A program made the translations under genes and the position numbers. DNA of 64,000 nt from Microthyrium microscopicum. Its lineage: Eukaryota. This document shows, piece after piece, positions 1 to 64,000 of this stretch. Position 1 is the first letter of the stretch, and each line of letters opens with the position of its first letter. The stretch lies in the NCBI GenBank assembly GCA_010405405.1, contig MU004246.1, positions 310,001 to 374,000 on the forward strand, in the 5' to 3' direction. The notes under the pieces are model-generated. The model ran no database searches. It worked only from the letters and a program-made list of their open reading frames with translations, and had not been told where the DNA came from.

Positions 1-491
1 ATTTCTGCGGCTTGGCGCGAACCACAACTACATCCCAAACTTTTGCTGCACTTCTTTCTCTTTTTCAACCACGGCCGTCACAACTCGTCCTTTGTAGCTT
101 ATTTGCTTATACAATGCCGGCGATGGTCTCTCGAGACCTCTCATCGGCCCAGAATACGCTCATCCCGCTTTAAAACCGTCAATCCGAGCGCCCCTCGTGC
201 GGCGTCCATGACACTTTGGCGACCTAAAAGTCTGGGACATTCATCTTCATAAAATCTGCTCTTTTGTAGTAGTAATTCAATTGTAAGTTCTCTCTACTGT
301 TCAAACCATTCCGCCTTGATGAGTCAACAGAAGCTCTGGTAATCCTACTCAACCTCGTTCTACACGATGCTGCGGCCTCACGACGGTTGAGATTGACGAG
401 CAAAAGGCAAAGTCTGAGCTTCAAAACTCACATACTTGTTTATCCCCGAAGCATGTCATAATATCTTGCTAACGGATTACAGAATATTCTC

Positions 492-1331
492 TTATTCCCT
501 GACTTCTATTTTGGTGTTGAAGCGTACTCTGCTTTCACCCACAACCAAAGCCCAGAAATCGTACCATGCTTCCCATGTCTCTTCATCAGGCGCATTCAGC
601 AAGCCAGTGTAGCCACCTCCAACCCCATAAACCTCCAGGTACCTTGGAGGAACCATCTCGGTCATATCATGCAGCAAACTCGACGCATCCATGTTGACCT
701 GTCTCACCGCTCTGGTAATTTCCTTCCACTCCTTTCGTATTTCCTTATCCTCCCTCTTAGGACGTTTCCCTTGTCGTCTCCAGCTTCCCCGCTTGCGTAA
801 AGTTTCCTGGAGTTTTTCCGACCTTCTTTGCAACTCATCAAAGCGTTCCATCACTCGCTCTACCAGCTCAGGTAATTCGTACGCCGCTTTCGATCCTTGT
901 GTTTGCAAGCGTTCATTTCTGGCTGTGTCTTTGGTCACTGGGTTGTTTGCTAGGTAATCTAGTAGGTCCAGCATGTCAGCTATATCAATGAATAGATGTT
1001 CTATCTGTCCCCAGGTGAGACGATCGAGCCGACTCCCTATTGTAAAGCCCATCTTCATCCAAGCGTATGCTCGATCGACGCTTTGTTGCGCCATTGGGCA
1101 CCTGTCACTTGGTTCCTCGCCGTTTTCGGAGTCCACTTTGTTGTCATGGCTTTCTGTTGCTTGGCTGTCCAGCTCTTTTATCTCCGGCTTACGAGATTGG
1201 TCTGCTACCCTTGCCTGGCTTTGGGCGTCTTCCTTGGTCTGACTCGAAATCCTGGACTTTTGCTTCGAAATTGGGTTGATAGCACGGTCAGCCTCTACCA
1301 CTGGATTGCAATGTTGTTTGTTGTTGGCCAT
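492..1331 (-). CDS. Hypothetical protein, orphan family paralog A
   Basis: Uninterrupted ~279-codon ORF (first ATG 1331; the ORF-track start at 1337 is TTG). Shares three blocks with the 1710-2561 ORF: QQSVDRAYAW/VQSLDRAGQW, WGQIEHLF/WLQIAELF, RAVRQVNMDASSLLHDMTEMVP/KAVRSVNVDASRLLRNVVDLLP. Confidence 0.7.
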   Translation of the reverse strand: MANNKQHCNPVVEADRAINPISKQKSRISSQTKEDAQSQARVADQSRKPEIKELDSQATESHDNKVDSENGEEPSDRCPMAQQSVDRAYAWMKMGFTIGSRLDRLTWGQIEHLFIDIADMLDLLDYLANNPVTKDTARNERLQTQGSKAAYELPELVERVMERFDELQRRSEKLQETLRKRGSWRRQGKRPKREDKEIRKEWKEITRAVRQVNMDASSLLHDMTEMVPPRYLEVYGVGGGYTGLLNAPDEETWEAWYDFWALVVGESRVRFNTKIEVRE

Positions 1332-1709
1332 ATCCAATTGAGTGTTTCTGGATGATGCATTACTCTGGAACTCACAATTTATATAGAGTGGCTAATTGTG
1401 TTAGCTAAACAGCCAGTAACTGCCAGCTGGAACAATGACAACTTCCCAGTCATCATTCACGAACACTTCAGCATCAGGACGGTCAGATCACCGACTTGTC
1501 TGGTGAAGCTACAAGGGCAGTGGACTGCTCAGCTGCTCCGAACAGCTCGCTACTGACCAAACTGTAATGGTGACTTTTAGTACGCAGTTTCCTTGGGCCT
1601 CTTGTATTCACTGTTGACGTATCGCTTCATTCCGAAGTTCCCTTTCATGCCAAGCGAGTCTCGATACCATGATTCTCCAATTTACTATATGCTAGCTACC
1701 CTCCAGCAG

Positions 1710-2561
1710 CTATGCCATGCCCAGAAAGCGTTTAATGCTCTCTTTACCTTCCACAATCCCTTGTAAGATTGGATCTAGGAACCCAGCCAAACCACCATCG
1801 TTCTCAGCACTCTCCACAAACTCCGTAGGAAGCAAATCCACGACATTCCGCAACAATCTCGAAGCATCCACATTAACACTCCTCACCGCCTTCGTCAACA
1901 ACACCTGCTCGTCACGAGTAAGCTCCTCCCCAGCGCTCTTTCGCAAATCGTCCTCGGTTGTTCGAGACAGGCTCAGCAACCTATCAAAGCTCCTATTCAC
2001 TTCACGTATCTGACTCATATTTCCCGGTCTTGCGTTCCGGCCCTCTTCCGTCACCATGTATTTGTTCATCAAGCTAAACGCTTTTGCCAGATTATGGAAT
2101 AGCTCTGCGATCTGGAGCCAGCCTGCGTTACAGTGCCGTTTGGCTAGTGTGTTATTCCCTACGTGGTCTTTGCATTGCGGCTTGGTCTCTTGGTGCTTGT
2201 TGCGCTTGTCTTTTGCCATATGTGACCATTGTCCTGCTCGGTCGAGGCTTTGGACCACCATGCCTGGCCACGTCGTATCTTGTGGACTTAGATCAGATGC
2301 TCGCGTAGGTTGGACATCTCGCATTCTGGATAGGATTTGGATTTTCGCTTGGGTTGCGGTTTGTTCAGAGTCTTGTGCGTGGCTTCTGGATGTCGTGGCT
2401 TCAAAGCGTGGACTTCTGGAGTTTCGGGATGACATTGATGCTGGTAAGTACCCACGTTTGGGTGTAGAATGGGGTTGTCGGCTGCTGGTGGTCGGGGCCG
2501 GTTGGCTATAGCTGGATAATGCATCGCGCTGAAATATTGAGGGCAGATTACAGCAAGGCAT
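1710..2561 (-). CDS. Hypothetical protein, orphan family paralog B
   Basis: Long ORF (ATG 2561 or 2435) with a low-complexity N-terminus and a C-terminal helical region homologous to the 492-1331 ORF. Confidence 0.7.
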   Translation of the reverse strand: MPCCNLPSIFQRDALSSYSQPAPTTSSRQPHSTPKRGYLPASMSSRNSRSPRFEATTSRSHAQDSEQTATQAKIQILSRMRDVQPTRASDLSPQDTTWPGMVVQSLDRAGQWSHMAKDKRNKHQETKPQCKDHVGNNTLAKRHCNAGWLQIAELFHNLAKAFSLMNKYMVTEEGRNARPGNMSQIREVNRSFDRLLSLSRTTEDDLRKSAGEELTRDEQVLLTKAVRSVNVDASRLLRNVVDLLPTEFVESAENDGGLAGFLDPILQGIVEGKESIKRFLGMA

Positions 2562-3259
2562 TTGGCTTGTTTTCGCGGTCACTATATGAATTCTGGAGGT
2601 GCTATGTCACTATTCGAGTGGTCTACTAATGGCTTTCACTATATATGTGGCAGTGAGCGGGAGTGTTATGGTATTGGAGTGTTCAGGTTCACAGGCGGAG
2701 AAAGGCGCGTGCTGTCTTTGGTACTGACTTTTCTGTAGAAGTGCCTGGACGCTCTGCTATGGTAATTTCATGGAAGTGATTTCTCATCTCCTATTCCACT
2801 AAAAGACTTGCAGCATGTCGCACTTAACCAAGGCTATACTCGACTTACTTCTGGCTTCTTGTCATGTTCAAATACAGATCAAATAACATTCTACAGCATT
2901 ATAGTTAATCAGCTTCATTTTCCCTATTTCACTACGTAGACAACGAGCACCTAGTAATTGCAATGATGCAACTCCAACGAGCTGAATTAGACCATTTGCC
3001 ACCATGATAGAAAGTTTGGTCAATCTATTGATAGCGCTACAATGTCGATTGCTGGAATAATTCTACCAAAGATGAGAAAAACTCGCGTAGCCTCAGCGTA
3101 GGCACCAATTTATATTTATATGGAACAACAAATCAAAACTACCTGACAGTCATCGCTCTCAACATTCTTCCCTATCAAATTCCGCTTTTCGCTATCCAAA
3201 CGAAGGCTGCAGCACAACATATCAAATACACCCACGATACAAAGCAAATCAACTTCAGA

Positions 3260-3700
3260 ATGAGCCTACACGGCCAAGGTATCCTAAGACAGAGGATTAG
3301 TCCTTCAAACGATGGTGATGAATCCACAACTACTCTCAACGGTAAGGTCCCTTCCAAACCATCCCATTTCCTACACCAAGTTCTCATATTTTCCCCCTCG
3401 CTGGAGTTGTCTTACTACAACTTAAAGCCTACACTTGATATTAACAAAGTTCTCACAGATCAGCAAGATGACTTCCAAAACAGCGAGGAACCATCCTGCG
3501 CCGGCTTTATAGCTTTCGCGAAGGAGTGGTTATGTTTTCTAGGCATAATGATCCTGATGATACTTGTCACTTTGACGGACTTGGCCTGTTACGGCCTTGG
3601 GAAAGTTTTGGATATTCTTAAAAGAACCGGAGATTACTTGTTGGAGGTTGCAGATGAAAGCAGTCCACGTTCGGAGAGTTTTTTGGAAAGTTTTACTTAG
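3260..3700 (+). CDS. Small hypothetical membrane protein
   Basis: ORF with a probable in-frame intron 3342-3458 (GTAAGG...TTAAC...ACAG) and one hydrophobic segment WLCFLGIMILMILVTL. Confidence 0.4.
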   Translation: MSLHGQGILRQRISPSNDGDESTTTLNGKVPSKPSHFLHQVLIFSPSLELSYYNLKPTLDINKVLTDQQDDFQNSEEPSCAGFIAFAKEWLCFLGIMILMILVTLTDLACYGLGKVLDILKRTGDYLLEVADESSPRSESFLESFT

Positions 3701-4014
3701 GGGACGTAGGTGGTGGTGGTGTTGGAGGTGGTGAAGGGATTTGGGTGGAAAGGATATTGGTAGATGGGGAAGGCTTTAGGGGGTGTTTGCTTCTTTGATC
3801 TTAGCTGTAGATTACAAGGTTATACTGATTCAGAAAAGAACTGGAGGACATGCTCATGTTATAGTGAGTTTGGAGTTACACACTAGCTCATTTGACATTC
3901 ACTCATATAGCTGGTTTTGAGAATCTGCTCACTCAGCACTGATATAGGCATATTTAGCATCAACATGAAGCAGATTGAACTACTGGCTTATCACGTCGCC
4001 TCGATATCAACAGC

Positions 4015-4973
4015 TTAATCTGGCCAACGTCCAAGTACACCCATCCCAGCCTCACCCAAAGCTTTCATCACCATCTCATCCAGCACATCAATTCCCTGGC
4101 CCCAACTGCTTGCCGCCACCCTGACCGGATGCTGTTTTATCAACTCCTCTATCTGCCAGATCCATTCAAACCCATCCAACAGCGTCTCCGCAGGTTTCGT
4201 AACATGCCGAACGGTCCGCCAATCTCTTTGAATGACTACCTATCTTCATTTCAGGATCTTCACTTCAGGAGTGCGAGACTCAGTCAGATCTCGGGATCTG
4301 GTTAGCTCCAGTGGCCACATTGTGATGAACCAGATCTTCAGACCTTCAGAATCACCCCAAATAGTCTGATTTCCGTGGATAGCGACCGTTTGGCATGCAG
4401 AGTGTGAACAGGAAGGGAGAAGTTGAGTTTGGACGAGGCATAGAATGTTGCGGTCGTTTAGCAGAGCTCGTATGAAACGGGTAATCTGCGGTGGTCCAGT
4501 GTTTCTTTGAAGTCAAGTAGAGGGAGTTAAAAATTAAGATAAGGTCTTGATTCGATTTCAATATCAGGGAGGGTTGAAACTGTACTTGAGTCAAAGAGAC
4601 CGTCGTACGCACTTTGAGCCCGTCCGCCTGCTTTTCCATCCAAGATGAAGAGACTATGTTGCGTATACTTAAGCAAATATGAGAGAAGTTTCGGATCCGC
4701 TTTGGGCCCGAGGGAAGAATATGGTGCGAATGGTATGAAGCGGCAGATATAGCTGTAGTTGAGTGCTAGGAATGATATTCAATGTCTTGGGAGGCGCCCA
4801 ACGCCGTATCGCTTCCGTCTCCTGGCGATTTGCCTTTTGCTGGGTGGAATGTGATGACTGGCGCAGAAATGACTGTCCCGTTGTGTAAACACGCGAGACG
4901 ATCGTGCTATGAGTGACGCTCGTGTGATCGACGATTGAGTCTCGTCCCTGGGTTTTGATGAACACTGGCCCAT
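4015..4973 (-). pseudogene. Possible decayed gene starting with a myristoylation-like MGQCSSK
   Basis: ATG 4973 gives MGQCSSK. Downstream coding-like stretches lie in shifting frames with stops, and no intact model could be built. Confidence 0.2.
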
Positions 4974-5336
4974 CCTTTTGGTGATATAGAGAAATTACGT
5001 CTGCTGCGATGCGTCAAGAGGGGAATTTGATCTATCGTTGTATATAGTCTATCTCAGCCCATTGTATTAGATTGAATTTGACATGAATCTGAGACTTGAT
5101 GACAGAAATCATACATACGAATAGGTGGAAGTAGCTCCATGAGACATGTAGTCAGACAAGACCTATCTAGCCTCGCGTTAAAGTGTTGTTCAGCACTACT
5201 TAAAACCCAGTATGCAAATAAACGAACTGTAGACTCGTATTATAGCCTATTTGGCCCATGGTAAATATTCTAAACCTGAGATGAACAATTCCAATTAGAA
5301 TGATGAACATCATACGCCATTATATGCAAACGCAAT

Positions 5337-7245
5337 TCATCGGACAAATGAATGTCCATTATTACCCACATTCTCCACGCGGAAACCCAGAGTCGCCATC
5401 CACTTGCTATCAACAATATTCCTGCCATCAAACAGCCACTTTGGATCTCGCATGCCTGCAGCAATCTTCTCCCAGTCTAGAGTACTGTCTGGTCTCACTG
5501 CGGCTGCAGCTGGTGTCTGACAGCGTTGACAGTCCGGAGGGCATTCCGGCGGCTCTACCAAAGGCGAGACAGTCTTTAGTTCTCCGTATATTGTGGGAGA
5601 ATAGGCTGGTTTTGTTGGAACTGGTGATCTGGCGAGAGCTGGATCTGGTATTGATGCATCGATCGATGAGACTGTTGGGGATGTGAGATTGATATCTTGA
5701 GAATCGAGCTTAAGTTTCGATGACTTGAACTGCTCCCAAGGAGTAAGTATGAGAATCGCGCTAGATCCGCTACACGCATCATACACATTGTCGTAGGTAT
5801 GCAGGTTCTGGAACTGTGCGGGCGAGACAAAAGCATCGATGCTGTGTCTGATTTCCAAAGCCGTGCAGCCCGGATCAAAGACCGCAATTTCACTGGGTCT
5901 CTCCTCCGCCAACTTTTGTATGACCTCTATCGCCGGACTCTCGCGAGTGTCGTTGGTGTTCTGCTTGAACGTGTATCCAAGCACGGTGATTTTCTTTCCG
6001 TAGAGCGCACCATTCAGTTTTGAGACAATCTTATCAAGAAATCGTGTCTTTTGAAAGTCGTTGACTGCCAATACCGCCATCCAGTAGTCTGCGACTTCCG
6101 GCAGATGAAGAGAATTGGCGAGATATGTGAGAGCCAAGATATCTTTCTTGAAACATGAGCCACCAAAACCGATGCCGGCTTTGAGAAATTTGCTGCCTAG
6201 CCGACTGTCACTGCCAATTGCTGCTGCCACTTGATCGATTTCAGCGCCCGTTTTGTCGCAGATAGCACTTATGGTGTTGATAGAACTAATTCGCTGGGCC
6301 AGCATAGCATTTGCTACGACTTTGGCGAGTTCGGCAGACCAGGTATTGACCGTCAATATTTTGGACTTATCGATCCACGAGTATATTGACTGGAGCTTTG
6401 CAGCGGCAGCGAAACCAGATGGTGAGCGAGAGGATCCAATGAGAATACGATCAGGGCAGAGTAAGTCTCGAATCGCGCTTCCTTCAGCGAGGAATTCAGG
6501 ATTTGATAGGACCTCGAATTTGTCGTTTGGTCTGTGAACAGCAAACTGATAGGTTAGTAATAAACACTACCCAAGTCTTTTCGTCAGTACTTACAATATC
6601 TTGAATGGTTCGCGCGGTACCACAAGGCACAGTGCTCTTTTCCACAATCACTGCACCAGCGCGTGCAAACTGTGCTATGGTTACAGCCGCACTTTCCAGC
6701 GCTGCAAGGTTTGTAGCGGAGCCTGCTCCAGTCCCATATTCCTTGGTCGGCGTATTGACCGCTATGAAAACGATATCTGCTTCAGAAATACATTTTTCAA
6801 CGTCTGTTGAGAATATCAAGTTCGGCGATCTCTGCGACATTGAGCGTTCGTCAGATCCAGAACTGTGTGTCCTCGAGGCAATGCCATCTCGAGCAATTCG
6901 TACAACATCTTCCAGGCCAGGTTCGTGGATTGGTAGATGTCTTGACTTCCAGCTTTCGATTCGTTCTGAATTTTTGTCTACCACGGAGACTTGAATGTTC
7001 GGGTTTTGATACGCAACCACAGCGGCAGTCGGTCCACCTAAATGGAAATTAGATTGTATTGTTAGTGAAACCTGTTGCCAAAACATACCAACATATCCGG
7101 CACCAACGAAGCATATATTCTGGACACGAGTCTCATCATCTTCGAGAGGCTCTGGAGTAGTGTAACCAGAAGTACTTGGTATCGTCTCGCTACTGGCCTC
7201 AGAGTCTCGTGTAAGGCTAACCGGGCTCGTGTTCCTGGAATTCAT
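5337..7245 (-). CDS. UDP-glucose 6-dehydrogenase
   Basis: Exons 7245-7089, 7037-6595, 6545-5337. Motifs: Rossmann GAGYVGGPT, VNTPT, EKSTVP, SNPEFLAEG, ELAK(VVANA), catalytic GFGGSCFKKD, FKQNTNDTRESP, FDGRN. Confidence 0.95.
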
Positions 7246-7810
7246 AATTCAATATATTAATCGTAGTACTTGGCCAGGACACAGTTTGAAAATGAAAAGG
7301 CACTACATGAGAGGCCAGGAGCCATGTATTTTGAAATAGATTCTATTCATAATGAGAATCATACATCCACTTCCAACATGCGTATATACGGATACACCTG
7401 CACATTTTTTGCTTTCTACCTGCTAAACCCATTATTCGCTTGTTCATTGCCAAGCAGTTTGATGGACAGACCGCGGTAGTTCGGTCAGGAGCTCCAAGAT
7501 ACCTTGCGACTATTTTGGAGCCAATATGGCAGCTGCATGGTTGATAGTCTAGGATCTGCACCACCCATGAAGGTTGCTTGCGCTAATGCAGTCAACCGAT
7601 GAAGAATCCACCAGCCAGCCTTTTCTTTTCACTATCGTGGAACGATAAAAAAGCAAATACTCAATTGTACTATTCGGTATCCGTTTGAGCTGAAATCGAA
7701 AATATTGAATATTTCGTGAGCCATTTCGACTTCAGATAACCTTTCACTCCCAACATCGGACAATTCCAAGATTTTATCGCTCGTTCACGATTTTTACCTG
7801 CATTGTAGAG

Positions 7811-8996
7811 ATGCGCACGAATACGATTCTTTCCCTTGGCCTTTTGGTTTCGGCTGTAGTAGGCGATTCTGCAATTGGTCCCACAACCACTTGCAGCTCG
7901 ACTGGCCTGGTCAACACCAAACCTGGTAATCTGATATGTAAGTTGACACTGAAATCCAGACATCAGGCACTTCCCTAACCAGGCCAAAATAGTTGTCGCA
8001 AATGCCTGGAATGCTGATAGCAATGGGTCGCAGTGTCTATCGGTATGTATGTCCTGAATTGACACAGAGCTGCCAAGTTTGATAGCAAGATACAGGTCAG
8101 TGACGACGCGACTCAATTCAGTGTAACATGGGAATGGCCATCGAAACGAACAGCAGTTCGCTCGTATCCGCATGTTCAATTCAAGTCCAAGGCGTTGCCA
8201 GCTCCCATAGCGGATATCAGCAAAATACAGCTCAAAGGAACCTGGTCTGTAGCAACCACAGCACCTTCCCTGGAATCAACCGATCTGCTGGCAAACATTG
8301 CGTGGGATCTATTCGCAGACCCAGACGCAACCCTCGCAGGGAACGAAAACAAAGCAGGATATGAAATCATGTTTTGGACCGGCAGCTATGGACATCCACA
8401 ACCACTTGGACTCAAGGAAGGGCCGTGTCTGAACACCACAATCAACGACATCGCATAGTAAGTTCTTCCGACAAGCAAAGATAGATCCCCACTCGAAAGA
8501 ATGCTTGCTTGAGATCTTGCATACAAGAATACTGACCAATGGAAATAGTTCCCTGTACTGTGGAACGAATCCAAACCGGGGTTTGAAAACCTTCTCATGG
8601 CTGCCCGCCACAAATGTCACCACGTTCGACATTGACTTCAACCCCATGCTCCAAGCGCTCGTTACTAACGGGTGGGTGCCGGCCAACACCTATGTCGGCA
8701 TGGTAGGATTTGGTACTGAGGCCTTTTATGCGTCTGATAACATAACTTTCACTGCATCCAATTACGGGGTGGATATCGAGGCCACGAACGCTACCACATC
8801 TTCAGGTGGCAGTTTGAAGCCATCTTCGACAAGTTCAGGAGCTTCGACGTCTTCGACCAATGGTGGATCAAAGACAAGTGCAGCTGCATCAAACACTCAT
8901 ACTTCTAGCTGCAGCGGACCGTTCGGAATCATGGGTAAACTGGTTTTGGGTGTTGGTTTGGTGGTAGTTTTCCTTCTTTGCGATACGTTGATTTAA
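7811..8996 (+). CDS. Secreted GH12 endo-beta-glucanase with Ser/Thr-rich stalk and hydrophobic C-terminus (probable GPI anchor)
   Basis: Exons 7811-7937, 7993-8042, 8096-8457, 8549-8996. Signal peptide MRTNTILSLGLLVSAVVG. GH12 motifs NAWN, FSVTWEW, VRSYPHV, ANIAWDLF, YEIMFW (nucleophile E), GFGTEAF (acid/base E). S/T/G-rich tail then LVLGVGLVVVFLL. Confidence 0.88.
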
Positions 8997-10325
8997 GCGA
9001 CGTGTGATAGACGATTTAGCCAATTGTAATGAGCCTAGTTGGGCATTTCTTCCAAAGATGGACTGAGGTTCGCCGATAACAGCGTGGTACTTGAAGATTG
9101 TTGTCAATAATTGATGCGGCGGTTGTAAAAGCAAGGCACGAGGTCGAGCAAGTGGTGCTGGACCCTGGTTCTGCACGTTGCACCCCACGGCTCTTTCCCA
9201 GTACGGAAGTCGCTCGTGTGACAGGGATTTTGCTTGTTCAAGCCATGTTTTGATCAAGCTATTATCAAATCTTATCAGATGATCAGGCACATCCATGAGC
9301 CTCATTGCTTCAAACTTGTTCGACTTTTCACCTGGCTGCTGTTGCCAAGATCAAATTTTCTCTTCGACTCCGGTATCATGGATCTGATAAGCTGAAGCTG
9401 TCCGAGTTCGGCGTCGTTAAAAGCCAACATTGAGACAGAACTGCAAGAGGCTGGCAAGCGCGATTGGTCAACTGCTTGTACCTCCTTGATCAGATAAGAT
9501 CGATTGATAATAGCTTGATATTCTCGCCAACTTCAATCAATTGATCCGCCAACAACTCGACCTGCATCAACATCCATGAATCCATGGGACGCATCAAACA
9601 AGGTGGGCTTGGTGCCAAGCTCGAGAATCTTCAAGAATGGATCATGAGCTTCCCGGTTTTGTTTTCGTGGCGATGATGGGGAAGTCCAAATACCTGGAAA
9701 TGGTCAACATTCTGATCTCTTGCTCTTCCAAGAGATCCCCGAATGACACACGACTGGCTACCTTCACAAATACTTATCTGCCCGAATACCTGTTATCTCA
9801 ACCATGTTAGTCGATCAAATGCAAATAGGATTCCTGAAAAATGCAAAGGGACGCCACATCCTCGTAAGCTAGCATCCTCGGCCACCGAAACGAGTAGTGG
9901 GCATGTCGAAGCGCCTTAGCCGTGTACATGCATATGCACCATCTAGACTTTACCAACTAGTTTGCTTTTTACCGTTGTGTCAATATCACCCTCGACACCA
10001 GTAGAATGTTGCTCGCGTGCCTCGACTATCAGGAGTGGGTATTTGCAACTGTTTGCCGAGTTATCGGACCTAACTCCACTGCTGCAAGCTAGACGCATGA
10101 ATAGGCGAACAAGAAAAAAGCTTGCGTGGAAAAGATGTCTTGGCTGATGTGAATGAAGCAGGTAGTTGTGATTTCGGCGATGCGCGATTCAGAATGTAGT
10201 GACCGGGGGAGCTTGGAAGCCTCTCCGAGTTGTTTTTTGGAATTTCCCGTTTTGGAGCTTGTAACTCTTGGTCCTTGTGTCTATGGTGAATATTGCTCTG
10301 TATAGAACATCGTTCTGTCGGCTTG

Positions 10326-12332
10326 ATGATGTCTGATCAGGACTTGGAAAAGAATACTGCTCCTGAGATGGCGGCTGAAGATGGTCATGCGACACCAACT
10401 TCGGTGGACCAAAAGGAAATATCCAACATTTCAGAGGCAACTCTTGCTCAAGTGAATGATTCTCAAGTAAGACCAGTCAATATGGTTCTAGAGACTATGC
10501 TGACATTTGATAGACATCAATCAGGTTTGGGCACAACGCTCCAGTGACTGATGCTGGTAACCAGAAGAAGTTCGAGAGCGACGTAAAGGAACTGAGGATA
10601 TCGACTTTATCCCATGCTTCAACTTCTTTAAGTGACGAGCCGATCGAGAAAGATGTCGAGAAGCAGGCTGGAGAGTTAGGATTCGAATCCTCAGCTCCAA
10701 GGAAGCGTGGCCCATTCAGTCGACTATACCGCTGGTTCAGACGCTCATACTGCCCATCAGAAGAACCAGCCTTGATTCTTCCCACCGCGCCAACAGACAA
10801 AGAGAAGTATCTGTACCTCCATACCAATCGGATACCGCTGTATATCGTTGGTATATTTGCCTTCTTGAGTCTTTCGGCTGGCATGTGGCTGTTCGTAATC
10901 TGCTCCAAATACATATACTGGTTCGGCGCCTTCACGATCCTCCTACAACTGTATCTCACCATCTCATACTGGGTCGGTGTATGCGGCAAAGACTGGGACT
11001 TTGAAGCTCACAAGGAAGTCCTGAGTAAAAACGTTCTCACAGCTGAAAACGCGCCGAGCGTGGACATCCTGCTTCCATGCTGTATGGAGCCTCTCGAAGT
11101 TCTCGCCAACACATACAAACACATCCAAGCTCTTGACTACCCTGGTCATCTCGAAGTCCACGTTCTTGACGACGGCGACCAAGCAGCTGTTCGTGCTCTA
11201 GCCATCAGCTATGGCTTCAACTACGCCGTCCGCGAAAACAGACCCTTCCTCCGCAAAGCTGGCAACTTGCGCTGGGCGTTTGGTCGAACAACTGGTGCCT
11301 TCTTTGCGATTTTCGACGCAGACTTTTGTCCAAGACCGGACTTTCTCCTCGAAATGCTACCAGAACATCTCGCAGATGATAAGTTAGCACTAGTCCAAAG
11401 TCCTCAATTCTTCCGCACCACCAAAGAACAAACATGGGTCGAGCAAGGCGCCGGAGCAGTCCAGGAGCTCTTCTACCGCGTGGTCCAAGTAAACCGCAAC
11501 CACTGGGGAGCGTCCATCTGCGTCGGCAGCAATGCCGTGTACCGCCGTGCGGCGCTCGAAGCTGTTGGCGGGACTGCAGAAATTGGTTTCTCTGAGGACG
11601 TCCATACCGGGTAAGTCTCCATATTCCCTCGAAGTTCCAAGCTCTTGCTAATGTATCTGCAGATTCGGCGCCGTCTCCCGCGGCTGGAACCTAAAATACA
11701 TCCCCCTCTGCCTCGCCTGCGGCATATGTCCCGACAATCCCCGCTCCTTCTTCAGCCAGCAAATGCGTTGGTGCATGGGCTCCACCACCCTCCTCTTGAA
11801 TCCAGAATTCTGGAAATCGAACCTCACATTCATGCAAAAGCTCTGCTACTCCTGCGGCTTCATGTACTACTCCGCCGTCTCCCTCTCCATCTTCATCAGC
11901 CCCCTCCCGGGTATAATCCTTCTCTGGATCCGGCCCGAACTTTTCAAATACTACAACCTCGCCTTTGCCCTCCCATCCCTCTTCTACGGCATCATCTTGT
12001 ATCCGCTATGGGCGAAGGGTAGATACGGTTTGAATGTGCAGCATATCCAGGTCATACAGAGTTTCGCATACCTCAATGCAATCAAGGATAAACTGCTAGG
12101 CAATGCGTTGCATTGGGCGCCGACGGGAAATGCAAAGGCGCATAAGAGTAACAAGTATCGAAATATGCGGATTCTGGCGTGGTGTTGGTGGTTTATGGTG
12201 TTGGGTGGATTGGTGAGTGCAGTTAGTTGGAGGGTGTTGCATGGGATTCATTGGTATCATACGATACCGTTGATTTTGTTGAATGCTTATAACTTTTATT
12301 TGGCGCATCCTTTTTTGTTTTATTGTGGATAG
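10326..12332 (+). CDS. Processive GT2 glycosyltransferase, cellulose synthase-like (BcsA/CelA-like)
   Basis: Exons 10326-10466, 10514-11610, 11663-12332. Two N-terminal TMs, then VDILLP, LDDG, KAGNL, FDADF, QSPQFF, GSNAVYRR, SEDVHTG, QQMRW (D,D,D,QxxRW signature), then several C-terminal TMs. Confidence 0.93.
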
Positions 12333-13911
12333 GGGGTGGTTTGGTTGGATATAGAGAATGGATTGTTAGCTCCGAGTCCGATTGGGCGGTAATGATAGAT
12401 GGGATATTAGATAGTAATGAAAGTATCTTTGAAGCCAATGAGTGCAATTGCTGCATAGAATATGATACTGATGATCAAAGAGAGTCTGGTTGATAGTAAG
12501 GACGATAAAGCGAGATGTAAGAGAGAGGGGATGAGTTGGGCTGTGATCGGCTTATATGATGATAAGAACATAGCCAAGTCAAACATGAGTAGTTCGCCTT
12601 GCGTATACACCATGCGTACGGCTGATTCGTTCCATAAGTGCATCTAGTGCATCACCAATGATAGTTATTTCTTGAACTAGCGTTGGGACATGGAGCTTAC
12701 ACCGACTAGCAAGGATATTGTAGCTTCGACGACCAATAAGTCTATCAACACTGCGTTGGGTTTTGCAGAAGCTGTAAGATCTCATCCTCGACGATAGGCG
12801 AATTGATTTCTTTCTTAGAGGCCTGAAGCATATCATACGACTGGAACTGTGAAGTGACTGTGAAATGACTTTGAAATGACTGAAAGGCCAATGATTAAGG
12901 TATAAGGAGACTTCGAAGATCTTGTCGTACTGCTAAAGAAGTAAGGTCCGTTTGCTGATTTGAGGAAGAGGACTAAACTGCTCGTACTATTTCTTAGTAT
13001 GGAGCAGCGCAAGGAAATAATTGCATACTTGTCCTGTTGACGCCGTTCAAGCAAGTAACTTAGACGATACTGCTCGGCGAATCCGAACATATACAGGTTG
13101 TGCGTTATTCTGGAAGGACATTGAAAGAAACCTGTATGCCTGCAAACAACTTGCAGAACTGATGCGTCAAGGATTCAATGATACTGGATCTCAGAAGTGG
13201 AGCAGCCCATGCTAAAGGCGGGACGGCTCGCACGATCCTAGCCTTGTTGTTTCAACCAATGTCTCGGAATGTACCATCAAAGAGAGGCAAGGAAACTCCC
13301 AAATCGTGGCAGTCTTTGGCAGGTTCAGTGATCAAATCGTGTTTCGGACTTTGCATGTTTTGGGCGCCTTGTTCAAATCCACACTAGCTCGGTTTGTTGC
13401 TTCAGCATCGAAAGCTCGCTGCAGCCTAGGTTGATTAGATGTGATATCAGCCACTGGAGTCTTTTCCGTAATAGCCTTAAGGATCCATACATCGTAGTCT
13501 TGTTTCACTGGTTGCAGCGGAGGCATCTAGTTCCTCTCTGGGACGATAATACACGTATGAAGGAGATATGTCGTGCAGTGTATTAGAGTATTCTGCCCCT
13601 TTGCCTCAGCAGTTTTCCGGTGTTTGAATATGCCTGGAGAGCAATACCACATATTCATGTCGCAATAGCCTCATAATCACTGGCAAGCTTACGGGGAACT
13701 GAAAATGCATACGCAAGTTGCGCCAGTGTCACTTGTCGGCGTGGATCACAACTTCGACAAAGTCACAGATCGCCCTCAACACTCCACGAAGTCAATGTAA
13801 TAATGGAGGACTGCGAGTGAGATGGAGTGTAGTTGAACGTTGCGGGAGTGGCTTGAAGGCTGCTTAAAGGGGGCCAAAAAGGCTGAATAGCAGAATCTGG
13901 GGCAGACGCAG

Positions 13912-13956
13912 GTGATTGGCGCGCGCTTACCGGTAAGCGGACGTTGACTTCAACGT
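13912..13956. promoter_or_regulatory. CCAAT box (reverse) followed by two adjacent palindromes upstream of the 14532 gene
   Basis: GTGATTGGC, then the perfect 16-bp palindrome CGCTTACCGGTAAGCG (13924-13939) and ACGTTGA-CT-TCAACGT (13941-13956). Regulatory function is inferred only. Confidence 0.3.
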
Positions 13957-14531
13957 AACTTACTGCAGGACTAGGTACTCCTTACACTTCAACGCCAACT
14001 TCTTTTCTACGGCCCGACTTTTAATTATGAGAGGAGGACAGACTTAAATTTTGCTGGATTAGGCTTTTCCATTAACCTGACGGCCGCTTTTACACGCTGG
14101 CTTAGCTGGGCATTCGATACTGGCTTGGAGCCCTACCGTCATCCTAACCAAACTCAATCGTCCACCACCTACAGAAGCCTACACCTCGACAATCTTTAGC
14201 TGCACCATAGGAAAGGACTCCCTTGCTTTCACTCTATCCTCCACAAATCTACCACACTACTCATTAGAGCCTCCATTTCTCCAACGCAAGCCAAGACCCC
14301 ATATATCAGACATTGGCTATCCTTTCTCCCCTGACCCACTATTGGCCACTCGCTGTCCCCAATCTATTGCCGTGCCCCAACTTCTGGTCATCTCCAGCAA
14401 ACTACAATTTCCCACGACATTCGCCAAACGGTCTCGACCACCTCACCCTTTCCTCTCCAAAATCCTACTTCCCCATATCAATCTCCACGCTGGAGCAATC
14501 ATAACATTTCCGGGACCATCTCCCCGGAGCC

Positions 14532-15936
14532 ATGTTTGCCCATTACCTACAAGGGCGCATGGGTCCCAAGACTCCCACGTTTTCACGGCAAACCATATTC
14601 ACAGTCGTTGTCTTCTTCACACTGCTCATCTGGAGCTGGCAAATATTCGGTTCATCGACACCGCGGACGCGCGAAAGTTCGAAACCTTCAGCGCCGATAG
14701 TCGATCCTCTTCCTCCCTACGTCAAACCGCGATATTGGTCCGCTTCACATCTGGGTGGACTTGAAGGCATAAAAGCGTTCCCCAAGCCAGATGGCTTAAA
14801 CAAGATCGTTGCCATAATATTTTATGGACGACCGGCAACAGTCTCAATTCTCGATTGCTACTTGAAGCGGAACTTGATAAAAAATGGGGGAATGCTGGAT
14901 GAGGTTGTTTGGATAGTACGAACCAACGACACATCGCACAAGGCATACCTAGATGTTCTTCTGGCCGAGGAGGACGCATATACCAAATGGAACGTAACAT
15001 TTGGCGAGAACGAGGATTACCGGAGCGCATACGACCGAGTACAAAACGGCACAATGTACATCAAGATAGATGATGATATAGTACGTTCAGCTGCGCCGCA
15101 ATTTTCTTCTGACTCGAATACTAACGTGCTAAATAGGTCTTCATGGAAGATACTGTAATACCGTCCATCGTGGACTCAAAATGGAAGAACCCAGACTACT
15201 TCATCATCTCCGCAAACATCATGAACCAGCCATCACTATCATGGGTTCACTGGCGTCTAGGTGCCGTCCGCCCCTATCTTCCTGAGATAGAACCTGCACC
15301 ACCATCAGACGTCGTCCCAGAAGAACTCCGCGTTGAATGGAAAGCATCAGCGCTCCCTGACTGGACCTCCTCTGATCCCGAATGGATAATGTCACTCGAG
15401 TACATATCACCCTACAAAAAGCACCGATGGCTCCCCGTGAAGTACGACACCTCGAACCGCTCAATCGACGATACACCCATCATATTCACAGATTTCAATG
15501 CTTTCAGTGAAGGTCTTTGGAAATGGACGATCGCGGCGCAGCAGCACTACAGTTTCTTTGAGAATCTGGAAAAGAATGAACTTTGGCGGTATAAGTTCAG
15601 CGAGTGGAACTATAATTATACGCGCATGGGCATACAGTTTGTCGCGATGATGGGCGAGGATATCAATATGGGAAAGCCGATTGTTGAAAGGGATGATGAG
15701 TATTACTTCTCGGAAGTGATGACACAGAAGACATCACGGCGTAAGTTTATCTCATTTCCGGAGCGTATATAACCACTAACAACGAGATAGATGGCGTAGT
15801 AGACGGTCGCTCATTAGTAGCTCACTACAGCTTCAAGCCACAAAGAGACGGCATCGCCAGTACTGACATACTGGATCGATATCGAACCTTTGCGGATGAA
15901 AATATTTGCATACAGCCTGTCCGTCCCATATATTAA
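14532..15936 (+). CDS. Type II membrane protein, putative GT-A fold glycosyltransferase-like
   Basis: Exons 14532-15080, 15137-15740, 15791-15936. Short cytosolic tail, single TM (TIFTVVVFFTLLIWSWQIF), Pro-rich stem, IIFYGR...ILDCYL, YIKIDDDIVFM (DxD-like), C-terminal AHYSFKPQ. Confidence 0.8.
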
Positions 15937-16269
15937 GGACAGCATCGGACTTGCATATACCACGGCGTTCTTCGGGCATATTTTGAACGGCGCATACTGG
16001 GAAGACAACGATTGTTCTCCACGCCTATAGTTGTACCGCTAGGTAATTCAAGGTTGATATGTTCATTTGTTTTTATAGAGCATTACCCATTGGGTCGCAA
16101 CATAGTATTTAAAGCGTATTTGCATTAGGTTGCTTGGTAGGAAATAGATACTATCGATAAAGCAATCGAGAACTATACCCCCTCAACACCGCATCCTTCT
16201 CTTGGACAACTCTTTGTGCCATGCCGAAGTGCCTCCATCACCACGCACATTGTTCACCCTGTCCACTCT

Positions 16270-16637
16270 CTAAACAGTTCCATAACCTGGCGGTGGCGCT
16301 CCTGCAGCTCCAGGCGCAGGCTGGACAACAACGTATTGTTTTCCGCCTCGCTGGACACGGTTCGAGTAGACGCCTGGCGCATCGGGGGAGTAAAGGCCTG
16401 CGCGTGCTTCGTCGCGTTTCTTGAAGTAGATGTATTCGACGTAGAAGGCGTGAACTGGGGTTTCGTAAGCGTCATGATGGGTTTGAGCTGGGGGCAATGC
16501 TTACTATGACCTGGGAAGTACCCAAGAACTGTGAGAAGGATGTTGATGCAGAGATCTGCTCCACAGCCGGCTGTGAGGGCGACGCCAACTGGTGGGAGGA
16601 AGATTGTTATGATTATGAGGAGGATTGCTGAGATCAT
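16270..16637 (-). CDS. Pmp3/UPF0057 family plasma-membrane proteolipid with C-terminal extension
   Basis: Exons 16637-16505, 16454-16270. Sequence IITIFLPPVGV...CGADLCINILLTVLGYFPGHIHAFY; tail ends PPPGYGTV. Confidence 0.9.
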
Positions 16638-16921
16638 TGTCGCGGTTTGTTGGTGTAGGTTGTTGGTGGTTCGTTGTGGTGTTTTTGAGGTATGAGGATG
16701 GAGGTGAAGCGGTGGTTGTTATGTATGTATTGCTGGCGCCTAGGTCCGTGTGGCAATATCAGTGGCTGGGTAGGAGATCAGGCGCGGGAATAATGCTGTT
16801 GTTGTTGGTCTTGGTCTTGGTAACTTGTTTTGGTGGTTAAATGAGAGGCGGTTCGAGCTCTAAGGCTTCAATGCTTGATCCAATCATTGAACAGGCATAC
16901 GTCATCATTGAGCTAAGGCAC

Positions 16922-17134
16922 CAAGGGGTCGAGAAAATAAATGGCGCGCTCCCAACGAGTGCAATGGCTCCCATATAAGACGATCTACTATCGAGTGCTT
17001 TATTTGCCATAGAGCGCGTTCAGACTTCGATTATTTATCGAATGCGATGAAAAATATAATACATTTGAATCAACAACGTTCGTGGGAGCCATCGACGCTG
17101 ATGGGAGAACGCCAGTTATTTTGTTCATCGGTTG
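16922..17134 (+). mobile_element. MITE-like element, copy 1 (213 bp)
   Basis: CAAGGGGTCGAGAAAATAAATGGCGCGCTCCCA...TGGGAGAACGCCAGTTATTTTGTTCATCGGTTG; 5-bp TSD GGCAC (16917-16921 / 17135-17139). Confidence 0.85.
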
Positions 17135-18028
17135 GGCACTTGGGGTACGATTAGATAAGATCAGGCCTTGGCACTCTGTTACAACAACTACATCGCGAGA
17201 ATGATTTTCCAAAACCTTCGCACGTTACTTATAAGCCAGCAAGGGAAAACGGTCAGATCTATTTCTCTGGAAGTCTGAGGGGATGCCGTCTGACTCTGAA
17301 ACCTTCATTTAAACACATCAGCAAACGTGTCACCTTGGTACACAGCCTCCATCGCGCCGAAAGCAACCATCAAATACAGAGCTATATCATCTAGCCGAAT
17401 GAAGCCATTTCTTCTGTTTGCAGCGAAGGTGCCTATTTGAATACTCCAGAGGCATGAAGATGGACCATCAAAAGCTTGACATATTTTGCTCATCGTCTTG
17501 GCATGGGGCAAGGCATTCTGTTCGTTTCAGACTCTGGAGCACGACGCGTAATGGCTCATGGCGAAGCAACTTCTCGTGTTCGGTTTCACGAATTCCTGCC
17601 AAGCGGATGTAAAGCTTTTAGAATACAAAGAGACCCCTCTAGTGGAGGCCGCGAGGCCTCCCTCCCTCCACGATTAGCCATTCACATGATCGGAGATATC
17701 TGCGAATCATAGTTCCAAGCCTCCTTCAAACCTATTTGTGAAACAGACATAACCGGCTACCTGGTCTCGCGTGGTTGTTGAGGCTAAACTCGTACTTGGG
17801 ATCTTGGCGGATTGAACTGGTAATGGAAAGGACAGCCGGTGCTTGGTAGGCTGACTTTGGTGATACTGCATATCTCCACTAATCATAAAATATCTAGCGT
17901 ACGAGCTTAGCAGTCGAGCGCAAGACAGGTTGCATGCAATATTTCGCGGATGAAGCCAGGTTCGTACCTTACTTGTCACGGCGCGAATTAGGCGATCATG
18001 GTCGCCGGCTAAGAATTCCGACGCCATT

Positions 18029-18241
18029 CAACGGCATAGCAAAATAAATGGCGTACTCCCATCAACTCTAATAGCGCCTAGAGGCTACGGTCTATTATTG
18101 AGTGCTTTCTTTGCTATAAAGGGCGTTCAGATTAGGAGTATTTATTAGATACGATAGGAATTAAAGCGCCTTCTAATTAGCAGCGCTCATAGTAGCCATC
18201 AGAGTTGATAGGAGTAAGCCATTTATTTTGCTATGCCGTTA
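18029..18241 (+). mobile_element. MITE-like element, copy 2 (213 bp)
   Basis: Perfect 23-bp TIR AACGGCATAGCAAAATAAATGGC extending to ~40 bp with 2 mismatches; 6-bp TSD GCCATT (18023-18028 / 18242-18247). Confidence 0.9.
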
Positions 18242-20121
18242 GCCATTGACAGCGGAAGATATAATGTTCAGTGCTTTTCCCATTGAATTAGGAAATTGGA
18301 ATCAATAAGCGTGCGCTTCACCTTCAGCATCACCATGTGTTCATATTTTTAGCCTATTGATGCATGCTGCGCCGAAAACTGACTAGCTCTCAGCCTTACT
18401 GCACCTTCACCGAGGAAATTCAGTATTGAACAATTTTTCCCTGTTTCCTGGACCCCTCATATGCAATTCTTACCGGGTTGTCTCCTGTCAAAATCGACAG
18501 CAGATGCGACACGTTCTGTATTTGTGCAAGTGTTGCAGCCATGAAGGTGAAATGCTGGAACATAACAAGCAATCCCAGGTAAGCCTCAGCACAACAAGAC
18601 GACCATGTCGAGCCTGCTGGATCATGAGAAAAACTATAAAGCTTTCTTCCAGCGAACATTAATTGCAGTTTCGGACGCCATGCTCAGTGCCCCGAAATGT
18701 TACCCGCTTGTTGCCTTCAGACCTCGTGCGGCACGCTCTACTATCAAGGCATACATGGTTCTCACTATCCATCTCCGGTGATTTGCTTCACGTTTGCACC
18801 AAATATACTGATCTATCAGGCAACAGCCATCAGCCTGATTTGCAGGTCCTAGTGGTTCCATAGGATGCTCAAGATCAGGGCGGCAACACTGCACGGCCGC
18901 GGCCTTCTGGTTTCTATACCGGGACGTAGTCCAATTCAGGAAACTGAATTTTTACACTAAATTATACTCTCATCATGCAATACCTTCAGCCACTGGATCA
19001 GTTGCTCCGTCTGGGAATACCATTTATGGGTTTGGCAGAGACAACGGACGAGGCGCCCACGAAGGCCTACAGTCTAAATTTGGTTGCTGGAGGCAATGGC
19101 TACTGCGGGAATGCGGACCGCGTTGCACGAATCGCAAAGCCATCCAGCGACTGAGGCAATCTCATGAAGCCTAGAATGACTTCACCAAGGCGGTCAATTC
19201 TCCCACGCGTGGAACCACTCGCACTGAATTGTAGCTGTAAGTTGGCTTTCGTTGTCTTTCCAAGTGAACGAAAAAATCCAAGCCTCAGAAATGTGCATGT
19301 AGAGCTCTAGTAGTGGGAGTGAGTGGGTGCTTTTGTTTGAAACCTTTGTACCTTTACACGACCTTCATCAATATCCTTAATCTGCACAACAAACATCTCT
19401 TCCTTTTTCAGCATGCAATGTGCACAAGTCATCCTTCTTTCTTTAAGCCCTTCTTTTTATATTGATTGGATGCTTGCTGATACCGCTATTAAAATTAGGC
19501 CAAGGCTGTCAAGCTGTGTAATAGAATATGGACGCGAAAGGCATAAGGCAAAAGGCATCGTCCACTAAAAGTTCACTTCATTGTCAAGCCACACCTAGTT
19601 CATCTACACGCCCCGCAAAGGATATACCGAACCTTCGACTCTTGGGAGTCTCTTCCTCAATCTCACACCGTTCCTTTTCAAATAAGCGGCCATATCCGAT
19701 GGTTTCTGAATCTCAGGGCGGCCTTTGACTCACACATCGTGATGGAGGCCAAATCCGCCTACGAGGCCCTGTGTAACAAACCGGCGACGGGTTTTGATTT
19801 GATGTTAGAAGATTGCCTCAGGGAAAATGGGCGGTGATGAGGAGGCACTGCTAAATAAGCTATAGCAGTTACATGTAAAGATGTTGTCGTTTTCAGTGCC
19901 TCAGAAACGCCTTGCTCCCATATTCTTTGAGTATATAGAGCAAGACTTTGAGACACGAGTTTCTGGGTTTCAGCAGACTCAGATCGACTTGTATTCTTCT
20001 ACTATCACCAGTTTAACCGAACTCGAGGCACAGTCTTCTCGGCAAAGAATTAAGTAAGTCTATGTGGCATATAAACCTTTCCTTTCGACTCTTGAGCCGT
20101 TAATTTAGAAGCTAACAAAAG

Positions 20122-20574
20122 ATGGCAGCCGTTTCCAATTCTTTCTATTGCTGTCAGTGCCATTCTGGCCCTTGGTCAAGAGAGATATATTGCCACTGTC
20201 TATCCCCTGGTTGTTACCACAAAGAGTGTCCTTACTGCCTCGAAGAGACGATACCCGACCAAGCAAAGTACAGCTCACTTCCGAAGTCATCGCAATCCAC
20301 CAGCATGTCAGACAACTACAACTTTCAGCACAGGTCTATGTCCAGCTTGAACTTGGTATTGAGCCTAGGACCTTCCCTCTTTCCATCTCCTTCGCCGGTG
20401 GATCTGTCAGGTTTGGGGGGATTTCAAGCTAGACCTGAAGGAACGGGCAACCAGATTTGGCATTGTTGCCAATGTGCCACCGACAACGGAAATATTGCAC
20501 ATACTAAATCTTGTCTGAATGCGGCTTGCGGACATCAGGCCGACTCTTGTTGTCACTACGAGGATACCCCATGA
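20122..20574 (+). CDS. Small Cys-rich zinc-ribbon-like protein, two domains (array member 1)
   Basis: FYCCQCHSGPWSREIYCHCLSPGCYHKECPYC and WHCCQCATDNGNIAHTKSCLNAACGHQADSCC. 5' intron 20054-20121 abuts the ATG; another intron starts at 20579 just after the stop. Confidence 0.8.
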   Translation: MAAVSNSFYCCQCHSGPWSREIYCHCLSPGCYHKECPYCLEETIPDQAKYSSLPKSSQSTSMSDNYNFQHRSMSSLNLVLSLGPSLFPSPSPVDLSGLGGFQARPEGTGNQIWHCCQCATDNGNIAHTKSCLNAACGHQADSCCHYEDTP

Positions 20575-23412
20575 AAGCGTAAGTCACATCTATTGCGAGC
20601 AAATTGTGTCAAAGAAATGCTGACTGTTAGAATATAGAGTTCGTTATTACTAGCTTACTCTAAATGGTCATATTGAACACTTCTTGGTTGGAGGCCTTCT
20701 ACCCGTGGTATTTTAATGGCTACCGCTCTTACCCCTTTTTCCTTTCTTCTTCCTTTACTTCCTTCCTCGTGACTTCTTACAACGGGTTTCATGAGATAAT
20801 CACATCATGTAGATGCGAAAATCTTGTATAATCTCCAATTGGGCATTGGAAACAGGCCGGACTTCTGTGCTTTAGTCGTCAAATTTCTCTCCGCTCTATA
20901 CCCAATAGCCAGTTTGTTTGTTGGTACTTCTGTCAATGTGGTTACTAGTTCCTCCTGCTTGCTTTCTCTGCTTGCTGTTGAATGGTAGCGTGGATTTTGT
21001 ACCAATAAGTTAGAGGATAGAATAGAATAATCGTTTGAACATCATAATTCTACTCAATCCCATATCAGTGCTCTACAACTCCTGTAAATGGTATGAGGAC
21101 TTTCAGAAATGGCACGGCAGTGGTTTGAGCACAGAACTCGTGAATAATATCAAAGCGGATGCTCAGCCCTCAACGGTACCTGATAACTGGGCAACCCGAT
21201 CAGAGGAGTAACGTGGAGAGCAGACATCCCTGAGAATCTGAAAGGTTGCCACATGCGTTGACAATCTCACCAATCATTACTGCAGTAATCGAGCTGTACC
21301 ATGTAGATTTTACGCCTTGCCTTACAAGCCCTTCCCTCTTTGCTCTTCTGCATTAGATAATAGAGATCCGAGGGAGGGGTCGTCAAGACCTTAATGCAAC
21401 TTCCAAAATGCTCAAGCTGATGTTTTTCTCTGAATCGCTAAGAAGGTCGGCAATCTGGTATAACCACATGGAAGCTTCAATCTATTAGGAACCGCTCCGT
21501 TCATTACTTGTAACCATTCTCCCTCTAGCTCATTCCATAATCCATCTGCTTTCGAAGTGAGCAGGCTACGCGATCACTTACCGAATCGTCTTGCCTGTGT
21601 CGAAAGTCAGCCTTGTCAGTTTGCAGCTGCCAATTTACTTGCGCAAAAGTTGGGAAACGGTTATACAAAGTCCTTTACTGCCTAGCCACACGACAGGATC
21701 TAGTCTTGGAAGTTGAAGATCCTGTAATTAGCAGGAAATGCGGGAATAATGGGCTCTATATGTAATTTGACGACGACCAGCAGATTTCGCAGAGCCTCAG
21801 CCTGATAAAACAACAGCCCATGTGATCTTGCACGCCCACTCCCGTGCATGGGCGATGATTTCCTGCTTTCTCTCGCTAGCCTCATATTGACGCAGATGGA
21901 CTACCTTGTTTCCCAGGAAACCTGTAACGAATGATAAGATGAATTGCGTGCTATCATATAGGTAACCGTACATCAGATACGTGGGACGCTCGGTGAAGCT
22001 GTTGCAATATTGCCTGAAAGACCACGCTTGATGCAAATTACATGAACCCAGTAGATGCCCAGACATAAAATAGACTGCTGCCTCTTTCGAAGTTAACATG
22101 GCCATGGACAACTGTAGACATCTCGCACCATAACAGTACTGAGCAACAAGTGTGCGCCATGCAGAATACAGCACAGTTCCATTGGTAGGCGTGAGCATCA
22201 GAGACGACTACATCTAGTGCGAGTTAATTCCATGTCAATAGGCTGAGCTAAAACGAGGAAGAACTCCACTACCCGACTTTTATCCTGGACTTAGGGGTTT
22301 TCATTGGCTTCCGCCCATAACGGGCTCATGGAACTTGCGGTGTAAGAAGTAATAATGCAAGACCTTTCCTGCAGCGTTCTGCTCTTTCACCTAGCAAAGT
22401 TGTTTTGCGCTTCCAACCCGCTTTGGGAGGCTCCGAAAAATGATTTTGCGTCACTCAGGCCAGTGATTTTCCTCACCGGACGAGTGAGGAGAAAGGCTGG
22501 CGCTACATCTCAGCTATGGCAGTTGACTGTTCTTGAATTTATCACACTCTCTACTCCTTTTCAACCTCGAGCGCGATTGCAAACATACAATTACCAGTGC
22601 CCTGTCTGTGGAGTGTCTACTGCGCCGGCTTCATCTAGCCGCAGGTATGCTCGACAACTTTTCCGTTGTGTCCAGTCTGAAGATCAGAATGTTCACTACC
22701 ACTTTTTACCTCATTTGCCTGCTGACAAGCTGCGATCTCAGGCAGAAATAGCAGTTGAGTTGCTACTCGCTTCTCAAATTGCAAACCTCTAGTACTGCTA
22801 GGCTGATTACGATGGACCTCGACCTTTCAGATCTTTCCAAGGCAACAACTTCTTGTATCAGCCTTAAGAGCACGCATCAATCACTTCCTAGCACCTTAAT
22901 CTGGCTATGGTCCTGACGTGTCACCTCACCAGCTCGGTGTCTCCCTTCATCCCGCTCTTCTGGCCTCAACCACATACGAGAGCCCCAAATGGTAACACAA
23001 GACATTCATACGATTAAGCCGGTCGATCTTCCTCGTGCGGTCACCAGTTGCTCTCAGTCTACCTTGAAGGCCGTATTAAGCCACACCACCAGCAATGGAC
23101 GAGGCATTCCGACGCCGATGTGGCACTGTGACTGAGGGTTTGCAAAATCGTCGTGTACCTATTTTGGTAGTCTGTTGCTGCTTGCAGCAACAAAGATAGC
23201 TGCTTAAGGCCTCAATTCTCCGCGGGTTGAGATGTATAAGATGTCGCATGCGACTTTGGCTATCCTAAAATTTTAGAGTAGACAGAGAACAGACCAGAAC
23301 AGTAAGTGACTAGCAAAACGCGATAATTTTGCGCAGATAGTTTCTTGCTTCATTCTAATGCCAATCACAGCGCACTTTTACACTTATCAGGATCCACCTT
23401 GCACTTAGAAAT

Positions 23413-23754
23413 ATGAACTTCAAGTCGTTAAACTTACAATTGGGCACATCCTTGATAGATTTACCGATATGGAACCCATCGTCTGGGTCAGTGTTCCTCG
23501 ATCGCGATACTATTAGTAGCCAGTACTCTATTGCCTTCACTGGAACTCTCACTTTGGACGAAGGTGTCAAGCAGTGTGGCGAGGTGGTATGGACCTGCTG
23601 CGATTGCGGCTCATTCAATGGAGTCCTTGCGAACAATCCGTCTTGCTTTAGTTGTAACACACCCAAATGCTCGCGGTGTATAACAGAGAATACGAAGGAT
23701 GTAAGTACACCTATTGCCGCTTTTTTTCCGACTTACCTAACATTCTGGTAGTAG
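23413..23754 (+). CDS. Small Cys-rich zinc-ribbon-like protein (array member 2)
   Basis: VWTCCDCGSFNGVLANNPSCFSCNTPKCSRCITENTKD, then an intron at 23701 (GTAAGT...CTAAC...TAG 23751) followed by a TAG stop (or acceptor 23754 giving RVPTC* at 23772). 5'UTR intron 23302-23370. Confidence 0.75.
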
Positions 23755-26193
23755 CGCGTTCCTACCTGCTAAAACTACCACCTCAACGCGATATAATCAC
23801 GAATATAGTTTATGGGCTGAATTGATGGATTTGGTGTAAATCAAGGCTAGGTGAACAATGATCTGGAATGGCCCAAGCCACGATCTTGTATGAGCGACCT
23901 GGAGGTCAGCTGGCGGTTTATCTCTCGTTGATTTCTCGCGCACTAGCACAGACGCATCGCATTACTTGTATCTTCGCTTCATCCATGTATAATGAGGGAT
24001 GTAATCTCATAGACCGGAGTATTCTGTTGTCGATTCAATTTCTCGTTCACTTCTCAACGAACAACTTGGCTGATAAAGACCCGAACAATTGACCATATCC
24101 TTTTCCGTTCTAAATCTACGCTATGCTTTATGATGATTTCTCGATCATATTCCATAAAATGTGAGAGCTCAGAGTACATCTTTGAGCATCGCTGGGCTCA
24201 GTACATCTTTACAACCAATCACACCTCAGTTATGCGCTTCTATGCAGGTTGTCCTTTCCTACTAACTCCCAATAGAGGCACAGGTCAGATAAACACTGCT
24301 CGCAACCCCAAGTCTCCACTTCATTCCTATTACTGATACTAGACTTGCGGAGGCGTATTAAGACAAGTTCGGATTCCACCTGAGCAGGCGGAATGTTCTT
24401 TGCCTTATTGTGGCTAAGTCTGCTGTTTTCAGTATTTTAGATGCCGGTTGCGTAGGAGATATCATCATGCGTTCGATTTATGACTGCAACTACCTAAGAA
24501 AATTGTGCCTTCTAAGGCTGTTGGGGGTCGGGTCGGTGCTCAATATCAAAGACCTATCAAGATCTGATAACTTAATGACCTCGTGAGTCTAGAACTTAAG
24601 TGGGATGATTGGGAACCGAGCGTTCTATCGGGCGCAGAGCCTCATGATTCAGGGCTCACCATGGGCCCAGAGAGCCTCAATCTCCCACCAACATGGTCAG
24701 TATCCACTTCAGCCTGATCAATTCATGATCATCCTTGCCTGCACACCTTGCTGCGATGTTCCTTTTTCTTTCATCTTTAGTATTAGCTTGAAATATCAGG
24801 ATAGTACAAGCGACAGCAACTCAGTATCCGGTCGGGAATCGAGATCCCTGGGTTTTTCTCATGCACTTCGGTGACAAGCATCAGTCATGACAAGGCGAGC
24901 CTAAGGTGTGGTAGTAATAAAGAGCCGCATCAAAGCAAAGATATATAGCCATGGGCTTTCTCCGTCTCTTCGGTGATCCGCCTGCAACTTGCGATGACTG
25001 ATGGTGGTAGTATGGCTAAGCCGCTTGCTGTCTACAAACGAATCAAGTCTCATACCAGTGAGGTAAGTGCTGTCCCACAAATAATCGAAATCCCGCCAGC
25101 TTGGATATAGCACCGTCCAATCCCGCTGGAACTTTGTTTTGCAGACACTATGATTGGCCATATTCAACGTAATGTACGGTCAGTGTGGGAGTTTATCATC
25201 TTTCCGCCTCCCCTGCGAGGCTGCGACTACCGCAACCTTCAATACATTCTCGTGGCTCTTCGCCACGCTTACTTGCGACTCGACTATTTCTTCATCTCGT
25301 TACTGTTCTTACCCGCGCGGGATGAGCGAGGCACTGCCGAAAGACGCTGATTCCCAGATTCGACGCGACGATCAGCACACGAGAAACCCTTCCCCTGACT
25401 CAACCTTGTGCGTGTTCGGGCAAAATCTTCTTACCGGTCATATCTCAGTGACTTCGTTTGCAGCGCCGTGGTTGAACTGGCCAGATACACTTAGAACTGG
25501 CACCACTGGACCGCGCCAGATCTGGAGGTAAGTCCATACGATGTTTTCCACACCGGAGCCTCTCGCCTCAGATAACATAGCGGAGTCAGGCATAGTCAAA
25601 AATAAGCTAGCACTCTATGTCCTTACAACCTTAGCAGCTTCAGCCACCTCTGGCAACCCCCCCGACAGAGTTTCAAGTCTGAAAGCAGCGATCGTGATGG
25701 ACAAATTTTCACGCGACTGAACTCTATGCGCATCGCCCGCCTCCCTTCTCGCACTCCTTTCACCTCATACTCGCTCGATGTGCTGCCTTGGCGGTGCAGA
25801 TTGCTTACACTTCAAACTGTTACAGCCGAACTCGCAAACCTGAGAGTCTCACACAGAGGCCTGCCGTATCCTCACTTGTAGTATTGCCTATGCATCTTAT
25901 ACGGCAGTATTATGGAAGATTCTGGGCTGGAAGGCAGTTTCACGGCCTCATATCATGCGCTACGCCTCTAAGAGCCCCGATATCAGTCCAATAGAAGAAC
26001 GACGCGCTGACTATGAGTATTATATAAATGAAGGATTTATTGTTTCTCTCTCGACTGTCCTTTCTCCTTTCGAGCACTTCAAACTTCAGATCCAGCACAC
26101 AAATCTCCAGCAAACACAATGATTAACCTGTTCGTGTTCTTCCTATCATCCTCGACACATCGTTAGTTCCCGTACTGATCGAGTTCTCCCAGA

Positions 26194-26643
26194 ATGTCCT
26201 CTCAAACACTATCGACGATGATTTCGAGTAGGACTGTACGACTAGACGAAAGCAACGCAGACCTACCGTTAGAGACCATTCTATGTCACTTTTCTACAAT
26301 GAGACCATGTTTCTCTACGGTCGATTCTCTTCCTGCGCACCTCCCGTATACACCAGAGCTAGGCCTCAATCTGACAGGAACTACGCAATGTCCTACCACA
26401 GTCTGGACATGCTGCCGTTGCGGCAACCATAATGGCGTCGTTGCTCCTCAATGTCTAGAATGCCCTCATGAAAGGTGCACCGACTGCAAAACAGAAACAG
26501 TCAAGGATGTATGTGCAGGTCCTGCCTACGAGAGAATTGTACTAACTCGTCAACAGTGCTCTGATCAAGGCTGTCCCGACAGTACACAACTTGATATGAA
26601 TTCAGTGAGAATGATCGAGGCTGGAGAGTACGTGGGGAAGTGA
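26194..26643 (+). CDS. Small Cys-rich zinc-ribbon-like protein (array member 3)
   Basis: VWTCCRCGNHNGVVAPQCLECPHERCTDCKTETVKD, then an in-frame 48-nt intron 26509-26556 (GTATGT...ACTAAC...CAG) at the same position as in member 2. Confidence 0.78.
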   Translation: MSSQTLSTMISSRTVRLDESNADLPLETILCHFSTMRPCFSTVDSLPAHLPYTPELGLNLTGTTQCPTTVWTCCRCGNHNGVVAPQCLECPHERCTDCKTETVKDVCAGPAYERIVLTRQQCSDQGCPDSTQLDMNSVRMIEAGEYVGK

Positions 26644-27371
26644 CACGTAACGAGGGATGATCTGACCGGGTATTTAGCAAGCATAGGTAAGGCGTCTGGG
26701 ATATTTTCATAGATCAATCTTTATTTCGCTTATCGAAGCTATCGTATAACGATTCTAGTGCTTCACTGCCGTCCGATAGATGGTACTATAACACTAAAGC
26801 TTCAAGCTTGCTTTGCTTCAGCTCTGAACTCCCATACAGCCACATTCCATACATCTAAGATGTACTGATATACCTCCCATATCCTCGAGCATCCTCCTAC
26901 ATGAAGTACCTCTTATAGTATGGCTAAAGGAGTGACTTGTACGCAAAGAATATAAAACTCAAGCTTTTTGTGAATGTGTCATCTTTTGGCTCCATCCAAT
27001 GTCCACTACGATATATCTCTTTTAAATCAGCTGGTGAATTATTCGGCCTTCAAAAGCTATCTGCATATTTCTGCAAGAAAACAAATAGACGGTCTGGACC
27101 ACAGACGACAGAAAGAGCATCTGATATTTAGGAAATACGATGGCCAAGATTGGGCAGAAAGAGTGTTATGATTATAAGAGGCGACGGTCGCCATCATAGT
27201 CGCTAATGAGTATGATGTTTTTCTTCCGACTAAATAATGTTGACCATAATGATCTCAAAAACCAGTTTTTCCACGCCAGTGTGCTCTCACTCCCACTTCT
27301 TCGTCGTTCAAGCTGTGAATGTCCTGTTGAGAATACTCTCAGTTTTCTTCCAAACCCTGTGGCGCATCTTA

Positions 27372-28025
27372 TCATGTCCAGACCAGCTCTTTTTCTGTTG
27401 GCTCTCGGTGGATTCTGTGCACTGGACAGAATGCCTGATGCTCAACGAATGCCTTGGTAGCAGCTCGAAAGTCTTTTTTGTAGATGTAACGCTGCCACTC
27501 GCCAAAGATGAGACTGAAGACCAGGAAAATGGCGAAGATCAACCAGACTGGAACCCCATTGTTGACCATGATAGGGTTGGTTGTAAGTAGCGCGCTCAAT
27601 GCCAATAGCATCGGACCTAGTCGAACCGAAGGCAGCGGCTCCGTTGGGCACCATGAGACGCGATCGAGGAACACAGTTGTTTTGGCCCGATTTTGTTTGA
27701 GTATCAAGTAACGTCCGCCGAGAATTCCCGCGTAGGAGCTCCAATATCCTGACTGGAGGATGTGACTGCGGCATGGGTTGCTTCGGAAGTATGGGATGAA
27801 CATTGCGAGAAGTACGAGAATGCCGATGATGTAATATGGAAAGAGAGGCAGATAACCCTCGCTAGGGAATGTTCGGTCGTCTTCTAGAGTATGTCAGCCG
27901 ATAATGTATGAGGAGAAATTGTTTACATCACACGTACCAGAAGCATTTTCGGCATCAGACAGCTTCTCCAGATGACCCTTGGCATCGTGCTCGACGCACT
28001 TGGTGCTAGTTGCAAGTTTTGTCAT
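27372..28025 (-). CDS. Hypothetical multi-pass membrane protein (~200 aa)
   Basis: Exons 28025-27938 and 27883-27372 joined in frame by a GTACGT...GCTGAC...TAG intron. Hydrophobic segments YYIIGILVLLAMFIPY and VPVWLIFAIFLVFSLIF. Confidence 0.6.
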
Positions 28026-29510
28026 GGCTTGCTGGGTGTGAGTTCAACAATTGATGGATGTGTAGCCTTTTGAAAAGTTGATGACTGGTACAGAAATTAT
28101 TGACGTCTTGAGATTGAAAGTGTTTTGGGGAGGGGTCGATATCAAAAGTGGAAGGCACGACCCAGCAGGTTGTTTTGCTCTGCGCCACACTCAGGAGAGA
28201 CCACTTTCGGGCAACGAGGAGTGGCCCTCAAGAGCCTCTCTTTTTGGGGACCAGCCTTCATTATACCTGTCAGTGGATCAAAGAGCCGTTTTAATCACGA
28301 TATCAGGTGCTCAATGCCATTCAAGCTGGAGGTCGAGTCTTTGTGTCCACTGCAGCCTTATCAACCTTAGTACCCAAGGTTAGGCACACAATCCCAATCA
28401 AGTCCAATGCCCCCACCACCCTCCTGAGCATCGTATGCTCTTTGCCATATATTTAAAACACACGCAACGGGGAAATACCTCTATGGTGAACAGAGACTTC
28501 GATAACACACCACACTCGATGGCAGACTACCAGGTATCTATTCGCATCCGGACATTTTTTGCGTCTACTAGCAGGTGTCGGAATGCCTTAGCTGAAAGGC
28601 ATAAAAGTCTTAGTCTTTTATCACATGCGATTTGTATGGTACCCATTTATTAGCCGGAAGTTGAGGAGATAATTACCACTAGGGTACTCATGTTCTTATG
28701 GATTCATCGGGGCTCAGCCTGGTAAGCGAAGTGAGCAAGGATCCAACTTCAGTCCATCGGATTGTATGATACGCAGTAAATTCCTGGATGAAGAAGGCAT
28801 TTTCGGTAGGGAAGAGAAAAACAATCCAACTCTTGCTTCAGCTGCGGATTATTGTCGCTGACTTTGTAGCCTCAGAATTCAGGGAATTGCGGATTTCAAC
28901 TCTTTTAAATGACTAATACCACAGTGTAGTCACTGACCCTGTCCAGCAGCAATTCCTGGGGTTTCTACCAAAAAGTTAAACCAGCCTCATCTTCGGCGTA
29001 TTGAAAGTCCAAGTCGGTGGTAAAATATACCTACCCCTTACATTGCGGCTCTGCAGGATCTGTGAGTCAACACTACCTAAAAAGCTGAGGCTCTTCATGC
29101 CATTTGAGCCTCGCGCACACCTAATACAAATTGCCCCCCAAGCTCAGGAGGTTTCACGCAACATATGTCCGGAAGCATGGAAAATGTGGTTCTTCCGACC
29201 ATTTCGTACCAAGCTTGGGACTGGAACTGCATAGTGAGAATCGTGACCCTCTCACAGGAAAGCACTAAATGCGCCTCATGGAACCTTAATATGGTCTTAC
29301 CAATTATTTTATGATTTAAAGCAAATATGCCCAGGCTAAGTACAACTACACCCGCAAAACCGGATGATCCATAAATGGTGAAAATGGCACCAATATATGG
29401 GAAAAAAAGATAGATTCCCGCCAAACTCTTCCAATAACTCCTCAATCAATACTCGCTACATTATCTTGCCATGACCAATTCAGTATTTGCTTACCCTTGC
29501 CAGTGAGATA

Positions 29511-30075
29511 TTATCGTTTCGTGGTTGCCTTCGGTACCATCGGAGTATATGCCGGAGGAGGAGGTACGAGGGGGACTTCGTATGTCGGTGTATAAGGCGG
29601 AGCGGGCGCTGCGAAAGTAGGCCTAGGAAGTGAAAAGTTCGATCTAGCTGGTCCAGCTGCTCGCGATGATAGACCGGGTAGTTCGAAGGATCTGTCGTCG
29701 GTGCTGAGGTTGTTGCGGGCAGTGGGCCTTTTAGCCGCCTCGTCGATGGCGTGGAGTTTCTACCATTCATTAGCACATAATATATTAGACATGGATCGTG
29801 AAGCTTACCACAGAAGTATAGGGTATCGCAGCTAGCCAGACAATCGCCGTGGTAATTGGAAGGGCATACTTCAAAATCCACATCTCAACCTTTTCACCAG
29901 GCAGGTTTTTGTTGGCCTTCTGATTTGGATGAGCTGCTTTTAAGATGGCGAAGTAGAAGAGATAAAAGGTCCATACTGCGAGATGGACCATTATCAATGT
30001 CTTTATCGTGGCCTTGGAATAGATCTTTAGTACTTTCTTGGTTTTGAGCCACGTTTTATGGGTTGCATCGGCCAT
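29511..30075 (-). CDS. Hypothetical two-TM membrane protein with Pro-rich PPxY tail
   Basis: Exons 30075-29809 and 29759-29511 (GTAAGC...GCTAAT...TAG intron). Two TMs; C-terminus AAPAPPYTPTYEVPLVPPPPAYTPM. Confidence 0.7.
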
Positions 30076-30881
30076 GATATCGCGATAACTCTTTGGGAAA
30101 GAATAAACCGGAATTGCCGCTGAGTGAAGTCGTGATGGGGACGCTGCTGAGGAAAGAGTATAGAGAAAGGAATTGTGCACTGAAAGTGTTGAAGGCGTTC
30201 ATGGAGGTTTAGAAGTAATGATTCATGTTCGCACCATCACCTCAGTTGAGACATACCGCCAGTTCAAGGCTCCATAGAACCGCTGGATCTTTTTGTCCCA
30301 GTTTCCACGCCTGAAATCATTGTGCCGCTATTTGTGATTAACAGGGTCGCCGAACACCTGGGAGTAACGAGTCTAAAACCACCCGTCTCTCATCGTCTCC
30401 AGTTCCCCTGCGCCAATCTTCAATTCTACCCAACCTTCCAAAAGCTTGTTGCTATATTGCTTCAGCAGCTCCATCTCGACACGCGATATCGTCATCCATC
30501 ATACATGCTCGTTGTTCTTGTTCGCTACTAGTCTCTGGCTGTTTGCTCCTCTACTAGAAGGAAGACTCCCTAGCGCTTACCGGCTCATTGTCTTGCTGAA
30601 AGCAGCTATTTCTAGCGTTTGCTTCCTCGTCAACTTTCTGCGAGCAGTTGAGTCTTTCGTTACAACGTCGGATCATCTGGACCCTGCGAGTATTCTCATA
30701 CTGTTGAGCTTCGCAGTCTTCGGAATCAACTAGTCTGGAACGCCTGACGGTAAGTCTCTCCTATAAGCCTTCAACAACCTCGTCAGGAAATCCGAGATAA
30801 AACAATTAAAAGTCTCTTTCATTCTACGCACGATGGCCTTGATATACATACGAATATTATACTGATAAAGCCCAGGACAAA

Positions 30882-31337
30882 ATGCAACTCAAGGACACCA
30901 TGCCAGACAAGGAAAAGGCATCATTCACTGCCGAAAAATGGGCCCGTGGCAAATACAACTTCACAATCCCACAGATGTCCTATCTCTATCAAGAGTTCAC
31001 GAAAAAGGAGCGACGCTGGATTTGCGAACAATTCTTTGAGATGCACGGCAAATTCCACACTTCAATTCCACGGACCCGCAAAGAGCTCAAGCAACCCTTC
31101 AGCTGCGGGCCAGCTTGTATATGCAAGAGAGTACAACCTTCGGACCAGATATTTGCGTGGGAAGTGTACTCACTTACTGAGATAGTTCATTGCATTAGGG
31201 AAGCGGATAAGGTGCAGGAGCGCCAGTGGCAGTTTCTTTATGGAAATCATGCGACTAAGGATATGAAGAGCACGTTTCAAGAGTTCTGGATTCCGGATGT
31301 GGCACCCAGTTATCACGAGAGGTGGAAACCTGTCTGA
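30882..31337 (+). CDS. Hypothetical protein (151 aa)
   Basis: ATG in AAAATG context after a 5'UTR intron (30750-30875). Protein-like composition with an FSCGPACIC motif; no family recognised. Confidence 0.5.
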   Translation: MQLKDTMPDKEKASFTAEKWARGKYNFTIPQMSYLYQEFTKKERRWICEQFFEMHGKFHTSIPRTRKELKQPFSCGPACICKRVQPSDQIFAWEVYSLTEIVHCIREADKVQERQWQFLYGNHATKDMKSTFQEFWIPDVAPSYHERWKPV

Positions 31338-32317
31338 TGTGAGAAGCGTGCCTTTCCTTCGAGTTGTCGAGCGGTTCTTAATACTGCGTATAGTTATCGG
31401 GCCTGATGCCGAAAAATCTGGAGATTGGGTTTCTAAGCGGTTCTGAGAGTGATCTGGAGGTATCTACCTGATCCTCAGTTTAGAAAAGTCATTTCAACAT
31501 GAACTTTTAGCCATTATCAACGAAGTCACTGGGAGGGGATAAGTTCTGTTTTTCATGTTTTATCAATAAAGCTAGGTGTTGGGGAGAAATTATAGGACTC
31601 TACATGAGTTTGGGTAGAGGACTTCTCGATGTATTGAGGTCTGGTTTAGTTTTAGAAAAAATTTGAGATTTTGCTTTTCAAACTGGTTCTTCTGAGCCCA
31701 CAAAACTAAGAACCTTCACTTCTTTTCATTCAGATTGTATGACTACTTTCGTGCTTTCGTGATGCTGTATTCGTAAAACTTGTACCGGTAGGCGGCATCG
31801 TGAACATTTCTTGGCAAAAAGTTGGTGGTGAGTTGGAAACTAAGTTGTGATTGGCCGCATGGTCTAATGCCTGGCATCTAACTTCTTAAGGCCTAGCTCC
31901 AGACGGCACTTGCCGTTTCGCAGTCAAACAGAGCTGCTCCTTCTTCAAACTGTTACGCTTGATCGCGTTCCACTCACTTTCAGCCTTCTTACAGAACCTC
32001 AGCACCACCTCAAATCCATCTCACCCGCCAACTTCACAAGTCGCAACCATCCCATCTCCGGCTATCGCCTTCCTTCTCTCAATCACTACTCCATCGTCGC
32101 CTCTATACCATCATTCCGTCTCAATTTCTCACCTCTCCATCGCGCACTTTCGCTCCTGGCCCCGACACATCCAATAGCGACCTGGGCGGCCTCTTGAAAT
32201 TCTACCACTGTTGCTTTTGACTACAATTAGCCTTCACGGCCTCCGAACACACATATCTGATCTATTCTTGTCTCGCATCAAGTTTGAAGCATCAATTCAT
32301 GGTCTTCCTGGCCCACC

Positions 32318-35300
32318 ATGGCCTCTCCCGCTGAGGCTAACCTCGATGCCTATCTTAGTAGGCTCGACGATGAAAAGCTCGACCTCAAAACGAGAGGCAA
32401 TGTCGCAACCGAAATTCGCGACAACCTTGACGTCTGGTGCCAATCAGGCTCTCCACTCTACAGCGCATTCCTAGAGAAATCCATACCCGTCCTTCTCAAA
32501 ATCCTTGATAGCCCTCCTGTCTTCGATAGCACAAGCCCCGAGCAGCGATTACGAGCATGCGTCCTCGACATCCTTCATCGGCTCCCTGCCACTCCCGATC
32601 TTAACGAATCCATCACATTCAAGCTAGTTGACAAGCTCATGACACTGGTTCGGATAGAGAATGAAGATAATGATATATTGATTGTTAAGACACTGATGGA
32701 TCTCCTACGGCATGACTCAAAAGTGCTGAAGGAACGAGTGCAAGCTTTTTTGGACGTTATAGTAGAAATGTTTCAAATGATGAGCGGCACTGTAGAAGAG
32801 ACATTTGATGGTCCATCACAGCATCAGCCTGCTATATCTACGCCTGGAAATCAGTATGCTCAATCGCCGCGACCAAGTAGCCCTGTCTCGACAATGTCTA
32901 CTGAAATTGGCAATGAGCAACAACAATCTCGCCATCTCCTCAAGGGTATGCAATCTTTCAAAGTCGTCGCAGAGTGTCCCATAATAGTGATATCACTTGT
33001 TGGCCCATTGGATCGCGCAGTCACTCAGACATACGTTAAAAAGTTTGTTCCTCTGATGAAGGATTTGTTGATGCTACAAGCCAAACCTCAGGAACGAGCT
33101 CATGAAGAGGCCAAAGCTCGTGGGGACATTCACACCGGTGTCTGCAAAGATATCAAGAACAAGGCGGCCTTCGGTGATTTCATCTGGCTTCAGGTTAAGA
33201 CCATGAACTTTTTGGCATATCTACTTCGGGTTTATACGCAACAACTCCAAGATTTCTTGCCATCTCTGCCGGCCATTGTTGTTCGCCTACTTCGGGACAT
33301 TCCTCGCGAAAAGTCTGGCGCTAGAAAGGAGCTTTTCGTTGCTGTTCGACATATCATCAATTTCAACTTTCGGAAAATCTTTCTTCCCAAGCTGGACGAG
33401 TTGCTCGATGTTCGAACTCTCATCGGTGACGGCCTCACGGTATACGAGACTATGCGTCCCTTGGCCTATAGCATGCTTGCCGACCTTATACACCACCTTC
33501 GAGATAGTCTGAAGCCTGAGCAAATTCGTATGACCATTCAAGTCTACACGAAAAATCTCCACGATGACTTCCCTGGCACTAGCTTCCAGACCATGAGTGC
33601 AAAGTTGCTCATAAACATGGATGCTTGTATTGGAAAGATACAACCAAAAGAAGAGGCTCGACATTGCATTATTATGATTTTGAATGCGATTGCCGACAAG
33701 TTCGCTGCGATGAACTCGCAGTTCGAGAACGCTTCCAAAGTGTCAAAACAAACGCCAGTCCTTGGTCCTGGTGAAGTGATTAAGGAGACCTATATGGCCG
33801 AAAAGGATAGCCCTCCAGACTGGGATGAAGTTAGCATTTTCGCTGCCACTCCAATCAAGACGCAGAGCCCGCGCGAGAGAACGACAAATCCGGTCAATGA
33901 CAACAAGTTCTTGTTTAAAAACCTCATTGCTGGATTGAAGTCTCTGTTTGCACAGCTTCGAAACACCAATCCTGATCCTCTTCCAGATGCAGATCCTAGC
34001 ATTCTGCCCAAGAACTGGGACGACTGTGCGTTTGGTTTTAGTCCAGAGGAGGTCAATATCTTGACCAAGCTATTCCGCGAAGGAACTCAAGCTTTTCGTT
34101 ACTATACCGAGGGCGACTTACCGGACACTTCCAAGTTGACGACTGCTGAAATCCTCAGTGGCGGCCACAACCTCCCAGCTGGCTCTAAAGAGGAGAAAGA
34201 ATTGCTGGAGTCTTTTGCTACAGTCTTCCACCAGATTGATCCAGCCACCTTTCAAGAAATCTTTCAGTCGCAGATTGGTCATCTCTTTGATCTCTGCGTG
34301 ATTCATCCTTCTCTTCTTCATATTGCACAATTTCTGCTGGCGAGCGAGGCCACCAGCGCCAGCCTCTGCAGTATATTGTTTCAATTCCTAATGGAGCACT
34401 TTGAAGAAATTGGCAGCTCAAATGTAAAGAGAGCCTCAATCCTATTGAGATTGTTCAAATTGTCCAGCATGGCGGTCACACTATATTCCAGTCAAAATGA
34501 GCAGGTTATCCTACCGCACACTACCAAAATCATCACGCAATCCATTCAATTGTCAACGACGGCAGAAGAGCCCATAAACTACTTCCTCCTCCTTCGCTCT
34601 CTTTTCCGAAGCATTGGTGGGGGCAGATTTGAGCATCTGTATAAGGAGATCCTTCCCCTTCTTGAAATGGTGCTCGATACTCTCAATACGCTTCTTCATG
34701 CAGCACGCAAACCCTCAGATCGAGATTTGTTTGTGGAACTTATTCTCACAGTTCCAGCGCGACTAAGTCATTTATTGCCGTACTTGAGCTATCTTATGCG
34801 ACCTCTCATTGTTGCGCTTCGTAGTGGTTCCGAGCTTGTTGGTCAAGGGCTGAGAACGCTTGAGCTCTGCATCGATAACCTACAACAAGACTTTATTGAT
34901 CCATTGACGGCACCTTTCATAGAAGAATTGATGACTGCTCTTTGGGGTCATTTGAAGCCCGCTCCTTACCAACACTTCCACTCGCATACCGCTATGCGTA
35001 TTCTTGGGAAACTCGGAGGTAGAAATCGCAAGTTCTTGACTGGCATACACAATCTCGACTACAAGGCATATACTGATGATGATGCGAGTTACGACATTCG
35101 ACTTGTTGGAACCACTAAAGATCGCGCATTTCCCGCTGCTATTGGCGTTGATGCTGCCATTACCAAGCTCAAGGAGGTTCCTGGCAAGATCAAAGACTCG
35201 TCAAAAGCTGCTGCTATGAAGGCTTCCGATCCATTCCACAAACGCCAAGCTTTCAAGTTCATACAGTCGCAGACCAAGCTTTTCATTTCAATGGAGAACC

Positions 35301-38300
35301 TGCCAGATGACTTTGCGCAAATGGTTCGCCTTCAAGCTCAAGATCTGCTTGCTGGCAAGGTCGATTTGGGCGAGGATTTCAGTCACATTTCCGAGCGCGA
35401 GAAATCGCCAATCAAATGCAACGTGGAACATGATATGCTGAAAAAGCTGCTCAAGGCTCTTCATTTTGCACATTCGCTTCCAGACCTGAGAGATGAGGCT
35501 GCAGCATTTCTGACCGGACTGTGCAAGCATTTCATGATCTTGGAAGTAGGACGAACCTTTGCGATCCTTAAGCATCGGAACACTTTCAACGTTAAAGGCG
35601 GCGAAGGCCCACTTTTTATTGAAAGTAAGGTGATTGCAGATGCCATTTCCGAATCACTGTCCTCGGATTGTCCCGAGGAGCGCGAAGCTGCACAAGCGTC
35701 TATTCGCACTCTTTGGGAGTCTGCTGGTATCATCTTGGGCAACCAGGTTCATGCCAATCGCATCACCTTCTTCGTCCATTTGACGCGAAATTTCACTCAT
35801 GCCTGCCACCAGGAAGAATGGTACACCAAGATGGGCGGTGTTTTGGGTCTCAAGTCGATCGTCAAAGATATTTCCTTCTCGGACCAGTGGATGAATGAGC
35901 GACTCTCCGAGATCATGCGAGCACTTTTGTTCGTCTTGAAGGATATGTCTCCGGATCTAACAGCATCACCGCGACTGGAAGCTGAGGCCATTCTTGAGAC
36001 TGTCATTCGACGACTTGCCAAGGGGTTCAAAAAGGAAGACCTGACCGTCCAGAACAGCAAGTTCTATGCTCTCAACAAATCTCTTGTCATGGAGCTTGCG
36101 CATCCTGTCAAGTACGTGCGAGCTATGACCAAGAAACTCTACCACATACTTTCCGAGGAGCTAGAACTTTCTATTGTGGAGTTGATTCAGCCAGTTAGAG
36201 AGGGCCTTCTTCTGCCAATGTTCAACAAGCCTCTGCGAGCTTTACCTTTTGGTATTCAGATCGGATACGTGGATGCTATCAACTATCTCATGAATCTCGA
36301 TCAGGCCCTTGTACCGCATGAAGAGCCACTTAGCCGACTTATTTTGGAAGCTTTGTTCCTCGCGGACTCTGAAGATGCCTCTTTGGCTGAAAATCACAAT
36401 GAGTATCGAAAAGCAGAGAGCATTGTTCAACTGCGAGTCGGATGCATCAAACTCTTGTCAACGGTGCTTACTTATCCTGAATACCAGACAGCTCCGCCAA
36501 ATAATACGAAGAACCGGATAATCTGCGTGTTTTTCAAGGGCATCTACATGAAGTCACCGGAAGTCGTCGATGCTGCAAATAATGCTCTGAAAGGGGTCAT
36601 TTCTGTTGCCAACAAGCTTCCCAAGGATATTCTACAGAATGGATTGCGGCCTATCCTGCTTAATTTGCAGCATCCCACTAAGCTCAGTGTAGAGAGTCTA
36701 GAAGGCCTCGCCCGCTTACTGAAGCTATTGACCTTTTACTTCAAGGTTGAGATCGGGCAACGTTTGCTTGACCATACAAAAGTCTTCATGGAAGCGCCGG
36801 TCTTACAAAAAGCCTCTTTCCAATTGATCGAACAGAATCGACCAATGCAAGTTGTTGCCGCCATCATCAACATCTTCCACCTCCTTCCTCCCACCGCCAA
36901 CATGTTCCTTCCGACTCTAGTTACCAAAGTGCTTGAGCTAGAGTCGGCACTCCGTCGTACTCACATCAGCCCCTTCCGTGAGCCACTCATTCGTTACCTC
37001 AACCAATATCCCAAGGAGATGTTTGAATACATTTCTCCCTTCATGCAAGATCTCAAGCTTGGTCGCTTTTTCGGTCAGCTATTGGCGGGTCCGAAAGCAG
37101 ATGCGCTTCGAAACGCCGTCTACAGTGAGCCTGACAAGCTGGTGAAGGCCTTTGTCACACCATCAGATGCAGCCGATCGCCTCAATCGGGGCGTCAATGC
37201 CATACATATCGCATACTCCATCTCAACCCACGAAAAGACCAAAGATCTGCTAGTCAAGAGTGAGCCTCTTCGCAAGGCTTTGTTTGAGGCAGGCCAAAGC
37301 GTTGAGAAACTATTACGGGATAGCGAGAAGCCCAAGACAGCTTTTCAGTCCCAGACGCAGGTTGAACTCAGCACCAATCTTCGTCTCGCAGCCGAGCAAG
37401 CGGGAGAGCAGATTATTGATCTTCTAATGATTTACATGGAACAGGAGCCAACCAACACCGATTTCTTCTTTGAAATTGTTGACGCTGTTACATCTCAACG
37501 ACTGAAGAACCGGCCTTCCTTGATCAAATTCATCTACAAGTCCATGATCTGCTCCGAGAATATGGACTACTGCCGCACTCTGGTCCTCAAGTGCATCACT
37601 CAATTCCGCAAACCTTCAACAACGCAGCGAGTCAAAGCGTATCTCTTCAAAAATGTTGTCAATCCAATCTTTGCCATGGATGTTCAGCGAAACTGGGATT
37701 CGTTGTTCGAGCCCGACTTTAGAAACACCAAGCTTCTTGACAAGAACATGATTACCATTATCCACGAGCAACTTTGGCGGCCGTCGTCCGTTGAAGGTAA
37801 CGAGGAGATCAGTGTCTATGTCGATCATTCCCGGATGGAACTATTGCAGCTCACTGCTTTGCTCCTCAAATACTATAACCACCCCCTTCAAGAAACTCGC
37901 AAAGATATAATCAAATTTGGCTGGAATTGGATCAAATTAGAAGATGTGGTCAACAAGCATGCGGCGTATGTGGTTATCTCTTACTTCATCACATTCTACG
38001 ATACACCAGCCAAGATCTCGATGACAGTCTACCAATCATTATTAAAGGCACATCAAGCCGAAGGTAGACCGCTTGTCACGCAGGCCTTGGACTTGTTGGC
38101 TCTGGTCATCAAGAAGCGAGTTGCTACCGATCAACATAAGCTTCCACTCTGGGCTAGAATGCCAAAACGGATCATTGCTGAAGAAATCAACAATCTGCAG
38201 CAGCTCGTTTCAATCTTCAACTTCTTCTGTCGTCATCCTGATCTCTTCTACGAGGCTCGCGAGGCATTAGCTCCAGCAATCATTCCTCATCTTCAAAAGA

Positions 38301-41300
38301 TAGCATCCTCCAACAATGAAGGCAAGCGAACATCCCTGCTACTGGCTACATTAGTATGGACATGGGAAGAGCGTGGAAACTTGGAAAGTCGAACCTCTCC
38401 AACAGCATCACCATCTGGCACCAAGCGTAAGTCCGACGGATCACCCATAATCAAAGCAGATCAACTACCACCTTCAGCAACCTGTGTTGGTAATACCAGC
38501 TTGAGACTGATGCTGGTAAAGTATCTTGCGCAGTTCGCAGTAACCTTGCCAGAACGATATCCAACTCCTGCCGCGACAATTCGAGAGAAATATCCCCCTC
38601 CCGTCCTCCCCCCCGCAAAATCTAGTCCATTTTGCCAGAAAGCTGTGCATTTGCTGCGAAACTTCCTGGGCAAGGCATACTGGGCCGACCTTAATATCTT
38701 CGTGCTGGTTCCCCGTATTTGTAAGCCGATGCTAGTCACGGACAAGCAAGATGAAGAAAAAAAGGAAGCGTATGAGACGAAAATCGTGAACACGCTCCAG
38801 GTTCTCAAGGTCTTTGTTAATGCCAAGTCGAACGAGTGGATCACGGAGCATTTGTCTGAGCTTTGGACTTGCATTGAGAAACCACTCAAGATGGAAGATG
38901 CGCAGATTCAGGATTGTCTGCACAGTGAAGGTGACGACTCAGACAAAGCTATGATCCCTCTGTTCCGACGCTTGCTGGATGTTATTCCTGAGAGCCCTGC
39001 AATGGAGCCTGATGATGACAAGGATGAGTCGCCTGGCACGCAGTTCATGACATCCGTCAACTCGATTGTCACGGATGCACTTGAGAAGAACAACCTGATC
39101 TGTGGCATCAATATATTGTCCACGATTTGCAAGATTAGACCGAAGGATGTTGATCAGCATGTTCCTGCCTTGACCAAGGTTTTCAATACGACCGGCAAAC
39201 TGCTCAAGGACCATATCCTGGCAAATCCTGTGCAAACTCCAGTGCCTGTTAGACAGGACTCTACGTCAGTCATGGAAGCTTATGACAATGAAGTACAGAC
39301 CGGAATCTTGCTAAAGACCATCGATATCATGGCCGCGCGCATGGAGAGCCTAGGCGAACAACGTCGACCATTCCTCACCACACTAGCCACGCTTCTCGAG
39401 CGGAGTCGCAGCGAGCCTGTGTGGAACAAGGTTCTCGATCTTGCCCAAGGATGGGTATTCAATAACGATGTTCTCCCAACTCTTAAGGAGAAGGTTGCTG
39501 TTCTCAGTAAAATGCTCATGGCAGAACAACGACCCGACATGCAGGATATTCTCCAGCGGTTCTTCCAGCTTGTCCTTAAAGTCTATGAGGATCAACGTGT
39601 TACTCGCACGGAACTCACTGTTAGACTCGAGCAATCGTTCTTGGTGGGCTGTCGGTCGTCGAATGTGGACATTCGGAATAAGTTTTTAGGTATCTTTGAT
39701 CGACATATTAGTCCGTCGCCGAATACTCGATTGAACCATGTTCTTTGCGATCAGGACTGGAATGTGCTGCAAGAGAGCTTTTGGTTGTCGCAGGTCATAC
39801 ATCTTCTGTTCGGTTCGCTCGATATGAATGCTCCTGTTCAACTCGACAAGGAGGACTTCAAGACTATGTCCGCTCTCTCATACTTTGGTCCCTTTGCTAA
39901 GGATTCGAGATTGAGCGATGTTATGGTGGATGATAAGCTAGAGGAATTCATGGCCGATCACAAATCGTTCTGCAACGAGATCTCCGAAGTCAAATTGCGG
40001 GATATCATGGATCCTCTCAATCAACTCCAACACGTCGACCGCGAGCTTGCATCAAGCATCTGGATTGCCTTGTTCCCGATCTTCTGGGCAAACATACCCA
40101 AGGATGAACGTCGTGAATATGAGAGTAGCATAGCTCAACTATTGGCAAGAGACTTCCACATGAGACAGCTCGACCAACGACCAAACTGTATTCAAACCCT
40201 TCTGGAAGGTCTGGTTCGCGCAAAGCCACGGTTCAAGTGCCCTCCACATCTGGCAAAGTATCTTGCAAAGACTTATGATGCCTGGTATGTTGCCGCCGAC
40301 TTCTTAGAAGAGGCGGCAAACTCGCCACTTGTAGATACTCCTGCTGTCCGTGAAAGCACTCTCGATGCTTTACTGGACATCTACTCCAGTTTGGAAGAAA
40401 CGGATATGTTCTATGGTACTTGGCGCCGACGATGTCAGTATGTTGAAAGCAATGCCGCCCTGTCCTATGAGCAACTTGGCATGTGGGAGAAGGCCCAGCG
40501 CATGTACGAACAGGCACAAGTCAAGGCCCGAACTGGAGCACTGCCTTTCTCACAGAGCGAATACATGCTATGGGAAGATCACTTCGTAATCTGCAGCCAA
40601 AAGCTGCAACAGTGGGATGTCCTCGCCGATTTTGCCAAGCATGAGAACTTTAACGATCTGTACATCGAGGCAATGTGGCGCAATCCAGATACGTGGGTTT
40701 CGACCAACGAACGCGAACAGTTTGACAGTATGATCAAGGCTGTCAGCGATGCGTTGACACCCCGTAGAGCATTCTTCCAAGCTTTCATGGCATTCCTCAA
40801 GATGCACTACAAGGTCGGCGGTGCAGACAATCAAGGACCTCAAGAATTTAGCAAGTCCCTTGATGAGGCTATCCAGATCACCGTCCGCAAATGGCATCAA
40901 CTACCGAAGCGAATCACCAATGCACATATCCCACTTCTGCAGCAGTTTCAACATATTATTGAGCTGATGGACGCTCAGAATGTGTCGAATGTGCTCGCTC
41001 AGACCAACCTTGCCAACTTGGATCAGAAGTCCAACGAACTTAAGTTGCTCTTCCAGCAATGGCGCGATCGACTGCCCAACTTTTGGGACGACATCAATAC
41101 ATGGCAAGACATCGTCACCTGGCGTATGCACATTTTCACTCTTGTCAATAACCAGTTTTTGCCTATAATACAGTCCAATAACCCACCAAACTCAGCAAAT
41201 CCGTCAAACCAGAACTCTCATGCTTATAGAGGTTATCACGAAATGGCGTGGATCATAAATCGATTCGCCCATGTCGCACGCCTGCACAATCTGCATGATG

Positions 41301-43921
41301 TTTGCATCACTCATCTTGGCAAAATCTACACTCTGCCAAACATAGAAATTCATGAGGCGTTCTTGAAGCTGAGAGAGCAAGCCAAATGCTACTATCAACG
41401 GAAAACTGATCTTGACAACGGTCTAGAAGTGATCAACAATACTAATATGAATTACTTCGGCAATAGTCAAAAGGCTCAATTCTTCACCCTGAAGGGCATG
41501 TTTCTTAACAAACTCGGCCAGAAGTCGGAAGCCAACGAGGCCTTTGGAAGCGCGCTTTATTATGAGATTAAGCTTCCCAAAGCCTGGTCTGAATGGGGTC
41601 GTTACAACGATCAAATGTTCAAAGAAGATCCTCGTGACATCAGCAAAGCTAGTGCCGCTGTCTCTTGTTACTTGGAAGCTGCTGCTCTATACAAGAGTAA
41701 ACGATCTCGAAAGCTGCTTAGTCGCATACTCTGGCTCCTCTCCCTCGATACTCCAGAACGAGTGGTGGCCAAGTCAATGCAGGATTATAAAGGCGAGCAT
41801 CCCATCTGGTACTGGATCCAGTTCGTTCCACAACTTCTTCTGGGACTTAATCGGCCTGAAGCTGCCATTGCTCGAGGTTTGCTCAACAAGATTGCCAAGA
41901 CCTTTCCACAAGCTCTCTTTTTCCAATTGCGCACTACCAAGGAAGACATGATCCAGATTCGGCGAACTCAGGAAATGCGAGAGAACAAGGAGAAGGAATT
42001 GAAGGCTGCAAAGGATGCAAAGGCTGCTCAACAAGGCTCTCCAGCTCAAGGAAATCAAAGCTCGCCAAAGCAGAATGGAGAGACCACGCCATCTAAGCAA
42101 GCGATTGCTGCAAATGGTGCGAATGGCACTCCGGCTGATGAAGACAAAAATAGTGCTACGCCAAATAGTGCTCCACGAAACCCCAGAAGCCCACAGCCCA
42201 AGGTTGAGAATGGTGAAACTGCTCTCGCTACTGCAAATGGCACTCCATCCACTTCGACATCGGAGACTCAACTCAAGCCATGGGAACATGCAGACCAGAT
42301 TATGAATCTTCTCAAGGCACAGTTCCCTCTTCTCGCTTGGTCAATGGAATCGATGGTCGACCAGATTACCAAGTACTTCAAATCCAACCTCGACGAAGAT
42401 GCCCATCGACTAATCAACGCCCTTCTCACCGACGGATTGTCGTACATCACTCGCCAGCCCGGCATCTACAGTCAAGATAACAAGCTGCCCGATACGACGG
42501 AAGCCAATATCAAGAAGTTTACTGAAAACATCTGCCCGACTCACATCCGCAAATACTTCGAAGCAGACTTTGTCAGTGTCAAACCAACTATGTACGAGTA
42601 CATCCAACGGCTTCGAAAATGGCGTAATCGTTTCGAAGAGCGACTTGATCGACGACCTTCGCCGATACCTCTCGAAACCATCTCGCAGCACCTCAGCGAA
42701 TTCCGCTTCCTCAGACTTAATGATGTCGAGGTGCCGGGTCAGTATTTGCTTCACAAAGATAAGCAGGGCGACTTTGTTAAGATTGAGCGATTCATGGCAG
42801 ACGTTGATCTCGTTCGCGGACCGCAAGCTTCTCACAAGCGACTGAAGATTCGAGGTCATGATGGTTCTATTCATGCTTTTGGTGTCTACCATCCCACCAA
42901 CCGTCATTGTCGACGCGAAGAACGAGTGATACAATTATTCCGCATCTTCAACGACACTCTGGCGAAGCGAAGAGAGACACGGCGACGTAATCTGCAGTTC
43001 AATCTGCCATTGATGATTCCCTTTTCTCCAAGCGCTCGTCTGGTAACAGATGACGGTGGTTATACAAGTCTTCAAGGCGTGTATGATGATTGGTGCCGTA
43101 AAAACAGCGTTATGAAAGAAGATCCCATTCTATTCCAGATTGAGAAGCTTCGGGCCCTCAATCCAGTAGGTTCATCAAATGCCCTGGCTAATGACCAATC
43201 TAACAATAAACAGAAGTCTATCGATCAAATGAACGCCATCCGTCTCGAATCTTTCCTCGCCATCACTGAAAACATGGTGCCTAACACGGTCGCCCTCGAG
43301 TACTTCCAAGCCACCTATCCATCTTTCGAAGACTTCTGGCTTTTCCGCCGCACCTTTGCGTATCAATTCGCTGCGCTTACTTTCATCAACTACATTCTCT
43401 TCATGAATCAACGCACGCCTCTCAAACTCATGATTTCGAGATCTACCGGCAAGGTTTGGGGCTCGGAAAGTGTATCTATGATGGGCGCGCAACGTCCTCT
43501 CTTTAATAACCCTGAGGCGGTCGCCTTCCGACTCACGCCAAACATCCAGATGCTCATGGGTCCCATTGTTAGCGAGGGCATCTTTGCGCCCTCACTGATG
43601 GCTATTGCGCGCGCTCTCATGAATGATGCCGATGATGGTGGACAGGATATGGCGAGCCAGTTGTCGGTGTTCATACGCGATGAGGTCACATTCTGGTTCA
43701 GTGCACAACGCGGAGCGAGCAATAACCAGCTTGATACGAGTATTCTTCGAGAAGCGGTTCAGCTCAATACCGAGGCGGTCATGCGGAGAGTACGTGGGCT
43801 GGCGGAGGAGCCGAAGGCGGGTAATCTGCCGGCGAATCAGAGTGTGGTTGATCTGATTTCGACGAGTGTTAATCCCAGAACGTTGAGCCAGATGGACTTT
43901 TTGTGGTGCCCTTGGCTCTGA
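32318..43921 (+). CDS. TRA1: Transcription-associated protein 1 (TRRAP/Tra1, PIKK pseudokinase of SAGA/NuA4)
   Basis: ~3850 aa. HEAT region with [34 protein letters not shown]; FAT domain; PI3K-like domain ([22 protein letters not shown]); FATC ending MDFLWCPWL. Probable in-frame intron 43166-43213. Confidence 0.97.
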   Translation: [3867 protein letters not shown]

Positions 43922-44102
43922 GAGGGTGGTGGTTGTGGTGATGAAGGTTCTTCTTTTCATGTTTGTATGATGAATATCATTTATTGGGGCCGTTGGCACG
44001 GGACTGCTGACGATGGTGGAAAAGCAATGATGTCAAGCTTTATTTATAGCTTCTTTTGTATGTATCTATTAATTCATGTTGTCGTATTTTTCGTCGTGAT
44101 GT

Positions 44103-44921
44103 TTATGCTCTCGCGAGCTCTTTGATGGTTTTGATGGCTGCAGTCGCTTCGCCCATGTCATCGTATAAAGTCATAATCTTCACCACGCGTCCATTGCCTT
44201 TGGTAGAAAGACTTTTCGCCTGCTTCAATGCTGTCCCAAGATCGATCAGTAAAGTCTGCCGTATTTTTCGCATCCTCTCCTCCAGTTTCGCTAGAAATGG
44301 CTGCGTCGAGCCACCCAATCGCTCGATTTGATTCCGTGTACTGACATATCCATGCACGAGCCGTCTTAGTCGTCCCAGTCCTACCAACGCCGTCGTCCCT
44401 TCAGTCTCGTCCTCTTCACTCTCATCCTCCTCATCCTCCTCTTCCTCACTCCAAACCTCCTCCTTCTCTCCACCCAACGCCAACGCACCCTCTAACTCTC
44501 CCACCCGTTCTCCCACGCTCAACAAAGCCCTCGCAAACCTAACTTCTCTTCCTACCTTCCTCCGTTCCCCTACTAATCTCTTCACCTCGCTTTCCCGTTC
44601 CCTCACACCATCTCGCAATGCCTCCAATCCTTTCACATAGCCCAGCACACCAACCCGCACTTCCGTGATTTTATCGCCGCCCCCTTGTAGGTCAGCGCCT
44701 AGCGCAAGGAAGGAAGTGTATTCTGCGTTAACGAGCGCTTCGAGTTCGCTGGATATTTGGGCTGAGCGTGTAGCGAGTTCGGCGCGTAAGTCGGCGAGTG
44801 TTTGATGGCGGGTTGTAAGGGTTGTGAGGAGGGCGGCGGGGGAGAAGTTTGGGGTCAAAAATGATGGGCGTGGTAAGGGAGTGGGAAAGGGGAGGTCGGT
44901 TTCTGAGTCGGAGGATGTCAT
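44103..44921 (-). CDS. COG2: Conserved oligomeric Golgi complex subunit 2
   Basis: LPFPTPLPRPSFLTPNFSPAALL...RHQTLADLRAEL...LVNAEYTSFLALG N-terminal COG2 signature, followed by coiled coil. Confidence 0.88.
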   Translation of the reverse strand: MTSSDSETDLPFPTPLPRPSFLTPNFSPAALLTTLTTRHQTLADLRAELATRSAQISSELEALVNAEYTSFLALGADLQGGGDKITEVRVGVLGYVKGLEALRDGVRERESEVKRLVGERRKVGREVRFARALLSVGERVGELEGALALGGEKEEVWSEEEEDEEDESEEDETEGTTALVGLGRLRRLVHGYVSTRNQIERLGGSTQPFLAKLEERMRKIRQTLLIDLGTALKQAKSLSTKGNGRVVKIMTLYDDMGEATAAIKTIKELARA

Positions 44922-45619
44922 TGTTTATCTTGGTCTTTGGCTTGGTGATGGCGTTGGTGTTTTGGAAATTCATCATGCACTGATGCAGGAGGTACGGTAT
45001 GTGGAGCTAGGCTGGTTTAGGAAGGTGTCTAAATCAACCACCATTTTTCCTCGCTGGGACTTGCGGGTCGAACTTGGACTCCAGTCTACGCGTAAAGCTC
45101 TTTCGGTGCTTCAGGATATTAGCAATATCTTTGATGGCAGTAGAGTTGAATGGATTTGTTTTCACATTCAATGAAAATTATCGGATTGACACGATATGAT
45201 GATCGAGTCTTTCTTTTTTGACCGGTCGATAGCATAGCCTCACCAGGCTGAGGCTGTGCTTAAAAGGTCATGCAAAGAGGTTACTCGGCGCTTCCAAGTG
45301 CTTTAGAAGGCCTGGGAGCGCTGTCTGTTCTGGGATGTACATCTCGTACTCTTGATATCTTTGTAGATTGGCTTCAACCTATTTAGTTCTCTTGGATGTT
45401 GTAAGTTGACACTTCACCTTCTGAAAGCTCGAGTTTGTGACTAACAGAAACGTGGAAGAATTTCCCGCTTTAGCTTTGAGGTTACCAAAGCTATTCTGAA
45501 AGATAGTACACACGACTGATCAAACTGATCAGCTACGAACGCAGTCAACTTGCCGTCACTGCTCAATATATTGATCTTACGTAGGCCAGGACTTGATAAA
45601 CGATAGGCCAGCCATCAAT

Positions 45620-48412
45620 ATGGCGCACGACGACTTCATGTGGCTAGATATTCCCATATCTACAATGCTCTTAGCATCATGGGGTTCATATTTCTACTGG
45701 ATATCATCTGCCGCCGATCAACAATGGGACAAGCTACCTTCCCGATTACAATATGGCTACACATTCACAATGGTGGCACTATTTGCACTAACTGCGATAC
45801 TTTCCGCCCTCAAGAAATGTATAATCTTCCTTGCCATTTTGTTTGGCCCTCTTCTCCTCGTTGGCTTTGCCGCAACACGATCGTATCAATATTTCATCTT
45901 TCGTCTCTCATCGAAGCTCGTTTTCAGTTGTCGCAATTTTCGTGGGCCCGATATATCGGGGGTGTGGTGTAGACTTTGCCAGAGGTGTCAAGGGTTGGTG
46001 GATCAATCCCCTCTCTTAGGTGGTACTTCCTTGGGAATTACAAAGTCCAACGAACGCCACTCATTCCATACAAAGAAAGAGCTCGAACGGTCTGCAACGG
46101 ATTGCCACATGTGTATCTTGCTTCTAAAGTCTGTCGAAGAGTTCAATGAATCACCGGAAAAGGAGACAACGTCAACCGAAACCGAACTCACACTTCTCAT
46201 ACAAGACAGGAGACCAATAGGCGCTTATCCAGCATCAAAGTTAGAGCTAGAGCTTCTTGGAGCACCCATCAAGAAGTCAAATCGAATATGCGTTGATGGT
46301 AGGAGTTGGAGTGGAAATAGTAAGTCTATTGAGAGCTTTCCTACAAGATACCTACCTCCTACCTACCTGCCAACCATGTGACAAAATAAATGGCGCGCTC
46401 CCATCAAGTATGATATCTCCCATCGTACCTCTTCAAGAAAAGCTACTCTAAATCCCAACGCATTCGATTGGGAATCGAGTATCATGCACATTGAAAAGAA
46501 GATAATACACATTGGCACAAAACGTAGCAGATGGCAGATATCATACTTGATGGGAGCGAGCTACTTATTTTGTCGCCCGGTTGATAGCATAGCAGTGTTC
46601 CAGATGATCTTGCTAATGCTGACAGCAAGCTCTGACCATGGGTGCTTTACCTCCAAACAAACAGATACTCAAGATATATTCAACTGGGCAGGACATCGTA
46701 TTGGCGAATGTTCTCGAAAACATAGGCGTTGCGACAATGCATTCGTTCCTGAAGCACTCCGGAATTACCTACCTTTGAGACTCTTGGACGTTGGAATTGA
46801 AACAGATGCAACCATCAGCTTGAAACTCGGCTCAGAGCTCAACGAAGGAACCTCTAAAGCATACATTGCTCTCAGCCATTGCTGGGGTGAAGCAGTGAAT
46901 CTGACGCTCACTAAATCTAATCTCGGCTCCATGGCAATCATCAATGAGAGCGATCTGACCAAGAACTTTCAGGACGCGATCAAGATCACACGCGCCCTAA
47001 AATTGAGACATCTATGGATAGACTCCTTGTGCATTGTCCAAGACGATAACACCGAATGGGAGTCACAGTCGGCCAATATGGGCTTGGTATATGCCAATGC
47101 TCAGTGTGTAATATCTGCATCAGCATCAAACGACTCGAATGGCGGTTGTTTCATGCCTAAAGAGCTCTTCCGGAATGATTGCACATTGCGAGAAGCTGCG
47201 TGCCGTTCACTGATTGTCAAGGCCCCTGGAAAGCAATCATTCAAGGAGCAGTTAGAACTGTTTCAGGATAAAGCGGAGAACAATACCATCTCTACAAGAG
47301 CCTGGACATTCCAGGAAAGGTATCTGGCTCGCCGTGTTTTGCACTTTTGTGATGGTGTTGTATTTTTCGAATGCAACGAGCTCATTTCTCGAGATGGCCA
47401 ACGCTATTTTGAGAACAAACATGGAGTTCGAGCTGGAGTTCGCCCGGATGGAACACTGCATCCCCCAGAGGAGCTGGAGGCTATCCAAGATGTAGTGGAG
47501 TCGCAAGTACCAGCAACAGCCAAAAAGCGCCGCTTATTTAGAAAGCCTTTCAACTCAGCCAACGAAGCTGAACAGCAAGCTCAGGAAAGGGCACAAATGG
47601 AGCTCAGGAGAAAATTAGCGAGTGCGTCCGCACGAAGTGGTATGCGTGGTGCCTTTGAGCTATTATGGCGATTCAAAGGAGCGCAATTAGCAGAGTATAT
47701 CGAGTTTCACCAAGGTTGGTATGAAATGGTAGAGCCATACTCGACTCGCAATCTTACGAGGGGTTCCGACAAGCTCAAGGCATTGAGTGGAGTAGCCCAT
47801 CTCATTCAGCAAAATACCAAGTTCAAATATGTCGCTGGCTTGTGGCAAGAAATGCTGGCCTGCAACCTTTTGTGGGTTGTTTCTGGCTCTGTTCAAGAAC
47901 GGCCAACACGGAACATTCCCAGCTGGTCCTGGGGATCTGTAGATAGCCAAGTTTCACATCGGCTTCAAGTGGTTGATTCTCACCAAATCTCCGATGAAGG
48001 AGACTCGACACTGCGATCTGAAAGGTTCCAAAGCGCCTGGGAAAAGATTATGCCTCTCATTTCGGGGGAGAAAGTCGACATAATAGAGCAGAACAATGAT
48101 CTTGTCCTCAATGCCACCATCTCATTCAATGCTACTCTTCACGACTCTACATTACATTACGTCAATTTCATACCAGACGTTGTTCTACCTTCCTCGCCTG
48201 GAACACTGTTCCATTTACCTATATTGGCTTTCAAAAATACCAGAGTTCACCCGGTTGGGAGCGATATGCAAGTTCATGGACTTGTTGTACGGGCAAAAGA
48301 AAGTGCTGAACAAGTGTATGCAAGAGTCGGTTACTTTTGGACCACAGACAATGATATAGTGGCACAAATGCTGTCGCCACAAGGTCTGACGGGTTTAATC
48401 ACTCTGGTGTAG
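45620..48412 (+). CDS. HET-domain protein with N-terminal transmembrane segments
   Basis: Exons 45620-46319 and 46626-48412 (intron GTAAGT 46320...GCTGACAG 46625, in phase). HET motifs LPLRLLDV, YIALSHCWG, FQDAIKITRALKLRHLWIDSLCIVQDD, MGLVYANA, TRAWTFQERYLARRVLHF, YSTRNLT..SDKLKALSG, YVAGLW, PSWSWGS. Upstream CQRC and CHMC motifs. Confidence 0.9.
46371..46583 (-). mobile_element. MITE-like element, copy 3 (213 bp), inside the HET gene intron
   Basis: CAACCATGTGACAAAATAAATGGCGCGCTCCCATC...GATGGGAGCGAGCTACTTATTTTGTCGCCCGGTTG; no clear TSD. Confidence 0.85.
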
Positions 48413-48497
48413 AGTAGCTCGAAATATTCGGTAGATACATTAAATATTGCATTCAATGCTCTTCAGAGAATACCTCAAGGACCTACATTACACTTAG

Positions 48498-48713
48498 CAA
48501 CTGATAGACAAAATAACTGGCGTTCTCCCATCAACGTCGATGGCTCCTATAACCGCTATTACTTAGAAGGTGTTATATTTTCCCATCGCAGTTAATAAAA
48601 TGACCGTATCTTAACGCGCTTAACAGCAACTAAAGCACTCGATAGTAGTAGATCGTCTTGTATGGGAGCTATCACACTCGCTGGGAGCGCGCCACTTATT
48701 TGTCGACCCCTTG
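48498..48713 (-). mobile_element. MITE-like element, copy 4 (216 bp)
   Basis: Reverse-orientation relative of copy 1 (ends GTCGACCCCTTG); 6-bp TSD ACTTAG (48492-48497 / 48714-48719). Confidence 0.9.
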
Positions 48714-49102
48714 ACTTAGAAGGCTAGAACGACACTATCGACAGCAGCTATCGCTTAAAGTTTTCAATTTTGGTGACTATTCCCAGCGTGTTGGTAATGA
48801 GCCTCTACGTATCTTTCCACTCTATATAGCCCAGCAGCTATATCAACCTACTTTCGAGATTTGTTTGCGATCAAGTCGAGATTGATAATCGCAGGAGCGA
48901 GCCTCAAAACGCGGCCCGATCCGCCTGTGGTACCACGCTAGACCATACTAGGATCAGCCTTTTTACAACACCACGTACATCGCGACTCCTGATAAGCAGA
49001 TCATCCAGCTTCAGCTGTCATCCACAATACTTCCATTCTGCCACACGTCGCTTCTCACACCAGAGCACCCAGTTTATCTACTAGTGTCACGCAAAGTCCG
49101 TT

Positions 49103-49729
49103 ATGGCGGCCTCCACCCAAACCTCCTATCCTGATACCCACACGGCCTTTTTCTACGGCACACTCATGGCTCGCAGTGTCCTTCATCGGGTGATATTCGG
49201 TCCTTCCGCCTCTGATCCCAATAGCACCACCCTTCATAATCTCTCCTTTGCGCCCGCCATACTGCCAAATTACCAGCGACACAAAGTCATCGGTGCAGAT
49301 TATCCCGCAATCCTCGAAGCTCAGCAAAGCACAGTCCGCGGCACGCTTGTACGGGGCTTGACACAAGGAGATATCTGGCGTCTTGATCTTTTTGAAGGCG
49401 ACGAGTATGAGCGACGCAAAGTGTCTGTACGCGAACTCAAGCCTTCGCACAAGACTGATCTACCATCGCTGGATGGGGATGAAGTACTCGGAGAGGTAGA
49501 GGCGGAAACATATGTGTGGATCATGGGGGAAAATACCCTGGAATCAAGGGAATGGGACTTTGATGAGTTTGTAAGAGAGAAGATGTGGCGCTGGGTCGAT
49601 GGTGAGCCCCATGCTGAGGAAATGTTTGGCGAGCTGGATGAGGCTGTTAAACAGGCGGATCCTACTCGAGGCCGAGGCATGAATGGAGATATCACAAAAG
49701 CTTTACAAGATGCGAAGAGTGCCTCATGA
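49103..49729 (+). CDS. AIG2-like / gamma-glutamylcyclotransferase-like protein
   Basis: AFFYGTLM, YQRHKVIGADYPAI, VRGTLVRGLT..DIWRLDLFEGDEYERRKV, AETYVW, EWDFDEFVREKM. Confidence 0.9.
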   Translation: MAASTQTSYPDTHTAFFYGTLMARSVLHRVIFGPSASDPNSTTLHNLSFAPAILPNYQRHKVIGADYPAILEAQQSTVRGTLVRGLTQGDIWRLDLFEGDEYERRKVSVRELKPSHKTDLPSLDGDEVLGEVEAETYVWIMGENTLESREWDFDEFVREKMWRWVDGEPHAEEMFGELDEAVKQADPTRGRGMNGDITKALQDAKSAS

Positions 49730-49775
49730 TGGATTTGCTGTACTCTTTGTCTTCTTCCCCAGCTTGCCCAGCTAT

Positions 49776-52082
49776 CTAGGTACCTACCAGGTACCCATCC
49801 TCTTTTATCAACTCCTCCAACCACCCGGGCACACCAGGAACTTTCTCCCATCCAGCCCTCCACTGCTCGTTCCATCCATCCACGCAACTCGGCAGCGCAA
49901 ACACCGCCGTCACCAACCAATGCACTCCTGCGTCTAGGTCAAGATGTATTACCGGCAATTGCGTCCGCTGCTCCACTAAGTTCGAGTTGGCATCTGCTAG
50001 GAGAGCTTCAAATTTCCTCTCGGGCGAAAGCAAATCCACAATCCCAACGACTCCCGAGCGTGAAGCAATACCACCGCCTCCTGTCTGCTTATTCTGGAAC
50101 CATCCCTCCGTTTCTGTTCCACCTATTGTTCCGTACCCGTCTACTACCCCCTTTCCATCCTTGCCATCCGTGTCTTCACCGGCCATCCACGAAAGCGGTC
50201 GTCCATCTACAGTATTGCAGCAATGCACCGCCCACGCACCCTCTGCGCTCTTGAGCCAGCGACCGGTTGTGATTTTATGCGCCCGTATATGCCAATTCGG
50301 CGTCTCTACTGCGGGAGGTATGAGGTATGTCTTCACGGTGACATCCTTCCATGGCTTCATGCTGGAAACTAGCACTGGCTCGGAATCCCGTGTCTCAATA
50401 TCCGAGTCTCCATCAAGCGCTCTCCGCATTTTCCATAGCTCGCCGTCTTCGCTATCACACAGCGCAAGCGAAGATTCCGGTACAAGTTGTTCGAGAGTAT
50501 ACGTGCCCGTGCTCACTGAATATGCGAACGCTGAGGAATACGCAAATTTGCCATATTTGGCGTGGCTCGCTTTGATAGGATAGTGGCATGCTTGTCCACT
50601 GCTCAGAAGGAAGGTATGGCCACCGCTATTGACCATGATATGGCGTGGATGCGGTAATGCTTTGATCACCCGAGTATTTGCATATGGATGCGGCTCTTCC
50701 TCAGCAGCCCAGAAGGGATGGGACGCGGGTACGGCAAGGTTGGCGAAAGACAGCATGCACCAGTATGGACTTTGCGGGGAGTTGTAGTTCTCCGCAAGAT
50801 ACATGTTCGGATAGCTATATCCAATGTTGAGCATACCATTCGGCTGAAAGATTTCCGTCTGTTTGCTCCACCACCTCAAATTACGCAGCCAGATGCCCTT
50901 GACGACGCCCCAGGTGAGCGGCGCGGGTAAGTCGACGTTTGCGTATGCGAGGGCAGCCCAGAACCCGATCATGGCCCAACGATACGTGAGCGAGCGACCG
51001 AAAGTGATGGCGCGGCCGTCAGGCGCAAAATAGTGCACAAAGTCTTGCGCATAGAGGCGACCACGCTCCTTGAACTCTTCCGAGTAGTGTTTATCGGTGT
51101 CCTTTTGGAGCTCGGCGTAGAGCAGCTGCAGGTATTGGATGGCGAAGGAGCCAGAGTAGTAGTCCATCTGGCGGTAGTGAGCGGGCCCATCGTTGGACCA
51201 TCCGTCGCCGCGGTAGAATGTCATGAGCTGTTTCATATCGAGGTCGATTTGCTTCTGGTTGAATCTAGCACCACATTTCGCCAGTCCGAGATTTGCAAAG
51301 ACGCGGAACCACAGCCTTGTATGTCAACATCAGCACTACATTCTTTTTCCCATGATGAGGCAACCAGTGGACAGAATAACTGGCGTGCCCCAATCAACTC
51401 CAATGGCTCCTACCGACGCTTCTAAATAGCAAATACTATAATTCCCATCACAGTCGATCGATAGTGGTGGAATAAACGTATTCCTTGGGAAATAAAGCAT
51501 TCGTTATCAAAGCGTCGCAGATAGGAGCCATAGAAGTCGATGGGTGCGCGCCAGTTATTTTGTCCTTCCGTTGATGAGGTTATATACGCACCAATTGGTA
51601 TTCGGCATATTCTTCCCATTCATACTATCAAAGTAATTTGCAATATTTTCCCTCTGCCTCTCCGTCAACGGCTCCCAAAAATGCTTTCCCGCGACTGCCA
51701 ACGTGAACCCAATCGGACACGCCTCCACCATTCGCTGGTCCGTATCTTCCATATATCCCCAGAACTCTGGTCCTTCCGGATCTGTGCCTGCAATCAGGCC
51801 TTTGACCCAGAGCTCCGTCTTGCCATACTCATCGCCGCCAGCCAACAGCGGCGCAAGTCCCCACAACGGCCTCGCATATCCTTCTCCCTGTGCCGCTGTC
51901 TCGTCAAATCGTGTACCCGTACTTCCAGTCTTGATCAATGAATGTTCCGGACTAAAGCCTTGAGACAATGCATCGAGCAGCGAAGAAACTGCATCCACTA
52001 CATCCTGTCTAGTCTTCAACGGATTCTTCGAGAACGGCTGAAGTGGAAAAGAGCGGTTTGCGTCCGAGACTTTGACCGACAT
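49776..52082 (-). CDS. DUF2264-family protein (putative carbohydrate-active enzyme)
   Basis: Exons 52082-51592 and 51315-49776. [14 protein letters not shown]...EFWG, DQRMVE, spliced [61 protein letters not shown]. Confidence 0.88.
51361..51573 (-). mobile_element. MITE-like element, copy 5 (213 bp), inside the DUF2264 intron
   Basis: CAACCAGTGGACAGAATAACTGGCG...CGCCAGTTATTTTGTCCTTCCGTTG; 6-bp TSD ATGAGG (51355-51360 / 51574-51579). Confidence 0.9.
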
Positions 52083-52546
52083 ATTCCTGGATTTTTGAAG
52101 GTTTTCCAGGGAAAGGTGATGTTGGCTTGGCTTTTCTGGTGCAGTAATTGGACAGTGTCAGGCGATGAGGGCCAGCTTATAATAATGTTTGGGGTTAGAC
52201 CGGTAAGATCTTCCGATATTAATGAAATTCCATATTAACACTTACCCACTGACCCGTATAGACAGCATACATCGCAGGACGTCTGAGATTGCACCAGTAT
52301 TTTAAGAATTTGCCGTCTTGGAAGGGTACGCAACCTCACTTTGGTTCGTGTAACTACCTTACCTACCTACCTAGTATCTTGCAGACCCGGTGCTCTGGTT
52401 GTTTTTACCAAGTTTTGCCTTTGTAAAACTCTGCATCGATGTCAAGATAGCAGGACGCAGCTGCAATAGCTCGCAACTGAATTAGTCAATTGACCTTGGA
52501 CCGTATGTAACCAGGACTGGACAACAATCTTGAACATCGATTCATC

Positions 52547-54442
52547 ATGGCGACAACCATGGCCGATGGCCGACGGCCTGGAGCTGGCGCTCGCTTCTTA
52601 TACAAAGTCGTCAAGAATGATGCCATGAAAGAAGACCCCCCAGAAATCTACGGATGGCGCGTATTTGTTCTAGCGGGCTCAGCGTGTTTCGGAGGTATGC
52701 TTTTCGGGATGGATATAGGAACGATAGGTGGTGTTCTCACACTACCCGCATTCATGGCGTAAGTATCCAGCGTCACTACTTACTGTCCCTGTTGATGGAC
52801 TCACTGATATTGTCTAGAAAATACGGTCTCAATGGTCTCAACAAAGTCCAGCTAGCAGACTTAACCGCCAATATCACATCGGTTCTCCAAGCAGGATGCT
52901 TCATAGGCTGCTTCATCGCATCATGGGTTGCCGACAAATGGGGTCGTCGGACTGCGCTTGTTATGAATGGACTCATCACGACAATAGGTTGCATTTTTCA
53001 GGCGGCGGGAAATGGTAATCTTGCAGTGATGTATATTGGCCGATTCGTCGCTGGCGTTGGAGTCGGCGGCGCATCAACAGTAACGCCTTTATTTGTGTCC
53101 GAGAATGCTCCTCGTGCTATAAGAGGAGGTCTGACTGGTCTATATCAGCTTTTCGTGAGTTGAGAGCTTCGCTGTCGCTGTGGTTATTTGGCTAACGCGA
53201 TTGATAGATTGCGACCGGTGTCATGTTGGCATTCGTAAGTATTTCCAGCCTATTGGGCTGTTCGTTTGCTGACTACCTGCCTAGTGGATCAACTACGGAA
53301 GCTTACTGAACTTATCCGGCGATTCCACATACAGTGAGTGCCACCATGTCCTCCCCCAAACCATCGCCATCCTAACAACATCCAGTCGTCCCCCTAGCTC
53401 TCCAAGCCCTCCCAGCAGTTCTTCTCGTAGTCAGCATGCTTCTAACCAACGAATCCCCCCGCTTCCTAGCCAAAGCCGGCAAATGGCCCGCCGCAACCTC
53501 CGCCCTCTGTCGCGTACGCAATCTCAAACCAGACCATCCCTACATCCAATCCGAAATCAACGACATGGCAACGCAACTCAAGCACGAGCAAGAACTCACC
53601 AGCGGCTCCGGCACAAAAGACCTCCTCAAAGAAATGTGGCAAATCCCCGGAAACCGCAAACGCACCAGTTTGAGTATCCTCCTCATGATCTGCCAGCAAA
53701 TGACAGGCACCAACGCAATAAACTACTACGCGCCCCAAATCTTCAAAAACCTCGGCCTCAAGGGCGCAAAAGTATCGCTCTTCGCAACAGGAATCTACGG
53801 TGTTGTCAAAATGGTTACGTGCGCTACATTTCTGCTCTTTGTAGCGGATTCTCTTGGCCGACGCAAGTCATTGTTGTGGACGAGTATTGCGCAAGCACTC
53901 GCCATGTTCTACATTGGCTTATACGTCCGCATCGATCCGCCGGTGGAAGGCAAGGCTGTACCTCCAGCGGGATATTTTGCGCTCGTGTGTATATTCCTCT
54001 TTGCGGGATTCTTTCAGTTTGGCTGGGGGCCGGTGCCGTGGATTTATGTTAGTGAGATTCCGGCGGCGAGGTTGAGGGGGTTGAATGTGGCGATTGCGAG
54101 TGCGACGCAGTGGTTGTTTAATTTTGTGGTTGCGAGGGCTACGCCGAATATGTTGGCTACTGTGGGTGCGAATGGGTACGGGTAAGTTTTTATTTCAGCA
54201 TGCGAAAAAGGGGAAAGGGATGTGCATAGACTGACATTGACAGGGCATTCCTCATATACGGATCATTTTGCTTCAGTTTCTTTTTCGTGGCTTGGTTTTT
54301 TGTGCCGGAGACGAAGGGATTGTCGTTGGAGCAGATGGATGAGTTGTTTGGTGTTGCGGAGCGGGTGGTGGAACCACGGGCATCGACCGAGTCTCAGGTA
54401 GTATCAAATCCGGATACCAAAGGTGATCTAAAGAAGTTGTAA
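52547..54442 (+). CDS. MFS sugar porter family transporter (quinate permease-like)
   Basis: Five introns (52759-52817, 53155-53207, 53235-53284, 53334-53385, 54182-54243). Motifs [80 protein letters not shown]. Confidence 0.93.
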
Positions 54443-54750
54443 GATATAGCTGTCTGCAGGATTTGTTAGGTTGTACCGTATATCTCATAGCAGGAAGTTT
54501 GGCGTTGTGTATGATGTGTCTGGAGTATGTAATATATTGCTTCCTTCCATAGCTGTACAATACCACCAGGCAGTCAGATATGTACTTCCAACAAAAGGAA
54601 TGTGTCGTTTCGAGGCGATGCAAGGTTTTGTATCAAGTCTAATGTTCCAGGATCAAACCGTTCACAGATAAAAGTCCAGTTATGTGCAGGTATCATCATT
54701 GCTATTCGTGTACTACTAGGTACTCATACATATATAATCGTCACATACCC

Positions 54751-56511
54751 TCAAGCCTTGATGCCATTGCCACTCAGCACAGCCTGATGGCTACCCTTAG
54801 TCGGTCCACCATTGTTACCGACACTCGTGAGATCCGCTTCATTGGCAGTTCTCTTGCTGGAGTCCTTGGCCATACCATTGTGTGTGCCGTTAAATGACAA
54901 ACCAGAGATACCATCGTATCCCTTAACGCCAGTGGCCTTCTCCATTCGACTGGCCAAATCTTCGCTGACCTCCCGGAAGATGGACATCATGCGCTTGAGA
55001 ATATCTTCCTTATTGTGCATGATGTTGGCCATGTGACCAGAGGCGTTCTCGACCCATCGCTCACGAGCATCTTCAGTGAAAACCTTCTCCCAGAGCGCTC
55101 GGGGAGCGTTGAAGTCTTCCTTGCGGATCTCGGAAAGGAATGTAACGGCTTTGCCGACGAAGTGGCCGTGAGTCTTGTTTAGGTCGACAGATCGTGGTTG
55201 GAATTTGATTGGATCCACGGAAGATAGATAGTTTGGTCGTTCACCTTGGCTGTAGAAAGCCATTGGTCCATCACGTTGGAAGTTGGCCATTCTATATGGC
55301 ACACGAGGTTGGTTGACAGGTAATTGCTGATAGTTAGCTCCAATACGATGACGGTGGGTGTCTGCGTAAGAGAAGAGACGAGATTGCAGAACGGGATCGG
55401 CAGAAGGCTCAATGCCAGGAACCAAATGCGATGGACTGAAAGCAATTTGCTCAATCTCGGCAAAGTAATTCTTGACGTTCTCGTTGAGGAAGAACTCTCC
55501 GACCTTGCGGAGTGGGAATTGACCTTGTGGCCAGACGTGTGTGAGATCGAAGACGTTAATGCCTTGCTTCTCCCATACTTCTTCGGCTTGCTCGGGACTC
55601 ATGGTTTGGACTGAAAGATCCCAGCCGGGATATTCGCCCTTCTCGATTGCGTAGAAGAGATCCTTTTGGGAATAGTCTGGGCCTTTGGTTGTGGACTCCT
55701 CTTGAGTCAAGAACTTGGTTCCTTGCTTTGACTTCATGTGAATTTGTGCGTAGACCCACTTTCCTTCTTTGTTAATGAGTTTCATGGTGTGGCCAGAATA
55801 GCCATGCATGAATCGATAACCATCTGGAATACCACGATCACCCATGAGGATCAAAACTTGATGAATGGACTCGGGGTTCTGAGCGAAATAGTCCCAGAAA
55901 AAGGTTGAATCGTCGGCGTGAGTCAAATTGGTATTTGGGACTCGCTTTTGAGTGTGGATGAAGTGAGGGAACTTGGCTGGATCTCTAAGGAAGAAGACCG
56001 GAGTGTTGTTTGCCACATGGTCCCAATTGCCTTCTTCAGTTCGGAACTTGACTGAAAAGCCACGAGGGTCTCGGGCACAGTCGTGTGATCCCTTTTCACC
56101 TCCGACAGTAGAGAAGCGAACAGTGATAGGACATTCCTTGCCCTCTTTGAACATGTCTGCGATAGAAAGATCCTCAAGAGTGTTTGTAGTTCGGTAGAAG
56201 CCATGGGCTCCGCTGCCCTTAGCGTGGACTACACGCTCTGGAATTCTCTCACGATCGAAATGAGAAAGAAGGTCGATCAAATGAAAGTCTTGAAGCAGCA
56301 ACGGACCATTGTCACCGGCACGCTGGCTTTCGTATGGGTGTGGGTATGGGGCACCATTGCTGGTGGTGTAAGTGGATTCTGTTGACGTATGGTTCTTGTC
56401 ATCAGTGTAGCTGCGAACAGCATCACCATTGTTCTGGTTTTCAATAGAAGGAGACATGGCGGATTGAGCAACGGATTGGGTGAATTGAGAGATTGATTGA
56501 AGAGTATTCAT
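54751..56511 (-). CDS. Monofunctional heme catalase (small-subunit type)
   Basis: FDRERIPERVVHAKGSG (distal His), RFSTVGG, RDPRGF, RLFSYADTHRHR (proximal Tyr). Intronless; ATG 56511 or 56457. Confidence 0.95.
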   Translation of the reverse strand: MNTLQSISQFTQSVAQSAMSPSIENQNNGDAVRSYTDDKNHTSTESTYTTSNGAPYPHPYESQRAGDNGPLLLQDFHLIDLLSHFDRERIPERVVHAKGSGAHGFYRTTNTLEDLSIADMFKEGKECPITVRFSTVGGEKGSHDCARDPRGFSVKFRTEEGNWDHVANNTPVFFLRDPAKFPHFIHTQKRVPNTNLTHADDSTFFWDYFAQNPESIHQVLILMGDRGIPDGYRFMHGYSGHTMKLINKEGKWVYAQIHMKSKQGTKFLTQEESTTKGPDYSQKDLFYAIEKGEYPGWDLSVQTMSPEQAEEVWEKQGINVFDLTHVWPQGQFPLRKVGEFFLNENVKNYFAEIEQIAFSPSHLVPGIEPSADPVLQSRLFSYADTHRHRIGANYQQLPVNQPRVPYRMANFQRDGPMAFYSQGERPNYLSSVDPIKFQPRSVDLNKTHGHFVGKAVTFLSEIRKEDFNAPRALWEKVFTEDARERWVENASGHMANIMHNKEDILKRMMSIFREVSEDLASRMEKATGVKGYDGISGLSFNGTHNGMAKDSSKRTANEADLTSVGNNGGPTKGSHQAVLSGNGIKA

Positions 56512-57084
56512 TCGGAAGACCAAACTGTCAGGAATGAGAAGTGTAGATAAATGTAGAGAAGTGGAGGGAGGCAAATGCAAGAGGATTTATTCCGCGAAAC
56601 AATCCCCTGGAGTGACGTCTACATGTCCGAACTCCCCACCTTGCCATCCACACGCATCTGAATTACACGGAAAGATCGAGCTTGTAACAATGCCATGCCC
56701 TTACTACTCGCGCGACGCGAAGATATGCATGACGTCTATGAAATACTTTTCAAACCCCGAGCCTTTTTCTATCCAGTTAGAGGTCGTTAATTGCTAAGCT
56801 AGATAGCTACCCCTGTTCATATGCAAGTGGTATTGTAAATGACACCATTATCATTGGATAGTTCTGTGACAAATTGCTTATAAGCTTAACAATTGCGGCA
56901 GCAGAGCCTTGCATCATGTCAGGGATCTTAGATGCGGATACTGCCGGGAATAGCTCAGTCAACATTTCTCAGCCTTGTCTCAGCCTTGTCATGATTACTG
57001 TTTTCAACTAATAGCCATCACTTGGGATCATAAGAAATAAATGTTAGGTGTTCCGGTAAATAATCAACATGGAACTGTACGCTG

Positions 57085-57182
57085 TCGCTGTACAGAATAA
57101 GCGGTATGCTCCCATCCACTACGATGTCTACCATCCACCACGCTCTATTATCGAGTGCTTTGTTTGCCAGCGACCACGTTTA
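57085..57182 (+). mobile_element. MITE-like element, degenerate left-half fragment (copy 6)
   Basis: ACAGAATAAGCGGTATGCTCCCATC...CTCTATTATCGAGTGCTTTGTTTGCC matches the left arm and internal motif of copies 1, 2 and 7. Confidence 0.6.
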
Positions 57183-57314
57183 ACCTTGGCTACCTCAGTA
57201 CTTATCAAATTCCATGTGCTAGGCGAGTGCAATAATTCTGACCATTTGTTCTAATGTTGACATTCAGACATGTATAATATTAACATGAACCATAACAGTG
57301 AAGCATATACATCC

Positions 57315-57527
57315 CGCTGGCATAACAAAATAAATGGCGTACTCCCATCAATTCTAATAGCGCCTAAACGCTACGCTCTATTATTAAGTGCTTTATTTAT
57401 TATAATAGTTGCTTAGATTAGTAGCCTTTATCAGATACGATGGGAATTAAAGCAACTTTTAGTTAGCAAAGCTAGTAGTAGCCATCAGCGTTGATGGGAA
57501 TACGCCATTTATTCTGCCATGCCTTTG
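57315..57527 (+). mobile_element. MITE-like element, copy 7 (213 bp)
   Basis: GGCATAACAAAATAAATGGCGTACTCCCATCAA...TTGATGGGAATACGCCATTTATTCTGCCATGCC; closest to copy 2; TSD degenerate. Confidence 0.88.
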
Positions 57528-57818
57528 CCACCCGCCAGTCTGTCATGGGTTGCTTGGTAAAGAACCCTTAATACCCAGCTGGAACCAGATCAATTCCCAG
57601 AATCCCCCTACTTAGACTAATACTTGGCTCTCCAGCCTCTTAGCTTGAGCCTTAGGACATCTCTAAGTGGTGCAGAATCTGAAAGTCGACCACAGATTGG
57701 CAATGAAAGTATTTCCCCACCACTACGGATGCGACGTTCTTAAAAAGCCTACGCACCGCAATGTCGAGAGATTTTACCTCACACTACAGCGCCAAATCAG
57801 ATCACAGCCAATTCCAAG

Positions 57819-58305
57819 ATGGCGCCTACTCCGACCTCAGATGAGGAATTTCAGGTCCTCGATGCTGCCTTAACCAGACTGAACACCTACTCAAAACTTT
57901 TATATCCAGAAAGCGATATCGCCAAACTCACAAACGACATCCATAGCATAAGGTTCATGGTGACCGTATGCATGGTTGCCATCGTATGCCTAGCTTTAAT
58001 ACTTCTCGGTTTTGTATGTAGCATATTTGAGGTAAATATAAGGCTCTCCTTAAGGCTTACATGATGATATCGTCAACTAATCGAGTCGAAATATAGCCTG
58101 GTGATGATCATCAGTCTCGAATGAGACCTTATTATGCAGACAAGCTTGCAAAGCACTCTTCACAGGTAGTAGGCATCGGACGTATTCGAACTTTCGTCTC
58201 ACTAAACCCTTTCAGATGAACGATCAGCCAAAAGAGCTGGAGAACAACGGTCAGCCGCCGACTTATTCGAATGCTGTATGCCATACGGCTCCAAAACAAG
58301 ATTGA
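57819..58305 (+). CDS. Small single-pass membrane protein with PPxY motif (trio member 1)
   Basis: Exons 57819-58031, 58097-58165, 58216-58305. MAPTPTSDEEFQVLDAALTRLNTYSKLL, one TM, C-terminal QPPTYSNAV. Confidence 0.75.
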
Positions 58306-58363
58306 AGTCAAATCACTGGCTAGTGGCCAGCCAGACAAAAGGGCAGATATCCTTGTGGGATAT

Positions 58364-58575
58364 CAACTAAAGGACAAAATGACCGGCGTGCCCCCATCGA
58401 CTTTAAGGCTCCCATCTGCCACGCTTTGTTATCGAGTGCTTTATCACGCAAGGACTACGTTTATTCCACCACTATCAAATAATTGTGATGGGAATTATAG
58501 TATTTGCTGTTTAGAAGCGTTGGTAAGAGCCATTGGAGTTGATTAGGTCATGCCAGTTAGTTTGTCCACCTGTTG
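58364..58575 (+). mobile_element. MITE-like element, copy 8 (212 bp)
   Basis: CAACTAAAGGACAAAATGACCGGCG...TGCCAGTTAGTTTGTCCACCTGTTG; reverse-orientation relative of copy 5; flanks GATAT/GACGT. Confidence 0.85.
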
Positions 58576-58935
58576 GACGTGAGAAGCGAATTTCAGCAAT
58601 TAGCTAGGACCGATACATACATCTCCTACAATCTTCTAAAGCCTTGGATCCAGTTTTCTACCTAAATATTCTCTTAGCTTAACATCTGTATCATCGCCAA
58701 GCGGTACAGAATCTAGAGTGGACCACAAGTTGGTCTTGAATGCACCCAAGGCACTAAATATAAAAGCATGTCCTCCACCGATTATATCTCATGCTGAATT
58801 CGAACAAAGTACTTGAACTGTCCCAATCAAAAATCCAGTCGCCCAAAAAGCACTCAATCATTTCATGTACCACGCTCAAATAGAGACGTCAACACTCCCA
58901 CATACCACACGAACAGAGCCAATACAATCGTTAAG

Positions 58936-59512
58936 ATGGCACCAACTCCAACCTCAGATTCAGACTTCCAGGCTCTCGACGCCGCCCTCGAGAAACTAAA
59001 CACCTACTCAAAGCTCCTACAACCAAACAATGCCTCCGTACCCCCCAATATGGCCGAGTTCGCCAAAAGTCTATTTGTCATAAAAGTCATCGCCATTATA
59101 TGTCTTGTTGGCATTATCATCATGTACTTCACGCAGTGTTGTGTGAGTGGTAGCCTAACTTCGGTACGGATCCAGTTCTTCTTTTATAATTGCTTTGGTC
59201 TTATATTGCTTTCGTATACTGATGTCTCAAACTATTAGGCCAAGAAAACGGCGAAGGAAGCGGCAAATGCAGCGAGGCAAGCGAAGGATGCATCGGAACG
59301 TGTAGAGAGGCAGATTAAAGCGCATCTGGCGAGTTTGAACAAGGCTGCGAATGTGTCTGACACAACAACAACAACGACAACTGCGCAGGTTAGTTTCTTT
59401 TGATGAGATGTAGTACTCTGGCTAATTTTCCATTTGCAAGACAAGCAGTGAGCCCAAAGATGTCAACAATGAGCCGCCAACGTACTCGAATGTTGTGCAG
59501 ACTGCCGATTAG
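58936..59512 (+). CDS. Small single-pass membrane protein with coiled coil and PPxY motif (trio member 2)
   Basis: Exons 58936-59163, 59239-59388, 59441-59512. MAPTPTSDSDFQALDAALEKLNTYSKLL, one TM, Ala/Lys/Glu helix, EPPTYSNVV. Confidence 0.78.
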
Positions 59513-59516
59513 CTAC

Positions 59517-59729
59517 CAACAGCTCCGCAAAAGGAATCGCACGCTCCCATCAGCCTCGTTGGCTCCCAGGTGCTACGCTATTTCATCGAATGCCTTATCT
59601 GCCATCCTTGCCGTCCAAAATCAAATGATTTATGGATTACAATGTGAGATATAGCACCTTTTCCTTAACAGCGTTGGTAGCAGCCATCAGAGTTGATGGG
59701 AGATCGCCATTTAATTTGCCATGCTGTTG
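59517..59729 (+). mobile_element. MITE-like element, copy 9 (213 bp)
   Basis: CAACAGCTCCGCAAAAGGAATCGCACGCTCCCATC...GATGGGAGATCGCCATTTAATTTGCCATGCTGTTG; flanks GCTAC/GCTGC; starts 4 nt after a stop codon. Confidence 0.85.
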
Positions 59730-60416
59730 GCTGCTATCACGATGAATGAGCTGAAGTTGGCAGGGGACCTAACAGCTGGGTTTTGATGCCAAGGCTGCTG
59801 GTAGAGATGTCGTGGAATGTATGGTACTCTAGCGTAATTAGGGAGCATTAGAAAGATCAAGATAGATCAGCTCTAGTGGTATTGCTATGGACTTGCAGAT
59901 TGTTAGTTTTATACACGCCACTGAACTCAAATTACTTCAACTCTTCCTCTGAAACTCTGACCGATATAAGCATCACAGTACCGGTAGTGGATAAAAAGCA
60001 GCATAGGTAATGAAGAATGCTATTTGCAGTCCGGTCAATTTACCTCTACCGTATGCCTCATGATCAACATGGCGACCTGGCTCGCCTACAAGGCTACAAC
60101 CATGCTTTGGTTGATCAAGAGTTTTAAATCTTGGCAAGTCCTTCGATGTGGGATCAATACCATGAACTAAGCTGCCAATATGTGGGCGACTATTGTTATT
60201 TGGCTCGAATGCATCACTATACCACAATACACAGCTTCGAGCAATGGATACTCCAGTTTTTAACAGCACGTGCGTTTTGACACTTTGCATTTGAAGCCAG
60301 AAAGCTCTGAATTTCGTTGACCATCAATCTGTGTAAATTGCAAGCTCCATACTCGTTCATCATCCCTCGACGCATGCCACAATCGCATTGTAAAGACCTA
60401 ATAACCAGGAACAACC

Positions 60417-60844
60417 ATGGCGCCTATCGCCATCGATCCAGCAACCACGACAATCGTGAAAGACGCCGTACAGAAAGTCGTGCACAGGACAGTCATGGTC
60501 ATTGATGCAGATTCACCCGTCAAACTACCGAAAGATATATATTGGGGGCTCGCCTTCATTTTCGTGCTACTTTTCGTTCTAGTCGTGATGGTAGGCTCAG
60601 GAAAAGAGAGCCCCAAAGAAGTAAGCTGAACTTGGCTATGTGTCCTAAATGCTTTTACTGACGACATGGCCAGAGAAAAGCAAGAATCGAATCAGACAAG
60701 ATCAAGTTGGAGGATGTTCGAGCAAATACTGCAGCACTCGAGGCCAACACGGCAGCACGAAAGGCTTATAAAGACACACCCAACATGCCTTCCAGTCTTC
60801 CTCCATGCTATTCCGCTGCACCATTTGGTACCTGCGTAGGTTAG
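60417..60844 (+). CDS. Small single-pass membrane protein with PPxY motif (trio member 3, divergent)
   Basis: Exons 60417-60620 and 60674-60844. MAP start, TM (IYWGLAFIFVLLFVLVVMV), intron after the TM, helical segment, LPPCYSAA. Confidence 0.65.
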
Positions 60845-61624
60845 GGACTGTGGATGGGAAACTTCATATTGGATTTTGGAGTAAACATATGTCAATTTTC
60901 AAATTAGGGAAGCTATACGCTGTCTTTGAGGTCACTCACATCGTCAAGTCCTGATGAATTGTATCTGGAAATAAAACAGCATAGCTTGTGGTAGGCTGGT
61001 TGGTATAAGGCTACTGGTGGTGGATATAAGGCTGGAAAAAGAAAATCTTACGCAATCAACCACTGTCCTATGTGGCAGCTATCGTAATAAAAGGATACTT
61101 CACCAAACGACTCACTTATTCTGTTCCTGGGTGGGTATGTAGTATCTCTTCTATAAGTCTTGCCCACCAATCATCCTGAAACTATGTTTCAATGTATTTG
61201 GTCGAGTTTTTGACCACTGATCAGTTACACCTTTGCGTTTTTGGCTTTACCAGACTTGGTGAGGAGCAGCCCGATAATCTAGGTTGGTCATATAGCCGAT
61301 CGGAAATGAGTTACCAGGTTCTTGGACAATAATGCGCTTTACTATATGCTTTATACATAAGACGAAGAGCCCTGCACCCTCACCCAGAATTGGGGCAATC
61401 TGCCCATCTGGTTCGCAGCCTGGGTACTGTAAATCGGTATTAGCAGTCGCCGAAATTATCCATCGGCTCTGAAAAAACTACCGCCGCCAATATAACAGTT
61501 CTCAGCCGACTTGTGATAAGGCGAGGCTATCCGTCTCAATTGTGGATGCTCAACAACGTGGCTTACTTTCTTTTATATCCCCACTCAAAACTCGACGAAC
61601 TTGCATACCTTTCGGAAATTCATC

Positions 61625-62413
61625 ATGAAGGTAGTCGGAGCAATTGTCCTTGCGACTGCCGTCAGCGCATTGCCACAAGGTTCATGGAATGTCGATACTT
61701 GTCCCGACAATATTCTAATTGTCGCCCGTGGGTCCATTGAACAAGGAAATACTGTAAGTACTGGGTTTGGGGATCGTCAACGGCTTGACAAGATAAGTGG
61801 CGTGCTCCCATCAACATCGTTGGCTGCCATTGTCGCTGATGGGAGTTTGTCAGTTGTTCGGTTCATTGGCTGACAATCGATTGCCCCCGGAGATAAAGTC
61901 ATTCTAACTGTCTCGTAGGGTACAGTCATCGGAGGTCCACTCTGCGCCGGTCTAAAGAAGAAATACGGTGCCAAATTTGGCTGCCAGGGAGTTGGCACAG
62001 CAGATGGATATCCAGCTGCAGTAGGCGACAACAGCAAGCCCAAAGGAACATGCGATGAATGTATCAGCGGAACAATTAAGATGTTCGGCAAAATGCACAC
62101 CAAATGTCCTAAGGCCAATTTGATGTTCATGGGATATAGCCAAGGCGGCGCGATCATGAGCTCAGCGATTCCTCAACTCGCTCCTGATGTCAAGTCAAAG
62201 GTTATTGGTGGAGTACTATTTGGATCGACTAGACAAACTATCTCTGGACTTACGAAAGACCAATTTGCTTCGTACTGCGGGAGCGAGGACAGCATTTGCA
62301 ATCGTGTGGCGAAAAGTGGATCGACGGGATCACATTTGGCCTACTCTAAGAATGGGGATGTTGAAAAAGCGGTTGCGTTTCTCAGTTCGAAGATTGATGC
62401 GGCTGGTAAATGA
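61625..62413 (+). CDS. Secreted cutinase (CE5)
   Basis: Exons 61625-61753 and 61919-62413. Signal peptide, C-x6-ARGSIEQGN, catalytic GYSQG, VLFG, C..EDSIC, HLAY. Confidence 0.92.
61778..61872. mobile_element. Internally deleted MITE-like element (copy 10, ~95 bp) inside the cutinase intron
   Basis: Left arm CAACGGCTTGACAAGATAAGTGGCGTGCTCCCATCAACATCGTTGGC fused directly to right arm GCCATTGTCGCTGATGGGAG...TGGCTG. Confidence 0.7.
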
Positions 62414-62469
62414 TCTCAGTCCGGTATAGACTTCGCCTAAAATATGAAACCCGAATGAACTTCTTAACC

Positions 62470-62653
62470 GAATCCCACCATAAATGGCTACTGTTGCATG
62501 CTTTTGTTAGATGATGCTATATTTTCCCATCCTTCCAAAGAACAACCATAATCTGATCGTCTTCAATGGCAATTTAAACCACCGATATCAGAGCATAGCA
62601 GATGGGCGACATCAAAGACGCTAGGAGCACGCCATTCATCCTGCCATCCGTTG
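62470..62653 (-). mobile_element. Degenerate MITE-like element (copy 11), tandem with copy 12
   Basis: AATGGCTAC...TATATTTTCCCATC internal motif and terminal GGAGCACGCCATTCATCCTGCCATCCGTTG; left end eroded. Confidence 0.55.
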
Positions 62654-62658
62654 AGGTC

Positions 62659-62869
62659 CAACCGATAGACAACATAATGGCGTACGGCCATCAGCTTCAA
62701 TGGCTCCCACGAACGCTACTGAACAAAAGATGCTAGTTTTCTATTGCGTTAGATAAACTGTGCCAATATCAACGCCCTTCATGGGAAATAACGTACTTGA
62801 TAGCAAAGCGTGTCATATGGGAGCCATCGAACTCGATGGGAGCACGCCAGTTATTTTGTCTACCGGTTG
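62659..62869 (-). mobile_element. MITE-like element, copy 12 (211 bp)
   Basis: CAACCGATAGACAACATAATGGCG...GATGGGAGCACGCCAGTTATTTTGTCTACCGGTTG; flanks AGGTC/AGGTT. Confidence 0.88.
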
Positions 62870-63068
62870 AGGTTCCTTAGAACATGATATTCTACCAAAC
62901 CGGTCTTTTGATCGTCTAATCCATATCCTGTAGCGGATATACTGTGATTAAATAATTGGCATTTATGCTGGGCAAGACCAGGCTGAACCTTTTGCTCAAA
63001 GTGTGCATTGTTAGACGACTAAAATATGTACAAATGATATGAAGGGGCTATGAAGACAATCTTGACTT

Positions 63069-64000
63069 CTAGTAAGCTACAACACTGCCAGAAATACCCA
63101 TCACCTCATCCAGCTCTCCCTTCTTATTCTTCATTCCTGGAAAGCGCTTGAAATCATAATTGGCGGCAATGTAAAGGGTATCACCCTTCTTCATGGGTCT
63201 TCCTTCCAAGAAATTGCAACCTTCTTGCTTTTTAATGTGATCGATATCGTCATTAGACTTCTCTCCGCCTTTAATTTGTCGCTTTCTCATACCACCCATT
63301 CCATGTCCGTCATGAGCATACGTTGGCGTCGAAGTGCAAATGAGTTTATCATTATGGAAGACTTGAAGATTGACGCCACCATCGTGCATATGACCTCCGG
63401 TGGCTAAAATCCAGCCATCACGAGGTGCTACCCAAGGAAGAGAGTGTTCGGAGAATACATCAAGCTTTGGTTGTTGAGCGAGAGTAAGATTGCTTGGTCC
63501 CCAGGGGCTCTTGACTGCGGCACCACCACATCGGATACCAATGGGCCCAATGGACATCCAAAGCATGCGACCATCTTTATAGTCCGGCTGGTGGCCATCC
63601 AAATACTCATATGAGATGGTGAGCCAGACCCACTGCTCCTTGTCTTGCATGTTCATAAGTTCAGTGGTCAAGACGAACGAGTCGTCTTTATGAATGCGGT
63701 ATCCGGATTTGATCTTCGCATTGGGTAGACTGTAACCGTTCATCGAGCGCTCATTACCGGACATGAACATATTGTCGATCTTGGAAGTTCCGCAGTTACC
63801 GTCCAAAACTTGCGGTCCGGTGTTCAACAAGACAGCGTGATGGAACCAAGCACCTTGTGAATTGCTGGCAGGTTTTCCGTCGGCGTATTCGATATCTCCA
63901 ACGAGTCCGAGTATAGTACACTCACCATCACAAGGTTTCTTAGCTCCGATTGCGAATGTGTCGGCCATACCCTTGATGTTCATGTATTCAGAAGCGAAGT
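63069..64000 (-). CDS. Uncharacterised protein with copper type II monooxygenase-like His/Met motifs (5' end outside window)
   Basis: Frame is open to the window edge. Motifs WFHHAVL, SGNER, GGHMHDGG, EVMG; paired Cys; internal dibasic RKR. Confidence 0.75.
   Translation of the reverse strand, partial: FASEYMNIKGMADTFAIGAKKPCDGECTILGLVGDIEYADGKPASNSQGAWFHHAVLLNTGPQVLDGNCGTSKIDNMFMSGNERSMNGYSLPNAKIKSGYRIHKDDSFVLTTELMNMQDKEQWVWLTISYEYLDGHQPDYKDGRMLWMSIGPIGIRCGGAAVKSPWGPSNLTLAQQPKLDVFSEHSLPWVAPRDGWILATGGHMHDGGVNLQVFHNDKLICTSTPTYAHDGHGMGGMRKRQIKGGEKSNDDIDHIKKQEGCNFLEGRPMKKGDTLYIAANYDFKRFPGMKNKKGELDEVMGISGSVVAY

Follow-up and report, generated by a model that had tools for sequence, protein, structure and literature searches.

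A conserved UGD-GH12-GT2 gene unit of Pezizomycotina that probably builds a cell-surface polysaccharide

Three neighboring genes in a 64,000-nucleotide stretch of DNA from the leaf-litter fungus Microthyrium microscopicum (the window; assembly GCA_010405405.1, contig MU004246.1, positions 310,001 to 374,000), which encode a UDP-glucose 6-dehydrogenase (UGD), a GH12 hydrolase, and a BcsA-like GT2 synthase, are a conserved, functionally linked unit of Pezizomycotina that probably builds a cell-surface polysaccharide. With moderate confidence, we favor the interpretation that this unit is a module for a synthase-dependent extracellular β-glycan that contains glucuronic acid (GlcA) and is trimmed by GH12. 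The direct support consists of the gene identities, intact catalytic motifs in all three proteins, splicing, and conserved linkage, and literature data on the likely Neurospora crassa orthologs add co-regulation of UGD and GT2. Our search of the literature found no published description of a UGD-GH12-GT2 cluster.

Gene models and transcripts

Positions 5337 to 15936 of the window contain four intron-bearing genes, UGD on the minus strand and GH12, GT2, and a fourth gene (G4) on the plus strand. Manual splicing at GT..AG sites gave models in which every frame closes. UGD (7245-7089, 7037-6595, and 6545-5337) has 3 exons and encodes 602 amino acids (aa), GH12 (7811-7937, 7993-8042, 8096-8457, and 8549-8996) has 4 exons and encodes 328 aa, GT2 (10326-10466, 10514-11610, and 11663-12332) has 3 exons and encodes 635 aa, and G4 (14532-15080, 15137-15740, and 15791-15936) has 3 exons and encodes 432 aa. 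All 9 predicted introns (2 in UGD, 3 in GH12, 2 in GT2, and 2 in G4) are skipped in spliced contigs of the public run X1. A single spliced contig from this run extends from 5119 to 12977, over UGD, GH12, and GT2, which is not proof of a single transcript or of equal expression.

The start codons of UGD and GH12 are separated by a divergent spacer of exactly 565 bp (7246-7810), in agreement with the preliminary description of this locus. The spacer is fully covered by run X1, with contig record 1 unbroken across 7087-7937, and it contains no CACGTG motif. The plus-strand spacer between GH12 and GT2 (8997-10325) is 1.3 kb long, and contig record 1 is also continuous here, over 8549-10466, which could reflect either a long GT2 5' untranslated region or read-through. 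No joint between the GH12 and GT2 reading frames was found among the run X1 contigs, and the open reading frames (ORFs) inside this spacer match no Pfam family.

Between GT2 and G4 there is a spliced transcript on the minus strand, with introns at 13424..13648 (joints 13424/13490 and 13592/13648) that have CT..AC ends. Its coverage in run X1 is weak (depths of 23 and 16), and it contains no convincing ORF, the longest being 85 aa. The preliminary description had listed four consecutive carbohydrate-related genes. All four are present, as confirmed by the spliced models, Pfam matches, and a GT-A fold model of G4, but because of this minus-strand transcript they are not strictly consecutive.

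Catalytic features of UGD, GH12, and GT2

UGD contains three UDPG_MGDP_dh domains (Pfam; E values of 5.6e-31, 2.9e-23, and 8.4e-31), and its GAGYVGGPT and GFGGSCFKKD motifs are intact. Among solved structures, the nearest are those of animal UGDH (2o3j, E 1.8e-93), and the top NCBIfam matches are UDP-glucose 6-dehydrogenase models, at scores under their equivalog cut-offs. The protein also has an N-terminal extension of ~40 aa and an insert of ~95 aa ahead of the last conserved segment.

Exon 3 of GH12 matches PF01670 with 35.6 bits (cut-off, 27), while exon 4 scores 20.2 bits, which is under the cut-off. The top solved match of exon 3 is a GH12 β-1,3-1,4-glucanase (7ee2, E 9e-9). The catalytic Glu pair, E149 (YEIMFW) and E237 (GTEAF), is kept in the window and in 13/13 linked metagenome copies. 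Hydropathy analysis reveals an N-terminal signal-like segment (residues 5 to 24), followed by a Ser-rich stretch or linker and a hydrophobic segment at residues 301 to 328. Thus, the "anchored" GH12 of the preliminary description does have a hydrophobic C-terminal tail, and the hydropathy pattern is the sole basis for regarding it as a putative GPI-like anchor.

GT2 matches PF00535 (6.7e-18), PF13632, and PF13506. The D,D,D,QxxRW signature, previously noted as intact, is indeed complete: the motifs are DDG (266), KAGN, DAD (315), QSPQ, CVGS, SED (407), and QQMRW (445), and DDG, DAD, SED, and QQMRW align with the matching motifs of BcsA. At least 5 hydrophobic segments flank the GT-A domain, Pfam detects no PilZ domain, and the N terminus is probably disordered, as the corresponding part of an ortholog model has a pLDDT of <50. 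The nearest solved sequences are BcsA (7lby, E 1e-40 with the ortholog P0010 as the query). For an AF2 model of a second ortholog, P0014, the best Foldseek match is also BcsA (E 2.3e-23), followed by CesA, HAS, and CslF6. HAS trails BcsA both in sequence and in fold (Foldseek E of about 1e-14).

Linkage of the three genes across Pezizomycotina

A metagenome scan with GT2 as the query returned 80 loci. In the GT2 tree, every linked fungal locus falls inside a single 49-row clade that includes the window (SH-aLRT 89) and spans Dothideomycetes, Sordariomycetes, Leotiomycetes, and Phaeomoniella. This clade contains 24 metagenome loci, and the linkage counts are based on the 12 whose sequence extends 4.8 kb or more upstream of GT2. 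Of these 12, 11 contain UGD (all but L022) and 11 contain GH12 (all but L018). Locus L010 also carries UGD, on the downstream side of GT2. Nine same-clade loci have neither UGD nor GH12, and in each the upstream flank is ≤3.2 kb. The order UGD(-) GH12(+) GT2(+) is repeated in eight loci (L002, L004, L007, L008, L009, L011, L012, and L013). In two Leotiomycete-like loci (L016 and L017), the order is changed to GH12-GT2-UGD, with the three genes still within 10 kb. There are near-duplicates among the linked metagenome loci, which represent about 8 distinct taxa, and the flanking genes differ between loci while UGD-GH12-GT2 persists. UGD and GH12 were found in 0/17 loci of the sister clade (Pezizomycetes and Agaricomycetes) or the paralog clade, 5 of which have 10-kb flanks on either side. 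The synteny search proposed in the preliminary description is thus positive across Dothideomycetes, Sordariomycetes, and Leotiomycetes.

In 8 of the 120 GT2 homologs listed, public gene models have GH12 and GT2 Pfam domains fused. The GH12 part precedes the GT2 part in all 4 of the fused models inspected, and in a motif scan of all 8, the GH12 nucleophile motif is kept in every one.

Based on synteny and annotation, the Neurospora crassa genes NCU08228, NCU08227, and NCU08226 appear to be an orthologous triplet with the same layout. In the available text of a NUC-3 DAP-seq study (mBio 2025, PMC12506109), a single peak precedes the start codons of NCU08228 (UGD), NCU08227, and NCU08226 (gt2-4) by 1308, 518, and 2671 bp, respectively, distances that agree with the divergent arrangement seen in the window. 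Deletion of nuc-3 in that study raises UGD by a log2 of 2.61 and GT2 by a log2 of 2.57. In the supplement to that study (18 samples), NCU08228 and NCU08226 TPM values correlate with an r of 0.87 (0.93 on a log scale), and the two transcripts are nearly equimolar. NCU08227 has low expression with little correlation to the other two (r of 0.28 with GT2 and -0.01 with the other), and its change in the nuc-3 deletion is a log2FC of 0.68 (padj 0.10), which counts against three genes working together. Of the co-regulated module suggested in the preliminary description, the UGD-GT2 part therefore stands, to the extent that the N. crassa genes are true orthologs, while the GH12 part is weak.

Bacterial relatives and related synthase systems

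In seven actinobacteria-like metagenome loci, UGD adjoins GT2, and an AT3-SGNH acyltransferase and GH6 are frequently present as well. Among 80 loci from named Actinomycetota genomes (Modestobacter, Nocardioides, Actinoplanes, Curtobacterium, Cellulomonas, Rhodococcus, and others), we found UGD in 24 (three of these matches are short and partial), an AT3 O-acyltransferase in 56, GH6 in 8, and GH16 in 3. As in the window, GT2 recurs here with UGD and a cellulase-family hydrolase, and it belongs to the same subfamily, with 42 to 53% identity to the core of the window GT2 and the common motifs (I/L)FDADFCP and HSEDVHTG. They differ in that their commonest partner, the O-acyltransferase (56/80), is missing from the fungal cluster and that their hydrolase is GH6 rather than GH12. 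In other branches (L044, L046, L037, and L053), a TviB-like or other NDP-sugar dehydrogenase adjoins GT2. We know of no characterized member of the Actinomycetota GT2/AT3-SGNH/UGD/GH6 loci, which may resemble the GH6-containing CslA-GlxA-CslZ system of Streptomyces.

These relatives strengthen the analogy with BcsA/BcsZ that was drawn earlier. BcsZ (GH8) and KORRIGAN (GH9) act as endoglucanase partners of cellulose synthases, and the window follows the same logic of a processive synthase, here one whose nearest solved sequence and fold are BcsA, paired with an extracytoplasmic endoglucanase, although from a different family, GH12. Unlike bacterial cellulose systems, the window has no BcsB-like partner, and the fungal unit includes UGD, which cellulose systems do not need. 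A processive GT2 does adjoin a UDP-glucose dehydrogenase in streptococcal hasA-hasB (hyaluronan) and in pneumococcal type 3 cps3S-cps3D (cellubiuronic acid). These operons are not known to have a hydrolase partner, whereas the unit in the window is eukaryotic and consists of three separate intron-bearing genes.

Proposed product and alternative explanations

In the module that we favor, cytosolic UGD would convert UDP-glucose to UDP-glucuronic acid near the membrane, and GT2 would polymerize UDP-GlcA, alone or with UDP-glucose, and export the growing chain through a channel in its own membrane-spanning region. GH12, tethered to the outer surface by its putative GPI-like anchor, may then cut or transfer the nascent chain, a step modeled on the action of BcsZ and KORRIGAN on cellulose. 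A glucuronan-like polymer or a mixed glucan, as put forward in the preliminary description, is a possible product. The GH12 and GH6 families are associated with neutral β-glucans and would not be expected to act on a pure glucuronan, which counts against a GlcA-containing product. Type 3 pneumococcal polysaccharide is an alternation of GlcA and Glc in β linkages, and a similar alternation would reconcile UGD with a β-glucanase partner. Also against a GlcA-containing product, the UGD linkage is partial in the bacterial relatives (24/80) and absent from the Pezizomycetes and Agaricomycetes orthologs. In favor of such a product, a recent preprint (10.64898/2026.02.21.705424) reports glucuronic acid in the cell walls of several fungi, Neurospora, Fusarium, and Aspergillus among them, and calls the nature of the polyuronide unknown.

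A less probable explanation, though one to be taken seriously, is that GT2 makes a mixed-linkage or cellulose-like β-glucan from UDP-glucose only and that GH12 trims it. UGD would then be linked for another reason, such as the common promoter, the balance of the UDP-glucose pool, or a supply of UDP-GlcA for a different glycan or glycolipid. Both GH12 and GH6 are β-glucanase families, and 7ee2, the top solved match of the window GH12, cleaves a mixed-linkage glucan. Tft1 of Aspergillus fumigatus (AfTFT1), like A. nidulans CelA and the window GT2 a fungal cellulose-synthase-like membrane GT2, by itself yields a neutral mixed-linkage glucan in Komagataella, and its structure is described as similar to that of CslF6 (10.64898/2026.09.17.752320, available text). 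In the sources at hand, AfTFT1 is the sole biochemically characterized fungal BcsA-like GT2, so its product counts against a GlcA-containing one. In addition, excerpted reports name lichenin as the major polysaccharide of N. crassa perithecial walls (PMC13608387) and list ncu08226 as one of the GT2 genes with raised expression in perithecia (PMC6796803).

However, the window GT2 is apparently not a member of the Tft1 lineage. Tft1 orthologs are reported in Aspergillus, Penicillium, Trichoderma, and Metarhizium (PMC4344333, in part), and these genera contribute 0 proteins to the 240 best matches of the window GT2 (all with at least 43% identity); the two are set apart by this best-match list rather than by a direct comparison with the AfTFT1 sequence. 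The AfTFT1-like lineage is given as 70 to 96% identical to AfTFT1, and the available text of the same preprint mentions neither UGD nor GH12 linkage for Tft1 (10.64898/2026.09.17.752320). The neighbor described for celA in the portion of PMC5519750 at hand is a DUF3431 gene, and no DUF3431 gene was found in the window or in the linked-locus flanks checked. A neutral glucan also leaves unexplained both the recurrence of a nucleotide-sugar 6-dehydrogenase beside GT2 in fungi, Actinomycetota, and other branches and the near-equimolar, co-regulated UGD and GT2 transcripts of N. crassa.

It is unlikely that GT2 instead places a single GlcA on a lipid, sterol, or protein while GH12 acts elsewhere. 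The model for such an activity is the plant cellulose-synthase-derived CSyGT, which uses UDP-GlcA on small saponin acceptors (PMC7669905, in part), and the reference list of PMC4059230 includes work on GlcA-containing glycolipids of A. fumigatus. But the window GT2 keeps QQMRW and a full BcsA-like set of transmembrane segments, with a fold nearest to processive synthases, its bacterial relatives are paired with a polysaccharide-type O-acyltransferase, and its conserved partner is an endo-glycanase-family protein whose catalytic residues are intact, a pairing that is sensible only for a polymer. Moreover, a separate UGD-GT1 gene pair is described for other ascomycetes in the available text of PMC4059230, for which our guess would be a glycolipid role.

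Finally, inherited gene order alone, without a common function, is a very improbable and disfavored explanation: long gene-order blocks are common to related fungi and much of the metagenome set consists of near-duplicate loci, but the triplet persists where flanks differ, stays within 10 kb in the rearranged Leotiomycete-like loci, has an independent counterpart in the UGD and glucanase association of Actinomycetota, and in N. crassa has a common regulator peak and co-regulation.

The fourth gene

G4 is an unrelated neighbor outside the conserved unit, as the doubt expressed earlier about its membership had anticipated. It is carried by none of the 160 GT2-centered loci searched (0/80 metagenome and 0/80 actinobacterial), and in 3/3 species with both genes listed, the G4 and GT2 orthologs are on separate contigs of unequal size. 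In run X1, G4 is covered by a contig separate from the three-gene contig. The protein is 100% identical to M. microscopicum BT63DRAFT_124844, matches no Pfam family, and has Atlas relatives exclusively in ascomycete "hypothetical protein" clusters. With one N-terminal hydrophobic segment (residues 21 to 41) and DDD at 180, it is confirmed as the type II membrane DDD protein of the preliminary description, and its AF2 model (pLDDT 89.4), which Foldseek matches to GT-A enzymes with TM scores of 0.34 to 0.39, predicts a GT-A fold.

Gene models and transcripts

Four genes were modeled by manual splicing at GT..AG sites in this stretch of fungal-type DNA with short introns. They are UGD, for a UDP-glucose 6-dehydrogenase (positions 5337 to 7245, minus strand, 602 amino acids); GH12, for a glycoside hydrolase (7811 to 8996, plus strand, 328 amino acids); GT2, for a BcsA-like synthase (10326 to 12332, plus strand, 635 amino acids); and a fourth gene, G4 (14532 to 15936, plus strand, 432 amino acids). 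The first three have Pfam support, and G4 matches no Pfam family. In the spliced models, the start codons of UGD and GH12 are 565 bp apart, exactly the divergent spacer given in the preliminary description.

The public sequencing run X1 contains 0.89 of the words sampled from this region. X1 is labeled "RNA?" and is taken here as spliced RNA because its contigs lack all the predicted introns. Since these contigs skip exactly the predicted introns (9 of 9, with ends GT..AG or CT..AC), the gene models are confirmed by spliced transcripts. A single spliced contig of 7461 nt runs unbroken over positions 5119 to 12977 and includes UGD, the divergent spacer, GH12, the 1.3-kb spacer between GH12 and GT2, and GT2; the presence of all three genes on one contig allows no ranking of their expression, nor does the per-contig depth of X1. 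The contig suggests that the divergent 5′ ends overlap and that GT2 has a very long leader or is reached by read-through from GH12. G4 is on a contig of its own, apart from that of the triplet.

Predicted proteins of the UGD-GH12-GT2 triplet

UGD has the Pfam domains of UDP-glucose 6-dehydrogenase in the three-domain architecture, with the NAD-binding motif GAGYVGGPT and the catalytic cysteine motif GGSCF intact. Its best solved relatives are animal UGDH enzymes (2o3j, E 1.8e-93). Judged by sequence, UGD is a UDP-glucose 6-dehydrogenase of the eukaryotic type. The NCBIfam scores of UGD exon 3 are under the bacterial equivalog cutoffs, as is expected for a eukaryotic enzyme queried with exon 3 alone. 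Two features are missing from the solved UGDH matches: an N-terminal extension of ~40 residues and a Pro/Ser-rich insert of ~95 residues (~470 to 565; window positions 5337 to 5800) with a CPPDCQRC motif. Linked UGDs of other loci align across the insert region in tblastn (e.g., query residues 41 to 597 in metagenome locus L002).

GH12 is divergent. Its exon 3 scores 35.6 bits against PF01670, and a PDB search with an E limit of 1 gives 20 matches, 18 of them to GH12 enzymes; the best solved match is the β-1,3-1,4-glucanase 7ee2 (E 9e-9). The orthologue P0010 has many matches among solved GH12 structures, down to E 3.3e-16. These matches place the predicted protein in the GH12 jelly-roll family as a divergent member. 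The window protein has both catalytic glutamates, E149 and E237, as do 13 of 13 linked metagenome copies. We take the nucleophile to be the glutamate of E-x-M-x-W and the acid/base to be that of G-T/S-E; among gene models in which GH12 is fused to GT2, the nucleophile motif is found in 8 of 8 and the acid/base motif in 7 of 8. The hydropathy profile has a signal-like segment near the N terminus (residues 5 to 24) and, after a Ser-rich stretch, a hydrophobic tail (residues 301 to 328). On this hydropathy pattern, GH12 would carry a GPI anchor.

The D,D,D,QxxRW set, described earlier as intact in GT2, is indeed complete: DDG at residue 266, DAD at 315, SED at 407, and QQMRW at 445, with KAGN, QSPQ, and CVGS also present. 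These motifs align with those of BcsA, and the closest solved sequences are BcsA of E. coli and Rhodobacter. At least five hydrophobic segments are found in the window protein, with helices on both sides of the GT domain. Structure was compared with an AF2 model of the orthologue P0014, which shares 63% identity with the window GT2 across exon 2 and stands in for it here (pLDDT 74.8; residues 1 to 147 disordered). The best structural match of this model is BcsA (E 2.3e-23, TM 0.53 to 0.55), followed by CesA, HAS, and barley CslF6. By motifs and helix layout GT2 is of the processive membrane synthase type, and polymerizing activity is predicted. Unlike BcsA proper, which has a C-terminal PilZ (c-di-GMP) domain, the window GT2 has none: exon 3 matches no Pfam family, and the chain ends after the last hydrophobic segment.

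Conservation of the triplet in fungi

Among the best 120 of 420 GT2 homologues, eight have both GH12 and GT2 Pfam domains (P0001, P0009, P0010, P0017, P0019, P0024, P0052, and P0053); they come from Glonium, Staphylotrichum, Achaetomium, Podospora conica, Echria, Thermothielavioides, Grosmannia, and Whalleya. In each of the four that were read, a GH12 orthologue is joined ahead of GT2. Because the window has a stop codon between GH12 and GT2 and X1 has no splice joint linking them, we read the fusions as annotation merges of adjacent genes, and these proteins are probably merged gene models.

A metagenome scan with the GT2 alignment gave 80 loci, flanked by as much as 10 kb on either side; these were searched with models of the four genes, and a tree was built of their GT2 cores together with named proteins. 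In it, a single 49-row clade (SH-aLRT 89) takes in every linked locus along with the window, other Dothideomycetes, Sordariomycetes (including a Neurospora tetrasperma protein), Leotiomycetes, and Phaeomoniella. This clade contains 24 loci, 12 of them with at least 4.8 kb upstream of GT2. UGD is found in 11 of these 12 (missing in L022), as is GH12 (missing in L018, an exact match to Aureobasidium pullulans in the GT2 core). Two loci with shorter flanks, L005 and L019, have GH12 only, and in the nine clade loci that lack both genes the upstream flank is never longer than 3.2 kb. The window order, UGD(−) GH12(+) GT2(+), is found again in eight loci; UGD is downstream of GT2 in L010, and two Leotiomycete-like loci have the order GH12-GT2-UGD. 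Near-duplicates occur among the linked loci, which represent ~8 distinct taxa besides the window. Neither UGD nor GH12 is found in any of the 17 loci of the sister clade (Pezizomycetes and Agaricomycetes) and the paralogue clade (Lecanoromycetes, Zymoseptoria, Teratosphaeria, and Immersiella), 5 of the 17 having 10-kb flanks on both sides.

The genes flanking the triplet vary between lineages, and its linkage is therefore more than inherited block synteny. Fused models, metagenome loci, and flanks thus bear out the proposal that the three genes belong together, since their linkage is conserved past the surrounding gene order. To our knowledge, conserved clustering of polysaccharide synthesis genes is rare in filamentous fungi. 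We found no description of a UGD-GH12-GT2 cluster in the openly accessible full-text literature.

Relatives outside fungi

UGD also adjoins GT2 in seven distant, high-G+C metagenome loci (L061, L062, L064, L067, L069, L071, and L075). By Pfam, their arrangements include compact ones such as L064 (1972 to 7531), with the order AT3-SGNH acyltransferase, GT2, GH6, UGD. A scan of prokaryotes with these GT2s, at one genome per species, gave 80 loci, nearly all labeled Actinomycetota, including Modestobacter, Frankia, Nocardioides, Curtobacterium, Actinoplanes, Cellulomonas, Kineosporia, and Rhodococcus. Within 8 kb of GT2, an acyltransferase is found in 56 of the 80 loci, UGD in 24 (3 of these being short partial matches), GH6 in 8, GH16 in 3, and the fungal GH12 and G4 in none. 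These loci with GT2, acyltransferase, UGD, and GH6 look like an undescribed acylated exopolysaccharide system. The 80 genome loci are L081 to L160; L062 (8177 to 16877) is of the same group as L064, and in L075 GT2 and the acyltransferase share a single open reading frame.

Other branches have other dehydrogenases. In L044 (4559 to 12988), the genes after GT2 encode a TviC-like epimerase and a TviB-like UDP-GlcNAc 6-dehydrogenase; in the shorter L046 the TviB-like dehydrogenase alone was detected, and in L037 and L053 GT2 adjoins another nucleotide-sugar dehydrogenase. Taken together, these neighbors make a nucleotide-sugar 6-dehydrogenase a recurring companion of the GT2 subfamily across kingdoms. 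A cellulase-family hydrolase also recurs, from nonhomologous families: GH12 in fungi and GH6 or GH16 in bacteria. In L044, about 2.5 kb beyond the epimerase and dehydrogenase genes, an open reading frame matches a minor capsid protein domain of the phage SPP1 gp7 type; the context there may thus be viral or prophage.

The subfamily extends to proteins of brown algae and chytrids. The cellulose-synthase-like proteins of Ectocarpus, Pylaiella, and Scytosiphon (e.g., P0095 and P0101) are 49 to 57% identical to the window GT2 core and group with the fungal and chytrid members, not with plant CesA.

Regulation in Neurospora crassa

We infer that NCU08228, NCU08227, and NCU08226 are the N. crassa orthologues of UGD, GH12, and GT2, going by synteny, annotation, and where the N. 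tetrasperma protein falls in the tree. A phosphate starvation study (Huberman et al., mBio 2025, PMC12506109, and its bioRxiv version) counts gld-2 (NCU08228, UDP-glucose dehydrogenase) and gt2-4 (NCU08226) among the direct targets of the repressor NUC-3, a set of just 26. NCU08227 is annotated there as a "hypothetical protein," and the study lists the two other cluster genes with no tie to a polymer or to the middle gene. The table of DAP-seq peaks in that study places a single NUC-3 peak upstream of all three genes, at 1308 bp from NCU08228, 518 bp from NCU08227, and 2671 bp from NCU08226, the q-value and enrichment being identical for the three entries. In the window, the distance from the GH12 ATG to the GT2 ATG is 2515 bp, and the Neurospora peak geometry fits the divergent UGD, GH12-to-GT2 layout of the window. 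The CACGTG box of the NUC-3/NUC-1 type is absent from the UGD-GH12 spacer in the window and in six linked loci.

In the expression data of the same study (PMC12506109), the two outer genes move together. Deletion of nuc-3 raises NCU08226 (log2 2.57) and NCU08228 (log2 2.61) ~6-fold; after 4 h of phosphate starvation they fall (log2 −1.13 and −1.02, respectively), and both are low at 12 h. Their TPM values are near equal in most samples and are correlated over the 18 samples (r = 0.87; 0.93 on a log scale). NCU08227 is expressed at a low level and tracks poorly (r = 0.28 and −0.01; log2 fold change 0.68, adjusted P 0.10). The idea of a co-regulated module, put forward in the preliminary description, would therefore hold for the UGD and GT2 genes, which co-vary and share one regulator peak with the middle gene; the gene in the GH12 position does not co-vary with them.

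Elsewhere, ncu08226 is reported as one of seven GT2 candidates and as upregulated in perithecia (PMC6796803), and the sole phenotype noted for the NCU08226 deletion strain is "significantly increased biomass production" (PMC3364853).

Nature of the product

Based on these observations, we lean toward reading UGD-GH12-GT2 as a synthase-dependent pathway for an extracellular β-glycan that contains glucuronic acid. UGD would supply UDP-GlcA, the BcsA-like GT2 would polymerize and export the chain, and GH12, held at the surface, would trim or transfer it. Glucuronic acid in the product is argued for by the linkage of the dehydrogenase and its near-equimolar co-regulation with the synthase gene, and β-linked glucose in the backbone by the GH12 and GH6 partners. 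A mixed Glc/GlcA chain would satisfy both the dehydrogenase and the glucanase partners, and the chain envisaged is of the same type as the pneumococcal type 3 polysaccharide, which is a mixed Glc/GlcA chain. The unit is thus a known sort of system, synthase with precursor enzyme and glycanase, in a new form.

The main alternative is that GT2 makes a neutral mixed-linkage or cellulose-like glucan, which we consider less likely. It draws on AfTFT1 of Aspergillus fumigatus, the only characterized fungal enzyme of its kind, which by itself makes mixed-linkage glucan in yeast (10.64898/2026.09.17.752320), and on the perithecial walls of N. crassa, described as rich in lichenin (PMC13608387). However, Eurotiales (including Aspergillus), Trichoderma, and Metarhizium are absent from the 240 best GT2 homologues (best 120 of 420 and best 120 of 2792), so the window GT2, judged from these homologue listings, appears to lie outside the AfTFT1 lineage, within which identity is given as 70 to 96% in the same preprint. 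DUF3431, a marker of the celA neighborhood, is found neither in the window nor in the flanks of L004, L016, L027, L035, and L040. The unit also suggests that some fungal cellulose-synthase-like GT2s make something other than mixed-linkage glucan. A teichuronic-acid-like, phosphate-sparing role for an acidic polymer is rejected because the N. crassa genes, repressed by NUC-3, go down and not up on phosphate starvation.

If the product is the glucuronic acid-containing β-glycan, the cluster has a testable link to an old question, namely, what makes the glucuronic acid polymers of ascomycete walls. Glucuronic acid is reported in the walls of Neurospora, Fusarium, Aspergillus, and others, and the nature of the polyuronide is called unknown in a 2026 preprint (10.64898/2026.02.21.705424). 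More tentatively, the triplet could be the long-missing gene set for this polyuronide, with one BcsA-like synthase polymerizing UDP-GlcA, alone or in alternation with UDP-Glc. If so, the whole GT2 subfamily would be one of polyuronide synthases that, wherever they occur, recruit a nucleotide-sugar 6-dehydrogenase, a family spanning the fungal crown clade, the Actinomycetota loci, the branches with TviB-like dehydrogenases, and the brown-algal cellulose-synthase-like proteins. The three candidate genes are directly testable in a model organism with existing knockouts, and the parallel actinobacterial loci offer a second, genetically easy route to the chemistry. The answer bears on the reading of fungal wall genomes, on plant immune recognition of fungal glycans, and on antifungal targets.

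The fourth gene and the rest of the window

G4 is 100% identical, over 201 residues of exon 2, to the M. microscopicum hypothetical protein BT63DRAFT_124844, and both are 432 amino acids long. Its AF2 model, a confident one (pLDDT 89.4), shows a GT-A fold that carries DDD, together with a single membrane helix at the N terminus; known enzymes resemble it only distantly in structure (TM 0.34 to 0.39), and its relatives are ascomycete "hypothetical proteins." G4 is found in none of the 80 metagenome loci and none of the 80 genome loci centered on GT2, and the contig with the GT2 orthologue differs in length from that with the G4 orthologue in Trichodelitschia, Eremomyces, and Macrophomina. The doubt expressed at the outset over its membership was well placed, as linkage of G4 to GT2 is conserved in 0 of 160 loci. 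G4 represents an unclassified GT-A family of its own and is by linkage unrelated to the cluster.

Between GT2 and G4, a spliced, thinly covered X1 transcript with two CT..AC introns is on the minus strand at positions 13424 to 13648. A search of this transcript (~13.4 to 13.65 kb) for a convincing open reading frame gave none longer than 85 amino acids, and it may be a noncoding RNA or a small-protein gene. Beyond G4 is a Pmp3 proteolipid gene (16257 to 16718), and from 17 to 32 kb no open reading frame of at least 110 amino acids has a Pfam match. The rest of the window holds Tra1, with an open frame of 3877 amino acids (32288 to 43918), and genes for a HET-domain protein (46382 to 48409), a DUF2264 protein (49779 to 52157), a catalase (54754 to 56586), and a cutinase (61919 to 62410).

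Follow-up and report, generated by a model that had tools for sequence, protein, structure and literature searches.

Transposon superfamilies differ in the target-site duplications (TSDs) flanking their copies, which are TA for Tc1/mariner, 3 bp (TWA) for PIF/Harbinger and about 9 bp for Mutator. The termini of hAT elements read 5′-YARNG, repeated subterminal motifs being typical of these ends and inverted ends usually being short, and a Transib arm carries a CAC tip within an RSS-like layout of heptamer, 12- or 23-nt spacer and nonamer. Among fungal MITEs, the 13 degenerate EFT families of Epichloe festucae exhibit mean pairwise identities of only 62 to 80%, with parent elements that were mostly not found, and were assigned to Tc1/mariner, Mutator, PIF/Harbinger, hAT or an unknown (CACTA-like) group in the available portion of their description (PMC3227409). 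Departures from the canonical TSD lengths are also on record, as the available portion of PMC12730594 describes hAT families with 5-, 6- and 7-bp TSDs (hAT5, hAT6 and hAT7, the last in rust fungi), places hAT5 and hAT6 within an animal lineage of its tree, gives 6-bp TSDs for IS3EU in fungi and assigns 5′-CA..TG-3′ termini with 2- to 5-bp TSDs to the EnSpm/Mirage/Chapaev/Transib clade. A fungal genome survey, in the portion available, found hAT to be ubiquitous and Transib to be absent (PMC5751038).

The DNA analyzed here is a 64,000-nt window of contig MU004246.1 (GCA_010405405.1) from the filamentous ascomycete Microthyrium microscopicum. An nhmmer profile was constructed from nine full copies of a repeated sequence and was scanned against the 64-kb window. 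Twelve loci were matched (Table 1), the sole further match having an E value of 4.9; these were all of the loci listed in a sequence-only reading of this DNA and nothing else in the window. The same family was recovered independently by a repeat search, and the arm motif AAAATAANTGGCGNNCTCCCATC, with up to three mismatches allowed, was present 16 times in the window as compared with 0 in 100 shuffles. Full copies were 211 to 216 bp in length (n = 9), with six being exactly 213 bp, and exhibited pairwise identities of 60 to 85% (a divergence of 15 to 40%). Copies occurred on both strands and in unrelated contexts, similarity between them ended at the element termini, and the remaining loci were truncated, eroded or internally deleted. 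None of the ORFs overlapping the elements had a Pfam domain, indicating that there was no visible coding capacity, and no transposase domain was detected among the 97 ORFs of ≥100 codons scanned in the window, as had been maintained in the sequence-only reading, which proposed that the element is non-autonomous and has both inverted ends and TSDs. Rfam families and tRNA genes numbered 0 across the window. The family is a real one, consisting of noncoding mobile elements of ~213 bases dispersed between and inside genes.

Table 1. Copies of the family in the window (position 1 is the first base of the 64,000-nt window)
Feature	Positions	Strand	Target-site duplication and remarks
Full copy, 213 bp	16922..17134	+	Exact 5-bp TSD GGCAC at 16917-16921 / 17135-17139
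Full copy, 213 bp	18029..18241	+	Exact 6-bp TSD GCCATT at 18023-18028 / 18242-18247
Full copy, 213 bp	46371..46583	-	No TSD recognized; in intron of HET-domain gene
Full copy, 216 bp	48498..48713	-	Exact 6-bp TSD ACTTAG at 48492-48497 / 48714-48719
Full copy, 213 bp	51361..51573	-	Exact 6-bp TSD ATGAGG at 51355-51360 / 51574-51579
Partial copy (profile positions 6-129)	57087..57217	+	First bases eroded, right half lost
Full copy, 213 bp	57315..57527	+	Left terminus CGCT instead of CAAC; no TSD recognized
Full copy, 212 bp	58364..58575	+	Flanks GATAT/GACGT, 2 mismatches in 5, weak
Full copy, 213 bp	59517..59729	+	Near-exact 5-bp TSD GCTAC/GCTGC (1 mismatch in 5)
Internally deleted copy, 95 bp	61778..61872		Both arms present, interior gone; no TSD recognized
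Eroded copy	62482..62655	-	Right terminus whole (CCGTTG ending 62655); ~first 27 nt of other arm unrecognizable
Full copy, 211 bp	62659..62869	-	Near-exact 5-bp TSD AGGTC/AGGTT (1 mismatch in 5)

The inverted arms measured 51 to 59 nt, nearer 50 to 60 nt than the ~45 bp given in the sequence-only reading, and were 75 to 88% complementary, with the hairpins folding as DNA at −48 to −51 kcal/mol (z scores of −8.5 to −10.8). Each arm is laid out as a CAAC tip, an A-rich box (ACAAAATAA) starting at position 11 (3 nt from the first seven bases) and two copies of a TGGC..CTCCCAT motif. The terminus was CAACG or CAAGG in about half of 18 arms and CAACC, CAACT or CAACA in the others; the copy at 18029 has a terminal A rather than G. 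Exact TSDs of 5 or 6 bp flanked 4 of the 10 copies with two ends, and two more copies had a TSD with one mismatch. In a shifted-boundary control, no exact TSD was found in 1,144 of 1,156 shifts and a single one in the other 12, so that the four exact TSDs reported earlier (GGCAC, GCCATT, ACTTAG and ATGAGG) were confirmed at a level above the control. The near-exact pairs at 59517 and 62659 also held up, while that claimed at 58364 was poor; the other three two-ended copies (46371, 57315 and 61778) had no recognizable TSD. The exact TSDs comprise three of 6 bp and one of 5 bp, and 5-bp TSDs were present at three of the six informative copies (one exact and two near exact). The TSD length is truly both 5 and 6 bp in this family, as had been asserted. 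No 4-bp TSDs were found, and no copy had a 7-bp match.

Sequencing runs of the source genome were examined for further copies. At each of three boundaries listed (48498, 59729 and 62869), 10 to 14 contigs diverged past the element terminus, where agreement with the flank consensus was only 0.39 to 0.62. In one run (X1), 427 contig pieces matched the window versus 8 tiling it. Contig depth rose 3- to 15-fold only in bins holding an element, with a 1.3-fold rise at the deleted copy and none at the eroded copy, these summed depths not being equivalent to copy number. Runs of a second organism (X5 and X6) contained low-depth contigs identical to the window and a 293-bp match of ~79% identity within a 52-kb contig, with no orthologous locus covered. 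A metagenome scan with an arm pattern of 21 specified bases gave a single match, in a G+C-rich contig that agreed with just 26 nt of the profile, and this was taken as chance.

Three sister pairs were evident among the full copies (16922/48498, 18029/57315 and 51361/58364), the members of each pair being nearest relatives. Left arms were closer to the left arms of other copies than to their own right arms, which, together with the sister pairs, is the pattern anticipated if an oriented element has split into subfamilies. Mean identity was 0.67 between an arm and its own partner and 0.64 for all other arm pairs. Differences between sisters affected 16% of conserved columns versus 22% of variable columns (P = 0.055; each sister pair was left out when columns were classed), a near-uniform divergence indicative of close to neutral decay. 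Across all copy pairs, there were 1,375 transitions and 1,378 transversions, a ratio of ~1:1 that rules out repeat-induced point mutation (RIP) as the source of divergence. RIP has a minimum repeat-length threshold and copies of 213 bp are probably too short to trigger it, which would fit this ratio and help to explain the persistence of the family. Retention of exactly 213 bp by two-thirds of the full copies despite 15 to 40% divergence implies fewer indels than neutral decay would be expected to leave, suggesting that active master copies account for much of the divergence. Composite mobilization of 0.9- to 1.1-kb segments between neighboring copies was rejected, as the outer flanks differ (GGCAC versus GCCATT) and neighbors belong to different subfamilies.

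The family displays TIRs, flanking TSDs, a small and uniform noncoding size and dispersed copies with unrelated flanks. It is very probably an old MITE, rich in subfamilies and mobilized in trans by a transposase whose cuts have a 5- to 6-bp stagger. The A-rich box and paired TGGC..CTCCCAT motifs would be putative sites at which a transposase, encoded at some other genomic locus, binds; this enzyme may pair both ends and excise the element. Insertion would then follow a target cut staggered by 5 or 6 nt, and repair of this offset would produce the observed TSDs. The copies appear to have decayed roughly neutrally after insertion in an old family that had split into subfamilies, the survivors lying in promoters, 3′ flanks and what would be pre-existing introns. 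Several observations count against the MITE interpretation. DDE transposases seldom produce both 5- and 6-bp TSDs in a single family, three two-ended copies have no recognizable TSD and one has a poor one, indels among the full copies are fewer than expected, and the data searched revealed neither an autonomous partner nor an excision footprint nor an empty site, the runs of the second organism lacking the orthologous region. The EFT families are similarly small and noncoding, with TIRs of tens of nucleotides and many deleted copies, but, in the available portion of their description, have TSDs of AT, TA or TWY with none of 5 or 6 bp and termini of CTCC and CCC as opposed to CAAC (PMC3227409). 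This family is selfish DNA of an ordinary kind, apart from a 5- to 6-base footprint and end sequences that jointly fit none of the transposon groups compared, in the features tested. In transposon biology, CA..TG ends are seldom accompanied by mixed 5- and 6-bp TSDs.

The features seen in the window do not single out one superfamily for the transposase. The earlier argument that TA, 3-bp, 8-bp and 9-bp TSDs do not fit this family was borne out, as the exact TSDs do not match those of Tc1/mariner, PIF/Harbinger and Mutator and no copy has the 7-bp match, or a listed 8-bp TSD, that could point to canonical hAT, exceptions to which exist in hAT5, hAT6 and hAT7. The list of candidate groups considered in that argument was, however, too narrow, since short-TSD hAT families, fungal IS3EU with 6-bp TSDs and the EnSpm/Transib clade are published, as is apparent from the available portion of PMC12730594. 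IS3EU/GingerRoot elements resemble the family in their 6-bp TSDs, TIRs of >30 bp and occurrence in fungi, including truffle, but have TA..TA termini (TAYGG..CCRTA), according to the available portions of PMC12730594 and PMC10045372; they were rejected on the basis of the CAAC..GTTG ends seen here and the restriction of 6-bp TSDs to part of the copies. Ginger1 and Ginger2, for which the available text gives TGTNR termini and TSDs of 4 or 4 to 5 bp, were rejected because the ends are CA..TG and 4-bp TSDs are absent. Dada, which inserts in tRNA or snRNA genes and has no TIRs, was rejected on the basis of the long TIRs and of a window devoid of tRNA genes and Rfam families.

The sequence-only reading had proposed an unusual or undescribed transposase group, a proposal that is not supported in that form. 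A transposase lineage that is undescribed, or not reported from filamentous ascomycetes, is a tentative possibility; this could be a Transib-related or other DDE enzyme with CA..TG ends and a stagger that alternates between 5 and 6 nt. Taken together, CAAC..GTTG ends, 50- to 60-nt arms and mixed TSDs match the tested features of no superfamily compared, and a text search for four 13-mers of the arms matched three unrelated papers and no relevant publication among those searched. This is, however, an argument from absence, ends and TSDs alone are an unreliable classifier, and TSD length shifts within superfamilies, as seen in the available accounts of hAT, with 5 to 8 bp (PMC12730594), and IS481EU (PMC10045372). 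Beyond the publications cited, the literature search returned no description of ascomycete MITEs belonging to Transib, hAT5 or hAT6. If this possibility is correct, 5- or 6-bp TSDs with CAAC..GTTG ends would be the first visible trace of the lineage, and a new or unexpected superfamily in Pezizomycotina would extend the known transposase repertoire of fungi.

Somewhat less likely, and doubtful in its own right, is a partner from a short-TSD lineage of the hAT superfamily. The CA..TG ends and repeated subterminal motifs are in keeping with hAT, and about half of the termini (CAACG and CAAGG) fit the YARNG rule, but position 5 is not a conserved G and the arms of 50 to 60 nt contrast with the usually short hAT TIRs. 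The ubiquity of hAT in the available part of the fungal survey favors such a partner (PMC5751038). In the available portion of PMC12730594, hAT5, hAT6 and hAT7 are similar to this family in having YA..TR-type ends and TSDs shorter than the usual 8 bp (5, 6 or 7 bp), and hAT7 demonstrates a shift of TSD length within fungal hAT; however, this shift is to 7 bp, hAT5 and hAT6 fall in an animal lineage and no single family with both 5- and 6-bp TSDs is described there.

A Transib-like partner from the EnSpm/Mirage/Chapaev/Transib clade, to which the sequence-only reading had drawn a loose likeness, is improbable. The CA termini, the 5-bp TSDs at half of the informative copies and the A-rich box near the tip speak for such a partner, but the tip is CAAC and not CAC, the box begins at position 11 and not past a 12- or 23-nt spacer, there is no heptamer/spacer/nonamer layout, and three exact TSDs are 6 bp, leaving a weak resemblance. 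The clade as presented in the available text shares the CA..TG termini and includes 5-bp TSDs for Transib, with a range of 2 to 5 bp that the 6-bp TSDs exceed (PMC12730594), and the fungal survey, in its available portion, did not find Transib (PMC5751038).

It is very unlikely that the family is a host-selected structured element, such as a hairpin RNA, small-RNA source or regulatory module, spread by duplication rather than transposition. Very stable hairpins, a strikingly conserved length and the location of at least six copies in likely transcribed regions (introns and 3′ flanks) are compatible with selection on structure. Exact TSDs far above chance, insertion in both orientations into unrelated contexts, the occurrence of truncated, eroded and internally deleted copies and the absence of an Rfam match in the window all argue against it, as does recent divergence that is near uniform over conserved and variable columns. 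A selected hairpin was also rejected by analysis of arm covariation, which was absent beyond the subfamily structure, the nearest relatives of each arm being same-side arms of other copies.

Three of the 12 loci lie in introns, namely, a 306-nt intron inferred in the HET-domain gene (GTAAGT at 46320 and AG at 46624-46625, around the copy at 46371), an intron in a DUF2264 gene on the minus strand (GTGCGT at 51591-51586 and AG at 51317-51316, around the copy at 51361) and a 165-nt intron interrupting a cutinase gene (GTAAGT at 61754-61759 and AG at 61917-61918, around the deleted copy). An introner is an element that supplies splice signals or is coextensive with the intron. Although these host introns, at 165 to 306 nt, are long for a fungus, an intron-generating (introner or introner-like) origin is extremely improbable, since in all three the element is preceded by the 5′ splice site at a distance of 18 to 51 nt and followed by the 3′ splice site at 42 to 46 nt, placing the splice sites outside the element, removal of the element yields ordinary introns of 57 to 93 nt, the DUF2264 profile match crosses the junction without an evident gap, and the other nine loci are intergenic with no constant orientation relative to genes. 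The element has lengthened these introns three- to fivefold. With respect to annotation, ordinary genes carry this unmasked family in their promoters, introns and 3′ flanks, and copies generate spurious ORFs, such as that starting with an ATG at 46484 inside the copy at 46371..46583. The copy at 48498 is located 86 nt past the stop codon of the HET gene and the eroded copy starts ~57 to 70 nt past that of the cutinase gene; the left TSD of the copy at 62659 begins immediately past the last base of this eroded neighbor. A Pmp3-family gene on the minus strand has its 5′ end ~200 bp from the copy at 16922, and the copy at 58364 is flanked by two small paralogous ORFs.

A repeat search of the 64-kb window detected a family of ~213-nt repeats present in both orientations. 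A profile derived from an alignment of the nine full-length copies was searched against the 64-kb window with nhmmer and matched twelve loci, recovering all of the copies listed in the sequence-only reading; the sole extra match was a scrap with an E value of 4.9. The arm motif AAAATAANTGGCGNNCTCCCATC, allowing up to 3 mismatches, occurred 16 times in the window versus 0 times in 100 dinucleotide-preserving shuffles. The nine full-length copies were 211 to 216 bp long, with six being exactly 213 bp, and the three other copies were incomplete (see the table). None of the twelve loci lay between 18242 and 46370. The eroded copy ends at 62655 and is adjoined by the full copy at 62659, whose left target-site duplication (TSD), AGGTC, begins right after the terminal TTG of the eroded neighbor (62650-62665), an arrangement that may be due to chance or to a preference for insertion beside an existing copy.

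Incomplete copies and intronic insertions in the window
Feature	Coordinates	Strand	Description
Left-half copy	57087-57217		Profile match
Interior-deleted copy	61778-61872		Arms only, 95 bp; profile match
Copy with eroded left arm	62482-62655		Profile match
HET intron (inferred)	GTAAGT 46320 to AG 46625		306 nt with element, 93 nt without
DUF2264 intron (inferred)	GTGCGT 51591 to AG 51316	minus	276 nt with element, 57 nt without element and one TSD copy
Cutinase intron (inferred)	GTAAGT 61754 to AG 61918		165 nt with element, about 65-70 nt without

The consensus arm consists, from the tip inwards, of CAAC, approximately six variable positions, ACAAAATAA, TGGCG-NN-CTCCCATC, a variable 7-mer and ATGGCTCCCAT, and the opposite end is the mirror image of this consensus. 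Each arm contains two copies of a TGGC..CTCCCAT motif. An inverted-repeat search indicated that pairing of the arms spans 51 to 59 nt at 75 to 88%. When three copies were folded as single-stranded DNA, energies of -48 to -51 kcal/mol (z, -8.5 to -10.8) were obtained, and no shuffle equaled these values. In the nine-copy alignment, the interior was alignable between copies and almost gap-free, and left arms were closer to the left arms of other copies than to their own right arms, indicating that this is an element with a defined orientation.

TSDs were scored for the ten two-ended copies with the termini set at CAAC and GTTG. Exact duplications were present in four copies, one of 5 bp (GGCAC) and three of 6 bp (GCCATT, ACTTAG and ATGAGG), as the sequence-only reading had proposed. 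The near-exact duplications of that reading fared unevenly: GCTAC/GCTGC and AGGTC/AGGTT, with one mismatch in five, were upheld, but GATAT/GACGT has two mismatches and was counted as weak. No TSD was detected at the remaining three two-ended copies (46371, 57315 and 61778). When both boundaries were slid away by 7 to 40 nt, 1144 of 1156 combinations yielded no exact TSD and 12 yielded one, demonstrating that the duplications are real; lengths of 5 bp and 6 bp both occur. If the 6-bp duplications were instead 5-bp duplications next to an additional terminal A, an A would have to precede the left copy by chance in two cases; the 6-bp reading was, therefore, retained.

Evidence independent of the window came from sequencing-run contigs compared at 80% likeness with window positions 44001-64000. 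Four of the runs are probably of the source genome, and two, with small shares, are of another organism. In the source runs, summed depth over this region was raised only in element-holding bins, and for one of these runs (X1), 427 contig pieces were matched where eight suffice to tile the region. At boundaries 48498, 59729 and 62869, which coincide with the termini set here, 10 to 14 contigs each continued into unlike sequence, and agreement with the flank consensus beyond these points was only 0.39 to 0.62. Further loose contig ends among those listed lay a few bases inside element ends (46380, 48701 and 57319). This divergence of contigs at the termini shows that there are many more copies with the same ends and differing flanks. 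Of the X1 pieces, 42 matched window copies at 95 to 99% and 153 at 90 to 95% likeness, values that come from short pieces and are no measure of age. In one source-run contig, which derives from another part of the genome, positions 48530 and 48650 of copy 48498 are joined, suggesting that other loci carry copies reduced to their arms by internal deletion, as in the 95-bp copy at 61778. For positions 44001-64000, no orthologous locus for an empty-site comparison was detected in the two runs of the other organism. In these runs (X5 and X6), contigs of 2-4x depth were identical to the window and accompanied the high-depth genome of the organism itself; they may be a trace of the source fungus's DNA in the sample or carry-over.

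Pairwise identity between copies was 60 to 85%. Over all pairs there were 1375 transitions and 1378 transversions, with only 56 gap positions, and this equality indicated that repeat-induced point mutation was not the main source of divergence. Three sister pairs, located tens of kilobases apart, were 76 to 87% alike over 62-nt arms. Within these pairs, differences affected 16% of the columns that are conserved among the remaining seven copies versus 22% of the variable columns (P = 0.055), indicating that change after insertion is close to neutral decay. The copies are nearly constant in length yet highly divergent, a combination suggesting that a large part of this divergence originated among active master copies.

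The family has defined ends, duplicated target sites, a dispersed distribution, no coding capacity and decayed copies, and its identification as a non-autonomous cut-and-paste element, a MITE, is well supported. We infer that a transposase supplied in trans would bind the conserved tip along with the repeated motifs in the subterminal region and excise the element, with a staggered cut of the target giving rise to the 5- to 6-bp duplications. No transposase domain was detected in the 97 scanned open reading frames (ORFs) of at least 100 codons in the window, in agreement with the sequence-only reading. The general features of MITEs are present. Compared by published descriptions, the nearest structural fits are the short-TSD hAT elements and the CA..TG clade: hAT TSDs are usually 8 bp but are 5, 6 and 7 bp in hAT5, hAT6 and rust-fungal hAT7, respectively, and the EnSpm/Mirage/Chapaev/Transib clade has common CA..TG ends and 2- to 5-bp TSDs (PMC12730594). 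A fungal survey found no Transib (PMC5751038). Fungal IS3EU elements are described as having 6-bp TSDs and TAYGG..CCRTA ends, and Kyakuja as having CA..TG ends and 7-bp TSDs without terminal inverted repeats (TIRs) (PMC12730594). TSDs are reported to measure 4 bp in Ginger1, 4 to 5 bp in Ginger2, 6 bp in Polinton and 3 to 6 bp in LTR elements (PMC10045372); Ginger ends are given as TGTNR (PMC2836005), and Dada is described as targeting small-RNA genes and lacking TIRs (PMC3706591). For each named superfamily, at least one tested defining feature was absent from the present family or only ambiguously represented. Fungal MITE families described at 62 to 80% identity are likewise degenerate but have TSDs other than those of the present family (PMC3227409). 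A text search for four 13-mers taken from the arms detected them in no relevant paper of the collection searched. The analysis confirms the family described in the sequence-only reading and neither favors nor contradicts its proposal of an unusual or undescribed transposase group.

The window derives from a filamentous ascomycete and contains genes for a HET domain protein, a Tra1 homologue, a catalase, a cutinase, a GH12 protein, a sugar transporter and a DUF2264 protein, with short introns that have GTAAGT or GTGCGT and CTAAC-like signals. Three copies were located within introns whose splice sites were predicted by canonical signals together with the joining of reading frames (see the table). 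In all three, the inferred splice sites lay 18 to 51 nt and 42 to 46 nt outside the element and the reading frames joined. These copies represent insertions in pre-existing introns rather than elements that create introns. The first ATG of the long HET reading frame (46484) is inside a copy, so that a naive ORF caller would begin the protein within the element; the spliced model uses an upstream exon ending at 46319. Of the remaining copies, one follows the HET stop codon by 86 nt and another follows that of the cutinase gene by about 60 nt. A Pmp3-family gene has a copy about 200 bp upstream, and further copies are situated around a pair of small paralogous ORFs. These tandem ORFs (57819-58064 and 58933-59238, plus strand) both start with MAPTPTSD, exhibit 74% identity over 93 nt (57816-57908 versus 58933-59025) and match no Pfam entry. 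The MITE copies on either side of each ORF belong to different subfamilies, indicating separate insertions outside the duplicated unit.

The Tra1 homologue (32318-43921, plus strand) is a single uninterrupted ORF of 3867 codons with Tra1 ring and central regions and FAT, PI3/PI4-kinase-like and FATC domains. Another inverted repeat, unrelated to the MITE family, was observed just downstream of the GH12-like ORFs, with TTATCA/GATAAG-rich arms of 33 nt (9253-9285 and 9487-9519) that are 76% complementary and 201 nt apart.
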